Position numbers and translations under genes: made by a program
The notes under the pieces: generated by a model
Seen by the model: the letters and a program-made list of their open reading frames with translations, nothing else
What the model was told of the DNA's origin: nothing
Databases searched by the model: none
Assembly: GCA_026770705.1 (NCBI GenBank)
Contig: JANJGN010000121.1
Span: 1,240,001-1,304,000, forward strand
From: Isurus oxyrinchus
Taxonomy: Eukaryota
DNA length: 64,000 nucleotides
Direction: 5' to 3'
Shown here: positions 1 through 64,000 of the stretch, piece by piece
Numbering within the stretch: the first letter of the stretch is position 1
Layout of the letters: each line of letters starts with the position of its first letter

Positions 1-460
1 TGCGAGAGAGAGAGAGGGTACTTGTGTGTGAGAGAGAGAAAGAGGGAGACAGCAGAAGAGCGAGATAGAGAGAAATGGTGAAAGTTTGAGAGAGAGAGAA
101 TGTGTGTGTCAGAGAGAGAATGAGTGTGTTTGAGAGAGAGAGATAGAGCAGAAGAGTGCGATAGATAGAGATTGTGAGTGTTAGAGAGAGAATGTGTGTG
201 TGTGAGAGAGAGAGAGAGCAGAGGAGTGTGATAGAGAGAGATTGTGAGTGTTAGAGAGAGAATGTGTGTGTGAGAGAGAGAGATAGAGCAGAAGAGTGTG
301 ATAGAGACAGATTGTCAGTGTTAGAGAGAGAATGTGTGTGTGAGAGAGAGAGATAGAGCAGAAGAGTGTGATAGAGAGAGATTGTGAGTGTTAGAGAGAG
401 AATGTGTGTGTGTGAGAGAGAGAGATAGAGCAGAAGACTGCGATAGATAGAGATTGTGAG
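1..460. repeat. GA/GT-rich degenerate tandem repeat (~80-bp higher-order unit)
   Basis: Recurrent gattgtgagtgttagagagagaatgtgtgtgtg. Confidence 0.85.
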
Positions 461-729
461 GACTAAACTCACTGAGAGAAAAAGCTGGACACCCAGCACA
501 GGGAGTGAGGGAACAATGAATTTTTTGCCGTCTTTGGTGAATCAGTTTGCGATGTCCCTTCTCAATCTCTCCTTCCTTGTCTTGACGTTAGTTTATTCCC
601 TGGGGCTGTTTAATTCCCTGAAAGGTGCCATTTAACCACAAGTTGTTATTGTTTGAGGAAGAAACGCTGGGGACAATTTATGAAAAAGTCTCTGTCTTTA
701 TCATTTTCCATTTAGATGAGGAACTGAAG

Positions 730-775
730 ATGGGAGAGGTCGGTCTGATACTGATCTTCATCAGCTTGCTGCAAG
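730..775 (+). CDS. Gene A signal-peptide exon (MGEVGLILIFISLLQG)
   Basis: ATG at 730, hydrophobic core, phase-1 donor CAAG|gtacaa; acceptor tttag at 711-715. Confidence 0.8.
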
Positions 776-1084
776 GTACAAATTCATTACTGATCGGAAC
801 TCAGGGAATTGGATTCTTTCCTGGAGTGAGGAAGTGAATATTTAATTTTAGAGAAAAGGGTTAGTGATCACACAGAGAGTGAGTGAATAGCGAGTCAGAG
901 AATTTAGCAAAAGCAAAAGTCTCATACGGACTCGAAACACCAACTCTGTTTCTCTCTCCACAGATGCTGTCAGACCGGCTGAGTTTTTCCAGCATTTTCT
1001 GTTTGTGCATCAGAGAGCTTGTTTCAATAGGAATGACAGTGCATTTATATAGCACCTTTAATGCAGTAAAACATCCTTATTGCT

Positions 1085-1560
1085 TCACAGGATTCCCCCA
1101 CAAGGGGTAACATCCCCTCAGCATCCACCCTGTCAAACCCCCCACCACCTCAGAATCTTATATGTTTCAATAAGATCACCTCTCATTCTTCTAAACTCCA
1201 ATGGATACAGGGCCCAACCTGCTCAACATTTCCTCATAAGACAAACCCCCTTCATCCCAGGAATCAGCCCAGTGATCCTCCTCTGAGCTGCCTCCAATGC
1301 AGAGTCTATCCCTCCCTAAGTAAGGAGACCAGAACTCTACACACTGCTCCTGATACAATCTCACCAACGCCCTGTACAGTTGTAGCAAGACTTCCCTCCT
1401 TTTATACTCCATCCCTTTGCAATAAAGGCCAACATTCCACTTGCCTTCCTCATTCCGTGCTGTTCCTGAATGCTGACTTTCTGTGATTCATGTACAAGGA
1501 CACCCAGATCCCTCTGTACCGCATTCTGCTGCCTCTCTCCATTGAAGTAATATTCTGCTT
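1085..1560 (-). mobile_element. CR1-like LINE 3' fragment
   Basis: MEYKRREVLLQLYRALVR..L.Q.CVEFWSPY, the CR1 ORF2 C-terminus. Confidence 0.8.
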
Positions 1561-1595
1561 TTTGATGTCCTGTCTCTTCCCTTGTTGCCTTTCAG

Positions 1596-1952
1596 GAGTG
1601 ACGTCAGAGGGATGGTCTATGAAGGCGCTGTCTCGGAGGGCCATCAGCAGCTCTTGTGTGGTTATTCCGTGTAGCTTTGACTTTCCTTCCCACTCTTACA
1701 CAGCACTGCACGGAGCTTGGTATAAATATTGGTATAGATGGAAATATACCATCACATACACCAAAGATCCCAACTATGCGATGGCCACATTCGTGGGACG
1801 TGCTAAAATAATCGGCGACTTGGAAGGGAAGAATTGTTCGGTGAGGATTGACAGTCTCAGAGCTGAAGATAGTGATGTGTATTACTTTTATGTGGATGTG
1901 GAGGGCTACACAGATCACACTTTTACACAACCAGTCCAACTCCAGGTTCTTG
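1596..1952 (+). CDS. Gene A V-set Ig exon (Siglec-type)
   Basis: ttcag| ... CVVIPCSFDFP ... W ... GDLEGKNCSVRIDSLRAEDSDVYYFY ... QLQVLG|gtaagt; Siglec cysteine pattern (CxxIPC plus E-strand Cys). Confidence 0.9.
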
Positions 1953-2082
1953 GTAAGTCCCAGTTCCTTTCACACTCAGTCTATCAGCACAAGGGGGTCA
2001 TGTTCTCATCTCAGAGCCAGGCAGTCATGGGTTGAATTCCTGCTCCAGGAGATGTCAGAACAAAGTCCAGTATGTGATCTGG

Positions 2083-2430
2083 TGCAGTACTGAGGGAGTT
2101 CCACACTGTCAGAGGGTCAGTACTGAGGGAGTGCTGCACTGTCGGAGGGTCAGTACTGAGCGAGTGCCACACTGTCAGAGCATCAGTACTGCGGGAGTGC
2201 TGCACTGTCGGACGGTCAGTACTGAGGGAGTGCTACACTGTCGGAGGGTGAGTACTGAGGGAGTGCTGCACTGTCACCGGGTCAGTACTGATGGAGTGCT
2301 GTACTGTCGGAGGGTCAGTACAGGGGGAGTTCTGCACTGTCGGAGGGTGAGTACCGAGGGGGTGCTGCACCTTTGGGGGGTCAGTATTGAGGGAGTGCTG
2401 CACCGTTGGGGGGTCTTTGCCGAGTGAGTG
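2083..2430 (-). repeat. 30-bp satellite (cagtgcagcactccctcagtactgaccctccga family)
   Basis: Tandem units, reverse orientation. Confidence 0.9.
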
Positions 2431-3054
2431 CTGCTCTGTCTGAGAATTATCACTTGTATCAAAATGTTTTTAACTTTACTGTTGTTCCCACTTCAGCTGC
2501 AACTGCTCCACATCCCCATGTGTTAACTGGAGCATGTCAGCCTGGAGTTACGTGGAATTGCAGAGCAGAATCTGCTCTCACACATTGAAGCTGGCAATCG
2601 CTAAGTGTCCCTCAGTGATGATGTTTTCTGATGGAATGAAACTTGGCAAAGCCGTGGGTAGTGATAAGGAGAGATTGGGCATGAGAGGGGCAGGATCAGT
2701 GTGAGGTGGGCAGACACATGGCTGATGCAGTTCAGCGCAGTGTCGTGTGAAGTGACGCACTTTGTCAGGATGAATACAGACAGATATTGGACAGTAATGA
2801 TTTGGACAGGTGTAGGTGAGCAGAGACCTGGGCGTCTCTCTGCACTCATTCTGAAAGATTAAAGGACAAATTGTTGAGGTGATGAAGAAAGAAAATGTCT
2901 TCCTTGTGTTAACAGACTGAGGAACCCAGTTAAAAGCAAAGAGATCATGCGGGAACTTTATAAATCACTGGTTAGAACTCAGCTGGAATATTGTTCAGAA
3001 CGCTGGGCTCCACACTTCAGGAAAGATGTAAGAGCTTCAGAAAGGGTGTCCAAG

Positions 3055-3420
3055 AGGACAAAACTGTAAAAACTGGGACATAAGAGTCCTGCTCCAAACT
3101 GGTCTTGTATAGCTTAACATATAACAGTGGTAAAACTGGGAAATAAGAGTCCTGCTCCAAACTGGTCTTGTATAGCTTAATATAAAACACCAGTAAAACT
3201 GGGAAATAAGAGTACTGGTCCAAACTGGTCTTGTATAGCTTAATATAGAACACCAGTAAAACTGGGAAATAAGAGTCCTGGTCCAAACTGGTCTTGCATA
3301 GCTTAATATAGAACACCAGTTAAACTGGGAAATAAGAGTACTGGTCCAAACTGGTCTTGTATAGAATAATATAGAACACCAGTAAAACTGCGAGATAAGA
3401 GTACTGATCTGAACTGATTT
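3055..3420. repeat. 63-bp minisatellite, about 6 copies, inside a CR1 fragment
   Basis: Repeated aaaactgggaaataagagt.ctg.tccaaactggtcttgtatagcttaat. Confidence 0.85.
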
Positions 3421-3429
3421 TTTGCTTCT

Positions 3430-3890
3430 GGGTGGAGAGGAGATTGAGCAGAATGGGTCCAGGGATGAGGGATTTTAGCTACAAGGTTGGGTTGGAGGAG
3501 CTGGGGTTGTTCTCCTTGGAACAAAGGAGATTGAGGGGGGATCTGATCGAGGTGTACAAGATGATGATGGGTTTAGATAAGGTAGACGAAGAGAAGATGT
3601 TGCCATTAGCTGATGGTACAAGGACCGGGGGACACAGATTGAAGGTTGTGGGTGGGGGGCGATGTGAGGAGGAACTTTTTTACACAGCGAGTGGTAATGA
3701 GCTGGAACTCGCTGCCTACGAGGATGGTGGAAGTGGAGACGATGAACAATTTCAAAAGGAAATTGGACGGACAATTGGAAATAAACTCACAGGGATACGA
3801 GGACAGAGCGGGGGGAATGGGACTGATTGGATTGCTCTACAGAGAGACAGCATGAACTGGATGGGCCAATGGCCTCCTTCTGTGTTCTGA
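3430..3890 (+). mobile_element. CR1-like LINE 3' fragment
   Basis: LGLFSLEQRRLRGDLIEVYK. Confidence 0.85.
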
Positions 3891-3975
3891 GTGTCTGTGA
3901 CCCTATTGAAAAATCAGAGGACAAATACAAATTGTTTTCTGCTTGTCAGTTAACATCTGGAACTTTCTATTACAG

Positions 3976-4263
3976 ATGCTCCAGATAAGCCAGTTATTGT
4001 GCTCCTGAAGGATTTACAGGAGGGGACTCCTGCACATATCATTTGTAAATGCCTCTACACCTGCCCTGATAACCACCCCAATCTAACCTGGAGTGAATTG
4101 CTGACTTCATCGGTCAGCAACATTACAGAGAACGGTGGTGAGGTTTCCGCTCTACTGACCTTTAACCCTTCGTTCAAGCATCATGGACGAACTCTCCGCT
4201 GTACGTGCGACTACCCTCAAACCAGCCATCGAGTGGTCAGCTCCGTTACTCTGAGTGTAAAGT
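3976..4263 (+). CDS. Gene A domain 2 (Siglec C2-set)
   Basis: tacag|(D)APDKPVI...CKCLYTCPDNHPNLTW...ALLTFNPSFKHHGRTLRC...LSVK|gtaagt; phase 1-1. Confidence 0.9.
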
Positions 4264-4771
4264 GTAAGTATTGATTAGAACATCATGCTTGTGATGGAGG
4301 GGGAGTCGGTCTCCTATTAAATCAGGCATTGGAGAAGGCGCAAGTTGGATTGACAAGGATGATTCCAGAACTGAGATGTTATAGCTATCAGGAAAGACTG
4401 AACAAGCTGGGATTCTTTTCTCTAGAAAAGAGAAGGCTGAGGGGGTGACCTCATCGAGGTCCTTAAAATGGTGAAAGGGTTTCGATAGGGTAGATGTGGA
4501 GAAGATGTCTCCACTTGTCGGAGTGACGAAGAGTTAGGGGCCATCAATATAAGATCATCACTAATAAAATGGTGCACACTGCTAACAATGTGTGTTCATG
4601 GTGGAGGGAGTGAATGTTGAAGATGGTGGGTGGGATGCCAATCAATCGGGCTGCTTTGTCCTGGATGGTGTCGAGCTTCTTGAGTGTTGTTGGAGCCGCA
4701 CTCATCCCGGCAACTGGAGAGAATTCCATCACACTCAGTGTTTAATGTGTTGATAATTTTGTATTTGAAAG

Positions 4772-5029
4772 ATTCTCCTCACAACACGTCTGTCAGGCTG
4801 ACACTGGAAAAAGGAAAGGTGATTTCTCTAAGTTGTTCCAGTGACGGGAATCCAGCAGTCCACAATTTCACCTGGTTTAAGATCTCCCAAGGAAAGATGA
4901 CGAATCTCGCGCTCGCTGGTCAAACTATTACAGTTCCTTATGGATTCGATGAGGAAATCTCCTACTACTGTGAAGCAACAAGTATCCTGGGCAGTTCCCA
5001 GTCTCTGCCCATTAGAATTCCCACTGAAT
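4772..5029 (+). CDS. Gene A domain 3 (CD22-like C2/I-set)
   Basis: aaag|(Y)SPHNTSV...LSCSSDGNPAVHNFTWFK...YYCEATSILGSSQS|gtgagt. Confidence 0.85.
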
Positions 5030-6329
5030 GTGAGTAATTTCAATCCTGACTTTTAAACAATTCCACATCTTGTCCAAACTCCGAGGTGAACCAAATCTCC
5101 CCTTGGGTGTTGCTGAAAACATGCTGTCGAAGGTTTCAATCCTCGTCAGGACAGAGTCACGAGAAAACCCAATCTCAAAGGGAACAGCCATTTCTGATGC
5201 GGGGGAAGAGGGCGTGCTGATTGGCTGGCAAGTCGACATTTCTCCACAGTTTGTTCACAATTCTCAGTGATGGTCACCATGAAACTACCAGATTGTTGTA
5301 AAAACCCATCTGGGCCAGTAATCTCCTTTAGGGAGGGAATTCTGCCATCCTTACCCGGTCTGGCCTACATGTGACTCCTGACCCACAGCCATGTGGGGGA
5401 ATCTTAACTGCCCCTCTGAATGGGCCGGGCATGCCACTCAGTTGTATTCGAGCGGGCGGCTCACCACCGCCTTCTCAAGGGGCAACTAGGGATGGGCAAT
5501 AAACGCTGGCCCTGCCAGTGATGCCCACATTACTGAATGAATTCCAATAGAAGAGGAATCCTCCCATTCTAGAGATTGGCGATCCATACACTGGGCTGAC
5601 ATTCCCAGTCATTCAATAATCAGCCTGTTCCCCCATTCAATCAGATCACGGCTGGTCTGTATATTAACCCCATCCACCCAGCTCGGTTCCTTAAACCTTA
5701 AACACCCCCCGACCCAACAGAAATCTCCCAATGTCAGTTTTGAAATTTACAATTGACCCCTCCCAGCCTCGACAGCTTTTTCTGGGGGAGAGAGTTCCAG
5801 ATTTCCACCCCCCCTTTGTGTGAAGAATTGCTTCCTGACATCACCCCCTGAACGGCCTGGCTCCAATTTTAAGATTCTGCCCCCTTGTTCTGGACCCCCC
5901 CCTCACCTCACCCCCACCCCCACCCCCCACCCCCACCCTCACCCCCACCCCCACCCCCACCCCCACCCCCACCCTCACCCCCACCCCCTCACCTCACCCC
6001 CACCACCAGGGGAAATAGTTTCTCTCTATCGACCCCATCAAATCCTTTAATCATCTTAAACCCCTCGATTAGATCACCCCTTAATCTTCAAGACTCGAGG
6101 GAACACAAGCCTGGTCTGTGCAACCTGTCCTCAGAATTTAACCCTTTCAGCCCCGGGATCGTTCTGGTGACTCTGGGCTGCAGCCCCTCGGAGGGCAATA
6201 TACCCTCCCTGAGGGGCGGGACCCACAACTGAAGCCACTAACTGCAGGTGGGCTCTGAGCAGAGATTTATAACCTGACGCATCTCTCCGAGCCTCTTTGT
6301 ATTCCCACTTCCTTGGGGTAAAGGCCCCT

Positions 6330-8685
6330 ATTCCATCGGAATTCTCTATTGCTACGGTGTGACTGACACGGGATATATTAATGGGTGGTTTTCCTCTGAA
6401 CTGTATCTCAGAATAAATGATCCCCTGGAAAAAAATGACCATAACCTGGTACAATTCAGCATTCCCTCTGAGACTGAGAAACTTGGGTCGGAAACAACTG
6501 TGCTGGACTTAAATAAGTGTAATTACAAAGAAATAAGGACAGGGTTGTCTGGAGTGGACTGGGAAAGGGGTTTAGCAGAAAAGATGCTGGATGAACAATG
6601 GCAGATCTTTAAGAATATATCTCATGACTCACAACAAAGATATATCCCGGTGAGGAAGAAGGATTGTAGGAAGAGAATAAACCAACCTGGGTTACCCAAA
6701 GAAGTTCAGGCGTGTGTCAAATTGAAAGAGAAACCATGCAATATGGTTAGTGGTAAGCCAGAGGATTGGGAACGTTTTAAAAACCAACAGAAGATGACCA
6801 AAAAATAAATAAAGAGGCAGAAAACTATGTAAACTAGCAAATTATAAAAAAAGGACAGTAAAAGCTTCTTTAAATATATAAAAAGGGAGAGAGAGACCAA
6901 AGTGAACATAGGCCCCTGAGAGAACTAGGCTGGGGAAATAATAATGAGGAGCCAGGAAATGACAGAGGAGTTGAATAAATACTTTGCATCAGTCTTCACG
7001 GTAGAACACACTAATAGCATTCCAAAAATACTAAATAATCAAGGGGCAAAAGGGGGGTGGGGGGAGGAAATAAATACAGTAACTATCACTAGAGAATAAT
7101 ACTAGGGAAAGTCATGGGTCTCAAGGCTGATAGGTCCCCTGGACCTGATAGGTTGCATCTTAGGATATTAAAGGAAGTAGATGCAGAGATAGTGGATGCA
7201 CTGGTTTTAATCTTCCAAGAATCCTTAGATTCTGGGAAACTCCCAGAGGATTGGAAATCTGCCAAAGTAACACCCATATTCAAAAAGGGAGGGAGACAAC
7301 AAACAGGAAACTATAGGCCAGTTAGCTTAACATCTGTCATTGGGAACATGTTAGAGTCCATTATAAAGGATGTAATAGCAGACTATTTAGAAATGCATAA
7401 TTTAATCACACACAGGCTTCATGAAGGGGAAATCATGCATGACAAATTTATTAGAATTCCTTGAGGAGATAACAAACAGGATAGATAAAGGGGAACCAGT
7501 AGATGTAATATATTTGGATTTCCAAAAGTTGTTCAGTAAATTACCACATATAAGGCTACTTAATAAGATAAGAGCCCATGGTGTTGGGGGCAGTATATTA
7601 GCATGGATAGAGGATCGACTAACTAAGAGAAGACAGAGATTTGAGATAAGGGGGGCATTTTCAGGATGTCAACCTGTGGAGTGCCACAGGGATCAGTGCT
7701 GGGGCCACAATTATTTACAATATATATTAATGACTTGGATGAGGGAAATTAATGTACTTTCGCCAAGTTTGCGGATGACACAAAAATAGATGGGAAGGCA
7801 AGTGGTGAGGGTGACACGAAGAGTCTACAGAGGGACATAGACAGGTTCAGTGAGTGGACATCAACTTGGCAGATGGAATATAATGTGGGAAAATGTGAGC
7901 TGCTGCACTGTGGCAGGATGTATAGAGGAGCTGAATATTATTTCAATGGAGAAAGACATTGGAAAGCTGAAGCATAGAGGAATTTGGGGGTCATCAGAAA
8001 GATAACTTACAAGTTCAGCAGTTAATAGGGAAGGCAGGTGGAATGTTGGCCTTTATTTCAAAGGGAATGGAGTATAAAAATAGGGAAGTCTTGCTAAAAC
8101 TATACAAGGCACTAGTTAGACCACACCTAGAATACTGTGAGCAGTTTTGGTTCCCTTATCTAAGGAAAGATGTACTGGCATTGGAGGCAGTCCAGAGAAG
8201 GTTCACTAGGTTGATCCCAGTAATGAGGTATTTTCATATGAGGAGAGGTTGAGTAGGATGGGCCTGTACTCATTGGAGTTTAGGAGAATGAGAGCTGACC
8301 TTATTGAAACATATAAGATTCTTAGGGTGCTTGACAGGGTAGATGCTGAGAGGTTGTTTCCCCTTGTGGGAGAGTCTAGGACCAGAGGGCATAATCTCAG
8401 AGTAAGGGGTCACCCATTTAAGACAGAGATGAGGAGTTTCTTCTCTCAGAGGGTAGTGAATGTGTGGAATTCTTTACTACAGAGAGCTGCAGAGGCTGGG
8501 TCATTAATTATATTCAAGGCTGAGAGACACAGTTTTTTAATCAGTCAGGGAATCAAAGGCTATGGGGAAGAGGCAGGAAAGTGGAGTTGAGGATTGTCAG
8601 ATCAGCCATGGTGTCATTGAATGGCGGAGCAGAGTTGATTGGCCGAATGGCCTCCTTCTGCTCTGACGTCTTGTGGTCTTATGGT
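6330..8685 (+). mobile_element. Degenerate CR1-like LINE (RT region to 3' end)
   Basis: SPGPD, LPEDWKSAKVTPIFKKG, NYRPVSLTSV, VDVIYLDFQK, KFADD; multiple frameshifts. Confidence 0.92.
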
Positions 8686-8689
8686 CTTA

Positions 8690-9585
8690 TCACCCTCCAA
8701 CAGTGCAGATCTCCCTAATTACTGATCCTCCGACAGTGCAGCACTCCCTCAGTACTGACCCTCCGACAGTGCAGCACTCCCTCAGTACTGACCCTGCAAC
8801 AGTGCAGCACTCTTCCAGTACTGACCCTCCGACAATGCAGCACTTCCTCAGTAATGACCCTCCGACAGAGCAGCACTCCCTCAGTACTGAACATCTGACA
8901 GTGCAGCAATCTTCCAGTCCTGACCCTCCAACAGTGCAGCATTCTTCCAGTACTGACCCTCCGACAGTGCAGCATTCCCTCAGTACTGACCCTCCGACAG
9001 TGCATCACTCCCTCAGTACTGACCATCCAACAGTGCAGCACTCCTTCAGTACTGACCATCTGACAGTGCAGCACTCCCTCAGTACTGACCATCCAACAGT
9101 GCTGCACTCCCTCAGTACTGACCCTCTGACAGTGCAGTACTCTCTCAGTACTGACCCTCTGACAGTGCAGCACTCCCTCAGTACTGACCCTCTGACAATG
9201 CAGCACTCTCTCAGTACTGATCCTCCGACATTGCAGCACTCCCTCAGTACTGACCATCCAACAGTGCAGCACTCCATCAGTACTGAACCTCCAACAGTGC
9301 AGCACTCCCTCAGTACTGACCATCCAACAGTGCAGCACTCCCTCAGTACTGACCATCCAACAGTGCAGCACTCCCTCAGTACTGACCCTCCGACAGTGCC
9401 GCACTCCCTCAGTACTGACCATCCAACTGTGCAGCACTCCCTCAGTACTCATTCTCCGACAGTGAAGTACTCGCTCAATACTGACTATGCGGCAGTGCAG
9501 CTTTCACAGTACCCACCCTCCAACAGTGCAGCACTCCCTCAGTACTGACCCTCCGACAGTACAGCACTCCCTCAGTACTGAGCTG
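8690..9585 (+). repeat. 30-bp satellite array (~29 units)
   Basis: TVQHSLSTDP pseudo-ORF. Confidence 0.95.
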
Positions 9586-9712
9586 TAGTGACTGCCTGAA
9601 TTAAGTGCTTTGTGGTGAAGGAACCTACATTGATATCACACCTTTCACATTCTCAGTGTCTCTCAAAGTGCTTCACAGACAATGGAAGTAACTGATCTTT
9701 ATTTGTTTTCAG

Positions 9713-9994
9713 ACACACCACAGAATCTCTCAATTAATTCTCTTGATATGATTAACGTTTCATCGATCAATATAATTGAGGGGTATTCTGCAGTGATAAT
9801 CTGCTCAGTCGAGAGCTTCCCAACTTCTAACCTGACGTGGCGACATCTTAATGTCCCAATGAACAGAACAAGTTCCAACAATGATCTGTGGTTGGTGATT
9901 CCTCACGTTACATCCAGGGACACTGGAGACTATCAGTGTGTGGCAGAGAATGAACATGGAGCAGTGGAGGGGTTCATAACCATCACTGTGGAAC
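9713..9994 (+). CDS. Gene A repeated C2 exon, copy 1 (282 nt)
   Basis: ttcag|...PQNLSI...IICSVESFPTSNLTW...DTGDYQCVAENEHG...TVE|gtgagt. Confidence 0.9.
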
Positions 9995-10473
9995 GTGAGT
10001 TACACAGACTTCAACAACTCTCTCAGATTTGAACACATATACATAAATGCACTCCCACACGCACTCACTGCACTGGAGTCTTGGTGTCAGCTCCAATTCT
10101 GGATGGAACGAAGGTAAACTCCAGATCAACAAGACCCTGAATTGGATGACCAAACTCCTGAACAGTGAATTGTAGATTTACCCCTCAGTGCTCCATCAAT
10201 CAAATACAATTCATTGCCTGTAAAGGCTTGGCGAAATCCTGAGGATGTGAATGAAAGTTTCTTTCATTCTAGATTGATAGCACCTCAACTGGTGGGGGAA
10301 TGCAACTGCAGTGTGACAGTTTACATAGGCAGTGTCCATTATAAATGTGACAGAGGAACTTATGCTGAGGAAGGTGCCTGGAATTGTATTCAGACATCAG
10401 ATACGGAGAGATGATACATGGAGTCTTGATGTGCATTGTGCTTGCTCACTCTAAAATCTTTATATGTTTTTAG

Positions 10474-10755
10474 ATGCTCCACAGAACCTCTCAATTACTT
10501 CTCTTGATATGATTAACGCTTCATCGATCAATATAATTGAGGGGAATTCTACAGTGATAATCTGCTCTGTCGAGAGCTTCCCAGCTTCTAACCTGACGTG
10601 GCGTCATCTTAATGTCCCAATGAACAGAACAAGTTCCAACAATGAGCTGTGGTTGGTGATTCCTCACGTTACATCCAGGGACACTGGAGACTATCAGTGT
10701 GTGGCAGAGAATGAACATGGAGCAGTGGAGGGATTCATAACCATCACTGTGGAAC
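10474..10755 (+). CDS. Gene A repeated C2 exon, copy 2 (282 nt)
   Basis: tttag| ... |gtgagt; near-identical to the exons at 9713, 41668 and 42874. Confidence 0.9.
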
Positions 10756-10789
10756 GTGAGTTACACAGAATTCTACATTCTCTTGTTAT

Positions 10790-11830
10790 TAGCTCATGGG
10801 ATGTGGGCATTGTTGACAAGGCCAGAAATTATTGCCCATCTGTAACTGCCCCTTGAGAAGGTGGTGGTGAGCTGCCTTCTTTAACCACTGCAGTCCATGT
10901 GGTGTAGGCACACCAACAGTGCTGTTAGGGAGGGAGTTCCAGGATTTTGACCCAACGACGGTGAAGGAACGGCCGATATAGTTCCAAGTCCCAGGGCAGA
11001 CCACCACCTCATGTTGATTTCCAAGTCACACACCTCACTGACTTGGAACTGTCTTGGTGGAAGAGGTTAAGGGTTTGGAAGGTGCAGTCGAAGAAGCTTT
11101 GGTGAGTTGCTGCAGTGCATCTTGTAGATGGTGCATACACTGCTGCCATTGTGTGCCAGTGGTGGAGGGTATGAATGTTTATGCTGGTGGATGGGCTGTC
11201 GATCAAACAAGCTGCTCCTGGATGGTGTCGAGCTTCTTGAGTGTTGTTGGAGCTGCACTCATCCAGCCAAGTGGAGATTATTCCATCACAATCCTGACTT
11301 GTGCCTTGTCGATGGTGGACAGGCTTTGGAGAGTCAGGAGGTGAGTTACTCACCGCAGAGTTCCCAGCCTCTTACCCGTTCTTGTAACCACATTATTTCC
11401 TGTTGCCGGGTTGTTGCCAGGGCCAAAAGCCTTTGCTGTATCCAGTATCATCAGCTGATTCCTGATGTCACGTGGAGTCAATCGAATTGTCTGAAAGCTG
11501 ACATCTGTGATGCTGGGACCCTCTGGAGGAGGCCGAGATGGATCATCCACTCAGCACTTCTGGCTGAACATGGTTGCCAATGCTTCAGCCTTGTCGTTTG
11601 CACTGATGTGCTGAGCTCCCCCATCATTAAGGATGGGGATATTTGTGGAACATCCTCCTCCTGTTAGATCTTTAATTGTCCATCACCATTCATGACTGGA
11701 TGTGGCAGCACTGCAGAGCTTAGATCTGACCCGTTGGTTGTGGGATCGCTTTGCTCTGTCTGTAGCATGTTGTTTCCGCTGTTTGGTGTGTATGTAGTCC
11801 TGTGTGTCACCTCAGCAGCTTGGCACCCCT
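10790..11830 (-). mobile_element. LINE fragments (same family as 51747-52780)
   Basis: 3' end rc of caccttctcaagggcaattagggatgggcaata; IRLTPRDI..L..LDTAKA.GP.N. Confidence 0.75.
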
Positions 11831-12021
11831 GTTATATGTGAATCCTCCTTATAGAAACCTGCATGTACATGGATATTATCAATAAATATTACATAGATAA
11901 ATGTTATTTGTATAGACCTTTCATGCATAGACAATATCACTTCACAAGTTCAGAATTACTACATGTACATAGGGAACCATTCTCAAACTGTACCGGAGTC
12001 ATTCATTGGCTGATTTTACAG

Positions 12022-12118
12022 GGCGAGATTCCAATGAATGGAAAGCAGGATTGCTTGGAGCTGGAATCTGTCTGAGTGTTGGACTGAGTGGATTCTTCAT
12101 CTTCAAGTGTGTGAGAAA
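12022..12118 (+). CDS. Gene A transmembrane exon (RRDSNEWKAGLLGAGICLSVGLSGFFIFKCVRK)
   Basis: ttttacag| ... gagaaa|gtaagt, 97 nt, paralogous to the 47754-47850 TM exon. Confidence 0.85.
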
Positions 12119-12749
12119 GTAAGTGTGAAGGTTTAATTGGTTGTTTTTGAACATGTTTTCTTCAACCTTCTCTCCTTATAGAAAGAACTTGCATTTCTAT
12201 AGCAACTTTTACAATCCAAAACCCTTCACAGCCCCTGAAGAGTTTTGATGTTCACCTACCGTTTAACATCTCATCCAACACTCACTGTTTCACAACTCAG
12301 TCCTGTAACTGGCAGGGTTGACCCGGACCATAAGATACCTTGTGACCTACTGAGTTTGTGAAAGGTGCGATATAAATGAAAACCTTTCTTTTGTTAGTGA
12401 ATACAATCTCTTTCCTTTTTCCATGTTTCATTCACTCTCTCTCTTACCTCCACTAATGCTCTCCTTCTCATTTTCTCTCTCATTCACTCTCTCTCTTACC
12501 TCCACTAATGCTCTCCTTCTCATTTTCTCTCTCATTCTCTCTCTCTCTCATTCACTCTCTCTTATCTCCACTAATGCTCTCCTTCTCATTCTCTCTCTCG
12601 TCCTCTTACACGTTGTTCAGTCTCTCACATTTTTAAGGAGCGCTGAGCAACATCTGCTCCTTCAGAAGATCCACCTCAACACCTGGAGTGAGCAGTGAAT
12701 TGAAACTCGCTCACCGACTGCTCAGCTTTACACAGGAATCACGTCACAG

Positions 12750-13140
12750 AGTCAGGACACAAAGGGTTAACAGTTTGTTAACAACACAACACTAAGGCCC
12801 TACGTTTCAATGAAAGGGTTTTCACAATTGTTCCCCAATTCCTGATTTGACTCACAGAGAGACATCAACCCTTTCTCATTAAATACACAGAGGGAGCAGC
12901 ACAGGAAGAGGTCATTCAGCCCAAGCAGAGCGTGTGGGCAGTTCCTCCCCAGGCGAGCAGTCGGACAGGTACTGGGTAAGTAACGGAACGATTGGAATTC
13001 ACTTCCACCACCAACACCGTCCTTTGTTGATGTTGTGACTTTATAAAGACAGATTCCAATGATTGATGCCTTTGAAAGATTTCTACTGATTATTGAGATC
13101 TGGGTGTGAGGCTCAAGTCTGTTGTACAGAACATCTTTCT
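12750..13140 (+). promoter_or_regulatory. Copy 1 of putative promoter/non-coding first exon (inside gene A intron)
   Basis: Same block as 19370-19745 and 26180-26490; donor |gtaagt at 12976. Confidence 0.5.
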
Positions 13141-13491
13141 GGTTAAATTATGCAGACAGGTTACACACAGTCTACGATTATATTCACTCGGGTCTAGAAG
13201 ATTTAGGAGGGATCTAATTGAGGGGTTCAAACTGATTAAACACTCGATAGGGTCGATAGAGAGAAGCTATTCCCTCGGGTGGGGGTGGGTGGTGGGGGTC
13301 GGGTGGAGTCCAGAACAAGGGGGCTGGAACTTTAGATTGGAGCCAGGCCGTTCAGGGGTGATGTCAGGAAGCACTTCTTCACACAAAGGGGAGTGGAAAT
13401 CTGGAACTCTCTCCCCAATAATCAAACCCAACACCGAATACACATCATGTTGATTGTCATTCTGTCCATTTCCATCTCTATTTCGGAAGAG

Positions 13492-13591
13492 AGGTGAGGG
13501 GAAAGCAGGAATCAAATCGAACCACCATGTTGATGAATATCGAGGTCCTGTTTATGAAAACTGTGAGCGTGGTTGGGCTTTGAGGAATCAG
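13492..13591 (+). CDS. Gene A cytoplasmic exon 1 (..GEGKAGIKSNHHVDEYRGPVYENCERGWALRNQ)
   Basis: Strong phase-0 donor CAG|gtgagt. Acceptor is uncertain: tttcgg instead of tttcag; an in-frame GAG| lies at 13489-13491. Confidence 0.6.
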
Positions 13592-13727
13592 GTGAGTCAC
13601 ACACCACAGGATCCCCAGCCTCTCAGCTGCTCCAGTAGCCTGGTTATTGATATGGCTGCTCCAGTCCTGTATCTGCAATGTTTTATACAGTCACTCCCAA
13701 ACCCAACCAAACTCACACCCAACACCA

Positions 13728-15277
13728 TTCAGAATCAATAATCAAACCCCGATCAGAATCAATAATCAAACCCCGTTCAGAATCAATAATCAAACCCCGT
13801 TCAGAATCAATAACACACCCCGTTCAGAATCAATAATCAAACCCCGTTCAGTATCAATAACCAAACTCCGTTCAGTAACAATAATAAAACCCGTTCAGAA
13901 TCAATAATCAAACCCCGATCAGTATCAATAATCAAACCCCGTTCAGAATTAATAATCAAACCCCTTTCAGAATAAATAATCAATCCCCGTTCAGTATCAA
14001 TAAACAAACCACGTTCAGTATCAATAATCAAACCCTGTTCAGAATTAATAATCAAACCCCATTCAGAATCAATAATCAATCCCCGTTCAGTATCAATAAA
14101 CAAACCCAGTTCAGAATTAATAATCAAACCCCGTTCAGAATCAATAATCAAACCGCGTACAGAATCAATAATCAATCCCCGTTCAGTATACATAATCAAA
14201 CCCCGTTCAGTATCAATAAACCAACCCCGTTTAGTATCAATAATCAAACCCCTTTCAGAATCAATAATCAATCCCCGTTCAGTATCAATAAACAAACCCC
14301 GTTCAGAATTAATAATCAAACCCCGCTCAGTATCAATAATCAAACCGCGTTCAGAATCAATAATCAAACCCCGTTCAGTATACATAATCAAACCCCGTTC
14401 AGTATCAATAATCCAACCCCGTTTAGTATCAATAATCAAACCCCATTCAGAATCAATAATCAAACCCCTTTCAGAATCAATAATCAAAACCCAGTTCAGA
14501 ATCAAGAATCAAACACCGTTCAGTATCAATAATCAAACCCCGTTCAGAATCAATAATCAAACACTGTTCAGAATCAATAATCAAACCCCATTCAGTATCA
14601 ATAATCAAACTCCGTTCAGGATCAATAATCAAACACCGTTCAGAATCAATAATCAAACCCCGTTCAATATCAATAATCAAACCCCGTTCAATATCAATAA
14701 TCTAACTTCGTTCAGGATCAATAATCAAACCCCGTTCAGATTCAATAATCAAAACCCTTTCAGAATCAATAATCAAACCCCATTCAGTATCAATAATCAA
14801 ACCCCATTCAGTATCAATAATCAAACCCTGTTCAGAATTAAAAATCAAACCTGTTCAGTATCAATAATCTAATCCCGTTCAGAATCAATAATCAAACCCC
14901 GTTCAGAATTAAAAATCAAACCCCGTTCAGTATCAATAATCTAACCCCGTTCAGTATTAAAAATCAAACCCCGTTCAGTATCAATAATCTAACCCCGTTC
15001 AGTATCAATAATCAAACCCCATTCAGTATCAATAATCAAACCCCGTTCAGAATCAATAATCAAACCCTGTTCAGTATCAATAATCAAACTACGTTCAGGA
15101 TCAATAATCAAACTCCGTTCAGATTCAATAATCAAAACCCATTCAGAATAAATAATCAAACCCTTTTCAGAATCAATAATCAAACCCCGTTCAGAATTAA
15201 AAATCAAACCCCGTTCAGAATCAATAATCAAACATCGTTCAGGATCAATAATCAAACCCCGTTCAGTATCAATAATT
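13728..15277. repeat. 24-bp minisatellite (cagaatcaataatcaaaccccgtt), about 64 units
   Basis: Direct tandem periodicity; fills the last intron of gene A. Confidence 0.95.
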
Positions 15278-15375
15278 AATGTCTCTACTGTGGATGGAAT
15301 TTTTTGATTTGGATCAATAATACTAAACACTGATCACTCTGATTGTCACTCTGATCATTTCTGTTTCTATTACAG

Positions 15376-15492
15376 AAGAAAGATGAGAAGGATCTGGAAA
15401 TGAAATCTAACCGCGGAGTCAATCCTGATACAGATGATGATCTTTACGCAAACTGTGAATTTGCCAAGGATTCTGTTTATGGGAATTTATAA
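15376..15492 (+). CDS. Gene A terminal exon (KKDEKDLEMKSNRGVNPDTDDDLYANCEFAKDSVYGNL*)
   Basis: tacag| phase 0; LYAN motif and terminal SVYGNL ITIM; AATAAA at 16267. Confidence 0.75.
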   Translation, partial: KKDEKDLEMKSNRGVNPDTDDDLYANCEFAKDSVYGNL

Positions 15493-16819
15493 ACTGAGCA
15501 AGAATGAGACACACACAGTGTGGGGAGAATACAGAACGGGAGAATCATTCAAAACTCCAATTTACCTTCCTAATATCCACAGGAACTCACTCCCAGGAAA
15601 TAGATTTAAACCTCTTGTTACAATCTGATGGAATTTCTTCGGAATGATCTATCCAGGATGATTGTCTGTGGGTTTCAATTCGAACATCCTCCTTCAGAAT
15701 TGTCCCTCACTGTTGGAAACATCCTTCTCTCCATTCTGATTGTAAATATCTTTAGATATCGTTCGATGATGTACCAGGACAGAACGGACAAATTCAATCC
15801 CGTGTCCGTGATTATGAGTTAATTTTCATTCTGTTATTCACCTTTCTGTCTGTCAGTGTTTACAGAATATTCATCAGCCAGTGTAGACTTCAGGAAATGC
15901 AGGATCGGTGGATAATTGGAGCAGAGGAGATTGGCAAAATTTACTCAGCATTTTGTAGTCAAATGTATTTTCAGATATATATTTGGATTTTACACTTCAT
16001 CGTTAAACAGCGAAACAAACAAGAATCTGGGAAACAGGGAAACAATTTGATTGGAGAGTTGAGAAATTCTCTGCAGCTTAGAGGATAACAGATGTGCTAC
16101 AGTGCCACCACTGGTGGGAGGACATCATTTCAGCATGACATGTTTACATTGATGTTGCCAATGAACATTGGAAACTATGATGTGAAAAATTGGTTGCAGG
16201 TTTATCTTCTTCAATATGTCATTGGATGGATGAGACAGCTTTGATAACAGAATGAGATAGAGCTGCAATAAACCACCATTTTAGTCCTTCACACTTGGAG
16301 AGTACAATTAGCATCCATCCTGAAGGCTGAGTGGATGGGTGGACTTTGCGATGTGTTACAGATTACAGAGACCAACATCCTCGATCCTGTTTCCGCTCTG
16401 TGTTTGATGAGATACTTGATTCAAAGATTGGGAAAATAAATAATCCTCCTGCATTGATCTGTAACTGGTCATTTCCTCTATCAATGCCCTGAGGACAGAT
16501 TTGGGTTCGCGGTCCAAAATCAGGCACATGCTTTGACTGCCCATTGAATCGGAACAGGAGGAGGCCCCCTTGAGCGTGCTACACAGGAACAAGAGAGCAC
16601 CTGAAATAAAAACAGAAAATCCTGGAGAAACTGAGTAGGTCTGGCAGCATCTGTGCAGAGATAAACAGAATAAACATTTCGAGTCCGTATGACCCTTCTT
16701 CAGAGTCTCAAAGCAAAAACTCTGTTTCTCTCTCCACAGCTGCTGCCAGACCTGCTGAGTTAATGCAGCATTTTCTGTGTTTATTTCAGATTTACAGCAT
16801 CTGCAGTATTTATTTTTAA

Positions 16820-17345
16820 TGAGAGGAGGACATTCAGCTCCTCGAGCCTGTTACACAGGAACAGGAGGAGGCCCAGTCTGTTCCCTTAAGCCTGTTACAC
16901 AGGAACAGGAGGAGGCCCATTCTGTCCCCTTGAACCTGTTACACAGGAACAGGAGGAGGCCTATTCACCCTCCTCGAGCCTGTTACACAGGAACAGGAGG
17001 AGGCCCATTCACCCTCCTCGAGTCTTTTACAGAGGAACAGGAGGAGGCCCATTCTGTCCCCTTGAACGTGTTACACAGGAACAGGAGGAGGCCCATTCAC
17101 CCTCCTCGAGCCTGTTACACAGGAACAGGAGGAGGCCCATTCTGTCCCCTTGAGCCTGTTACACAGGAACAGGAGGAGGCCCATTCACCCTCCTCGAGCC
17201 TGTTACACAGGAACAGGAGGAGGCCCATTCTGTCCCCTTGAGCCTGTTACACAGGAACAGGAGACCCATTCAGCCTCCACAAGCTTGTTACACAGGAACA
17301 TTAGGGGCTCCATTCAGCCACTCAAGCCTGTTCCACATGAACGGG
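16820..17345. repeat. ~40-bp minisatellite (gagcctgttacacaggaacaggaggaggcccattc...)
   Basis: Tandem units resembling the reversed CR1 3' tail. Confidence 0.9.
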
Positions 17346-17349
17346 AACA

Positions 17350-18180
17350 AAAACAAAAATAGCTGGAAAAACTCAGCAGGTCTGACAGGATCTGTGGAGA
17401 GGAACACACTTGACGTTTTGGGTCTGTATGACTCTTCATCAGAACTAAGGGAATCGAGAAATGAGGTGATGTTTTAGCTGGTAGAGGGGGTGGGGCAGGT
17501 AGAGCTGGATTGTGGGCCAGTGATAGGTGGAGGTAAAGAAGAGGTTGCCAAAGATGTGATAGACAAAAGGACAAAGGGGTGTTGACGGTGGTGATATTAT
17601 CTGAGGAAGGTGCTAATGGGGACATTAAGGGTAGAAAGCAGGACGAGCAAGAGACAGATAGTCCTAGTGGGGGTGGGGTGGGGGGAAAGGATTGAAATAG
17701 GCTAAAAGGTAGAGATACAACAACAGATGTAAAACATTTAAAAATAATGGAAAAATGTGGGAAAAGAAAAATATATAAATAAAAAAAATATTAAAACTGA
17801 TAAATTAATGGAAAAGGGAGATTGGAAAGGGAGTGGGAATGGAGGAGAGAGTTCATGATCTGAAAGTGTTGAACTCAATATTCAGACCGGAAGGCTGTAA
17901 AGTGCCTGGTCGGAAGATGAGGTGTTGTTCCTCCTATTTGTGTTGGGCTTCACTGGAACAATGCAGCAGGCCAAGGACGGACATGTGGGCATGAGAGCAG
18001 GGTGGGGTGTTAAAATGGCAAGCGACAGGGAGGTCTGGGTCATGCTTGTGGACAGACCGAAGGTGTTCATCAGAGCGATCACCCAGTCTGTGTTTGGTCT
18101 GTCCCATGTAGAGGAGACCACATTGGGAGCAGTGAAGGCAGTAGATTAAATTGAGGGAAGTGCAAGTGAAACGCTGCTTC
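17350..18180 (-). mobile_element. Penelope-like element 3' fragment
   Basis: Nearly the same sequence as 43500-44330 (GIY-YIG C-terminus); splits the 40-bp array. Confidence 0.8.
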
Positions 18181-18194
18181 CAATGATGCTCCTA

Positions 18195-18690
18195 ATGTAC
18201 TCGAGCCTGGTACACAGGAACTGGGGAAGGCCAATTCAGCCCCTTTAGCCTTTTACACAGGAACAGGAGGAGGCCCACTCAGCCCCATGAGCCTGGTACA
18301 CAGTGAGAGAAGGAGGCCATTCAGCCCCCATGAGCCTGTTACACAGGAACAGGAGGAGGCCCATTCAGCCCCTCGAGCCTTTTACACAGGAACAGGAGGA
18401 GGCCCATTCAGCCCCTCGAGCCTTTTACACAGGAACAGGAGGAGGCCCATTCAGCCCCTCGAGCCTGTTACACAGAACCAGGAGGAGACCCATTGTGCCC
18501 CATGAGCCTGTTACACAGAAACAGGAGGAGGCCCATTCAGCCCCTCGAGCCTGTTACACAGGAACAGGAGGAGGCCCATTCTGTCCCCTTGAACCTGTTA
18601 CACAGGAACAGGAGTAGGCCCATTCACCCTCCTCGAGCCTGTTACACAGGAACAGGAGGAGGCCCAGTCAACCCCTCGAGCTTGTTGCAT
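18195..18690. repeat. ~40-bp minisatellite, continuation
   Basis: Same unit as 16820-17345. Confidence 0.9.
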
Positions 18691-18724
18691 GTGAACAGTC
18701 AATGGCCCTTCAAAAACATTCTTG

Positions 18725-18955
18725 GCACGCAAAGGGTTAACAGTTTTCTAACAGTGCGAGGCAAAGAGCATCTTTCTCACTTGGTACCAAGCACTTCCTC
18801 ATTTTGTCTCACAGTGACACATCCACCCTTTTTAATTAAACACAAATAGGGAGCAGCACAGGAAGAGGTCATTCAGCCCAAGCAGAGCGTGTGGGCAGTT
18901 CCTCCCCAGGCGAGCAGTCGGACAGGTCCGGGGTAAGTAACGGAATGATTGGAAA
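18725..18955 (+). promoter_or_regulatory. Copy 2 of putative promoter/non-coding first exon
   Basis: ACTTCCTC and CAGGAAG ETS-type sites; donor at 18933. Confidence 0.5.
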
Positions 18956-19369
18956 TCACGGGGGGAGTTCTGAGGGCTCCTAATCCATTGTCCTGTCTTG
19001 TAAATCAGCACCTTAATACTGACCCTTCAACAGTGCAGCACTCCCTCAGTACTGATCCTCCAACATTGCAGCACTCCCTGATTAATGTCCCTCTGACAGT
19101 GCAGCACTCCCTCAGTACTCACCCTCAAACAGTGGAGATCTCCCTCAGTACTGACCTTACAATAGTGCAGTAATGACCATCCGACAGTGCAGCACTCCCT
19201 CAGGACTGACACTGGGCAGTTTCAGTCTACTCTGTGGGGCAGACGTCCCCTGAATGGGGTCTTGAATCCCACAACATTCTGACCCCCTGAATTTGGCTGT
19301 GAAACCCACTGACCCACAGGAGAAACTCCTGGTCAATGACTGTCCACCTGTGAGCAGAAATATCAACAC

Positions 19370-19990
19370 AGGGTCAGGACACAAAGGGTTAACAGTTCAC
19401 CAACATCTCAAAACATGAGCTGGTCTGTCACTTTGATCCAACTTCCTCATTTTGACTCACAGACACACATCAACCCTTTCTCATTAAATACACAGAGGGA
19501 GCAGCACAGGAAGAGGTCATTCAGCCCAAGCAGAGCGTGTGGGCAGTTCCTCCCCAGGCGAGCAGTCGGACAGGTCCTGGGTAAGTAACGGAACGATTGG
19601 AATTCACTTCCACCACCAACACCGTCCTTTGTTGATGTTGTGACTTTATAAAGACAGATTCCAATGACTGATGCCTTTGAAAGATTTCTACTGATTATTG
19701 AGATCTGGGTGTGAGGCTCAAGTCTGTTGTACCGAACATCTTTCTAGTTCAAGGGATGAGGGAAGTGCAGAGACATGAGCTTTGGGATGCCCTGAGGTGG
19801 TGAAAGGTGCTATAGAAATGCAAATCCTTCATTGTTTGTTTTTCTTAAAGCCTTGTAACTCTCTGCTGAGCACCTATCATCCCACAGAGAATCAAATTAG
19901 TCTGTGAAGACATTGTCTAAAAGCAGTTCTGATCTCTCGAGAGCTGTCGGACAAGAGGTGAGGTCTCATTAACTCCTTTCTCTTTCACAG
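19370..19990 (+). promoter_or_regulatory. Copy 3: putative promoter/first exon and intron 1 of gene B
   Basis: PU.1/ETS-like ACTTCCTC at 19441; donor at 19581; leads to the SP exon acceptor at 19990. Confidence 0.6.
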
Positions 19991-20008
19991 CTTGAGAGTG
20001 AGAAGTGG

Positions 20009-20069
20009 ATGGAATATCTGGGAGTGGACAATGATCGGGAAATCTACTTCCTCTTGTCACTTCTCCAAG
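20009..20069 (+). pseudogene. Gene B signal-peptide exon
   Basis: Paralogue of 26772-26811. The ATG at 20031 is 1 nt out of frame; the ATG at 20009 gives MEYLGVDNDREIYFLLSLLQG|gtaata. Confidence 0.7.
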
Positions 20070-20772
20070 GTAATATCATCGTCAGCTTGGACAGATTTAT
20101 ATTTAACAGTCTTTGTAAAAGATCATTCTTATCTCTTTATCTCTGTAACCTCCTGCAATGCAACCAATCAACTTCCCAGATCTCTGTGTTACTCCAAATC
20201 TGGCCTCTTGACCATCCCCCAATTCCCATCACTCCAATACTGGCGGCCGTGCCTACAGCTGCCTGGGACCTGAGCTCTGGAATTCACTCCCTAAACCTCG
20301 GCGATGGAGGAGATCAGAGGGTTTCATTTTACTGAGAATCACCACGACCACATCACAGCTGCAGTGAGAATAGACAGAGAGTCCAGCCCTCACACTTCCT
20401 GCACAGTTTCACCATAGCAACCACAATATGGAAATTTAAAAATACTGAAAGTTAAACTGAAGCTCAGCCCATTCAGTGTTGAGAGATGAGATATTTACAC
20501 AGTTTCCCTGTGTATCTTGTAGACACTGTGTTGGATGGAAGACTGGCTTCACTAAACAGGGTCCTGAGGACCATGAGCCAATGTAGAATGAACTTGTCCA
20601 CTCCTGAGTCCAGGATTCTCTTCTATCTGTTGTGAAACCTTGGGGAGTTCCTTGTGTGTCCTGTAGATGGTCCACACTGCAGCCACTGTGCCCCAGTGAT
20701 GGAGGGGGTGGATATCGAGTCTAGTGGATCTACAAACCATCCAGAGTCAAATATTGATATTTCTCTCCCCCG

Positions 20773-21146
20773 TTGGACTGTCACAAGAGTGGAAAGGTGA
20801 CACTCCACGAGAGGTGACAGCACAGGAAGGTTCATGTGTACAGATTCCATGTCATTACAGTTACTTATCAAATTTCGTAGGGAGATCACGTGCAGAATCT
20901 GGTTGAAAGGAATAGATGGGAACCCACAGCCTAAATGGTCTATAGCCTTTCACTCCGAGGGTCACAATCACAGGGATCAAAGATTCCGCCATCGTACCCG
21001 GCTGTCTGGAGACCTGAAAGATGGTGACTGTTCCCTGATTATAAACAACATCAGACGGGAAGATGCAGGACCTTATTTTTTCAGAATAGAGTTTGACAGC
21101 AGGAATAGTTACAGCTACTATCCTGTAACCCAGCTTCACGTTTCTG
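20773..21146 (+). pseudogene. Gene B V-set exon (retains YFFR; frameshifted)
   Basis: Acceptor reads cccccg rather than cccag; length 374 nt, implying a 1-nt deletion near 20895; donor |gtaagt intact. Confidence 0.85.
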
Positions 21147-21669
21147 GTAAGTGCTGTGTTATAATTACTCAACAATTCACAACCAACACTCAATGGGAAA
21201 TAACACAAACTGTGACGTTTACATAATAACACAAAACACAGCTTATTATAACACACTGTCTGATTCTCAATAACCTGGTGATAGCTTCCAGTTCAGTCCT
21301 AAAGCAACCTCTAAAAATCACTTTAATATCAATGATGAAAAGCATTAACTGTACCGACATCTTTCATTCTACATCAGCACTCCCTCAGCGCTGACCCTCT
21401 GACAGTGCAGCCCGTTCTCAGTATCCACATTCTCAGGCCACTCAAAGTGCTTCACAGTCGATAGAAGTTAATTGATCTTTATTTGATTATTGCTGAATGA
21501 AGAGACAAGCTGTCTAAACTTCTCATATCGCAAACAGCATTCTCCACGGCAACACCTCCACCTATCAGAGACCACTTGCCAACCAATCAGCACTGTCTTT
21601 CCATTAAGTATAAATTGTTGTTCACTTTCTGTTGGTAATCGTGCGAACGGGGTTCTTGATTCCTGCCAT

Positions 21670-21822
21670 GACATCTGAATGTCCAAATGAACAGAAGAAG
21701 TTCCAACAATGAGCTGTGGTTGCTGATTCCTCACGTTACATCCAGGGACACTGGAGACTATCAGTGTGTGGCAGAGAATGAACATGGAGCAGTGGAGGGG
21801 TTCATAACCATTACTGTGGAAT
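21670..21822 (+). pseudogene. Gene B 5'-truncated copy of the 282-nt C2 exon
   Basis: Only HLNVQMNRRSSNNELW...TVE|gtgagt remains; the 5' half is replaced by unrelated sequence 21487-21669. Confidence 0.8.
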
Positions 21823-23485
21823 GTGAGTGTACACAGACTTCAACATCTCTCTCAGATTCGAATACTACACAAACACCCTCAAACGTACAGACCTAAATAG
21901 ACACGTGCAGACACACATATATGACCACACACAAAGACACACTCACAAACAAACACACTAGCACAAGACTCCCTCATGGGTTATCTGACCTCCCTCAGTA
22001 CTGCACTGGAGCGTGGGCTGAATTCTGGGATTTGTGTTCCCATTCATATTTATGGAAGAATATGGAAATTACTCGTACAAACACTCAGATGCATAGAGGC
22101 ACTCATAGATACTCTCTGCTTCTCCAACTCTCTCTCTCCCTTTAAGGAGCTACCTGAAACCTAACCCTTTGACGAATAACTAGTCCCAACTCCTCTTTAT
22201 CTGATTCTGTGATTTTTTTGTGAATCTGAGAGTAAGAGAGAGGTGGAGAGGTTTAGTAAGAGAATTCCTGCTGATGAAAAGCTTACATCCTGTTCTCACT
22301 ATTTCCGTGCCCATTATGTCCAAAGCCCCTGTTTATAGTGATGACTGCCTATGTAAACGTCACACTGTAGTTACAGCCTCCCACCAGTGGTGGCATTGTA
22401 GCACTTAATCCTTGTGTTTCCCAGCTTTTCAAGCAAATCTACTTCCCAGTTTGCTACACAAGCTGGGAGTTCATCGGAATTCAATTATTTCTCAAACGGT
22501 AGATTTGATAATTCATTTTATTGAAAACTTCCTCAGCACCTCCCTGAAGTGTTTACACTCTCCGGGAAGCAGGAATAGGCTGGATGTTGGGGAGTTCATC
22601 TTTTCCTTGAGAGTAGTGATCCTCGGGAATGTGCTGTCAGTGGGTGTGGTCGTTCCTGTTTCTCTGTCGCCTTCAAGAGGGATCTGGAGTGGTTACTGAC
22701 TGGGGGAGAGATCATGGAAGCAGAGAATGATACAGCACAGGAGGAGGCCATTCAGCCCATTGTGCCTGTGCCAGGTCTTTCAATGTTCTATCCAATCAGA
22801 TCCACTAACCACCACTCCACTTTGCCCCCACCTTCTTCCTTCAAGTGTTTATCCAATTCCCCTTTTGAAAGTTCCTATTGAATCTGCTTCCACCGCCCTT
22901 TCAGGCAGCACCTTCCAGATCACAACAACTCGCTCTGTCAAAACAAATTCTCCTCATCTCCCCCTCCGGTTCGTCAATCTGTGCCCCTCTGGTTACCGAC
23001 CCTCCTGCCCCTTAAATACATCGATACTGTTCACCTCAACCACTCCCTGTGGGAGTGAGTTCCACATTCTCCCCTCTCTCTGGGTAAAGATTGGAACTGT
23101 TTATTTAGCGGGGTGTGTAAGTCCGTGGGGGAGTCCATCTCGATCCTGCCCGATTCGCACACGCATCCGAGATGGATTTCCACCCTGCACTAAACATTTC
23201 CAGAATTTTCTACAGCACAATCCTGTACACAGCGATGGAGAGAAACATTGGACAGGGAGTCCAACAGCACAATGATCCATTCTCACCAATGTTCCACGCT
23301 AAGGGGAAAGTTCCGATTGTCCACTCTTGGAGTGTTTACAATGAAAACATTCATTCCACATTGAATCCCAGTGGATGGGTCAATATTACAGCAAATGTTG
23401 CAGTGTTATGAAGCTTGATTGTTCAGCCAGAGTGAGAGATTGAAAGTGGAGAGTCAGTGATGATTTCTTTCTGTGTGTTCTCTAG

Positions 23486-23625
23486 ACAGTGGAGGAGAGA
23501 TTCTGCACGTGATCCTGATCCTGGGAATACGAGCTGTGATATTCCTTGTGGCTGTGGTTATCACTATCACTGGAGTCTGTGTCTGGGAGAGACAAACAGT
23601 GAAAGGAAGTCGACAGACTGTTTGA
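23486..23625 (+). CDS. Gene B terminal TM exon with intramembrane Arg and short tail (YSGGEILHVILILGIRAVIFLVAVVITITGVCVWERQTVKGSRQTV*)
   Basis: tctag| phase 1; about 27 hydrophobic residues with one Arg; stop at 23623-23625; no cytoplasmic Tyr. Confidence 0.8.
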
Positions 23626-23749
23626 AGCTTTGTACAGCAACAATCTGGTCAGTCAGTGCGGACAAATAATGTGTGATGTTGGGTTAAGTTGCAATGAAAC
23701 TGGTCAGTGTCCTGGTTAAAATCACCTTCGTATCAGAGAGGCATTCCAG

Positions 23750-24335
23750 CACAGTGGGAGCCCATTCAGCCCATTGAGTCCATGCTGTCTCTCTGTAGAG
23801 CAATCCACTCAGTCCCATTCCCCCTCTCTATCCCCGTATCCCTGTGAGTTTATTTCCCCTCAAGTGTCCATCCAATTTCCTTTTGAAATTGTTCATCGTC
23901 TCCGCTTCCACCATCCTCGTAGGCAGTGAGTTCCAGCTCATTACCACTCGCTGTTTAAAAAAGTTCCTCCTCACATCCCCCTCTGCCCAAAACCTTCAAT
24001 CTGTGTCCCCCAGTCCTTGTCCCATCAGCTAATGGCAACAGCTTCTCTTTGTCTACCGTATCTAAACCCATCATCATCTTGTACACCTCGATCAGATCCC
24101 CCCTCAATCTCCTTTGCTCCAAGGAGAACAACCCCAGCTTCTCCAACCCAACCTTGTAGCTAAAATCCCTCATCCCTGGACCCATTCTGCTCAATCTCCT
24201 CCCCACCCTCTCAAGGACCCTCACTTCCTTCCCAAAGTGAGGAGACCAGAACTGGACACAATACTCTAGTTGTGACCTAACCAGAGCTTTATAAATGTTC
24301 AGCATAACCTCCCTGTGTTTGTACTCAATCCCTCG
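23750..24335 (-). mobile_element. CR1-like LINE 3' fragment
   Basis: LEYCVQFWSP...LGLFSLEQRRLRGDLIEVYK; close to the 3430-3890 copy. Confidence 0.85.
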
Positions 24336-24564
24336 ATTTATGAAAAGCTTATTCTTTCCATCAGCACAAACAGCAATTTCCAAGCGGACTCCCATCAGCA
24401 GACAGAGTGCAATGAAACATCGGCATGCCTGCTTCTTAATGTACGGAGAGAAACCTGGAACGAGAGATTCTCCTTCTTCTCCTCAGCAAGCTGAAACTTT
24501 TCCTTATACCTGGTGCTCCCCAGTCCTGCTGTGTGGACACATCATAACCACGGCATTGTCTGGC

Positions 24565-25960
24565 TGTGTGCAGCACTACCTCGGTACACACCTTCTGACA
24601 GTGCAGCACTCCCACAGGACTGATCTTCTGACACTGTATCCCTCCCTCACTACTGACCTTCCAACAGTTCAGCACTCCCTCAGTACTGACGATCCCACAG
24701 TGCAGCACTCCCTCAGTGCTCACCCTCCCACTGTGCAGCCCTCCCTCAGTACTGACGCTCCCACAGTGCAGCACTCCCTCAGTACTCACTCTCCCACAGT
24801 GCAGCCCTCCCTCAGTACTCACTCTCCTGAAGTGCTGTGTGAGTTGTTTCAATCAAGACTGATGCCCAAAGAGGGAGGTTTCATTGCTAAATCATTGAAA
24901 TCGTTGAAAATTATTTTTAGGCTAACGGGAACAAGACTTAGTTCCTCAAATCCTTTCTTTTGCAATAACACACAGTACAAGACTCTCTGTTTAAATAAAT
25001 TCCAGTTAAACTTTGCCATGAAAGGATATCTCCTCACGCTCCACTCTACCTCAGTACTAACCCTCCCACTGTCCAGCACCCCCTCAATAATGACCCTCCG
25101 ACTGTGCGGAACTCACTCAGTACAGACCCGCCGACAGTTCAGCACTCCCACATTACTGATCCTGTGACAGTGCAGCACTCCCTCATTACTGATCCTGTGA
25201 CAGTGCAGCACTCCCACATTACTGACCCTCTGACAGTGCAGCACTCCCTCAGTACTCACTCTCCCACAGTGCAGCACTCCCTCAGTACTCACACTCCCAC
25301 AGTGCAGCACTCCCTCAGTACTCACACTCCCACAGTGCAGCACTCCCTCAGTACTGACCCTCTCACAGTGCAACACTCCCTCAGTACTCACACTCCCACA
25401 GTGCAGCACTCCCTCAGTTCTCACCCTCCCACAGTGCAGCATTCCCTCAGTACTCACCCTCCCACAGTGCTGTGCGAGTTGTTTCAATCAAGACTGGTGC
25501 CCAAAGAGGGAGGTTTCAATGCTAAATCATAGAAATCAGTGAAAATTATTTTTAGGCTTACGGGAACAAGAGTTAGTTCCTCAAATCCTTTCTTTTGCAA
25601 TAACACACAGTACTGTTTAAATTCTGTTTAAATAAATTCCAGTTAAACTTTGTCATGAAAGGATATCTCCTCGCACTCCGCTCTACGTCAGTACAAACCC
25701 TCCCACAGTCCGGCACCCCCTCAATACTGACCCTCCACCTGTGCGGAACTCACTCAGTACAGACCCTCTGACAGTGCAGCACTCCCTCATTACTGACCCT
25801 ATGACAGTGCAGCACTCCCTCAGTACTGACCCTCCGACAGTGCAGCACTCCCTCAGTACTGACCCTCTTACAGTGCAGCACTCCCTCAGTACTGACCCTC
25901 TGATAGAGCAGCAATCCCACAGTAAACTCCCGCTGACAGTGCAGCACTCCCTCCGTAATG
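24565..25960 (+). repeat. 30-bp satellite arrays with a duplicated unique spacer
   Basis: 24830-25140 is repeated at 25466-25770. Confidence 0.9.
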
Positions 25961-26179
25961 ATAACAGGGATCGTTGAAATGTATCATAAGGCCAGAGACC
26001 TATATTAGGAACTCTTATCGCCTGAGTTTCAGCCTCCGAGGTGAGGGGGAGGAGTCTAAACCCACGGAGCCAATGGAGAAGCTTCATGACTACAGCTGCC
26101 CAAATTTGAGCTGACAGATCATCACATGGTAAACGTTTTGCTGAGAGCACAAAACATCCTCGATCTTCTCACTGGTTAC

Positions 26180-26730
26180 CCACTTCCTCATTTTGTCTCA
26201 CAGTGACACATCAACCCTTTCTAATTAAACATACAGAGGGGGCAGCACAGGAAGAGGTCATTCAGCCCAAGCAGAGCATGTGGGCAGTTCCTCCCCAGAC
26301 GAGCAGTCGGACAGGTCCTGGGTAAGTAACGGAATGATTGGAATTCACTTCCACCACCAACACCGTCCTTTGTTGATGTTGTGACTTTATGAAGACAGAT
26401 TCCAATGATTGATGCCTTTGAAAGATTTCTACTGATTATTGAGATCTGGGTGTGAGACTCAAGTCTGTTGTACAGAACATCTTTCTAGCTCAAGGGATGA
26501 GGGAAGTGCAGAGACATGAGCTTTGGGACGTCTTGAGGTGGTGAAAGGTGCTATAGAAATGCAAATCCTTCAATGTTTTTCTTTCTTAAAGCCTTGTAAC
26601 TCTCTGCAGAGCACCTATCATCCCACAGAGAATCAAATTAGTCTGTCAAGACATTGTCCAAAAGCAGTTCTGATCTCTTGAGAGCTGTCGGACAAGAGGT
26701 GAGGTCTCATTAACTCCTTTCTCTTTCAGA
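26180..26730 (+). promoter_or_regulatory. Copy 4: putative promoter/first exon and intron 1 of gene C
   Basis: ACTTCCTC at ~26182; donor at 26322; directly upstream of the SP exon. Confidence 0.6.
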
Positions 26731-26771
26731 GTTTGAGAGTCAGAAGCTTATGAAATATCTGGGAGTGGACA

Positions 26772-26811
26772 ATGATCGGGAAATCCTACTTCCTCCTGTC
26801 ACTTCTCCAAG
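26772..26811 (+). CDS. Gene C signal-peptide exon (MIGKSYFLLSLLQ)
   Basis: ATG at 26772; phase-1 donor CAAG|gtaata. Confidence 0.8.
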
Positions 26812-28499
26812 GTAATAACATCATCAGCTCGGACAGGTTTATGGCTAATAGTCTTTGTAAAAGATCATTCTTATTGAGTGTGATTGGGAACCGATTCAGC
26901 AGTGATCCAGTGTACAAACTGACACCAAGTCCCATTCACCCATCACCCCTGTGCTCACTGATATACACTGACTCCCTGTCTGACAGCAGAATTGGAGGAG
27001 AGCAGAGATCTCAGAGGGTTTTAGGGTTGGAGGAGGTTACAGGGATTGGGAGTGTAGAGGGGGGATGGTGGGGTAAGAAATCGATGATGAGAATTTGAAA
27101 TTTGAGTCATTGCTGGACTGGGAGGCAGTGTAGTTCATCCAGTGACAGGGGAGCGATCGGCTGAATAGAGAATCAGGGATACCAACTGGGGGATGAAGTC
27201 TATCCTGATGCTGGGACTCGGATAACAATGCCCTGAAATTTTGTGTCTATTGCTGATTTTAGTCAGAATTTCCCATGAAGACAACACAGCAGCTCCTAGA
27301 ATAGACAGGCTGTTCAGTGTCACACTTACTGTCCATTCTCACCATGCTAGATACTTCAATAAGGGAGCAAGATAACTGAAAGAGAGAAGGAAGGTAAAGC
27401 TGTCTGTGTGTAAAGGTGTCAAATATTCTGAGTTATCATGATTGTCTCTGATCTGCTGCAGTGTTTAAAGTTCTCAGAACATTAGCACTTTGCAGCTCAG
27501 AGAGAGACCATTGACTCACTGCTTGAAAGGCTGGTGGCAGCAGATTCAACAGGAACTTTCAGAAGGGGAACTAGATAAATACTTGAAGGGGACATTTTGC
27601 AGGGCTGTGGAGGAGAGAGCAGAGGTTAGAGTGGGACTAATTGGACAGATCTTTCAAAGGCCCAGCACAGGCTCGATGGGCCAAATGGCATCCTTCTATT
27701 CCGGATCATTCTACAATCTGATAAATTAAGACCCACTCTTCAGTAACTCTTCAGGCTCCTGCTGCAGGGATGGATCTTTGAGAAGGACAGGGAACAAGAG
27801 GTTCCTGGTATCATTTTCATATTTCTTGACAATTACATAAGTGTATAGATCTGTTGAATATTTGAGTCTCTAAAGCGTAGAGGTAATCTGCTGTTATGTC
27901 GAGATCTTGTGGTGGCAAAATTGTCTGGAGGTTTCTTTAATTGCTCACATTGATCTGTGGGATTGTCATTCTTTGATGTTGTCCCTGGTTTCAATTGACA
28001 TTACACCCTTGATGCAATTGAGAAGGCTTTAAAGTAATATAGCAGGGGATGGGATCCCGAGAGGAAGTTCAACAGAGAGAGATGCACAGCCAAAATTAGA
28101 AGAGAGCAAATGAACCTGGAAGGCATAGAAATTATTGGCCATTTAAGGCTCAAGATAGCGTGGCAAAGTTGGATTGTATTAATTTTAATGCAAGGAGTCT
28201 GACAGACTTGCATTCTCCTGCAGGTGTAATGTTGCAGCTCCCATGAAACTGCCAATATTGTTGAATCTTTCTGCATATTTCAATGTTATGTCATGAACTG
28301 AGTTTATGGGATAGTTTCTGAGACTGGGACAGACATAAATCCATTGGCTTTCAGCCGGACCAGACAATCTTGGAAGTGGGTGGGGCCAGAAAATCCCACC
28401 CCTATGGGAACATTTTCAGTTTATTTGATGTGCCCAGAGAGATCAATAAAGACCACAATCCACAATTTATTGGCAAGCCACGTCAGGATATGTGTGAGA

Positions 28500-30175
28500 G
28501 GTGGAATATCGATCACCGCTCCTAGTCTCGTCGTGTACATCATCGCCAATTCCTGGTTTGTCAGTCACCACATGTATATGTTCCTGATGGGATAGCGGAT
28601 GGTCATCCTTATTGCTTGAAGTTTCCCCGTTGTGCAGGGATTGTTTGGATCAGCGCACGGCTCTTTGTAGCTGCATCAGCCTTTGCTCTAGTGCCCTGCC
28701 ACTGTCAATGGCCCTTTCTGCCACAAGCCTTGATGGATTGGTGGAAAGCTGGGCATTTCCTTGGTGCCTGCAGAAGGCCACACCTTCCACAAGTCTCACT
28801 AGGTTTGGATGTTCTAGTGAGTGTGTCAACAATTGATGTTGTATTGAGGACCTGTAAGCTTGTTGACCTGCGAGGATCACTTCATATTTATGTCCATCCT
28901 TGAGTAGCTCTTCAATGCTATAGGTTTTGGTCTTATCTAGCAGATCTTTCTGGAAGGCTTCCATGGGAGTGGATGTGATCACCAACTCAAAAACTCTGTC
29001 TGCAGACTCTGTGTTTGAAATCACAGTGCGTACCCTTTTCTCTACATCGGCTGATGAAGTGGTCTATGGATTGTGTAGGCTGATGAAATGACATAAACTC
29101 TAGTTGATGAATATGGAGTTTAACCTGATTCTGAACCTGTCTTCCAATATCGTCCATATCTATTGGGGATCCTTTCGCTCTTCTGCTGTTAATCCTGACG
29201 TGTTCAGCCTGTGTAGACCTTCATTCCCAATCGCGAGGTGAATTTTTATGGCTTGTTCGTCTGGTTCAGTCACACCTGAATCAGGAAACCAGAGCTCTGT
29301 ACGCTGTTTAAACATTCTGAATTCAGATAGTCGGTCAGCTACATCCCAGTTCAAACTGGGGAATTTAGTGGACATTCTGACAATATTCCTTTGACCTTCC
29401 TTCTCCTACAGGATCTGGGATGAGTGTCGCTTTAGCCCCTTTCGTGCGCTTTTCCGAAGCTCCGCCCACGAAGACGGGTTGTGGCAGGAACACACCACGG
29501 AGTAATGGAGTCTTTGTTTTTTATTCAATTTGCTGTTCAGCAATCTCGAAGCCGCCCGTTATAATCACTAACTTCTCTGGGCTGATTTTTATAATGGTTT
29601 TTGTGTGTTTGACTCTCCCTCGCTCACTATCGATCCAGCCCACACCCTGGTCACTCGCCTTCCCTGACTGAGCTAACCTGCTGCTGGTCCTGGCGATACA
29701 CACTGTCCCACTCATTGACCTACAGGCCGTGTGCTGTAATCCCACCACGAGGGATCCGTCTGCTCCCCAGCTCTTTACTTGAGCTCTTTCCCGTCACTGT
29801 GTCTTCAAAGGTTTCCTGAGCAGTCAGTACACTGCGATTTCAACCCTCTCTGATGCTGTGTCTCTGTTGTGGTCTGACCAAAGCATCGAGGATCGTCTCA
29901 TGTCACGTAGCTCGATCTAAGGCTGTTCACCACGTCATATCTGTACTGAATCTTGCTGCCTGAATGTTTGGCCACCACCGATCACCATGTTGTGTTTTTA
30001 TAATGATATAAAGGCACCAGCCACTGATACGGAATTGGGTAAACACATTGTGGGTTCATTTATTTGGAATAGGGACATGAGAACAGATATACAAGGATAG
30101 AAAGCTGGGAGACACCTGCAGCCAAACTGTGTGAGCTGTGTTCTGCTCACAGGCCAAAGTGAGACTTGGACTGGA
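28500..30175 (-). mobile_element. Degenerate Gypsy-like LTR retroelement (gag, PBS, LTR part)
   Basis: FPSLNW...EFRMFKQRTELWF...AIGNEGL gag-like frame; ...aaca|tggtgatc LTR/PBS junction at ~29990 on the minus strand. Confidence 0.65.
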
Positions 30176-30178
30176 TGG

Positions 30179-31880
30179 TGTTACCATCCCAGCTGTCGTT
30201 ACTACTGGGCAAGTCAGATCCCAGGGTGGAACTCAGCTTGATAGGTCCTAACTTTTATTTTTTATTTAGGAATGTGGAGTGCGGCTACTGAACAGAGTCA
30301 CAGGAGTCATCTGATGAACTTCTAACAAAAGAATAAAACATTTATTAAACTAGGAAAGACAAACTATATGACATTACTCATTCACCCAGATCTATACCTT
30401 TACAGATTCATAAGTAGAACACAAGTTACGATATCTATCTTATACTCTCTTGTTCACACTAAGTACACAGTCGATGTAAACCAATAGACGACCTGTGGTC
30501 AGGGACACCACATTCTGAAAGCAAGTGGCAGAGCCCACTTGAAACAAATTCTATGTCTCATCTGTCCCCAGACGCTTGTTGCACTGTGAGCCAACCAGTC
30601 TCACTGAAAAGCTTCTTTCTTATGAGGGTTTCCAATCTCCACTCTCCAAGAACTCACTTTGGAATCTTCTCCAACATGACACTTTCACTCAGACACCTTC
30701 CACAAGGGACCACTTTCACTATTTCAAACTCTCCTTCCCATGTTCCTGTCCCCTGGATCGCCACGTGCATTCAGCCTTCCTTCCACGCCCTGTCTCTCCA
30801 ATGCTCAGCCGTGTCAATGGAACACCATGGCTTCACATGGCCGTAGTAATGAGTCACCAACCTGTGGTGTCTCCTAGGATCTTCTGGCTTCTCGCAAGCC
30901 TATTTTGCTTTAGGCCTGTGTCCTGCTGCTTTCTCCCTTTATGCTTGAAGCCTTCTTCTGCTCCTCACTCTTAACTTCACTTTACAGGGCCTTTTCCAGA
31001 TTTGACTAGAAGGTCTTCTTGGGCCCTTTCTCCTGTCAAACTCGATAGATTTGGCTTCTTCTTTACTTTGGGACTGACTATCTGTCCCGCTCCTTTGCTG
31101 CTTCTCCTGGCAACTCCTTTCAACAGAACTGAAAGTACTTTTCTGTTTTTTTCTGTCTCTGTGGGTCCTTCCCTCTGGATCACTGTTACTAGGCAACAGC
31201 ATAGTTTCTTACACCTTGTATTTGTTTTGACTTCCCTTCAACAGTCATAAAACCTCAATGGAATGCTGGCTTCTTTTTAACTCAGGTTCCCCCTTTTCTC
31301 AACACCCAAATACAGAAATACAAACTAAACTTGAACTTAAAGATAGACCTTTTGCCTAACGCACACAAATACACATAGAACTTACTTAAGCGAACACCAG
31401 TTCCTAAAAATCACATGACACACTTCCTCTCGAGTGATGTCATGCTGCTGTCCCTGAAAGGCATATTACAAAAGTGTTATCACTTGGCAGGTGATGTGTG
31501 CCAGGCAGACCAAGTCCCTGAGAGAAACCTGGTCACACTATCATAATGATTTTGCAATTTGTATTTATTATGAGATGTGTGCACTTAATTCAGAAGCAAT
31601 AACTCCACCAATACCGTCTGAGATTTAAAACAATAAATTAACATATTTGTCATCAAAATAAAGGATTTCAAGCACATAAATAACTACAAGACTGCTATCA
31701 TAACTCCTAAAATTCCTAATTAACCTGACTCCCAGTTACAGTCCCTTTAAGGCAACAGACCAAAAATAGATGTTAGATTTAAAACAAAATCAGCAAGTTA
31801 ACCCAATGCCCCGGACAGTGGAATTCCAAATGCATTGTCCCCAACTTCAGTTCTGTTGGAGAGCAGGCTTGTGCACAAAC
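30179..31880. mobile_element. Nested LTR-like relics
   Basis: TGTTA starts at 30179 and 31475; 31500-31700 resembles the reverse of the LTR end at 51560-51746. Confidence 0.45.
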
Positions 31881-32095
31881 AGGGTCCTGAGGACCATGAA
31901 CCAATGTAGAATGAACTTTTCCGCTTTTGTGTCCAGGATTCTCTTCCATCTGGTGTGATACCTTGTGGAGTTCATTGTGTGTCCTGTAGATGCTCCACAC
32001 TGCAGCCACTGTGCCCCAGTGATGGAGGGGGTGGATATTGAGTCTAGTGGATCAACAAAACATCCAGAGTTAAATATTGATATTTCTCTCCCCAG

Positions 32096-32473
32096 TTGGA
32101 TTGTCACAAGAGTGGAAAGGTGACACTCCACGAGAGGTGACAGCGCAGGAAGGTTCGTGTGTACAGATTCCATGTCATTACAGTTATCCATCAGATTTGG
32201 TAAAGAAACCCCAGGTCGGAATCTGGAAAATGAGAAGATACATACAGAACAAATGGTCTAAATGGTCTATAGCCTTTCACTCCAAGGGTCACAGTCGCGA
32301 GTTATCACAGTTCCACCATCGGACCCGGCTGTCTGGAGACCTGAAAGATGGCGACTGTTCCCTGATTATAAACAACATCAGACGGGAAGATGCAGGATCT
32401 TATTTTTTCACGATAAAATTTGGCAATGGTCCGAGACATAACGTTTCCCCTGAAACCCAGCTTCACGTTTCTG
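32096..32473 (+). CDS. Gene C V-set exon 1 (YFFT, no essential Arg)
   Basis: cccag|(V)GLSQEW...CVQIPC...GDCSL...DAGSYFFTIKF...LHVS|gtaagt; 378 nt, open. Confidence 0.9.
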
Positions 32474-32689
32474 GTAAGTGCTGTGTTATAATTACTCACC
32501 AATTCACATCCAACACTCAATGGGAAATAATAGTGTTTGATTTGCTTGTTTTTTGGCCGTGTTAACCAGCGTCACTATTTTTAATGATTTGTCTATTTCT
32601 GCTCCCAGATCCATGAGCTTATTGTGTGTGATTGAATCCACATCATAGCTGTAACGTAAACCGAGCTGAGGGGTGATGACACCTCCCCC

Positions 32690-33700
32690 CTGAGTGAAGT
32701 GTCTCCTCCCCACTACACCTTCCACCCCTCACACTGTCCGTGTAAACCCCCGTCCCATCTCCAGCCTCTCTTTCCCCTCCAAAGTCCTTGAACGTGTTTC
32801 CATCTCCCGAATCCGGTTCCATCTTTCCCGGAACTCCATGTTTGAATCCCTCCAATCAGGTTCCCACCCCAGCCACTGTGCTGAAACAGCTCCTATCAAG
32901 GTCACAAATGGCATCCTGTGTGACTGTGACAAAGGTCAACTTTCCCTCCTCGTCCTTCTCGATCTGTCTGCAGCCTTTGACACGCTCGACCACACCATCC
33001 TCCTCCAACCCCTCTCCACTGTCGTCCAGCTGGGTGGGACTGCTCTCCCCTGGCTCCATTCTTATCCATCTCATCGTAGCCAGAGAATCACTTGCAATGG
33101 CTTTGCAGCATCATCTGAACAGTATTAGTTTTCACCTGTCCACTGAGGATCCCCAGCTCTACCTCACCACCACCTCTCTCGACTCCTCCACTGCTGCTAA
33201 ATTATCAGGCTGCTTATCCGACATCCAGTACTGGATGGGCAGAAATTCCCTCCAATTAAATATTGGAAAGACTGAAGCCATTGTCTTCATTCCTCGATCC
33301 AAACTCTGTTCCCTCGCTACCAACTCCATTCCTCTCCCTGGCAGCTCTCTGAGATTGAAGCCAATCTGTTCACAGCTTTGTTGTCCCATTTGATCCTGAG
33401 ATGAGCTTCCGGCCTCATATCTGCGCCCTCACTAACACTGTCTATTTCCACCTCCATAACGTCGTACGACTTCACCCTGTCTCAGCTCATCTGCTGCTGA
33501 AACCCTCATCCACGCCTTCATTACCTCCAGACTCGACTGTTCCAACACATGCTCTACACTCCATAAACTTGAGGCCATCCAAAACTGCTGACCACGTCCT
33601 TACTCACACCAAGTCCCGTTCCCTTATCACCCGCTCTGCTCGATGACCGAGACTGGCTCCTGGTCAAGCAAAGTCTCAATGTCCAAATTTTTGAATATTT
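32690..33700 (+). mobile_element. L2-clade LINE RT fragment
   Basis: LLVLLDLSAAFDTLDH, DPQLY, LQLNIGKTE. Confidence 0.85.
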
Positions 33701-33759
33701 TTCCTCCCTATTACAGTAATCTCCTCCTTTATCTTCATCCACGGCAACATTCCCTATCG

Positions 33760-34702
33760 CAGGAGCCTCCTCCAGTCCCTACAACCCTCTCTATCTCAGG
33801 AGCCTCCTCCAGTCCCTACAACCCTCCCTATCTCAGGAGCCTCCTCCAGTCCCTACAACCCTCCCTATCTCAGGAGACTCCTCCAGTCCCTACAACCCTC
33901 CTATCTCAGTACTCTCTTCCAATCCCGAAAACCATTCCTATCACTGCAAACTCCTCCGGACCCAACACCCCTCCCTATCTCTTTAACCTCCTCAAGCCCC
34001 GATAACCCTCGCGATATTTGTAGCCTCCTCCAGTCCTAACAACCTCCACTATCTCTGCAAACTCCTCCAGACCGAATACCTCTCCCTATCTCTGTAAGCT
34101 GGTCCATCTCTTACAACCCTTCATATTTCTGTAACCTCCTCCAGCCCACTACAACCCTCCCTATCTCTGTAACCTCCTCCAGTCCCTAAGAGTTTCCTTC
34201 ATCTCTGTAACTCCTCCAGCCATTATAACCCTCCCTATCTCTGTAGCCTCCCTCAGCCCCAGCCACACTCCATATCTATGTAACCTCGTCCTGCCCCTAC
34301 AACCCTCCCTATCTCTGTAACCCCATCCTGCCCCAAAAACTCCCCCATCTCTGTAAACTCCTCCAGTCCCTGCAACCTTCCCTACCTCTGAAACCTCCAC
34401 CAGCCTTTCCAACCCTCCCTACCTCTGCAATCCGTCCAGCCCCTACAACTCTTCCTATCCCTGTAAACTCCTCCTGCCCCTAAAACCCTCTCTGCCCTTG
34501 CAGCCTCCTCCAGTCCCTACACGTTCCCCATCTCCATAAACTCCTCAAATCCCTATAGCCCTCCCTATCTCTGCAACCTCCTCCAGGTCCTACCACCCTC
34601 CCTATCTGCGTAATGTCCTCCAGTATCTACAGCCCTCCCTATCTCTGTTACCTCCTCCAGCCCCCACAAACCTCCCTATCTGTGTAACCTCCTCCAGCCC
34701 CA
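33760..34702 (+). repeat. ~34-bp minisatellite (ctccctatctctgtaacctcctccagccctacaac)
   Basis: Degenerate tandem units expanded from the L2 3' region. Confidence 0.85.
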
Positions 34703-34779
34703 GATGGAAGGTGGGTCGAGCGGGTCAGTCACTTGCATGTTTATTCTGCAGCTTTAATATTTTAAGAAGGTAAGAATGT

Positions 34780-35610
34780 AGGAACATAAGAAATAGGGAC
34801 AGGATCAGGCCATTCGGCCCCTCGAGCCTGCTCTCACTGATCTGGTTGTGGCCTTAACTCCATTTTCCTGCCTGTCCCCCAAACCCTTGACTCCCTTGTC
34901 GATCAAAAACCTGCCTCACTCAGCCTTGAGTCTATTCAATGGCCCAGCCTCCACTGCTCTCTGGGGAAGAGAATTCCACAGGCTAGCGCCCCTCTGAGAG
35001 AGGAAATTCCTCCTCATCTCAGTCTTAGATGGGAGAGCCCTCATTCCGAAACTGTGCTCCCTGGTTCTAGATTCCCCCACGAGGGGGAAACATCCTCCCA
35101 GCATCCACCCTGTCAAGCCCCCTCGGAATCGGATATGTTTCAATAAGGTCACCCCTCATTCTTCTAAACTCCAATGGATACAGGCCCAACCTGCTCAACA
35201 TTTCCTCACAGGACAAACCCTTTAATCCCAGGAATCAGCCCAGTGAACCTCCTCTGAACTGCCTCCAAAGCAACTCTATCCCTCCCTAAGTAAGGAGACC
35301 AGAACTGTACACACTGCTCCTGATACAATCTCACCAACGCCCTGTGCAGCTGCTGCAAGACTTCCCTCCTTTTATACCCCATCCCTTTGCAATAAAGGCC
35401 AACATTCCACTTGCCTTCCTCATTCCGTGGTGTTCCTGAATGCTGACTTTCTGTGATTCATGTACAAGGACACCCAGATCCCTCTGTACTGCATTCTGCA
35501 GCCTGTCTCCATTTAAATAATATCCTGTTTTTCTATTCTTCCTGCCAAAATAATTTGTTGCCATTCTCCTCAGTATTGACCATCCCCCCAATTCAGCCTC
35601 ATCTGTAAAT
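34780..35610 (-). mobile_element. CR1-like LINE 3' fragment
   Basis: Very similar to 1085-1560; QRDLGVLVH motif. Confidence 0.85.
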
Positions 35611-35669
35611 TTTGAGTCTAGTGGATCCACAAACCATCCAGAGTTAAATATTGAGATTTCTCTCCCCAG

Positions 35670-36038
35670 ATAAACCCTCACAAGAGTGGAAAGGTGACAG
35701 TCCACGAGAGGTGACAGCACAGGAAGGTTCGTGTGTACAGATTCCATGTCATTACAGTTATCCATTGTGTCCGGAAAACCAACCGCGAGGTGGAGTCTGG
35801 TTTAATAATGAGAAACAGATTCCCTGGGCTCCCATTGCCTTTCACTCCAAGGATCACAGTCACGAGTTACCACGGTTCCACCATCGGACCCGGCTGTCTG
35901 GAGACCTGAAAGATGGCGACTGTTCCCTGATTATAAACAACATCAGACGGGAAGATGCAGGAACTTATATTTTCAGAATAGAATTTGACAATGGTCCGGG
36001 CCATAACTATTACCCTGTAACCCAGCTTCACGTTTCTG
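35670..36038 (+). CDS. Gene C V-set exon 2 (YIFR, Arg retained)
   Basis: cccag|(D)KPSQEW...CVQIPCHYSYPLC...DAGTYIFRIEF...LHVS|gtaagt; 369 nt, open. Confidence 0.9.
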
Positions 36039-36314
36039 GTAAGTGCTGTGTTATAATTACTCAACAATTCACATTCAACACTCAATGGGAAATAACACAA
36101 ACTGTGACGTTTACATATTAACACAAAACACAGCTAATTATAACACACTGTCTGGTTCTCAATAACCTGGTGATAGCTTCCAGTTCAGTCCTAAAACAAC
36201 CTCTAATACTCACTTTAATATCAGTGATTAAATGTATTGACTGTGTCCATCAATGTTATCAGGTTATCCACTTACATCAATCTCCCTAATCCTGTTTAAA
36301 ATTCTTACATATCA

Positions 36315-36500
36315 ACAAAAGAAAGATTTGCATTTCTATAGCGCCTTTCACCACCTCTGGACGTCGCAAATGGATTCACAACCATTGAAATAATTCTTGA
36401 AATGTAGCCCTTGTTGTAATATGGGAAACACAGCAGCCAATTTGTGCACAGGAAGCTCCCAGAAACAGCAATGTGATCAATAACCTGATCATCTGCTTTA
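36315..36500 (-). mobile_element. Deu-domain-like SINE fragment
   Basis: rc of gggagctt.ctgtgcacaaattggctgctg.gtttcc. Confidence 0.6.
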
Positions 36501-36845
36501 AATGCCGGTTCAGTGATTGGTTCAAATGGATTCTCTCCTGCTGGGAACAGGATAGAATTTAAATCTGGCAGATTTCGGAGAAAGTAACAAGCCAGTGTGT
36601 CAGGAACTGTGAGCTGATCCCCCACCCTCACCCGTCAATTCAATTGTCTCAAAGTGGAAGTGAATTCATCTGAGTGACTGAAACTCCACTAAGTCTGAAA
36701 ATAGGAAAGTCTCTCCTGATCGTTGTAATCTCTCAGTTCTGATATCATCCTTGTAAAAGTGCTTTTTCTTGTGGGACTGTGATTTCTATTTGAACTGATG
36801 CTTCACGTTATATTTCTCTAAAAGGATCCATTCTCTGTCTGTTAG

Positions 36846-37142
36846 ATTTCACAGATAAACCCATGATATTCCCTGCTGAAATTATTGCAGGGAAGCGTGT
36901 GGATGTAAGCTGCACCTTCAACACAACGTGCAATGGAACAGCAGCACCTGTCTTAACCTGGGACACTCCCACTGATGTACCTGGATCAGTCTCAAACACT
37001 GTAACTCAGCATGGTGTCACTCTGACCTATACTTCTGTTCTGACCCTGATCCCATCACTCAAACACCACGGACACACTCTCAGCTGCAGAGTGAGATATC
37101 CATCTGTTTCATCGGAGCGGACCCTTGTACTAACTGTACAAG
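36846..37142 (+). CDS. Gene C Siglec C2-set exon (DFTDKP...CTFNTTC...SVLTLIPSLKHHGHTLSC)
   Basis: Typical Siglec domain 2 with the extra B-C loop Cys; GT-AG, phase 1-1. Confidence 0.9.
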
Positions 37143-37519
37143 GTAAGTACTGACACCCTTGATTCTATATTAGCTGTAATAGGATACAATGTGCAGAGCA
37201 AGATCCCACAAACATCACTGGGTTGAAGACAAAACAGGTCCTTTTTTATTAGTGATATTGACCAGGGAGAGCTCTTCCTGTATTGAGCCTTGGGATTGTT
37301 TATGCCTACCTGATAGGGCAGAGGGGGCCAAGGTTGAACTTAAAAGACAATATAGGATAATATAAATATTGTCTTCATTGATGTCAAAGATTTTGGGGGA
37401 GATGTAGTATAAAAGTTTAATATTAACAATGTAAATAGATAGTATTTATCATCAGTTACTCAAGGTCACATGAGAATAGAACACGGAGAGAGATAGTTCT
37501 ATAGATACCTAGGTACATA

Positions 37520-39560
37520 GAAACTAGGAGCAGGATTAGGACATTCAGCCCTTCAAGCCTTCTCCGCCATTCAATATGATCAAGGCTGACCCTCTATCTC
37601 AAAGCCTTATTCCCGCTTTCTCTCCGTACCCTTTGATGCCCCTAATATCAAAATATTTATCAGTTTCTTTCTTGAATACACTCAGTGACCCGGCCTCCAC
37701 AGCCTCTGTGATGGAGAATTCCACAGATTGACCACCCTCTGAGTGAAGAAATGTTTCCCTATCTCAGTCCAAAATGGCCTGCCCTGTATCCTGAGATTGT
37801 CGCCCTTGGTTTTAGACTCCCCAACCAGGGGATGCATCCTCCCTCCATCCAGTCTGTCTATCTCTGTTAGAATTTCTTACGTTTATTCAGGTCTCCTCTC
37901 ATTCTTCTAAACTCTAGTGAATACAGACCCAGTCGTACCAATTCTCCTCATACGACAGTCCTGCCGCCCCTGGTATCAGCCTAGAGAACCTTCTCTGCGC
38001 TCTCTCGACGGCAAGTCTATCCTTTTTTAGGGAGGGAGACCAAAACGGCACGTAGTACCCCATGTGCAGTCTCACCAAGACCTTGTATAACTGCAGTAAG
38101 ACATCCCTACTCCTGAACACAAATCCTCTTGCAATGAAGGCCAACATACCATTTGCCTTCCGAATTACTTGCTGCACCTGCCTGTTTACTTTCATTGGCT
38201 AGTGCACAAGGACACCCAGATCCCTTTGTACATCCACATTTCCCATTATATCACCATTTAAATAATACTCTGCCTTTCTGTTTTTCACACCAAAGCCTAC
38301 AATGTCACATTCATCCACATCATCTGCCATGTGTTTGCCCACACGCACAACATGTCTAAATCGCCTTGAAGTCTCTTTGCATCCTCCTCACAGCTCACAC
38401 CCTTACCCAGCGTTGTGTCATCAGAAAACCTGGAAATATTGCACTTGGCTCCCTCACCCAAGTCATTTAAATATATCGTGAATAGTTAGGTCCCAAGCAC
38501 GGATCCCTGTGGTACACCACTAGTCACTGCCTGCCACTCAGATAAAGACTAATTTATTCTGACCCTCTGTTTCCTGTCTGTTGACCAATTCTCAATCCAT
38601 GCCAGTAAATTACCCCCAATCCCATGGGCTTTAATGTTGCCCACTAGCCTCTTATATGGGACCTTATCAAAAGCCTTCTTGAAATCTAAAAACACCACAT
38701 CCACTGGTTATCCCTTATCTATTCCACAAGTTACATCCTCAAAATCTCCAGTAGATTAGTTAAGCATGGTTTTCCTTTCATTAACCCATGCTGACTTTGT
38801 CTAATCCCATTAATGCTTTCCAAGCGTTCCGTTAGCACACCTTATATAATAGGCTCTAGCGTTTTCCCCATGTTAGACTAACTGGTCTGTAATTCTCTGA
38901 TTTTTCTCTCCCTTCTATTTTAAATAGTGGAGTTACAATTGCCACCCTCCAATCTATAGGAACTGCTCCAGAGCCTATAGAATTTTGGAGGATGACCACC
39001 AGTGCTTCCAATATTTCCAGGGTCACTTCCGTTAGTCTCTGGGATGTAGATTTTCAGGCCCTGGGGACTGTTCAACCTTTAACCCATTAATTTCTCCAGC
39101 TCCATTTTTTAAAACTAATCCTGATTATCTTCAATTCCTCCCTCTCACTAGACACTTGGTTCCCTAACATTCCTGGGAAATTATTTGTGTCCTCTTTTGT
39201 GAAGACAGAACCAAAATATATGTTCAGTTCTTCTGCCATTTCTTTGTTTCTCATTAGAATTTCCCCCATTTCTGACTGCAAGGAACCTACATCGGTCACT
39301 GCTAATCTTTCTCTCTTCACATATTTATAGAAGCTTTTACAGTCGGTTTTTACGTTCCCTGCAAGTTTACTCCCATGTTCCATTTTCCCCTTCTTGATCA
39401 ATCTTTTTGTCCACTTTTGCTGAATTCTAAACTGCTCCCAATCCTCAGCATTGCTGCTTCCCCTGGCAATTTTATGTCTCCTCTCTGGATCTAATACTAT
39501 CCCTAATTTCTTTTGTAAGCCCTGGTTGAGCACCATTTCCTGACTTATTTTTACGCCAGA
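37520..39560 (-). mobile_element. Degenerate CR1-like LINE
   Basis: KSFYKYVKR...AEELN.YF.SVFTKED; KANGMLAFIARG. Confidence 0.88.
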
Positions 39561-39699
39561 CAGAAATGGATAATTGTTGTAGCAAATGCTTCAGCCTTAT
39601 CTTTTGCCCTGATGTGCTGGGCTCCCCGTTCATTGAGGATGGGGATATTTGTGGATTCCCCTCCTCCAGTGAGCTAATTGTCCGTTACCATTGGATACG

Positions 39700-40780
39700 A
39701 GCATTAGTGGACTGTGTTAGACCATTATCGAAAATGAAAGCCGGACTCCAGTATGGCCTCACTATGATGGATATGACAACTCGATTTCCAGAGACCATCC
39801 CTTTAGGAACAATTACAGCTAAAGTAGTAATAGGGAAGTTAACCCAATTTTTTACCCATTATGGATTACCGCTGGAGATCCAGTCAGATCAAGGTTCCAT
39901 CTCTATGTCTTAAAATTTTCCGAACATAATGAGTAATTTGGGTATAAAACAGTTAAAGTCCACAGCATATCATCCATAGACACGGGGATCTTTAGAGAGG
40001 GACCAACAAACCCTCAAAACAATGATTGAAGCTATTGTCATGAACTCCCCATGACTGGGACAAAGGACTGGATTTTCTTGCATTTCCCACACGAGATTCA
40101 CCAACTGAATCGGCAGGTTTTAGTCTTTTTGGAATAACTTATGGACACGAGATAAGAGGCTGTCTGAAATTCATCAAAGAAAGATATTCCGGACAGAGGG
40201 ATGAATCCTCTATTTCAGATGATGTGTCCATGTTTCAGGAACGGCTCATAGGAGCCTCCAAAGTGGCACAAGAACATCTTATAGTTTCTCAAACAGAGAT
40301 GAAGGAATGGGGTAGACAGGCAAGCTGTGACCCGAACATCTCAACCAGGGGGATGACGTGTTAGTATCATTGCCTTGGCAGGGGGAGCCTCTGAAAGCGC
40401 GGTTCAGTGGTCCCCACAAGGTAATTAGGAGGGTTGGTCAAGTAAATTATTTGATACACACCCCAGATTGTAGAATAAAGAATCGGCTGTGACACATCAA
40501 TATGTTAAAACGATACCATCGTAGGGAGGGAGGTAAAAAGGAGCAGGTATTTCATTTCCAACCAGATTCTGCATACATTACAGAAAGGTTAATGCAGCAA
40601 TAAAACCAGATTCCTACCCAATCCCCCGTTTAGAAGATGGTATTGACGGGGTTGGCAGTGCCATGTTCCTTACTGAGATAAATTTGTTGGCAGTGGGGGG
40701 TGTTCGTGACCATCAGTGTGGAAGGGTTAGGTTTACAGGTTACACAGACCACACACGCACCAACAGACACACACACACAT
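39700..40780 (+). mobile_element. Gypsy integrase fragment, PPT and start of the 3' LTR
   Basis: DCV.PL...MDMTTRFPE.IPL...FTHYGLPLEIQSDQGS; gtgggggg|tgttcg at 40701. Confidence 0.85.
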
Positions 40781-41667
40781 GNNNNNNNNNNNNNNNNNNN
40801 NNNNNNNNNNNNNNNNNNNNNNNNNNNNNNNNNNNNNNNNNNNNNNNNNNNNNNNNNNNNNNNNNNNNNNNNNNNNNNNNNNNNNNNNNNNNNNNNNNNN
40901 NNNNNNNNNNNNNNNNNNNNNNNNNNNNNNNNNNNNNNNNNNNNNNNNNNNNNCACATGCACACGCGCACACAGACAACACACANNNNNNNNNNNNNNNN
41001 NNNNNNNNNNNNNNNNNNNNNNNNNNNNNNNNNNNNNNNNNNNNNNNNNNNNNNNNNNNNNNNNNNNNNNNNNNNNNNNNNNNNNNNNNNNNNNNNNNNN
41101 NNNNNNNNNNNNNNNNNNNNNNNNNNNNNNNNNNNNNNNNNNNNNNNNNNNNNNNNNNNNNNNNNNNNNNNNNNNNNNNNNNNNNNNNNNNNNNNNNNNN
41201 NNNNNNNNNNNNNNNNNNNNNNNNNNNNNNNNNNNNNNNNNNNNNNNNNNNNNNNNTCAGTGCTGCACTGGAGTCTCGGTGTCAGCTCCGATTCTGTGCT
41301 GAAGGAAGGTAAACTCCAGATCAACAAGACCCTGAATTGGATGAGCAAAATCCTTAACAGAGAATTGTAGATTTACCCCTCAGTGCTCCATCGATTAAAT
41401 ATAATTCATTGCCTGTCAAGCCCTTGGGGACATCCTGAGGATGTGAAAGGGAGTTTCTTTAAATCCGGATGGGCAGGGTCTCTGGTGGGAGAATGCTCCT
41501 GCAGTGTGACAGTTTACATAGGCAGTGCCCATTGTAAATGTGACATAGGAACTTATCTTGAGGGAAGGTGCCTAGAAATGCACACAGGCATCAGATACAG
41601 AGACATGATGCATGGAGTCTTGCTGTGCACAGTGCTTGCTCACATTAAATACTTGATTTGTTCTTAG

Positions 41668-41949
41668 ATGCTCCACAGAATCTCTCATTTACTTCTCTTG
41701 ATATGATTAACGCTTCATCGGTCAATATAATTGAGGGGAATTCTGCAGTGATAATCTGCTCTGTCGAGAGCTTCCCAGCTTCTAACCTGACGTGGCGACA
41801 TCTTAATGTCCCAATGAACAGAACAAGTTCCAACAATGAGCTGTGGTTGGTGATTCCTCACGTTACATCCAGGGACACTGGAGACTATCTGTGTGTGGCA
41901 GAGAATGAACATGGAGCAGTGGAGGGGTTCATAACCATCACTGTGGAAC
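41668..41949 (+). CDS. Gene C repeated C2 exon (282 nt)
   Basis: cttag| ... |gtga; near-identical to 10474-10755. Confidence 0.9.
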
Positions 41950-42873
41950 GTGANNNNNNNNNNNNNNNNNNNNNNNNNNNNNNNNNNNNNNNNNNNNNNN
42001 NNNNNNNNNNNNNNNNNNNNNNNNNNNNNNNNNNNNNNNNNNNNNNNNNNNNNNNNNNNNNNNNNNNNNNNNNNNNNNNNNNNNNNNNNCCTGTCTCAGT
42101 GCTGCACTCGAGTCTCGGTAGCAGCTCTGATTCTGTGTCGAAGGAAGGTAAACTCCAGATCATCAAGACACTGAATTGGATGGAGCAACCTCCTGAACAG
42201 TGAATTGTAGGTTTATCACCCAATACCCCATTATTCCAAAGCAATTCCTCCATGGTGAAATCTCCGTGAACATCCTGATCATGTGAAAGACACTTTCTTT
42301 TCTTCTAGCCTGACAGTGTCTCCTCTGGTGGAAGGCTGTAATTACAGCGTGACAGTTTACATATCCACATGCAGCAAGAGCTGAACAACACTCAGCTTGG
42401 GCTGAGAAATGACAAGTAATGTTCACACCACACAAGTACCAGGCAGTGATCATCTCCAACAAGAGAGAATCTAACCATCTCACCTTGATATTCAATCACT
42501 TTCCCATCGCTGAATCCCCCACGATCCACATCCTGGGGGATGTTAACCAAACAACTAACTGGACCGGCCATAAATACTGAGGCTACAGGAGCCGGTCAGA
42601 GGCTGGGAATTCTGTGGGGGTGAATAACTCACCACCACCTCCTCAAGGGCAATTAGGGATGGGTAATAAATGCTGGTCTAGATAGATACAGCCACTTCCC
42701 ATGAATATGCAAAAAGGAACACACTGGCAGTGTCTGTTACAAATGGTGACATAGAAACTTATAATGGAGAAAGAAGCCTTGACATGCACATAGACACCAG
42801 ATGGAGAGAGATGATACCTGGAGTCTTGCTGTGCACTGTGTTTGCTCACAATGAAACCTTTATTTGTATTTAG

Positions 42874-43155
42874 ATGCACCACGGAACCCATCAATTACTT
42901 CTCTTGATATGATTAACGCTTCATCGATCAACATAATTGAGCGGAATTCTGCAGTGATAATCTGCTCTGTCGAGAGCTTCCCAGCTTCTAACCTGACGTG
43001 GCGACATCTTAATGTCCCAATGAACAGAACAAGTTCCAACAATGAGCTGTGGTTGGTGATTCCTCACGTTACATCCAGGGACACTGGAGACTATCAGTGT
43101 GTGGCAGAGAATGAACATGGAGCAGTGGAGGGGTTCATAACCATCACTGTGGAAT
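42874..43155 (+). CDS. Gene C repeated C2 exon (282 nt)
   Basis: tttag| ... |gtgagt. Confidence 0.9.
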
Positions 43156-43174
43156 GTGAGTGTGGAGATACATT

Positions 43175-43483
43175 TGTTTGTTTGTTGTCTCCGTGGTCTC
43201 CGTGGAGCCATTGGGATCGTGTTGTTTTTAATCCAGTTTTCTTCAATCCTCGCTCAGTCCACGTTATCCACACACCCAATTTTTCCTCTCCCTTTCTGTT
43301 TTTGGTCTCAGTTTCTCCTTCAATGGTTGTCAGGACAAGGCTGTCAGGTCTTCGTTTCCAATCTCCGTACTTGATGAACTTTCTCTCTCTAACTGTCCTG
43401 AACAACCCTTTTAATTGCTGAACGTCTCCTCTTGATCTAAGCCACTCATTGGTCTTTCTGTCCATCCAGCTGATTCTGAGCAT
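43175..43483 (-). mobile_element. RTE-clade LINE 3' fragment
   Basis: MLRISWMDRKTNEW...IEG motif. Confidence 0.65.
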
Positions 43484-45090
43484 CTGGCAGCATCTGTGGA
43501 GAGAAAGACAGGGTTAGCGTTTGGAGTCCGTAAGACTCCTCTTCAGAGCTAAAGGGAAGTAGACATGTGGTGAAATATATCCTGTCTAAGGGGGGGCGAT
43601 GGGACAGGTGGAGCTGGATAGAAAACCAGCGATAGGTGGAGGCAATGGAGAGATTGTGGAAGATGTCATAAACAAAAGGTCAAAGGGTTGTTAACAGTGG
43701 TGGTATTGGATAAAGGAGGTGCTAATGGTGACATTAAGCAGAGTGTGATAATGGGCGGACCAGGGTAAGCACTCTGGAAAGAGACAGATGGGCCTCGTGG
43801 GGGTGTGGCAGGGGGAGGGGACGGTGGAGGGAATAAAGATCGAAAATAGACTAAAATCTGCGGATAAAACAATCAATAAAAATGGAAATGAATTTCAAAT
43901 AATAATAACAAAAATAAGTGGAAAACAGTTAACAAAAAATACAATTAAAATGAATACATAAAAAAGGGTTCAAAAAGCAGTGAAGATCGAGGAGAGAGTT
44001 CATGATCTGAAATTGTTGAACTCAATATTCAGTCGGGAAGGCTGTAAAGTGCCAGGTCGGAAGATGAGGTGCTGTTCCTCCAGTTTGTGTTGGGCTTCAC
44101 TGGAACAATGCAGCAGGCCAAGGACGGACATGTGGGCATGAGAGCAGGGTGGGGTGTTAAAATGGCAAGCGACAGGGAGGTCTGGGTCATGCTTGTGGAC
44201 AGACCGAAGGTGTTCATCAGAGCGATCACCCAGTCTGTGTTTGGTGTCTCCAATGTAGAGGAAACCGCATTGGGAGCAGCGAATGCAGTAGAACAAATTG
44301 AGGGAAGTGCAAGTGAAATGCTGTTTCACCTGGAAGGAGTGTTTGGGCCCTTGGACGGTGAGAAGGGGGGAAGTAAAGGGGCAGGTGTTGCACCTTCTGT
44401 AATTGCATGGGAAGATGCCATGGGTGGAGGTTGAGGTGTTGAGGGTGATGGAGGAATGGACCATGGTGTCCTGGAGTGAACGATCCCTATGGATTGCCAA
44501 CAGTGGGTGGTGAAGGGAAGATGTGTTTGGTGGTGGCATCATGCTGGAGTTGGCGGAAATGGCAGAGGATGATCCTTTGAATGCGGAGGCTGGTGGGGTG
44601 ATAAGTGAGGACAAGGGGGACCTCATCATGGTTCAGTGAGGGAGAGGAAGGTGTGAGGGCGGATGCGTGGGAGATGGGCCAGACATGGTTGAGGACCCTG
44701 TCACCCACCGTGGGTGTGAAACCTCGGTTAATGAAGATGCAGGACATGTCAGAAGGGCTGTTTTGGAAAGTGGCATCATCGGATCTGATACGACAGAGGC
44801 GAAGGAACTGAGAGAATGGGATGGAGTCCTTACAGGAAGCGGGGTGTGAGGAGCTGAATTCGAGGTCTGTGTGGGGGTCAGTGGGCTTGTAATGGATATT
44901 GGTGGACAGTCTATCACCAGAAGTTGAGACAGGGAGATCAAGGAAGGGAAGGGAAGTGTCAGAGATGGACCCTGTGAGAATGATGGAGGGGGAAAATTGG
45001 AAGCAAAATAGATAAATCTTCCCAGGTCCAGACTGAGCATGAAGCAGCATCGAAACAGTCATCAATGTCCCAGAGAAAGAATGTGGGAGG
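43484..45090 (-). mobile_element. Penelope-like element (RT C-terminus plus GIY-YIG)
   Basis: LPFLDL...YKPTD...SIPFSQFLRL; CxxC...YCIRCSQC..LYIGDTK.RL..R..EH. Confidence 0.9.
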
Positions 45091-45271
45091 GGATCTGAAC
45101 TCCGCACTAGTGACTGGACTGGAGGGTTTCTCAGCTGAAGCCACGGCCGCCAATGGTGGAGAGATGGGAATGGGAGAATGTCCAAGAGGTCGGAATTGGA
45201 GGAGCGCAGAGATTTCGGAGAGCTGTGGGGTGTGGGGATTACCTGCTGATTGTTCTCTGTCTTTGTTCCAG

Positions 45272-45547
45272 ATCCCCCACAGGAGACGATGGTGTCCATC
45301 AGCAGATCCTCAGGTGGGATAAGAGAGGGAAGCAATGTCACATTAACCTGCTCCAGTGAAAGTGTCCCACCGATATCTCATTACACCTGGTTCAGGATCG
45401 AGGGGAACACCAGCACCCAGTTAAACACAAGTAGCCGCACTCTCTCCTTCACTCCTGTAACACGGGAGAATGATGCAGGTTTCTACTGCACAGCGAGGAA
45501 CCCAGTGGGTAACAGCACCTCCAACATCACCCACCTGAACGTACAAT
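45272..45547 (+). CDS. Gene C CD22-like C2 exon
   Basis: ccag|(Y)PPQET...IREGSNVTLTCSSESVPPISHYTWF...DAGFYCTARNPVG|gtaagc. Confidence 0.9.
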
Positions 45548-45679
45548 GTAAGCATTTTACTCCCCCTGTCTCTGCTTAAAACTCAAACACTTTCTGTCTG
45601 AGGGCAGCTTCCTTGCTGTGGTTTAGCATAACTAGCATCACCTCCCTGCTTTTTTCACCCTGCGCCTCTCCGAGATACA

Positions 45680-46240
45680 TAAGGAGATGTTAGAACAGGG
45701 ACTGAAAGCTCAGAGAAAGAGGCCGGATTTTAAGGAGTGTCTGAAATGAGGAGAGAGATAGAAATGGAGAGGTTTACGGAGGGAATTCCAGAGCTCGGGG
45801 TCCAGGCAGCTGAAGGCACGGCCGCCAATGGTGGAGCGATAGGAATCGGGGGATGGTCAAGAGGCTGGATTTGGAGAAGCACAGAGATCTCGGAGGGATG
45901 TAGATGCTGGAGGAGGTTACAGAGATAGGGAGGGTTGTAGGGGCTGGAGGAGGTTACAGAGATAGGGAGGGTTGGAGGGGCTGGAGGCGGTATCAGAGAT
46001 AGGGAGGGAGTAAGGAGGGATTTGAAACGATGTTAATTTTAAAATTGTGGCATTGTCGGACCGGGAGCCAGTGTAGCTCAGTGAACAACAGGGAGTGATG
46101 TGTGAACGGGACTCGGTGTGAGTTAGGACATGGGGACAGCAGAGTTTGGGATGAGCTGATGTTTACGGAGAGTGGAAGATGGGAGGTCGGGCAGGAGAGT
46201 GTTGGGATAGTCGAGTGCGGAGGTAACAAAGGCAGGAATG
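45680..46240 (-). mobile_element. L2-like 3' fragment
   Basis: ELHWLPVRQ...FKI plus the 34-bp unit. Confidence 0.7.
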
Positions 46241-46318
46241 AGTGTTTCAGTGTTAAGATTCTATCTTACGCTCTAACTTTGCTATGACGTTGACTCATTG
46301 TTGTTCTTCCCTCCTCAG

Positions 46319-46612
46319 ATAAGCTGGAGATTTCCCAGCAGTCGGAGTGCACTCAGAGGTCAGAGGGGGTCACCTGTGTCTGTGTGGCCACCTCCAACCC
46401 AGCCGGAGACCTCACCTGGCACCTGCCCAGTGCCAACATCAGTGGTAACCAAACACACGGAAGTTTTGTGTCGTGGCAGGTCAGAGATGGGCATCTGGTG
46501 ACTGGTTCCCTCACCCTGATGAGACCCCAGGATGAGGGGGGAGTGATGGCATCCTGCTCGGTTCAAAACCCACACGGGGAAGCCATGTTCAAGGTTTATC
46601 TGTGGGTCAAAG
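46319..46612 (+). CDS. Gene C membrane-proximal Ig exon (MAG domain-5-like)
   Basis: SEC...VTCVCVATSNP...LTW...SLTL...CSVQNPHG; CxC motif as in MAG d5 (QCLCVVKSNP); |gtgaga. Confidence 0.88.
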
Positions 46613-46964
46613 GTGAGAGACTCACTCAGGATTGATCTCCACTCAGCTGGATTGATCCCTAAACTCGAGAATTCCCTCCCTCAACCTCTCCACCTCTCTC
46701 TCTACCTCCTCTAAGATGCTCTTTACAACTGACCCATTTGACCAAGCTTTGAATCTCCTGACCTCATGTGACAATGGCAACACTTGGTCAAATTGGAGCC
46801 AGGCCGTTCAGGGGGTGATGTCAGGAAGCACTTCTTCACACAAAGGGGAGTGGAAATCTGGAACCCTCTCCCCCAGATAAGCTGCTTCATTGGGTGCAAG
46901 ACAGAAAGCTTTGACAAAATGTCCTTTCTCAGCAATACTCAGGTTCTCCTCCCAAACGACTAAA

Positions 46965-47220
46965 TATTATATATAAACATTACATAGATTACATCGAGAA
47001 ACATTATATATAAATATTACATAGATTACATCGAGAAACATTATATATAAATATTACATAGATTACATCGATAAATATTATATATAAATGTTACATAGAT
47101 TGAAAGGATAAAAATTATATATAAATGTTACATATATTACATTGCTAAATATTATATATTAATGTTATAGGGATCACATTGATAAATATTATATATAAAT
47201 GTTGGATTGATTACATCGAA
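46965..47220. repeat. AT-rich ~37-bp minisatellite
   Basis: attatatataaatattacatagattacatcgag repeated. Confidence 0.8.
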
Positions 47221-47753
47221 ATGCAAGACTTGCGTTGATAAAATGCTTAGAAATTCCCAAAATGCTCGATAACCAATGAAGCAGTTTCGAAGTGAGCTCA
47301 CTGTTGTCATGTAGGAAACGCTACAGTTGATTTGTACACAGCAAGATCCCACAAACAACAGCGTGAAATTGAGGTGATAATTGATTATTTTAGTGATGTG
47401 ATTTGATACATATATATATAGAAATTACATATATAATGTGGGTCACTAATGACCCTTAAGGGAGGGAAACCTGTCCATTTTAACAGGTCTGGGTGTATAT
47501 GTGACTCCAGTCTCAAACACCAACATGGTTAACTCTTACCTGCCCTCTGAACTGCTCTCCCAGTTTGGGACAAACCAGTGGTTCAGGAGGAAGACCCCCC
47601 ACCACCTTCTCAAGGGGAAACTAGGGATGGACAATAAATGTCAGCATTGCCCGAGAATGAGTATTTAAACACTGAGTGAGTGTATCGCTTCTCGAGATAC
47701 ATCGGAGCATCATTGTAAACCTGTAGTGCAGTAATTAATGGCTGTTTTTACAG

Positions 47754-47850
47754 GTAGAGACTCCAGTAAATGGACAGTAGGATTGTTCACGGCTGGGATC
47801 ATGTTGAGTGTTTTCCTGGCTGGAATCTTCATCTTCATCTGTGTGAGAAA
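47754..47850 (+). CDS. Gene C transmembrane exon (GRDSSKWTVGLFTAGIMLSVFLAGIFIFICVRK)
   Basis: tacag| ... |gtaagt; uncharged TM. Confidence 0.88.
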
Positions 47851-47994
47851 GTAAGTCTGAAGATTTAACTTGATTTTAATATAAACATTTGTTGAGGACT
47901 AATTGGACAGTTTTTACAAAGGGCCAGCACAGGCACGATGGGCTGAGTGGCTTCCTCCTGAGCTGTGAGATTTTAAATTCTTTAATCGAATGTC

Positions 47995-48435
47995 ACTGGT
48001 GAGGCCGTTATTAAATTGCCCATCCCTAATTGCCCCTTGAGAAGGTGTTGGTGAGCTGCCTTCTTGACCCGCTGCAGTCCATGTGGTGTAGGTACACCCA
48101 CAGTGCTGTTAGAGAGGGAGTTCCAGGAGTTTGACCCAGCGACAGTGAAGGAACGGTGATATATTTCCAAGTCAGGATGGTGAGTGACTTGGAGGGGAAC
48201 TTCCAGGTGGTGGTGTTCCCATGTGTCTGCTGCCCTTGTCCTTCTAGATGGTAGAGGTCGTGGGTTTGGAAGGTGCTGTTGAAGGAGCCTTGCTGAGTTG
48301 CTGCAGTGCATCTTGTAGATGGTACACACACTGCTGCCACTGTGTGTTCATGGTGGAGGGAGTGAATGTTTAATGTGGTGGATGGGGTGTCGATCAATCG
48401 GGCTGCTTTGTCCTGGATGGTGTCAAGCTTCTTGA
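47995..48435 (-). mobile_element. LINE 3' fragment
   Basis: KKLDTIQDKAARLI...HSLHH. Confidence 0.8.
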
Positions 48436-48567
48436 TTCTGTGCTTTGTGCAGAAGTGATTTAAAGAGACAGTCCCAGTCATTGGTGTAAGTTACAGTGGG
48501 CTCTGTGTCTGTGCTGCACTGACTCTCTGCTATATGATAACCACAGTGTGATATTGTGTTATTTCAG

Positions 48568-48649
48568 GAGAAAGACAGCGATGGAGGAGAGAGTTTCAGG
48601 GACCAGCGACATTGCATTGACCCCCAGTCCACTCTCTGTGAAGCACCAG
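48568..48649 (+). CDS. Gene C cytoplasmic exon 1
   Basis: ttcag|G RKTAMEERVSGTSDIALTPSPLSVKHQ|gtacag; phase 2-0. Confidence 0.8.
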
Positions 48650-49844
48650 GTACAGGAGCTGTTTACACTCACTCCAAAGCTTCACTCTCAGTGTGTAGAC
48701 AACACATATCCCAGATTCCCAGCCCAGTTACCCACTGATTTGTACCTGTGGAGTCAGCAATGGTTCAGTATCATGCTGTCTCTCTGTTATGACACAGCAA
48801 CTGGTAAAGGCTGTTGTTTAAAATCCCAGAGGGAAACTTTAAACAACTGTCATAACCTATATTTCCCAGTGGAATGTTTGAGATGCAGCTCTAAATTCAG
48901 GAATAAGAGCACCAGTTCTCGACATGGGTCTTATATCAAACTACATGAGACATTTATTAATTTACACAAGTTAAACATATGCACATGGCTACAAGCTAGC
49001 ATTATCATAACTTTTTAACAAATTCCGAAACTAATCTCCTCAAAGATAACCCATAGAATTTAAGCAGATTCCAGGCAAAGCATTTTCACCTCACAAATTC
49101 CAAATGAGGTTCCTTTCACTTTGGTTCCTTTGCAGACAAGTGTAGGCTTACAGCTGCTTTGCTGTTACAAGCGTCTGCTCTGCACACACAAAACTGCTCA
49201 AGTTATACCCAGCTCTTGAGTGTAAAGAAGACGGAGAATGATACGCTCTTGATTGGTCAGGGGATCAATGGTTAGGAGAGAAGGTGGGAGACTGGGGTTT
49301 GTGAAACATATCAGCCATGTATGAATGGTGGAGCAGACTCGATGGACCGAATGGTCTAATTTCTCCTCCTATGTCTGATGGTCTTATGGCTTCTGTTTGA
49401 AGGTAAATTCGCAATGTATCATCAGGACCTTTGAACTCCATCTCTTCCAATAATAAATCCCCTTTCATCGTATCAATTTTATTAGTAATATAAACGTTGA
49501 TTGGTTTAAGATTTCACTCTCAGACTTTGAATGTTTTATTTAAAAATGCAAATTACCACTTTACCTCTTTGTTTACATCTCAAAACTACTATACATCAAA
49601 ACACACAGACTGGCTGTCTTTAATCCAATTTAAATACACACAGACACACACACAGACTAAACCTCTGTTTAAAAAGACAGTTTGCAATTACATTACATAC
49701 ATTAATAGATTCATAACACTCTGTCTCTATCCCTCCTCTATCCCTCTCTCTCATCCTCTCTCTGATTACAAGGTTCATGTTATTGAGCCTCACACCAGGC
49801 ACCTGTGTGCAGAATCCAAGCCGTCACTCACCAGAGCCATTACC

Positions 49845-50125
49845 GAGGGAGTGCGGGACTGACAGCGGGTCAGTACTGAGGGAGTGCTGCACTGTTGGAG
49901 GGTCAGTACTGAGGGAGTGCTGCACTGACAGAGGGTCAGTACTGAGGGAGCGCTGTATTGTCGGAGGGTCAGCACTGAGGGAGTGCTGCACTGTTGGAGG
50001 GTCAGTACTGAGGGAGTGCTGCACTGTCAGAGGGTCAGTACTGAGGGAGCGCTGTATTGTCGGAGGGTCAGCACTGAGGGAGTGCTGCACTGTTGGAGGG
50101 TCAGTACTGAGGGAGTGCTGCACTG
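49845..50125 (-). repeat. 30-bp satellite
   Basis: Tandem units. Confidence 0.9.
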
Positions 50126-50245
50126 CCATAGGTGGTGCCTTTTATCCGATAGGAGAGAGATAATTAAACGAGTCTGCACAATAATTTAACCCTATCAGTA
50201 CCAGTAATTGATGTGAGGATGTCTTCTGTTTCCATTTCTCTGTAG

Positions 50246-50494
50246 GGTAAACAGAACGTGCTGATTACTGAGCCCCGGGAAACAACCAGAGACACAACTA
50301 GCGAGGGGGAGACCCCAGCTCCCCGGGGTCTCTCTGAAGGTCCAGTAGGAGGCGATGTTGGACATGGGAACCCCGACAATACCGCCGACCTTCTCTACGC
50401 CAACATCAACTTTTCAAAGCTGCCCGGCGGTGACAGGACTGTGCACAGGAGCGAGGACACGGAATATGCACAGATCAGGTTCCAGAAAAACTGA
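50246..50494 (+). CDS. Gene C terminal exon with ITIM (LLYANI) and ITSM (TEYAQI)
   Basis: tgtag| phase 0, open to TGA at 50492-50494. Confidence 0.9.
   Translation, partial: GKQNVLITEPRETTRDTTSEGETPAPRGLSEGPVGGDVGHGNPDNTADLLYANINFSKLPGGDRTVHRSEDTEYAQIRFQKN

Positions 50495-64000: not shown

Follow-up and report, generated by a model that had tools for sequence, protein, structure and literature searches.

Is the paired design of human Siglecs, in which an inhibitory and an activating gene are linked, as in Siglec-5/Siglec-14 and Siglec-11/Siglec-16 (PMC13358205, PMC4042635), also present in sharks? The teleost literature describes CD33-related Siglecs as absent from fish. The question is raised by a 64,000-nt stretch of the Isurus oxyrinchus genome (GCA_026770705.1 JANJGN010000121.1:1240001-1304000; hereafter the window), in which the original prediction placed three tandem genes that share Ig exons, end in different signalling modules and follow the logic of mammalian paired Siglecs. 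The reading we favour, at a probability of roughly three in four, is that the window is a piece of an elasmobranch-specific Siglec cluster in which genes A and C are intact, gene B, by origin of the activating type, has decayed to a pseudogene in the present haplotype, and pairing is a feature of the family at large.

Gene content of the window

All Siglec-type exons lie on the plus strand, head to tail, in the order A, B, C (Table 1), and no non-Siglec gene was recognised within the 64 kb. On the predicted exon map, genes A (730-15492) and C (26772-50494) stay open over 603 and 881 codons, respectively, with AG/GT at all internal exon boundaries and matching phases. The expected trio is thus complete for A and C, but B is damaged in its leader, V and Ig exons. 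Because gene C contributes both a V1 and a V2, the window holds four V exons, not three.

The two intact genes share Ig exons. Those of A at 9713-9994 and 10474-10755 match those of C at 41668-41949 and 42874-43155, with a DNA identity of 94-95% and a protein identity of 90-96%; identity in the flanking intron is ~90%. The predicted sharing of Ig exons therefore holds for A and C, but the V domain of A belongs to a different lineage, with 27-30% identity to the B/C V domains. None of the three assembly gaps breaks a reading frame: two (40782-40953 and 40985-41256) fall inside the C2-to-Ig intron of gene C, and the third (41954-42089) begins 4 nt past the visible GTGA donor of exon 41668-41949. 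Their flanks are homologous to gene A intron 10068-10469. A gap could conceivably hide one more phase-1 Ig exon, so the count of common-type Ig exons in gene C could be wrong.

Table 1. Siglec-type features and assembly gaps of the window, by position
Feature	Position	Strand	Basis or remark
Gene A leader exon MGEVGLILIFISLLQ	730..775	+	phase-1 GT donor
Gene A V-set exon, MAG-like	1596..1952	+	Pfam V-set; solved MAG best, 6e-15; 89% to Cetorhinus P0237
Gene A C2-set exon	3976..4263	+	exon map with matching phases
Gene A third Ig exon	4772..5029	+	Pfam Ig_3
Gene A fourth Ig exon, type common with C	9713..9994	+	DNA 94-95% identical to 41.66 kb, 42.87 kb
Gene A fifth Ig exon, type common with C	10474..10755	+	identity to C Ig exons
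Gene A TM exon, helix without charged residue, phase-2 donor	12022..12118	+	97% to Carcharodon P0016
Gene A cytoplasmic exon 1	12891..12975	+	93% to Cetorhinus P0185/P0188
Gene A last exon: DLYANC, SVYGNL, stop	15376..15492	+	motif reading; double YxN
Two relics of A-type cytoplasmic exon 1 (18828-18947, 19488-19580)	18828..19580	+	upstream of B leader; tblastn, duplicated blocks
Gene B leader exon	20009..20069	+	alignment to C leader; 1-nt deletion
Gene B V-set pseudo-exon	20773..21146	+	alignment to paralogues; AG of the acceptor changed to CG
Gene B Ig exon, 3' half only	21672..21822	+	5' half replaced by unrelated sequence
Arg-in-TM terminal exon DSGGEILHVILILGIRAVIFLVAVVITITGVCVWERQTVKGSRQTV-stop (ILILGIRAVIF...)	23486..23625	+	intact AG acceptor, phase 1
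Third relic of A-type cytoplasmic exon 1	26244..26336	+	upstream of C leader; tblastn, duplicated blocks
Gene C leader exon MIGKSYFLLSLLQ	26772..26811	+	N-terminus same as P0003, P0156
Gene C V1 exon	32096..32473	+	Pfam V-set, Ig_CD22
Gene C V2 exon	35670..36038	+	Siglec Arg (YIFRIEF), Siglec Cys pattern
Gene C C2-set exon	36846..37142	+	Pfam C2-set_2; solved matches MAG, CD33 domain 2
Three assembly gaps, unfilled (40782-40953, 40985-41256, 41954-42089)	40782..42089	.	all in gene C introns
Gene C Ig exon, common type	41668..41949	+	donor GTGA visible right before gap 41954
Gene C Ig exon, common type	42874..43155	+	identity to A Ig exons
Gene C Ig exon	45272..45547	+	Pfam Ig_3, Ig_2
Gene C membrane-proximal Ig exon	46319..46612	+	94% to Carcharodon P0170
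Gene C TM exon, uncharged helix	47754..47850	+	TM reading, phases
Gene C cytoplasmic exon 1	48568..48649	+	exon map with matching phases
Gene C last exon: LLYANI (ITIM), TEYAQI (ITSM), stop	50246..50494	+	motif reading

Siglec identity and signalling ends

Both V domains of gene C match Pfam V-set at 48-50 bits (cut-off 26) and Ig_CD22 at 38 bits (cut-off 27). The top 17 solved-structure matches of V2 are all Siglecs, led by Siglec-5, Siglec-7, CD33 and Siglec-8 at ~1e-13, with sialoadhesin and MAG close behind and CD22 at 8e-5. Siglec V domains carry two cysteines in strand B (C-x4-C) and one in strand E, replacing the canonical B-F pair; the cysteines of V2 (GSCVQIPC, DCSL) align residue for residue with those of Siglec-5 and Siglec-7, and its F-strand Arg (YIFRIE) aligns with theirs. 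This Arg is also kept in the pseudo-V of gene B (YFFRIEF) and is absent from C V1, which has Thr (YFFTIKF), and from the V of gene A, which has Tyr (YYFYVDVE) and finds MAG as its best solved match, along with sialoadhesin and Siglec-5. Together, these matches support A and C as members of the Siglec family, with sialic-acid binding as a prediction.

The three signalling modules all lie in their predicted places: DLYANC/SVYGNL in A, an Arg-bearing TM helix without a tail Tyr in B and LLYANI/TEYAQI in C. In gene C, TEYAQI follows LLYANI by 23 residues, which gives the ITIM + ITSM layout of CD33-related Siglecs and resembles turtle, frog and mammalian tails (xLHYASxxF...TEYSEI). From these motifs, its product most likely senses sialic acid as an inhibitory receptor and recruits SH2 phosphatases. 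The tail of gene A had been read as YxN plus ITIM; both motifs are present and SVYGNL, the final one, also fits an ITIM, but that fit is not kept across relatives, and a conserved module of two YxN motifs is the better description of this tail.

Decay of gene B

The lesions of gene B were read directly in alignments against its paralogues and affect the leader, the V acceptor, the V frame and the Ig exon. In the leader, the deletion breaks the frame of the canonical MIGKS start but keeps that of an upstream ATG; in the V exon, a 1-nt deletion near 20892 shifts the frame into a stop at 20904. Gene B is not intact in the present assembly, and only its terminal exon is. That exon, 3.1 kb upstream of the gene C leader and 8 kb downstream of the gene A stop on the same strand, encodes an Arg within the TM helix followed by a 17-residue tail without Tyr and a stop, and is 93% identical to Carcharodon P0180/P0184 and 78-89% identical to other sharks. 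By analogy with Siglec-14, Siglec-16 and activating IgSF receptors, the Arg of its helix would pair with an acidic residue in an ITAM adaptor.

The V of gene B shares 68.5% identity with C V1 and 69.4% with C V2. As B is a decayed relic and the V domains are only 68-69% identical, the window contains no functional near-identical pair. The nearest relatives of C V2 are instead the V domains of the activating Carcharodon proteins P0180/P0184/P0195, at 90-94% identity; for this reason we place the pairing at the level of the family and not of a local pair.

Some Isurus oxyrinchus contigs differ from the assembly at these sites. When contigs were mapped to the gene B region (19800-23800), with identity accepted down to 93%, one X1 contig and two X16 contigs (one run guessed to be DNA and one of RNA type) showed an additional T at 20892, which brings the V exon back into frame, and in other contigs an additional T at 20044 repairs the canonical leader. 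Gene B may therefore be alive in other haplotypes, although the contigs alone fit alleles and close paralogues alike.

An elasmobranch family with three tails

Relatives of a gene C-like protein come, among the best 120 of 144, exclusively from sharks, rays and skates, with several paralogues per species; among the relatives found, there are dozens per elasmobranch genome. In an unrooted tree of V domains, those of the elasmobranch B/C type form one group (91/99), apart from the tetrapod CD33-related clade (100/100); true MAG, Siglec-1 and Siglec-15 are not among its references. Carcharodon has a separate CD22-like gene, P0052, with V domains outside the B/C group. The pattern fits an independent, lineage-specific expansion of the B/C-type family relative to tetrapod CD33-related Siglecs, as had been proposed, and the many paralogues per species bear out the companion claim that the cluster is not a single MAG or CD22 orthologue.

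The search for intact Arg-TM paralogues in other sharks was also productive. The tail ends eight annotated proteins from Carcharodon, two Scyliorhinus species and Chiloscyllium, hence at least four shark species by annotation, and its Arg is invariant (8/8). In intact relatives the Arg-TM exon comes after a C2 or Ig exon. Loose ends of Isurus oxyrinchus RNA contigs from two RNA-type runs likewise join a C2 end (..ERTLVLTVQ) to position 23486. This C2 end differs by 2 nt from its sole match in the window (37120-37140), and that match is located 3' of the Arg-TM exon, which makes the transcript the product of a paralogue outside the window. The paired-Siglec logic is thus upheld by the Arg-TM relatives of four shark species and by C2-to-Arg-TM RNA, but not by the local copy, with its decay and its V identity of 68-69%.

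Whether these genes had already been described has a divided answer: the automatic pipeline of NCBI already predicts and names them in many elasmobranchs (sharks and rays), and our literature search found no published paper on them. Its Gnomon models include, in Carcharodon, the 'CD33-like' XP_041037177 (P0156) and the activating 'Siglec-12' proteins P0180/P0184 and P0195, and, in Cetorhinus, the 'Siglec-12/13' proteins P0003, P0186-8 and P0229/P0237. These elasmobranch models resemble the window genes in family, exon types, the three tails and tandem V domains, with per-exon identity of 85-100%, and none of the relatives listed reaches same-species-level identity to a whole window gene. The Cetorhinus models differ in how the parts are combined, with an A-type V on an ITIM/ITSM tail and a B/C-type ectodomain on an A-type tail, whereas our predicted gene A joins a MAG-like 5' half to a B/C-type 3' half.

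Alternative readings

A working or polymorphic gene B, in which the 1-nt deletions are assembly errors or mark one presence/absence allele and the intact form is leader-V(Arg)-TM(Arg), is the alternative we take most seriously, and we still consider it unlikely. The contigs with a T behind 20892 (one X1, two X16) and behind 20044 do restore its frames, the shared phase 1 of its V donor and the Arg-TM acceptor would keep a V-to-TM splice in frame, a V-V-TM form without C2 exists in Cetorhinus (P0003), and the Arg-TM exon has no damage at all and matches its Carcharodon counterpart at 93% identity. However, neither the CG acceptor of the V exon nor the missing 5' half of the Ig exon is a 1-nt error, and the frame-restoring contigs may be paralogous given the 93% mapping threshold. 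The sole splice junction seen into an Arg-TM exon, moreover, comes from a C2 exon type that is missing at the B locus.

There is very little to recommend the idea of a single gene, in which gene A would use the exon at 23486 as an alternative 3' end and so yield YxN-tailed and activating isoforms. The exon does lie downstream of A on the same strand, and the phase-1 donors of the gene A Ig exons would suit its phase-1 acceptor; against this, gene A already ends at a stop 8 kb upstream, the degenerate leader, V and Ig exons in between are the mark of a separate duplicated gene, and reads, which were mapped on 19800-23800 only, gave no joint from gene A to the Arg-TM exon. Equally hard to sustain is one-to-one orthology to conserved Siglecs, with A as MAG and B and C as CD22. 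Gene A does resemble MAG (Siglec-4; 5lfr, 5lf5), most closely so among solved V domains (6e-15), in its aligned YYF-x-D-x-GY core and its five Ig domains; the Pfam Ig_CD22 model matches the B/C-type V domains, and NCBI names some relatives 'MAG-like'. But dozens of paralogues per elasmobranch genome speak against single orthologues, the Carcharodon CD22-like P0052 is a separate gene outside the B/C tree group, and solved CD22 is far weaker on V2 (8e-5) than are CD33-related Siglecs (~1e-13). Gene A, a member of a multigene cluster unlike MAG, lacks the MAG Arg, its last two Ig exons and tail are modules common to C and to other genes of the cluster, and its tail also occurs on B/C-type genes in other sharks. 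We therefore rejected gene A as a MAG orthologue: Arg118 is replaced by Tyr, and the tail is the double-YxN module of the family and not that of MAG.

Origin and comparison with human Siglecs

The reading of the window as a piece of an elasmobranch-specific cluster envisages an origin by tandem duplication and exon shuffling, through which a small set of ectodomain exons would have been combined with three alternative signalling ends. The predicted product of gene A begins with a leader and a MAG-like V that lacks the sialic-acid Arg, continues with C2 and three further Ig domains, and ends in TM and the two-YxN tail; that of gene C would have a leader, two V domains of which V2 but not V1 has the Arg, then C2 and four further Ig domains, and finally TM and the ITIM + ITSM tail.

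The cluster shares with Siglec-5/14 and Siglec-11/16 the linkage of its genes, an inhibitory form with an ITIM and a second Tyr motif, an activating form with a TM Arg and short tail, and a ligand-binding V common to both forms, as the 90-94% identity of C V2 to Carcharodon activating V domains indicates. In contrast to those human pairs, V identity between the candidate partners of the window reaches only 68-69% and the V exon shows no trace of gene conversion; the activating copy has decayed, the inhibitory gene encodes a V1 and a V2, and there is a third kind of tail, the double-YxN one. The V-domain tree also separates the shark expansion from the tetrapod one.

Two further human genes offer instructive parallels. 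Human Siglec-12 (Siglec-XII) has two V-set domains, one without the essential Arg, ahead of its C2 domains and a tail of the ITIM/ITSM type, and the primate SIGLEC12 protein in our comparison (P0074) has two V domains. Gene C has the same arrangement, but its V domains were duplicated separately: V1 and V2 of the shark fall among shark and not among primate V domains in the tree. In human SIGLEC16/SIGLEC16P, a small frameshifting deletion kills the activating partner and leaves the inhibitory neighbour intact. Gene B resembles SIGLEC16P in that a small frameshifting deletion inactivates an activating partner beside an intact inhibitory gene, here C. The frame-restoring contigs make a polymorphism of gene B possible. 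Gene B has at least four lesions, the missing acceptor and the half-lost exon among them, so its decay goes further than that of a simple null allele.

The inhibitory/activating, or 'brake/accelerator', design of mammalian Siglecs would, on this reading, be found in sharks as well, within a family in which the local activating copy is broken.

Results

Two intact Siglec genes and one broken copy

The 64-kb window is vertebrate DNA with many satellites and retroelement fragments and five runs of N, and all of its Siglec-like exons lie on the plus strand. Mapping began with one V exon, queried against 1.84 billion representative proteins; the shark proteins returned by this search and a later one were placed back on the window by tblastn, and the exon boundaries of genes A, B and C were then each read individually. 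Proteins were compared exon by exon, with a joined string used only in the tree, for the two V pieces of gene B (X at the break). Gene C's V1 and V2 exceed the Pfam cut-offs of both the V-set and the Ig_CD22 model. The original prediction of three tandem genes with three different tails survives for genes A and C, two intact Siglec genes whose predicted exons join into open frames; the third unit is a decayed activating copy.

Siglec-type exons, gaps and repeats in the window
Feature	Positions	Strand	Remark
Gene A, whole	730-15492	+	1812 nt; 603 codons plus stop
Gene A leader	730-775	+	
Gene A V	1596-1952	+	Tyr at the sialic-acid Arg position
Gene A C2	3976-4263	+	
Gene A Ig	4772-5029	+	
Gene A Ig	9713-9994	+	
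Gene A Ig	10474-10755	+	
Gene A TM	12022-12118	+	
Gene A cytoplasmic	12891-12975	+	
Gene A last exon	15376-15492	+	
Relics of gene A cytoplasmic exon 1	18828-18947, 19488-19580, 26244-26336		upstream of the gene B and gene C leaders
Gene B, whole	20009-23625	+	four lesions
Gene B Ig, 3' half	21672-21822	+	5' half is unrelated sequence
Gene B terminal (Arg-TM) exon	23486-23625	+	intact; AG acceptor, phase 1
Gene C, whole	26772-50494	+	2646 nt; 881 codons plus stop
Gene C leader	26772-26811	+	
Gene C V1	32096-32473	+	Thr at the Arg position
Gene C V2	35670-36038	+	Arg present
Gene C C2	36846-37142	+	
Gene C Ig	41668-41949	+	
Gene C Ig	42874-43155	+	
Gene C Ig	45272-45547	+	
Gene C Ig	46319-46612	+	
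Gene C TM	47754-47850	+	
Gene C cytoplasmic	48568-48649	+	
Gene C last exon	50246-50494	+	
Gaps	40782-40953, 40985-41256		intron between gene C C2 and next Ig exon
Gap	41954-42089		starts 4 nt past a visible donor (C|GTGA)
33-bp satellite	2085-2444, 8692-9581, 24568-25961, 49841-50132, 61032-61352	either	
24-bp tandem repeat	13721-15276		65 copies
43/44-bp (88-bp) repeat	16823-17346, 18200-18686		two arrays
Retroelement fragments	6359-8590, 51611-52234	+	
Retroelement fragments	37528-39536, 44000-45341	-	
CACCCC-type hexamer array	54339-55926		1.6 kb; GC 0.72, strong C skew

Gene C carries two V domains, and tandem V domains are usual in the shark family, with two to four in annotated relatives. 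Its tail holds an ITIM (LLYANI) and, 23 residues on, an ITSM (TEYAQI). The annotated Cetorhinus relative P0003 keeps the Arg in both V domains, whereas gene C has it in V2 only. A Carcharodon isoform, P0013, starts at an upstream ATG (MKYLGVDNDREILLPPVTSP) in another frame of the same leader exon; its N-terminus matches window positions 26750-26809 at 100% over 20 residues, and this is the ATG that is left in frame in gene B's damaged leader.

That assembly gaps break a gene C frame was considered and rejected, as all three are intronic and no frame depends on them. To the right of the first two lies sequence homologous to the gene A intron at 10068-10469, and the third follows the Ig exon that ends at 41949. 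A further Ig exon copy may be hidden in one of the gaps; since every Ig exon is phase 1-1, an extra copy there would leave the frame unbroken.

The 33-bp satellite (consensus about CAGTACTGAGGGAGTGCTGCACTGTCGGAGGGT) is present at five places within the Siglec genes or near them, one of these directly upstream of gene C's last exon. The 24-bp repeat occupies most of gene A's last intron, and the 43/44-bp arrays lie between gene A and the gene B relic. The retroelement fragments, in introns and flanks, include ORFs similar to reverse transcriptase and, on the minus strand, an ORF whose YIGDT-containing motif resembles the GIY-YIG endonuclease of Penelope-type elements (both identified by eye). 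The hexamer array yields spurious long proline-rich ORFs.

Gene A has a distinct V domain and a conserved double-YxN tail

Gene A has AG/GT at all internal boundaries, with fitting phases. Its V domain shares only 27-30% identity with the other V domains of the window, marking a different lineage, and its best solved match is MAG (6e-15). Orthology to MAG or CD22 was considered and rejected.

The gene A tail reads DLYANC, seven residues, (S)VYGNL and a stop. It follows a consensus found in at least ten shark species, D-[DN]-x-Y-A-N-C, seven residues, x-Y-[GAV]-N-[VIL], stop, and also borne by the annotated relatives P0186, P0016, P0007, P0216 and others. Both tyrosines are in YxN, the SH2 preference of Grb2, and they stand 11 residues apart, an ITAM-like spacing. 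The tail had been predicted to combine YxN with an ITIM; the double YxN is indeed conserved, but the residue at -2 in the last motif may be S, A or P, so that its ITIM fit is not the conserved feature. For this reason we infer that the tail would be a third kind of module that may be activating or inhibitory, and do not class it as an inhibitory tail.

Ectodomains and tails are combined differently in Cetorhinus: P0229 and P0237 join an A-type V-C2-Ig ectodomain to a C-type TM and ITIM/ITSM tail, and P0186-P0188 join a B/C-type ectodomain to an A-type TM and tail. These combinations suggest that gene A may have arisen by fusion of two ancestral genes, with the join in the interval at 5.0-9.7 kb that retroelements and satellites fill.

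Shared exons also link the genes of the window. The last two Ig exons of gene A and the first two after C2 in gene C are 94-95% identical in DNA and 90-96% in protein, with about 90% identity running into the intron; judged by eye, the homologous TM exons of A and C agree at about two thirds of their positions. The V exons of gene B, C V1 and C V2 share 84-86% DNA and 68-73% protein identity. The relics of gene A's first cytoplasmic exon before the leaders of both B and C show growth of the cluster by tandem duplication, the duplicated unit running from one gene's 3' end into the 5' end of the next.

Gene B is a decayed activating copy

Relative to its paralogues, gene B has four lesions. One base is missing from the leader, so that the canonical MIGKS start and the hydrophobic core are in different frames and an upstream ATG is left in frame; the V-exon acceptor is CG, where both gene C copies have AG; a 1-nt deletion near 20892 brings a stop at 20904; and only the 3' half of an Ig exon remains. 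The intact terminal exon encodes DSGGEILHV-ILILGIRAVIFLVAVVITITGV-CVWERQTVKGSRQTV-stop, with Arg in the TM and a Tyr-free tail. Gene B is thus a decayed copy of the activating type.

Sequencing runs were searched throughout as coded Logan contigs mapped at 93% identity or more, with depth figures left unused as repeats inflate the sums. Some contigs carry an inserted T after position 20892, and some after 20044, which would restore the V frame and the canonical leader, respectively; beside them lies a contig that has the same frameshift as the window. At 93% identity or more alleles and paralogues are not separable, so gene B may be polymorphic in the species, a reading that we consider improbable. 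A leader-to-V joint in two RNA-type runs (20068/9 to 20772/3) was rejected as proof of gene B splicing, as its two flanks are just 22-24 nt long and nearly the same in paralogues, and the joint is not specific to B.

In two small RNA-type runs of Isurus oxyrinchus, contigs align to the Arg-TM exon from its first position, and their part upstream of it reads ..GAGCGGACCCTCGTACTAACTGTGCA, the end of a C2 exon (ERTLVLTVQ). A search of the window with this C2 end found no C2 exon at the gene B locus; its sole match (2 mismatches) is the end of gene C's C2, which lies 3' of the Arg-TM exon. A paralogue outside the window therefore expresses a V-C2-ArgTM transcript, of the form seen in Scyliorhinus torazame P0069 and Carcharodon P0195.

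Activating relatives and the shark family

The search for intact Arg-TM paralogues in other sharks was successful: the same tail, with Arg invariant, ends eight annotated proteins (Carcharodon P0180, P0184 and P0195; S. torazame P0006 and P0069; Scyliorhinus canicula P0192 and P0208; Chiloscyllium punctatum P0023). The window's Arg-TM exon is 93% identical to Carcharodon's. Gene C V2 is 90-94% identical to the V domain of the Carcharodon activating forms, its nearest neighbour on the tree, and this near-identity is the mark of pairing at family level. The predicted logic of paired Siglecs thus holds for the shark family but not for the local trio, in which gene B is broken.

The top 17 solved matches of gene C V2 are all Siglecs: Siglec-5, -7, CD33 and -8 at 4e-14 to 1e-12, sialoadhesin at 5e-13 and MAG at 8e-12, with Siglec-15 (5e-8) and CD22 (8e-5) lower. 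Its two strand-B Cys, strand-E Cys and F-strand Arg align with those of solved Siglecs. The nearest proteins come from sharks and rays and are models of the NCBI pipeline that bear the names Siglec-5/7/8/10/11/12/13/14, CD33-like or MAG-like. All of the best 120 of 144 relatives of a C-like Carcharodon protein are elasmobranch, several per species. Compared exon by exon, the window is most similar to Carcharodon (92-100% identity) and Cetorhinus (85-96%), which points to a probable origin in a lamniform shark near Carcharodon.

A V-domain tree, as the original prediction had proposed, was built with IQ-TREE from 61 V domains and 123 columns; it is unrooted and true MAG, Siglec-1 and Siglec-15 references are absent. 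Elasmobranch B/C-type V domains form one group (91/99), apart from a clade of mammalian, turtle and frog CD33-related-type V domains (100/100). Gene A V joins Cetorhinus and skate 'MAG-like' proteins (100/97), and Carcharodon CD22-like V domains fall elsewhere. The tree fits separate expansions in elasmobranchs and tetrapods, and on it the shark family may or may not be the sister of the CD33-related Siglecs. The motifs of gene C's ITIM/ITSM tail are arranged like those of turtle, frog and mammalian tails, a hint, at the level of short motifs only, of common descent.

Discussion

Automatic annotation has already predicted these genes, and given them names, in many elasmobranchs. Our literature searches found no paper on shark or elasmobranch Siglecs and nothing relevant on shark DAP12. 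Published fish Siglecs, from teleosts only, comprise Siglec-1, CD22, MAG and Siglec-15, with CD33-related inhibitory Siglecs lacking (PMC7226832), and a 2025 review presents paired Siglecs as mammalian examples (PMC13358205).

A bolder reading, to which we give a probability of about 0.3, is that cartilaginous fish have a CD33-type Siglec system. Its ITIM and ITSM would be arranged like those of tetrapod CD33-related Siglecs, and it would include Arg-TM activating forms to match and a third type of tail, the double YxN, whose tyrosines have an ITAM-like spacing. On this view the jawed-vertebrate ancestor would already have had both the CD33-type tail and paired Siglecs, which teleosts would have lost; neither would have originated in tetrapods or mammals. 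Decay of activating members would then be a repeated and perhaps polymorphic event, for which human SIGLEC16P offers a parallel.

What the window chiefly adds is a clear decayed activating copy, together with an A-type gene that is putatively chimeric and an inhibitory gene with two V domains. They belong to a large, fast-shuffling shark and ray family in which inhibitory tails of CD33 type occur beside activating Arg-TM forms and one more type of tail, and the design of a self sialic acid brake plus a pathogen-decoy accelerator would then not be confined to mammals. With this family the arms-race model of paired receptors, and with it the loss of activating members, could be put to the test in a second and independent lineage.

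What the first reader, a model, noticed from the sequence alone, without database searches (positions are those of the whole stretch)
23486..23625. Hidden activating-type TM exon (Arg in membrane, short Tyr-free tail)
Not called by the ORF track. Read in phase 1 from tctag it gives ILHVILILGIRAVIFLVAVVITITGVCVW-ERQTVKGSRQTV*. It is unrelated to the TM exons of A and C, and it remains open although upstream gene B exons are damaged. A basic TM residue is the established signature of DAP12/FcRgamma association.
Basis: partly seen in the sequence, partly recalled or inferred. Interest (0 to 1): 0.8.

Follow-up and report, generated by a model that had tools for sequence, protein, structure and literature searches.

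The report
Shark activating-type receptor membrane exon, orphaned
This is a real copy of a conserved shark exon that gives Siglec-like immune receptors a membrane anchor with a buried arginine and almost no tail (the usual build of an activating receptor), but in this stretch the gene in front of it is damaged, so this copy is probably a leftover.

Summary
After a pyrimidine tract and AG (23484-85), 23486-23625 reads in phase 1 as a 29-residue hydrophobic stretch with one Arg and a 12-residue tail without Tyr. It is the most hydrophobic stretch in the window outside simple repeats.

It is not chance. A search of 1.84 billion proteins found 8 real relatives, all matching at their extreme C-terminus. 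With cluster members, 25 shark models from 8 species carry it, and the Arg is kept in 25 of 25. Their outer parts are Siglec/CD33-like, CD22-like and SLAM-like.

RNA-type contigs use its acceptor. The exon is therefore internal, and the stop lies 22 nt before the donor.

In this window the upstream gene B is damaged in five ways. The spliced contig's upstream part does not come from gene B. This copy is most likely the relic of a decayed activating partner of inhibitory genes A and C.

The cassette already sits in public automatic annotation. This scan found it before on other DNA of this genome.

The parts
23486..23647 (+). Membrane cassette exon (162 nt). The coding part is 23486-23625, phase 1 in. 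It holds a 29-residue hydrophobic stretch with Arg (codon 23530-23532) and a 12-residue tail without Tyr.
   Evidence: Homologues. X5 contig record 31 lies on 23484-23647 only, with 1 other letter.
23623..23625 (+). Stop codon TGA, 22 nt before the donor. It sits at the same place as in the catshark and great white models that end ...KGSRQTV.
23648..24364 (+). Intron (GT..AG, 717 nt) in the 3' untranslated part.
   Evidence: X1 has a loose end behind 23647; its 30 letters match 24365-24394 exactly; tttccatcAG lies just before 24365.
24365..25015 (+). Downstream untranslated exon. Its start is shown. Its end is inferred from AATAAA at 24994. Its first 31 nt lie antisense to a LINE reverse-transcriptase-tail ORF (23955-24395, minus strand), and it runs into a 33-bp minisatellite.
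   Evidence: The 3' end is not shown by reads.
20009..20069 (+). Gene B leader exon. It has a 1-nt deletion against gene C's leader (26772-), which puts the usual start (MIGKS...) out of frame. An upstream ATG at 20009 is in frame with the hydrophobic part.
20773..21146 (+). Gene B V-set exon, damaged. The acceptor place reads CG (20771-72) instead of AG, and a 1-nt frameshift lies at 20892/93. It carries the Siglec-type YFFRIE motif.
   Evidence: Pfam V-set E 1.8e-08 and Ig_CD22 E 1.6e-04. X1 contigs exist with and without an extra T behind 20892.
21670..21826 (+). Remnant of a C2-type Ig exon. Only the 3' 157 nt are kept. The 5' 125 nt and the acceptor are replaced by unrelated sequence.
   Evidence: against the intact 282-nt copies at 9713-9994, 10474-10755, 41668-41949 and 42874-43155.

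Best explanation
23486-23647 is a genuine copy of a membrane cassette exon shared by many shark Ig-superfamily receptors. It encodes a single membrane helix with an invariant Arg in the block ILGIRA, followed by a 12-residue tail with no tyrosine. The expected mechanism is inferred from how such receptors work in mammals, not shown here. The buried Arg would pair with an acidic residue in the membrane helix of a separate ITAM-bearing adaptor chain of the DAP12 / FcR-gamma / CD3-zeta class. Ligand binding by the outer Ig domains would then give an activating signal.

In this window the cassette closes gene B: leader 20009, V 20773-21146, C2 remnant 21670-21826. Gene B is the activating partner in a cluster with inhibitory Siglec-like genes A and C, and gene C's tail carries LLYANI and TEYAQI. 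In this assembly gene B has five lesions, so this copy is most likely the still-intact relic of a decaying activating gene. The cassette's splice sites are the ones used in transcripts of the same or a near-identical copy.
For: The exon is real and conserved. phmmer of the 45-residue peptive against 1,835,955,588 proteins gave 9 hits at E<=1e-3. Eight are Ig-superfamily proteins matched at their very C-terminus (E 3e-13 to 4.4e-05) and one is repeat junk. With the word searches and cluster members there are 25 cassette-bearing proteins, and the alignment including the window has 17 distinct tails. ILGIRA, IF and G.CV are invariant, and no tail has Tyr. The sources are RefSeq/GenBank models of Scyliorhinus torazame, S. 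canicula, Chiloscyllium punctatum, Hemiscyllium ocellatum, Rhincodon typus, Mustelus asterias and Carcharodon carcharias.

Splicing. X5 record 31 is 850 nt long. It lies only on 23484-23647, with 163 of 164 letters alike, and has 390 and 296 unlike letters on its two sides. X5 depth is 0 in the intron bins from 23137 to 23374. An X1 contig goes from 23647 to 24365. Both runs hold exon-exon joints of paralogues, V-V in X1 and C2-C2 in X5, so they behave as RNA.

Gene B is damaged. Gene C is inhibitory: its tail motifs lie at 50390-50476.
Against: No read ties the cassette to the gene B exons. No joint from 21146 or 21826 to 23486 is among the 15 joints shown; 9 more were not shown. X5 depth is 0 on 20400-21351 and is below the contig's own depth on 21709-21827. 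The 296 upstream letters of the spliced contig therefore come from elsewhere. Their length fits the 297-nt C2-1 exon that typical activating members have and that gene B lacks.

The runs are coded and labelled 'RNA? (a guess)'. Their contigs differ from the window by 1.5-4.4% in introns. They may be another haplotype, a paralogue or a sister species.

The 'dead gene' reading is weakened by X1. Two of its contigs (depth 15.7 of 20.4) carry an extra T behind 20892 that makes the V exon one open frame. An AG 15 nt downstream of the lost acceptor (20786-87) would also keep the frame.

Adaptor coupling is not shown for any shark receptor.
Confidence: 0.7

Rival explanations
1. The cassette is in use at this locus. 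Either gene B is functional on other haplotypes, as a presence/absence or null-allele polymorphism, and makes a short leader-V-membrane receptor. Or the exon is taken up by alternative splicing from an Ig exon of gene A, which is also phase 1.
For: X1 holds both forms of the gene B V exon, with the extra T (depth 15.7) and without it (record 3, depth 4.6). The two V pieces are each open, and the added base links their frames. A V-to-membrane build exists in the whale shark model P0006. The V exon's donor and the cassette's acceptor are both phase 1. The cassette, both its splice sites and its stop are intact.
Against: The leader, the acceptor and the C2 lesions remain. No joint from 21146 to 23486 was listed. 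X5, which has the cleanest spliced contig, has depth 0 on the V exon. A gene A C2 exon upstream of the cassette would have cross-laid on 21670-21826 (94% alike), and the depth there excludes that for the X5 contig. An intact 140-nt exon is expected by chance even in a dead gene: the 374-nt V exon shows only 2 lesions, so about 0.75 would be expected here (inference).
Confidence: 0.25
2. The exon codes in the other open frame. The frame from 23487 is open across the whole exon and for a further 44 codons into 24365 and beyond, so the membrane-like reading would be incidental.
For: That frame has no stop between 23487 and 23647. It is the frame the ORF list shows (23457-23669).
Against: All 25 homologous protein models use the membrane frame and end in it. 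The membrane frame has the top hydrophobicity score in the window. Ig-superfamily exons of this cluster are phase 1. I did not search the other frame's peptide against any database.
Confidence: 0.02
3. Chance: an open frame of 46 codons that merely looks hydrophobic and is not an exon.
For: A frame of 46 open codons alone is common, at about 1 in 9 by codon arithmetic (inference). Pfam has no family for the peptide; the best matches have E 0.15 and 0.2.
Against: E 3e-13 to a catshark protein, with the same C-terminal position in 8 of 8 real hits. Contigs are spliced at both edges.
Confidence: 0.01

Closest known systems
Automatic RefSeq models of shark Siglec/CD33-like proteins that end in the same cassette. 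Examples are great white XP_041037231 (P0011) and XP_041037190 (P0014), cloudy catshark XP_072325011 (P0001) and XP_072326180 (P0002), and small-spotted catshark 'Siglec-14' XP_038669859 (P0028).
   Same: The same cassette: 93% identity to P0011 and 82% to P0001. The same split codon before SGGE, the same Arg block, and the same stop after ...SRQTV.
   Different: Those models have intact leader, V (one or two), C2-1 and membrane parts. The window's copy follows damaged Ig exons and has no C2-1 exon in front of it. No protein in the collection has the window's exact tail in the length ranges searched. The names are by similarity only, and no function has been tested.
Human activating Siglecs: Siglec-14 (paired with Siglec-5), Siglec-16 (paired with Siglec-11) and Siglec-15.
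   Same: A Siglec-type V-set outer part, a basic residue in the membrane helix, a short tail without ITIM, and inhibitory neighbours with closely similar V domains. DAP10/12 coupling of Siglec-14/15/16 and the conserved membrane Lys of Siglec-15 are stated in PMC7226832 (passages read). The non-functional SIGLEC16P is named in PMC5701461 (start of the abstract in a search listing only); the SIGLEC14 null allele is recalled and comes from no call.
   Different: There is no sequence relation between the shark cassette and the mammalian membrane exons that I could test, since a comparison would need sequences I may not type from memory. The shark cassette is also found on CD22-like and SLAM-like outer parts. 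The adaptor is unknown.
Paired activating/inhibitory Ig-superfamily receptor families of lower vertebrates: teleost NITR and LITR, and skate MDIR. These are recalled. The MDIR term was met only in the search listing of PMC3031540.
   Same: Multigene clusters in which activating members have a charged membrane residue and a short tail, and inhibitory members have ITIM tails.
   Different: The outer domains are different. No sequence comparison was done here.

Membership tests
Shark 'ILGIRA' membrane cassette (C-terminal exon of RefSeq shark Siglec/CD33-like, CD22-like and SLAM-like models) | Sequence homology over the whole cassette, with the invariant block ILGIRA.IF and G.CV | tested here: met
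   phmmer gave E 3e-13 and 4e-11 for the two best hits. All invariant columns are present in the window copy.
Shark 'ILGIRA' membrane cassette (C-terminal exon of RefSeq shark Siglec/CD33-like, CD22-like and SLAM-like models) | Phase-1 acceptor directly after an Ig exon, and a stop inside the cassette | tested here: met
   AG at 23484-85 followed by 2 bases of a split codon. TGA lies at the same place as in P0001, P0002 and P0011.
Shark 'ILGIRA' membrane cassette (C-terminal exon of RefSeq shark Siglec/CD33-like, CD22-like and SLAM-like models) | An intact Ig ectodomain gene in front of it | tested here: not met
   Gene B has a shifted leader, CG at the V acceptor place, a V frameshift, a half C2 exon and no C2-1 exon. 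The frameshift is absent from 2 X1 contigs.
Activating-type immune receptor coupled to an ITAM adaptor (DAP12 / FcR-gamma class) | Single membrane helix with a basic residue inside it | tested here: met
   A 29-residue hydrophobic run with Arg at its 11th place and a Kyte-Doolittle mean of 2.93.
Activating-type immune receptor coupled to an ITAM adaptor (DAP12 / FcR-gamma class) | Short cytoplasmic tail without tyrosine-based motifs | tested here: met
   The tail ERQTVKGSRQTV has no Tyr. None of the 26 aligned tails has one.
Activating-type immune receptor coupled to an ITAM adaptor (DAP12 / FcR-gamma class) | Physical association with an adaptor chain through the basic residue | not testable with these tools
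   This needs co-expression and co-precipitation. Akula 2014 (PMC4016189, passages read) found no FcR-gamma chain in cartilaginous fish. An unchecked first-reader note of this scan (s1-869613) reports an FcR-gamma-like gene in this genome.
Siglec (I-type lectin) family | N-terminal V-set domain of the Siglec/CD22 type with the conserved Arg in the F-strand motif | tested here: inconclusive
   The gene B V exon matches V-set (E 1.8e-08), and Ig_CD22 below its cut-off (22.5 bits against 27). It reads YFFRIE, but the exon is frameshifted in this assembly. That this motif marks the sialic-acid Arg is recalled knowledge.
Siglec (I-type lectin) family | Binding of sialic acid | not testable with these tools
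   This needs a glycan binding assay.

The most novel reading that the evidence does not exclude
The cassette may be a shark-wide, exon-shuffled 'activating module' that at least three unrelated Ig receptor families (Siglec/CD33-like, CD22-like, SLAM-like) have picked up. That would imply one common adaptor partner, in a lineage where the FcR-gamma chain was reported missing. At this locus the activating member may be a presence/absence or null-allele polymorphism, with a frameshifted and an in-frame V exon both seen in one run. That would mirror the polymorphic loss of human SIGLEC14 and SIGLEC16, and would suggest that pathogen-driven paired-receptor dynamics of Siglecs date back to cartilaginous fish.
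Probability: 0.25. Interest if true: 0.55.

Novelty: new member of a known kind. Interest (0 to 1): 0.3.

Why it matters
The copy itself adds little. It is one more, probably dead, member of a cassette family that public automatic annotation already shows and that this scan has met on at least six other pieces of the same genome.

The family behind it deserves a proper description. A teleost study states that fish genomes lack CD33-related Siglecs (PMC7226832, passages read; it holds no mention of sharks). My three literature searches found no paper on shark Siglec-like receptors with a charged membrane residue. Sharks nevertheless have large clusters of Siglec-like genes with both ITIM-tailed and Arg-membrane members.

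This window shows the two kinds side by side, with the activating one decaying. That is the pattern known from primate Siglec pairs.

Tried and rejected
Pfam scan of the peptide: no family, best E 0.15.

A paralogue of the cassette in the window: none by tblastn or blastn.

Helical periodicity of conservation, to look for an Arg-centred interaction face. There was no signal at 100 degrees: 3078 of 5000 permutations reached the observed power, and the strongest power was at 145 degrees. I make no claim about an interaction face.

Finding the protein model of this very copy. Three word searches scored on the tail of P0001, P0002 and P0014 covered candidate lengths 120-383, 356-1132 and 149-472 aa. 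They returned 6, 2 and 5 proteins, none with the window's exact tail. The tool sees only those length ranges.

I therefore have no nucleotide-level comparison and no dN/dS.

Literature on adaptors in sharks. A search for 'DAP12' with 'elephant shark' gave one unrelated preprint. Akula 2014 reports no FcR-gamma in cartilaginous fish. I did not check the adaptor genes myself.

The idea that the X5 contig's upstream part is gene B's V or C2 exon was rejected on the depth table.

Reading intron depth in X1 as expression was also rejected. Record 8 starts inside an interspersed repeat (22661-23136, very high depth in three runs), which inflates its mean depth.

The species was not settled. Window exons are 90-98% identical to great white proteins and none is identical. 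The run organisms are coded.

Supplements were not opened. Supplementary file 9 of the whale shark paper (PMC8455134) lists Ig gene families including Siglecs and may bear on the 'not in print' statement.

The cassette, the V pieces and the C2 exon were each searched or translated apart.

Full report
WHAT IS THERE. A pyrimidine-rich tract ends in AG at 23484-85. The exon starts at 23486 with two bases that complete a split codon (phase 1, the rule for Ig-superfamily exons). The frame from 23488 gives SGGEILHVILILGIRAVIFLVAVVITITGVCVWERQTVKGSRQTV, followed by TGA at 23623-25.

The hydrophobic run (I5 to W33 of that peptide) is 29 residues long, with one Arg at its 11th place. The tail has three basic residues and no Tyr. 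In a 21-residue Kyte-Doolittle scan of all six frames, this stretch scores 2.93. That is the best value in the window outside TG/CA-type simple repeats. The next real candidate (2.6, at 47783) is the ordinary uncharged membrane exon of gene C. The ORF list at 60 aa or more does not contain this frame. Pfam knows no family for the peptide. There is no second copy in the window.

THE SURROUNDINGS. The window is a cluster of Siglec/CD22-like receptor genes of a shark.
- Gene A has a V-set exon at about 1640-1957, further Ig exons, and two 282-nt C2 exons at 9713-9994 and 10474-10755. Its tail exon ends ...SVYGNL at 15472.
- Gene C has a leader at 26772, two V-set exons (32096-32473 and 35670-36038), a C2-1 exon at 36845-37141, and C2 exons at 41668-41949 and 42874-43155. 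Its membrane exon is 47754-47850, and its tail carries LLYANI and TEYAQI at 50390-50476. Gene C is therefore an inhibitory type.
- Gene B lies between them: leader 20009-20069, V exon 20773-21146, a C2 remnant at 21670-21826, and then the cassette.

Gene B is damaged in five ways:
1. The leader has a 1-nt deletion against gene C's leader. The usual start is out of frame with the hydrophobic part, though an upstream ATG is in frame.
2. The V acceptor place reads CG where both gene C V exons have AG.
3. A 1-nt frameshift at 20892/93 splits the V exon into two open pieces.
4. There is no C2-1 exon.
5. The 5' 125 nt and the acceptor of the C2 exon are replaced by unrelated sequence.

IS THE EXON REAL? 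Yes. I searched the cassette peptide alone, with no exon joined to it, against one representative of each 50% cluster of about 15 billion proteins. Nine proteins had E<=1e-3. One (P0008, ten short stretches in a repeat protein) is noise. The other eight are Ig-superfamily proteins of 167 to 812 residues, and in all eight the match is the extreme C-terminus.

Word searches scored on the tails of three of these proteins, plus two cluster look-ups, added more. In all, 25 proteins carry the cassette, 12 of them great white models. Aligned with the window copy, they give 26 rows and 17 distinct tails. L6, ILGIRA, IF, V23, G29 and CV are invariant. The Arg is present in 26 of 26, and no tail has a Tyr.

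[quoted passage not shown] The species are Scyliorhinus torazame, S. canicula, Mustelus asterias, Carcharodon carcharias, Chiloscyllium punctatum, Hemiscyllium ocellatum and Rhincodon typus. These are names by similarity from automatic annotation.

Pfam on seven of them shows three kinds of outer part: V-set/Ig_CD22 plus C2 (Siglec-like), eight Ig_2/I-set domains (CD22-like), and a two-Ig build without Ig_CD22 (the SLAM-like ones). The cassette is therefore a module shared between receptor families. The usual activating Siglec-like build is leader, V (one or two), C2-1, cassette. The whale shark model P0006 goes from V straight to the cassette.

The window copy is closest to the great white tails, at 93% with three residues different. 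The collection holds no protein with exactly the window's tail in the length ranges the word search can see.

READS. The one run search listed no run on record as RNA. Several were 'RNA? (a guess)' and held 31-47% of the sampled words. I laid X1, X5, X18 and X19 on 20400-23950 at 90% likeness. All four are Logan contigs.

In X5, an 850-nt contig (record 31, depth 86.8) lies only on 23484-23647, with 1 other letter. It has 390 unlike letters on the downstream side and 296 on the upstream side. X5 depth is 0 in the intron bins from 23137 to 23374, and the neighbouring bin values are exactly what this one contig gives.

In X1, the exon bin has depth 2272 against 293-609 beside it. One contig leaves the exon at 23647 with 30 letters that match 24365-24394 exactly. 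That place is preceded by tttccatcAG, while 23648 begins GTCAGT.

The exon is therefore internal (162 nt). The stop lies 22 nt before the donor, and a 717-nt intron sits in the untranslated part. The next exon starts at 24365, antisense to a LINE fragment, and an AATAAA at 24994 is a likely end.

Both runs also hold contigs with exon-exon joints of paralogues. X1 has a V end joined to a V start with 8 letters between. X5 has a C2 end joined back to a C2 start. This is internal evidence that they are RNA. X18 covers 23184-23646 without a break (7 other letters), as DNA would.

WHICH GENE USES IT? This is the weak point. No joint from 21146 or 21826 to 23486 is among the 15 joints shown, and 9 more were not shown. 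X5 has depth 0 on the whole V region. On 21709-21827 its depth is 58, below the 86.8 of the spliced contig. The 296 upstream letters of that contig are therefore not gene B's V or C2 exon. They are also not a gene A C2 exon, which is 94% like 21670-21826 and would have been laid there.

Their length (294 nt before the exon start) fits the 297-nt C2-1 exon of the usual activating build, which gene B lacks. The contigs of organism A differ from the window by 1.5-4.4% in the flanks (records 1, 3, 5, 6, 8) but by 1 in 164 in the exon. The simplest reading is that the spliced contigs come from a near-identical copy, another haplotype or a sister species. They show how this exon type is spliced. They do not prove that this copy is used.

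The scan's earlier notes say the same genome holds the cassette on at least six other pieces, one of them also behind a dead gene.

IS GENE B REALLY DEAD? Probably, in this haplotype, but not certainly.
- In X1, two contigs (depth 15.7 of 20.4) carry one extra T behind 20892, and one contig (record 3, depth 4.6) does not.
- By frame arithmetic, one added base there links the two open V pieces...FVGRSR and RIWLKG.... This gives the family's usual pattern at that place. I did not build the changed sequence.
- An AG 15 nt downstream of the lost acceptor (20786-87) would keep the frame at the cost of five residues (read; inference).
- A V-to-cassette joint would be in phase.

A short activating receptor from another allele is therefore possible (rival 1). 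On the other side, an intact 140-nt cassette is no evidence of use. The 374-nt V exon has only two lesions, so less than one would be expected in the cassette (inference).

MECHANISM. What follows is inferred from established knowledge of mammalian receptors and is not shown here. A basic residue inside the membrane helix of a short-tailed receptor pairs with an acidic residue of a dimeric ITAM adaptor (DAP12, FcR-gamma, CD3-zeta class), and the adaptor signals. For Siglec-14, -15 and -16 this is stated in PMC7226832 (passages read).

The position of the Arg does not tell which adaptor is used, because the hydrophobic run is longer than one membrane span. A conservation-periodicity test gave no interaction face. 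Akula 2014 (PMC4016189, passages read) found no FcR-gamma chain in cartilaginous fish. An unchecked first-reader note of this scan reports an FcR-gamma-like gene in this genome. I tested neither.

COMPARISON AND NOVELTY. The build works like human Siglec-14 or -16 next to Siglec-5 or -11. The non-functional SIGLEC16P is named in the start of the abstract of PMC5701461, which I saw in a search listing only; the human SIGLEC14 null allele is recalled and comes from no call.

By sequence the cassette belongs to a shark family that is present in RefSeq but, in my searches, not in print. Searches found no paper on shark Siglec-like receptors with a charged membrane residue. The whale shark genome paper mentions Siglecs once, in a list. 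PMC7226832 says fish lack CD33-related Siglecs but deals with teleosts only. Supplements were not seen.

This copy is a new member of a known kind, and most likely a relic. This scan has found the same cassette before on other DNA of this genome, and the follow-ups there reached the same reading.

I therefore have no homologous genomic loci, no dN/dS and no helix model. Read laying allowed one call, so the upstream letters of the spliced contig remain unseen.

Noticed in passing
window 20892-20893 (gene B V exon): Run X1 holds two contigs with an extra T behind 20892 (depth 15.7 of 20.4) and one without it (depth 4.6). The extra base would make the V exon one open frame. This could be an allele, a very recent paralogue, or a 1-nt slip in the assembly.
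   Followed up: partly
window 20009-20069 and 26750-26830: The leader exons carry two overlapping starts. An upstream ATG (MKYLGVDNDRE... in gene C, closed by a stop) overlaps the usual start MIGKSYFLLSLLQ in another frame. In gene B a 1-nt deletion swaps which ATG is in frame with the hydrophobic part. Bamboo shark CD22-like models (P0004, P0005) start with the upstream form.
   Followed up: partly
window 50390-50476: The tail exon of gene C holds an ITIM (LLYANI) followed by TEYAQI, the two-motif tail typical of inhibitory CD33-type Siglecs. Gene A's last exon ends ...LYANCEFAKDSVYGNL (15472).
   Followed up: partly
window 24365-24395, against the minus-strand ORF 23955-24395: The untranslated exon downstream of the cassette starts inside a LINE reverse-transcriptase-tail fragment, read antisense. 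A repeat fragment has been taken up as an exon. 23750-24208 is 92% like 3430-3884 on the other strand.
   Followed up: partly
window 2085-2444, 8692-9581, 24568-25961, 49841-50132, 61032-61352: One 33-bp minisatellite (unit like ACCCTCCGACAGTGCAGCACTCCCTCAGTACTG) sits in both orientations in introns and flanks all over the cluster. A short piece lies at 21375-21423, just before gene B's broken C2 exon. It could be a substrate for the rearrangements seen.
   Followed up: no
window 18849-18929, with 11918-12023, 13487-13591 and 15373-15489: The tail of the great white inhibitory model P0027 matches four window exons at 90-100%, but in a different order. The piece at 18849 falls between pieces at 12.0 and 13.5 kb of the protein. 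This points to a stray duplicated tail exon just upstream of gene B.
   Followed up: no
window 54339-55926; also 13721-15276 and 16823-18686: There is a 1.6-kb CACCCC-type simple repeat (GC 0.715, strong strand skew), a 24-bp array of 65 copies, and 43/44/88-bp arrays between genes A and B.
   Followed up: no
proteins P0014 and P0027 (great white): An activating model (270 aa, cassette tail) and an ITIM-tailed model (499 aa) sit in one 90%-identity cluster. Paired receptors with near-identical outer parts therefore exist in the great white annotation.
   Followed up: partly
protein P0016 (Scyliorhinus torazame, 987 aa): This is a model with at least five tandem Siglec-type V-set domains before C2-1 and the cassette. 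It ends ...VWETNS, so some models leave the cassette early by a donor after VWE. P0009 does the same.
   Followed up: no

Follow-up and report, generated by a model that had tools for sequence, protein, structure and literature searches.

A B–C loop cysteine marks internal V-set exons in a Siglec-like receptor family of sharks and rays and may link successive V domains

Introduction

Known Siglecs have a single V domain, at the N terminus, and it is locked to a C2 domain. The inter-domain disulfide has been solved in MAG (C37–C165; accessible part of PMC5150538), and the Siglec-6 substitutions C46A and C172A lose glycolipid binding (accessible part of PMC10122656). Human Siglec-12 (Siglec-XII) has two V-set domains, and its essential Arg is mutated (R122C; accessible part of PMC6288428). 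In the accessible part of PMC8455134, Siglecs are mentioned once. A search of literature available without subscription returned no description of an elasmobranch tandem-V Siglec family or of the cysteine discussed here.

The shark gene described below shares three features with the D1–D2 disulfide of Siglecs (MAG C37–C165, Siglec-6 C46–C172, and the structures of CD33, Siglec-5 and Siglec-10): the same donor Cys within CxxIPC, a putative acceptor in the B–C loop of the next domain at a nearly equal distance to the C-strand Trp, and a similar predicted domain orientation for shark V–V pairs. It differs in that the acceptor domain is V-set rather than C2-set, with the Cys at +7 rather than +6 from the B-strand Cys. 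Because the acceptor is V-set, such a link could repeat along the chain, and genes in this shark genome have up to 10 V exons.

Gene organization

The window (the whole stretch analysed here, 64,000 nucleotides of Isurus oxyrinchus contig JANJGN010000121.1, positions 1,240,001 to 1,304,000 of the forward strand) holds a gene whose exons (a leader, the V exons V1 and V2, five of C2 type, one for the transmembrane segment and two for the tail) splice on paper into one open frame of 881 residues:

26772..26811, + strand: leader exon in phase 1 (13 codons and one further base); assigned by homology, with a GT..AG joint to a V1-type exon in contigs of runs X1, X4 and X6
32096..32473, + strand: V1 exon, N-terminal V-set, with Asp at +7 and Thr (32410–32412) at the position of the Siglec F-strand Arg
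32158..32160, + strand: spare Cys of V1 (residue 35), the first in CVQIPC and the proposed partner of the V2 loop Cys; read from the sequence, role by analogy with MAG C37 (accessible part of PMC5150538)
35670..36038, + strand: V2 exon, internal V-set, with the F-strand Arg kept (35975–35977)
35732..35734, + strand: V2 spare Cys (TGT), first Cys of CVQIPC, residue 161, expected to pair with the C2a loop Cys; the V2–C2 of a relative superposes on D1–D2 of MAG and CD33
35768..35770, + strand: V2 B–C loop Cys at +7, residue 173; sequence and positional counts
36846..37142, + strand: C2a exon; its loop Cys is at the canonical +6 (36929–36931, residue 291), and contigs of runs X1, X2 and X6 have a V-to-C2a joint
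41668..41949, + strand: C2-type Ig exon
42874..43155, + strand: C2-type Ig exon
45272..45547, + strand: C2-type Ig exon
46319..46612, + strand: membrane-proximal Ig exon
47754..47850, + strand: transmembrane exon, a hydrophobic stretch free of charged residues
48568..48649, + strand: first cytoplasmic exon, boundaries being the best-looking of several open options
50246..50494, + strand: last exon, with LLYANI, TEYAQI and the stop codon

We take LLYANI to be an ITIM-type and TEYAQI an ITSM-type motif. The leader, which a hydrophobicity search had missed, was located by homology; this single leader lies upstream of V1 and none lies between V1 and V2. Both V exons are bounded by AG..GT in phase 1-1, and the V2 exon opens with D-K-P-S in place of the signal-peptide tail V-G-L-S.

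Contig runs that we guess to be RNA matched positions 26100–40700 (X1, X2, X4, X6), and the 15 joints listed out of 471 included leader-to-V and V-to-C2a joints and no V-to-V joint. Searched alone, the V2 exon matched X1, X6, X7 and X18 (a likely-DNA run), with two joints, neither of them V-to-V, among the matches listed; contig loose ends at this exon were of the leader-to-V and V-to-C2a kinds (10 further are unlisted). Since the contigs are short and mix paralogues, the absence of V-to-V joints is uninformative. Two protein searches centred on the V–V junction returned only database gene models and no transcript-derived sequence, and in-frame joining of one V exon to the next is present in models of ten genera. 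We infer from exon order, reading frame and these models that V1 and V2 would be spliced into one polypeptide.

Other parts of the window hold relatives of this gene. A broken copy at 20009–21850 consists of a leader and V exon, frameshifted, and half a C2 exon, the C2a exon being missing; similarly broken copies were seen again in other genome blocks that we read. At 1604–12119, a divergent V exon that lacks the Arg and has two C2 exons of its own is followed by C2 and transmembrane exons of the main family, and this may be a chimeric gene; in proteins P0015 and P0033 the main family is preceded by related V–C2–C2 units. A short segment present in several copies (about 12870–19580, and 26235–26321) is an exon in database models and may be a 5' untranslated exon, since 26321 is connected to the leader region in one RNA contig.

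Relationship to Siglecs

V1 and V2 both match Pfam V-set and Ig_CD22 above cut-off, and the best PDB matches of V2 are Siglec-5, Siglec-7, CD33, Siglec-8, sialoadhesin and MAG. The cysteines of V1 (35, 40 and 101) form the Siglec-type set of a B–E pair plus a spare Cys before strand B, while the first C2 domain matches C2-set_2 and its cysteines (285, 291 and 343) align with those of CD33, including the extra B–C loop Cys. The transmembrane exon, the two tail motifs and the open 881-residue frame describe a type I membrane protein with an ITIM/ITSM tail. The essential F-strand Arg is missing from the N-terminal V domain, where V1 has Thr (32410–32412), and is retained in V2; family-wide, it is kept in 16/17 intact single, 9/17 first-of-several and 40/41 internal V exons. 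We therefore call the gene Siglec-like, as Siglec-XII is, because V1 lacks the essential Arg that most of the family has. It is likely an inhibitory-type Siglec-like receptor with two successive V domains of predicted sugar-binding type.

The closest database relatives of V2 are elasmobranch, with identities of up to 94% in lamniform sharks. Shark and ray gene models named Siglec-12, Siglec-13, CD33-like or MAG-like belong to the same family (48–94% identity to V2, with the same leader and C2 exons); these names are automatic, and "Siglec-12" is a best-hit label. First V exons are more diverse than internal ones (mean nucleotide identity of 87% versus 96%).

Cysteine pairing in V1, V2 and C2a

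The earlier note on this DNA had reported a B–C loop cysteine in V2, and it is present in this intact 881-residue gene: V2 reads PCHYSYPLC, with the loop Cys (TGT 35768–35770, residue 173) at +7 from the B-strand Cys (TGT 35747–35749, residue 166). The C2a exon that follows reads CTFNTTC, with its loop Cys at +6. V1, V2 and C2a together hold ten cysteines (35, 40 and 101; 161, 166, 173 and 224; 285, 291 and 343). Ordinary Siglec pairing (40–101, 166–224, 285–343 and 161–291) leaves exactly residues 35 and 173 over, so that all ten are paired only if residue 173 takes residue 35. By analogy with C37–C165 of MAG (accessible part of PMC5150538), a 35–173 bond is likely. We consider it probable that residue 35 of V1 bonds loop residue 173 of V2 and, more generally, that the spare Cys of each V domain bonds the loop Cys of the next V; the spare Cys of V2 (161) would in turn bond the C2a loop Cys (291). 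The canonical Siglec lock would thus be reused between V domains.

V2 has an even number of cysteines (four), as would be expected if residue 173 instead paired inside V2 as an extra loop disulfide. We regard this as very improbable: residues 166 and 224 match the Siglec B–E pair, spare Cys 161 is expected to bond residue 291, and an internal bond would leave residues 35 and 291 free. In the Ig fold, moreover, the spare Cys 161 and the loop Cys 173 lie at opposite ends of V2.

Position of the cysteine within the genome

V2 had been singled out as the only one of four V exons with this cysteine. That stands inside the window, where the +7 residue is D in V1 (32194–32196), N in the frameshifted V copy near 20770 and H in the divergent V near 1604, but fails genome-wide, where 249 of 564 V-motif matches carry it (a count that, like that of the 427 leader-motif matches, includes pseudogenes and possibly assembly duplicates). 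The expansion of the family is very large, extending over G000 contigs C52, C71, C121, C150, C189 and others in both orientations and with many near-identical copies.

We read 1.264 Mb in five blocks and obtained 93 V matches, of which 88 were classed by position; two went unscored (a first-of-several exon without the Cys and a 44-base fragment) and three with unknown upstream context were left out. The +7 Cys was found in 42/43 internal, 0/19 first-of-several and 5/26 single V exons, that is, in 42 of the 43 V exons that follow another V versus 5 of the 45 others. The cysteine tracks internal V position across the family, beyond chance. Leader-anchored genes had one V exon (26 genes), two (13), three (4), seven (1, at C189:689.5–705 kb) or ten (1). 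At G000:C52:2280276-2299968 (L059-L060), one leader is followed by ten V exons, nine of which bear the Cys and one of which starts with a frame or splice defect.

The start of the exon is a second mark of internal position. The GLS signal-peptide tail gives way to an E/K/Q-P-S-type start (EPS, KPS or QPS) in 32/43 internal exons, and in no N-terminal exon among those for which we read the start; in V2 it occupies window positions 35670–35679.

The five single-V genes with the +7 Cys have first-type upstream introns and represent about three events, a pattern consistent with gene conversion. Four of them have an intact V exon with the tip Cys and no V upstream (G000:C121:1058154, C52:539060, C71:364773 and C71:420945) and may carry a free thiol or form disulfide-linked dimers. 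Such leader–V–C2 genes, in which the Cys sits on an N-terminal V that has no upstream partner, are also what would be expected if V exons were alternative or often skipped and the tip Cys linked two receptor chains or another protein; in addition, the frame survives skipping, since every V exon is phase 1-1. This reading is unlikely, however, given that the Cys is absent from first-of-several V exons in this genome (0/19) and in public proteins (0/23), that most internal exons have lost the signal-peptide tail, that the database models of ten genera connect one V in frame to the next, and that the exceptions reduce to so few events.

Position of the cysteine in other sharks and rays

Our public set drew on 101 proteins of sharks and rays, which gave 129 distinct V domains with duplicates removed and 11 domains that had no readable motif left out. 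The +7 Cys was present in 34/45 internal, 0/23 first and 1/61 single V domains (N-terminal total 1/84), and the lone single-V case, P0032, starts like an internal exon and has no leader. The expectation that the Cys would accompany second-position V exons in other sharks therefore largely holds, and the cysteine is uncommon in single-V paralogues both here and in the I. oxyrinchus genome. By group, the counts for the +7 Cys were:

Lamniforms: internal 11/15, N-terminal 1/11
Scyliorhinus: internal 10/12, N-terminal 0/18
Mustelus: internal 7/8, N-terminal 0/9
Carpet sharks: internal 3/3, N-terminal 0/17
Sawshark and sevengill: internal 1/1, N-terminal 0/12
Rays: internal 2/6, N-terminal 0/15

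Enrichment in internal V domains is thus seen in all six groups that have any. With lineages treated as strata, no column of the V domain is as closely linked to position as +7 Cys (statistic 67.3; next column 29.9); the residue at +7 varies over nine different residues among N-terminal V domains and is mostly Cys in internal ones. The donor (spare) Cys is kept in all 23 first and all 45 internal public V domains. Internal V domains that lack the +7 Cys (11/45, including 4/6 in rays) show that a V–V lock is not obligatory.

The earlier note had described the Cys as gained by V2, which is not borne out: internal V domains carry it in each of the six groups in which such domains occur, pointing to an old or repeatedly spread trait rather than a gain in V2.

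Tandem V domains outside sharks and rays

A library-wide search gave 134 further matches, among them 17 proteins with Siglec-type V domains directly in tandem. The eight that we could name are from bony vertebrates (lynx, tree shrew, two frogs, two turtles and two teleosts) and are 32–39% identical to V2. Siglec-12 and the other bony-vertebrate tandem-V proteins resemble the shark gene in their tandem array of at least two Siglec-type V domains, and Siglec-12 also in that the first V can lose its Arg (R122C in human, Thr in V1 here, and no Arg in 8/17 intact first-of-several V exons). They differ in the loop: at none of the 18 V–V junctions in the 17 proteins, Tupaia "Siglec-12" (P0164) included, does the second V carry a Cys between +5 and +8. 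We infer that the tandem V domains of these proteins probably had a separate origin.

A Cys at +4 of the inner V occurs in the Siglec-like V–C2–V proteins of Scleropages and Arapaima (P0128 and P0131) and in the V–V protein P0133; a few single shark V domains have a +4 Cys as well.

Relatedness of the V exons

Most internal V exons in this genome form one young clade, and their counts are not independent. Fisher p-values (2.5e-18 and 3e-23) were accordingly rejected as evidence, since V copies are kin. Independent-pair comparisons gave 1.6 same and 0 opposite in this genome (2 pairs, p 0.5) and 2.5 same, 0 opposite and 3.5 showing no difference among public proteins (6 pairs, p 0.25); they never opposed the reading by position and were never significant.

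These features of the data could also mean that the Cys is a passenger with a single origin, in an ancestral second V exon, and that it has since marked that lineage through linkage to its upstream intron, with neither a bond nor selection; the absence of the Cys from the Siglec-like tandem-V proteins found in mammals, frogs, turtles and teleosts fits such a history too. We judge it quite unlikely. Cys-bearing internal V domains fall into several lineage-specific clades, some of them beside the first V of the same genus, and seven N-terminal V exons that are 96–98% identical to an internal Cys-bearing exon nevertheless lack the Cys, two observations that together oppose pure hitch-hiking. No other column is nearly as position-linked across lineages, and a residue so variable in N-terminal V domains is mostly Cys in internal ones. 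From the sequences, the +7 Cys appears to be a mark of internal V exons that is old or has spread repeatedly, and gene conversion would have spread and occasionally misplaced it. The further proposal that the V–V architecture is selected overreaches, given the 11 of 45 public internal V domains and 18 of 18 distant tandem junctions that lack the Cys and the non-significant tests corrected for relatedness.

Predicted orientation of tandem V domains

The C-strand Trp follows the +7 Cys by 10 residues in 35/35 Cys-bearing V domains, and follows the acceptor of C2 domains by 9 or 10. We modelled a natural shark V–V protein, P0017, with AlphaFold2 (pTM 0.43; domains mostly at pLDDT 75–92, linker below 50). 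With both domains aligned, its V–V pair superposed on D1–D2 of Siglec-10 at 3.8 A over 208 residues, of MAG at 4.9 A over 206, of Siglec-5 at 5.3 A over 201 and of CD33 at 5.4 A over 207, versus 8.4–17 A for other two-Ig chains (JAML, CAR, PD-L1 and antibody). The true V–C2 pair of P0012 gave 3.5–5.0 A against the same Siglec structures, V1 of the P0017 model matched sialoadhesin at 1.8 A, and Foldseek confirmed the Siglec fold of a three-domain model. A complex prediction with V1 and V2 as separate chains (score 0.00) was set aside.

V1 and V2 are thus predicted to stack in the orientation of Siglec D1–D2, on the superposition of a low-pTM model that gives no Cys–Cys distance, and this orientation is compatible with a 35–173 bond. 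The modelled geometry of this relative resembles that of disulfide-linked Siglec domains, in line with the idea, put forward in the earlier note, of V1 locked onto V2; the orientation may mirror learned Siglec geometry, since the model set had no Cys-free V–V control.

Implications

In the arrangement that we propose, every V domain would have a donor Cys at its base and internal V domains also an acceptor Cys at the tip, so that V exons could be added in tandem and stay locked. The D1–D2 lock affects ligand binding in Siglec-6 (accessible part of PMC10122656). A V-to-V lock, if true, would be a lineage-specific way of rigidly chaining lectin domains, one that the bony-vertebrate tandem-V matches do not show.

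The +7 Cys also provides a single-residue marker of internal V exons in an elasmobranch receptor family that is very large and apparently undescribed: this assembly alone has no fewer than 564 matches to the V motif and 427 to the leader motif (more than 400 leader exons). We tentatively suggest, as a possibility rather than an expectation, that sharks and rays possess a self-stacking Siglec module, in which disulfide-stapled rods of 2–10 V domains may bind sialic acid multivalently through inner V domains that keep the Arg (40/41), while the fast-changing outer V (Arg lost in 8/17) may sample other ligands.
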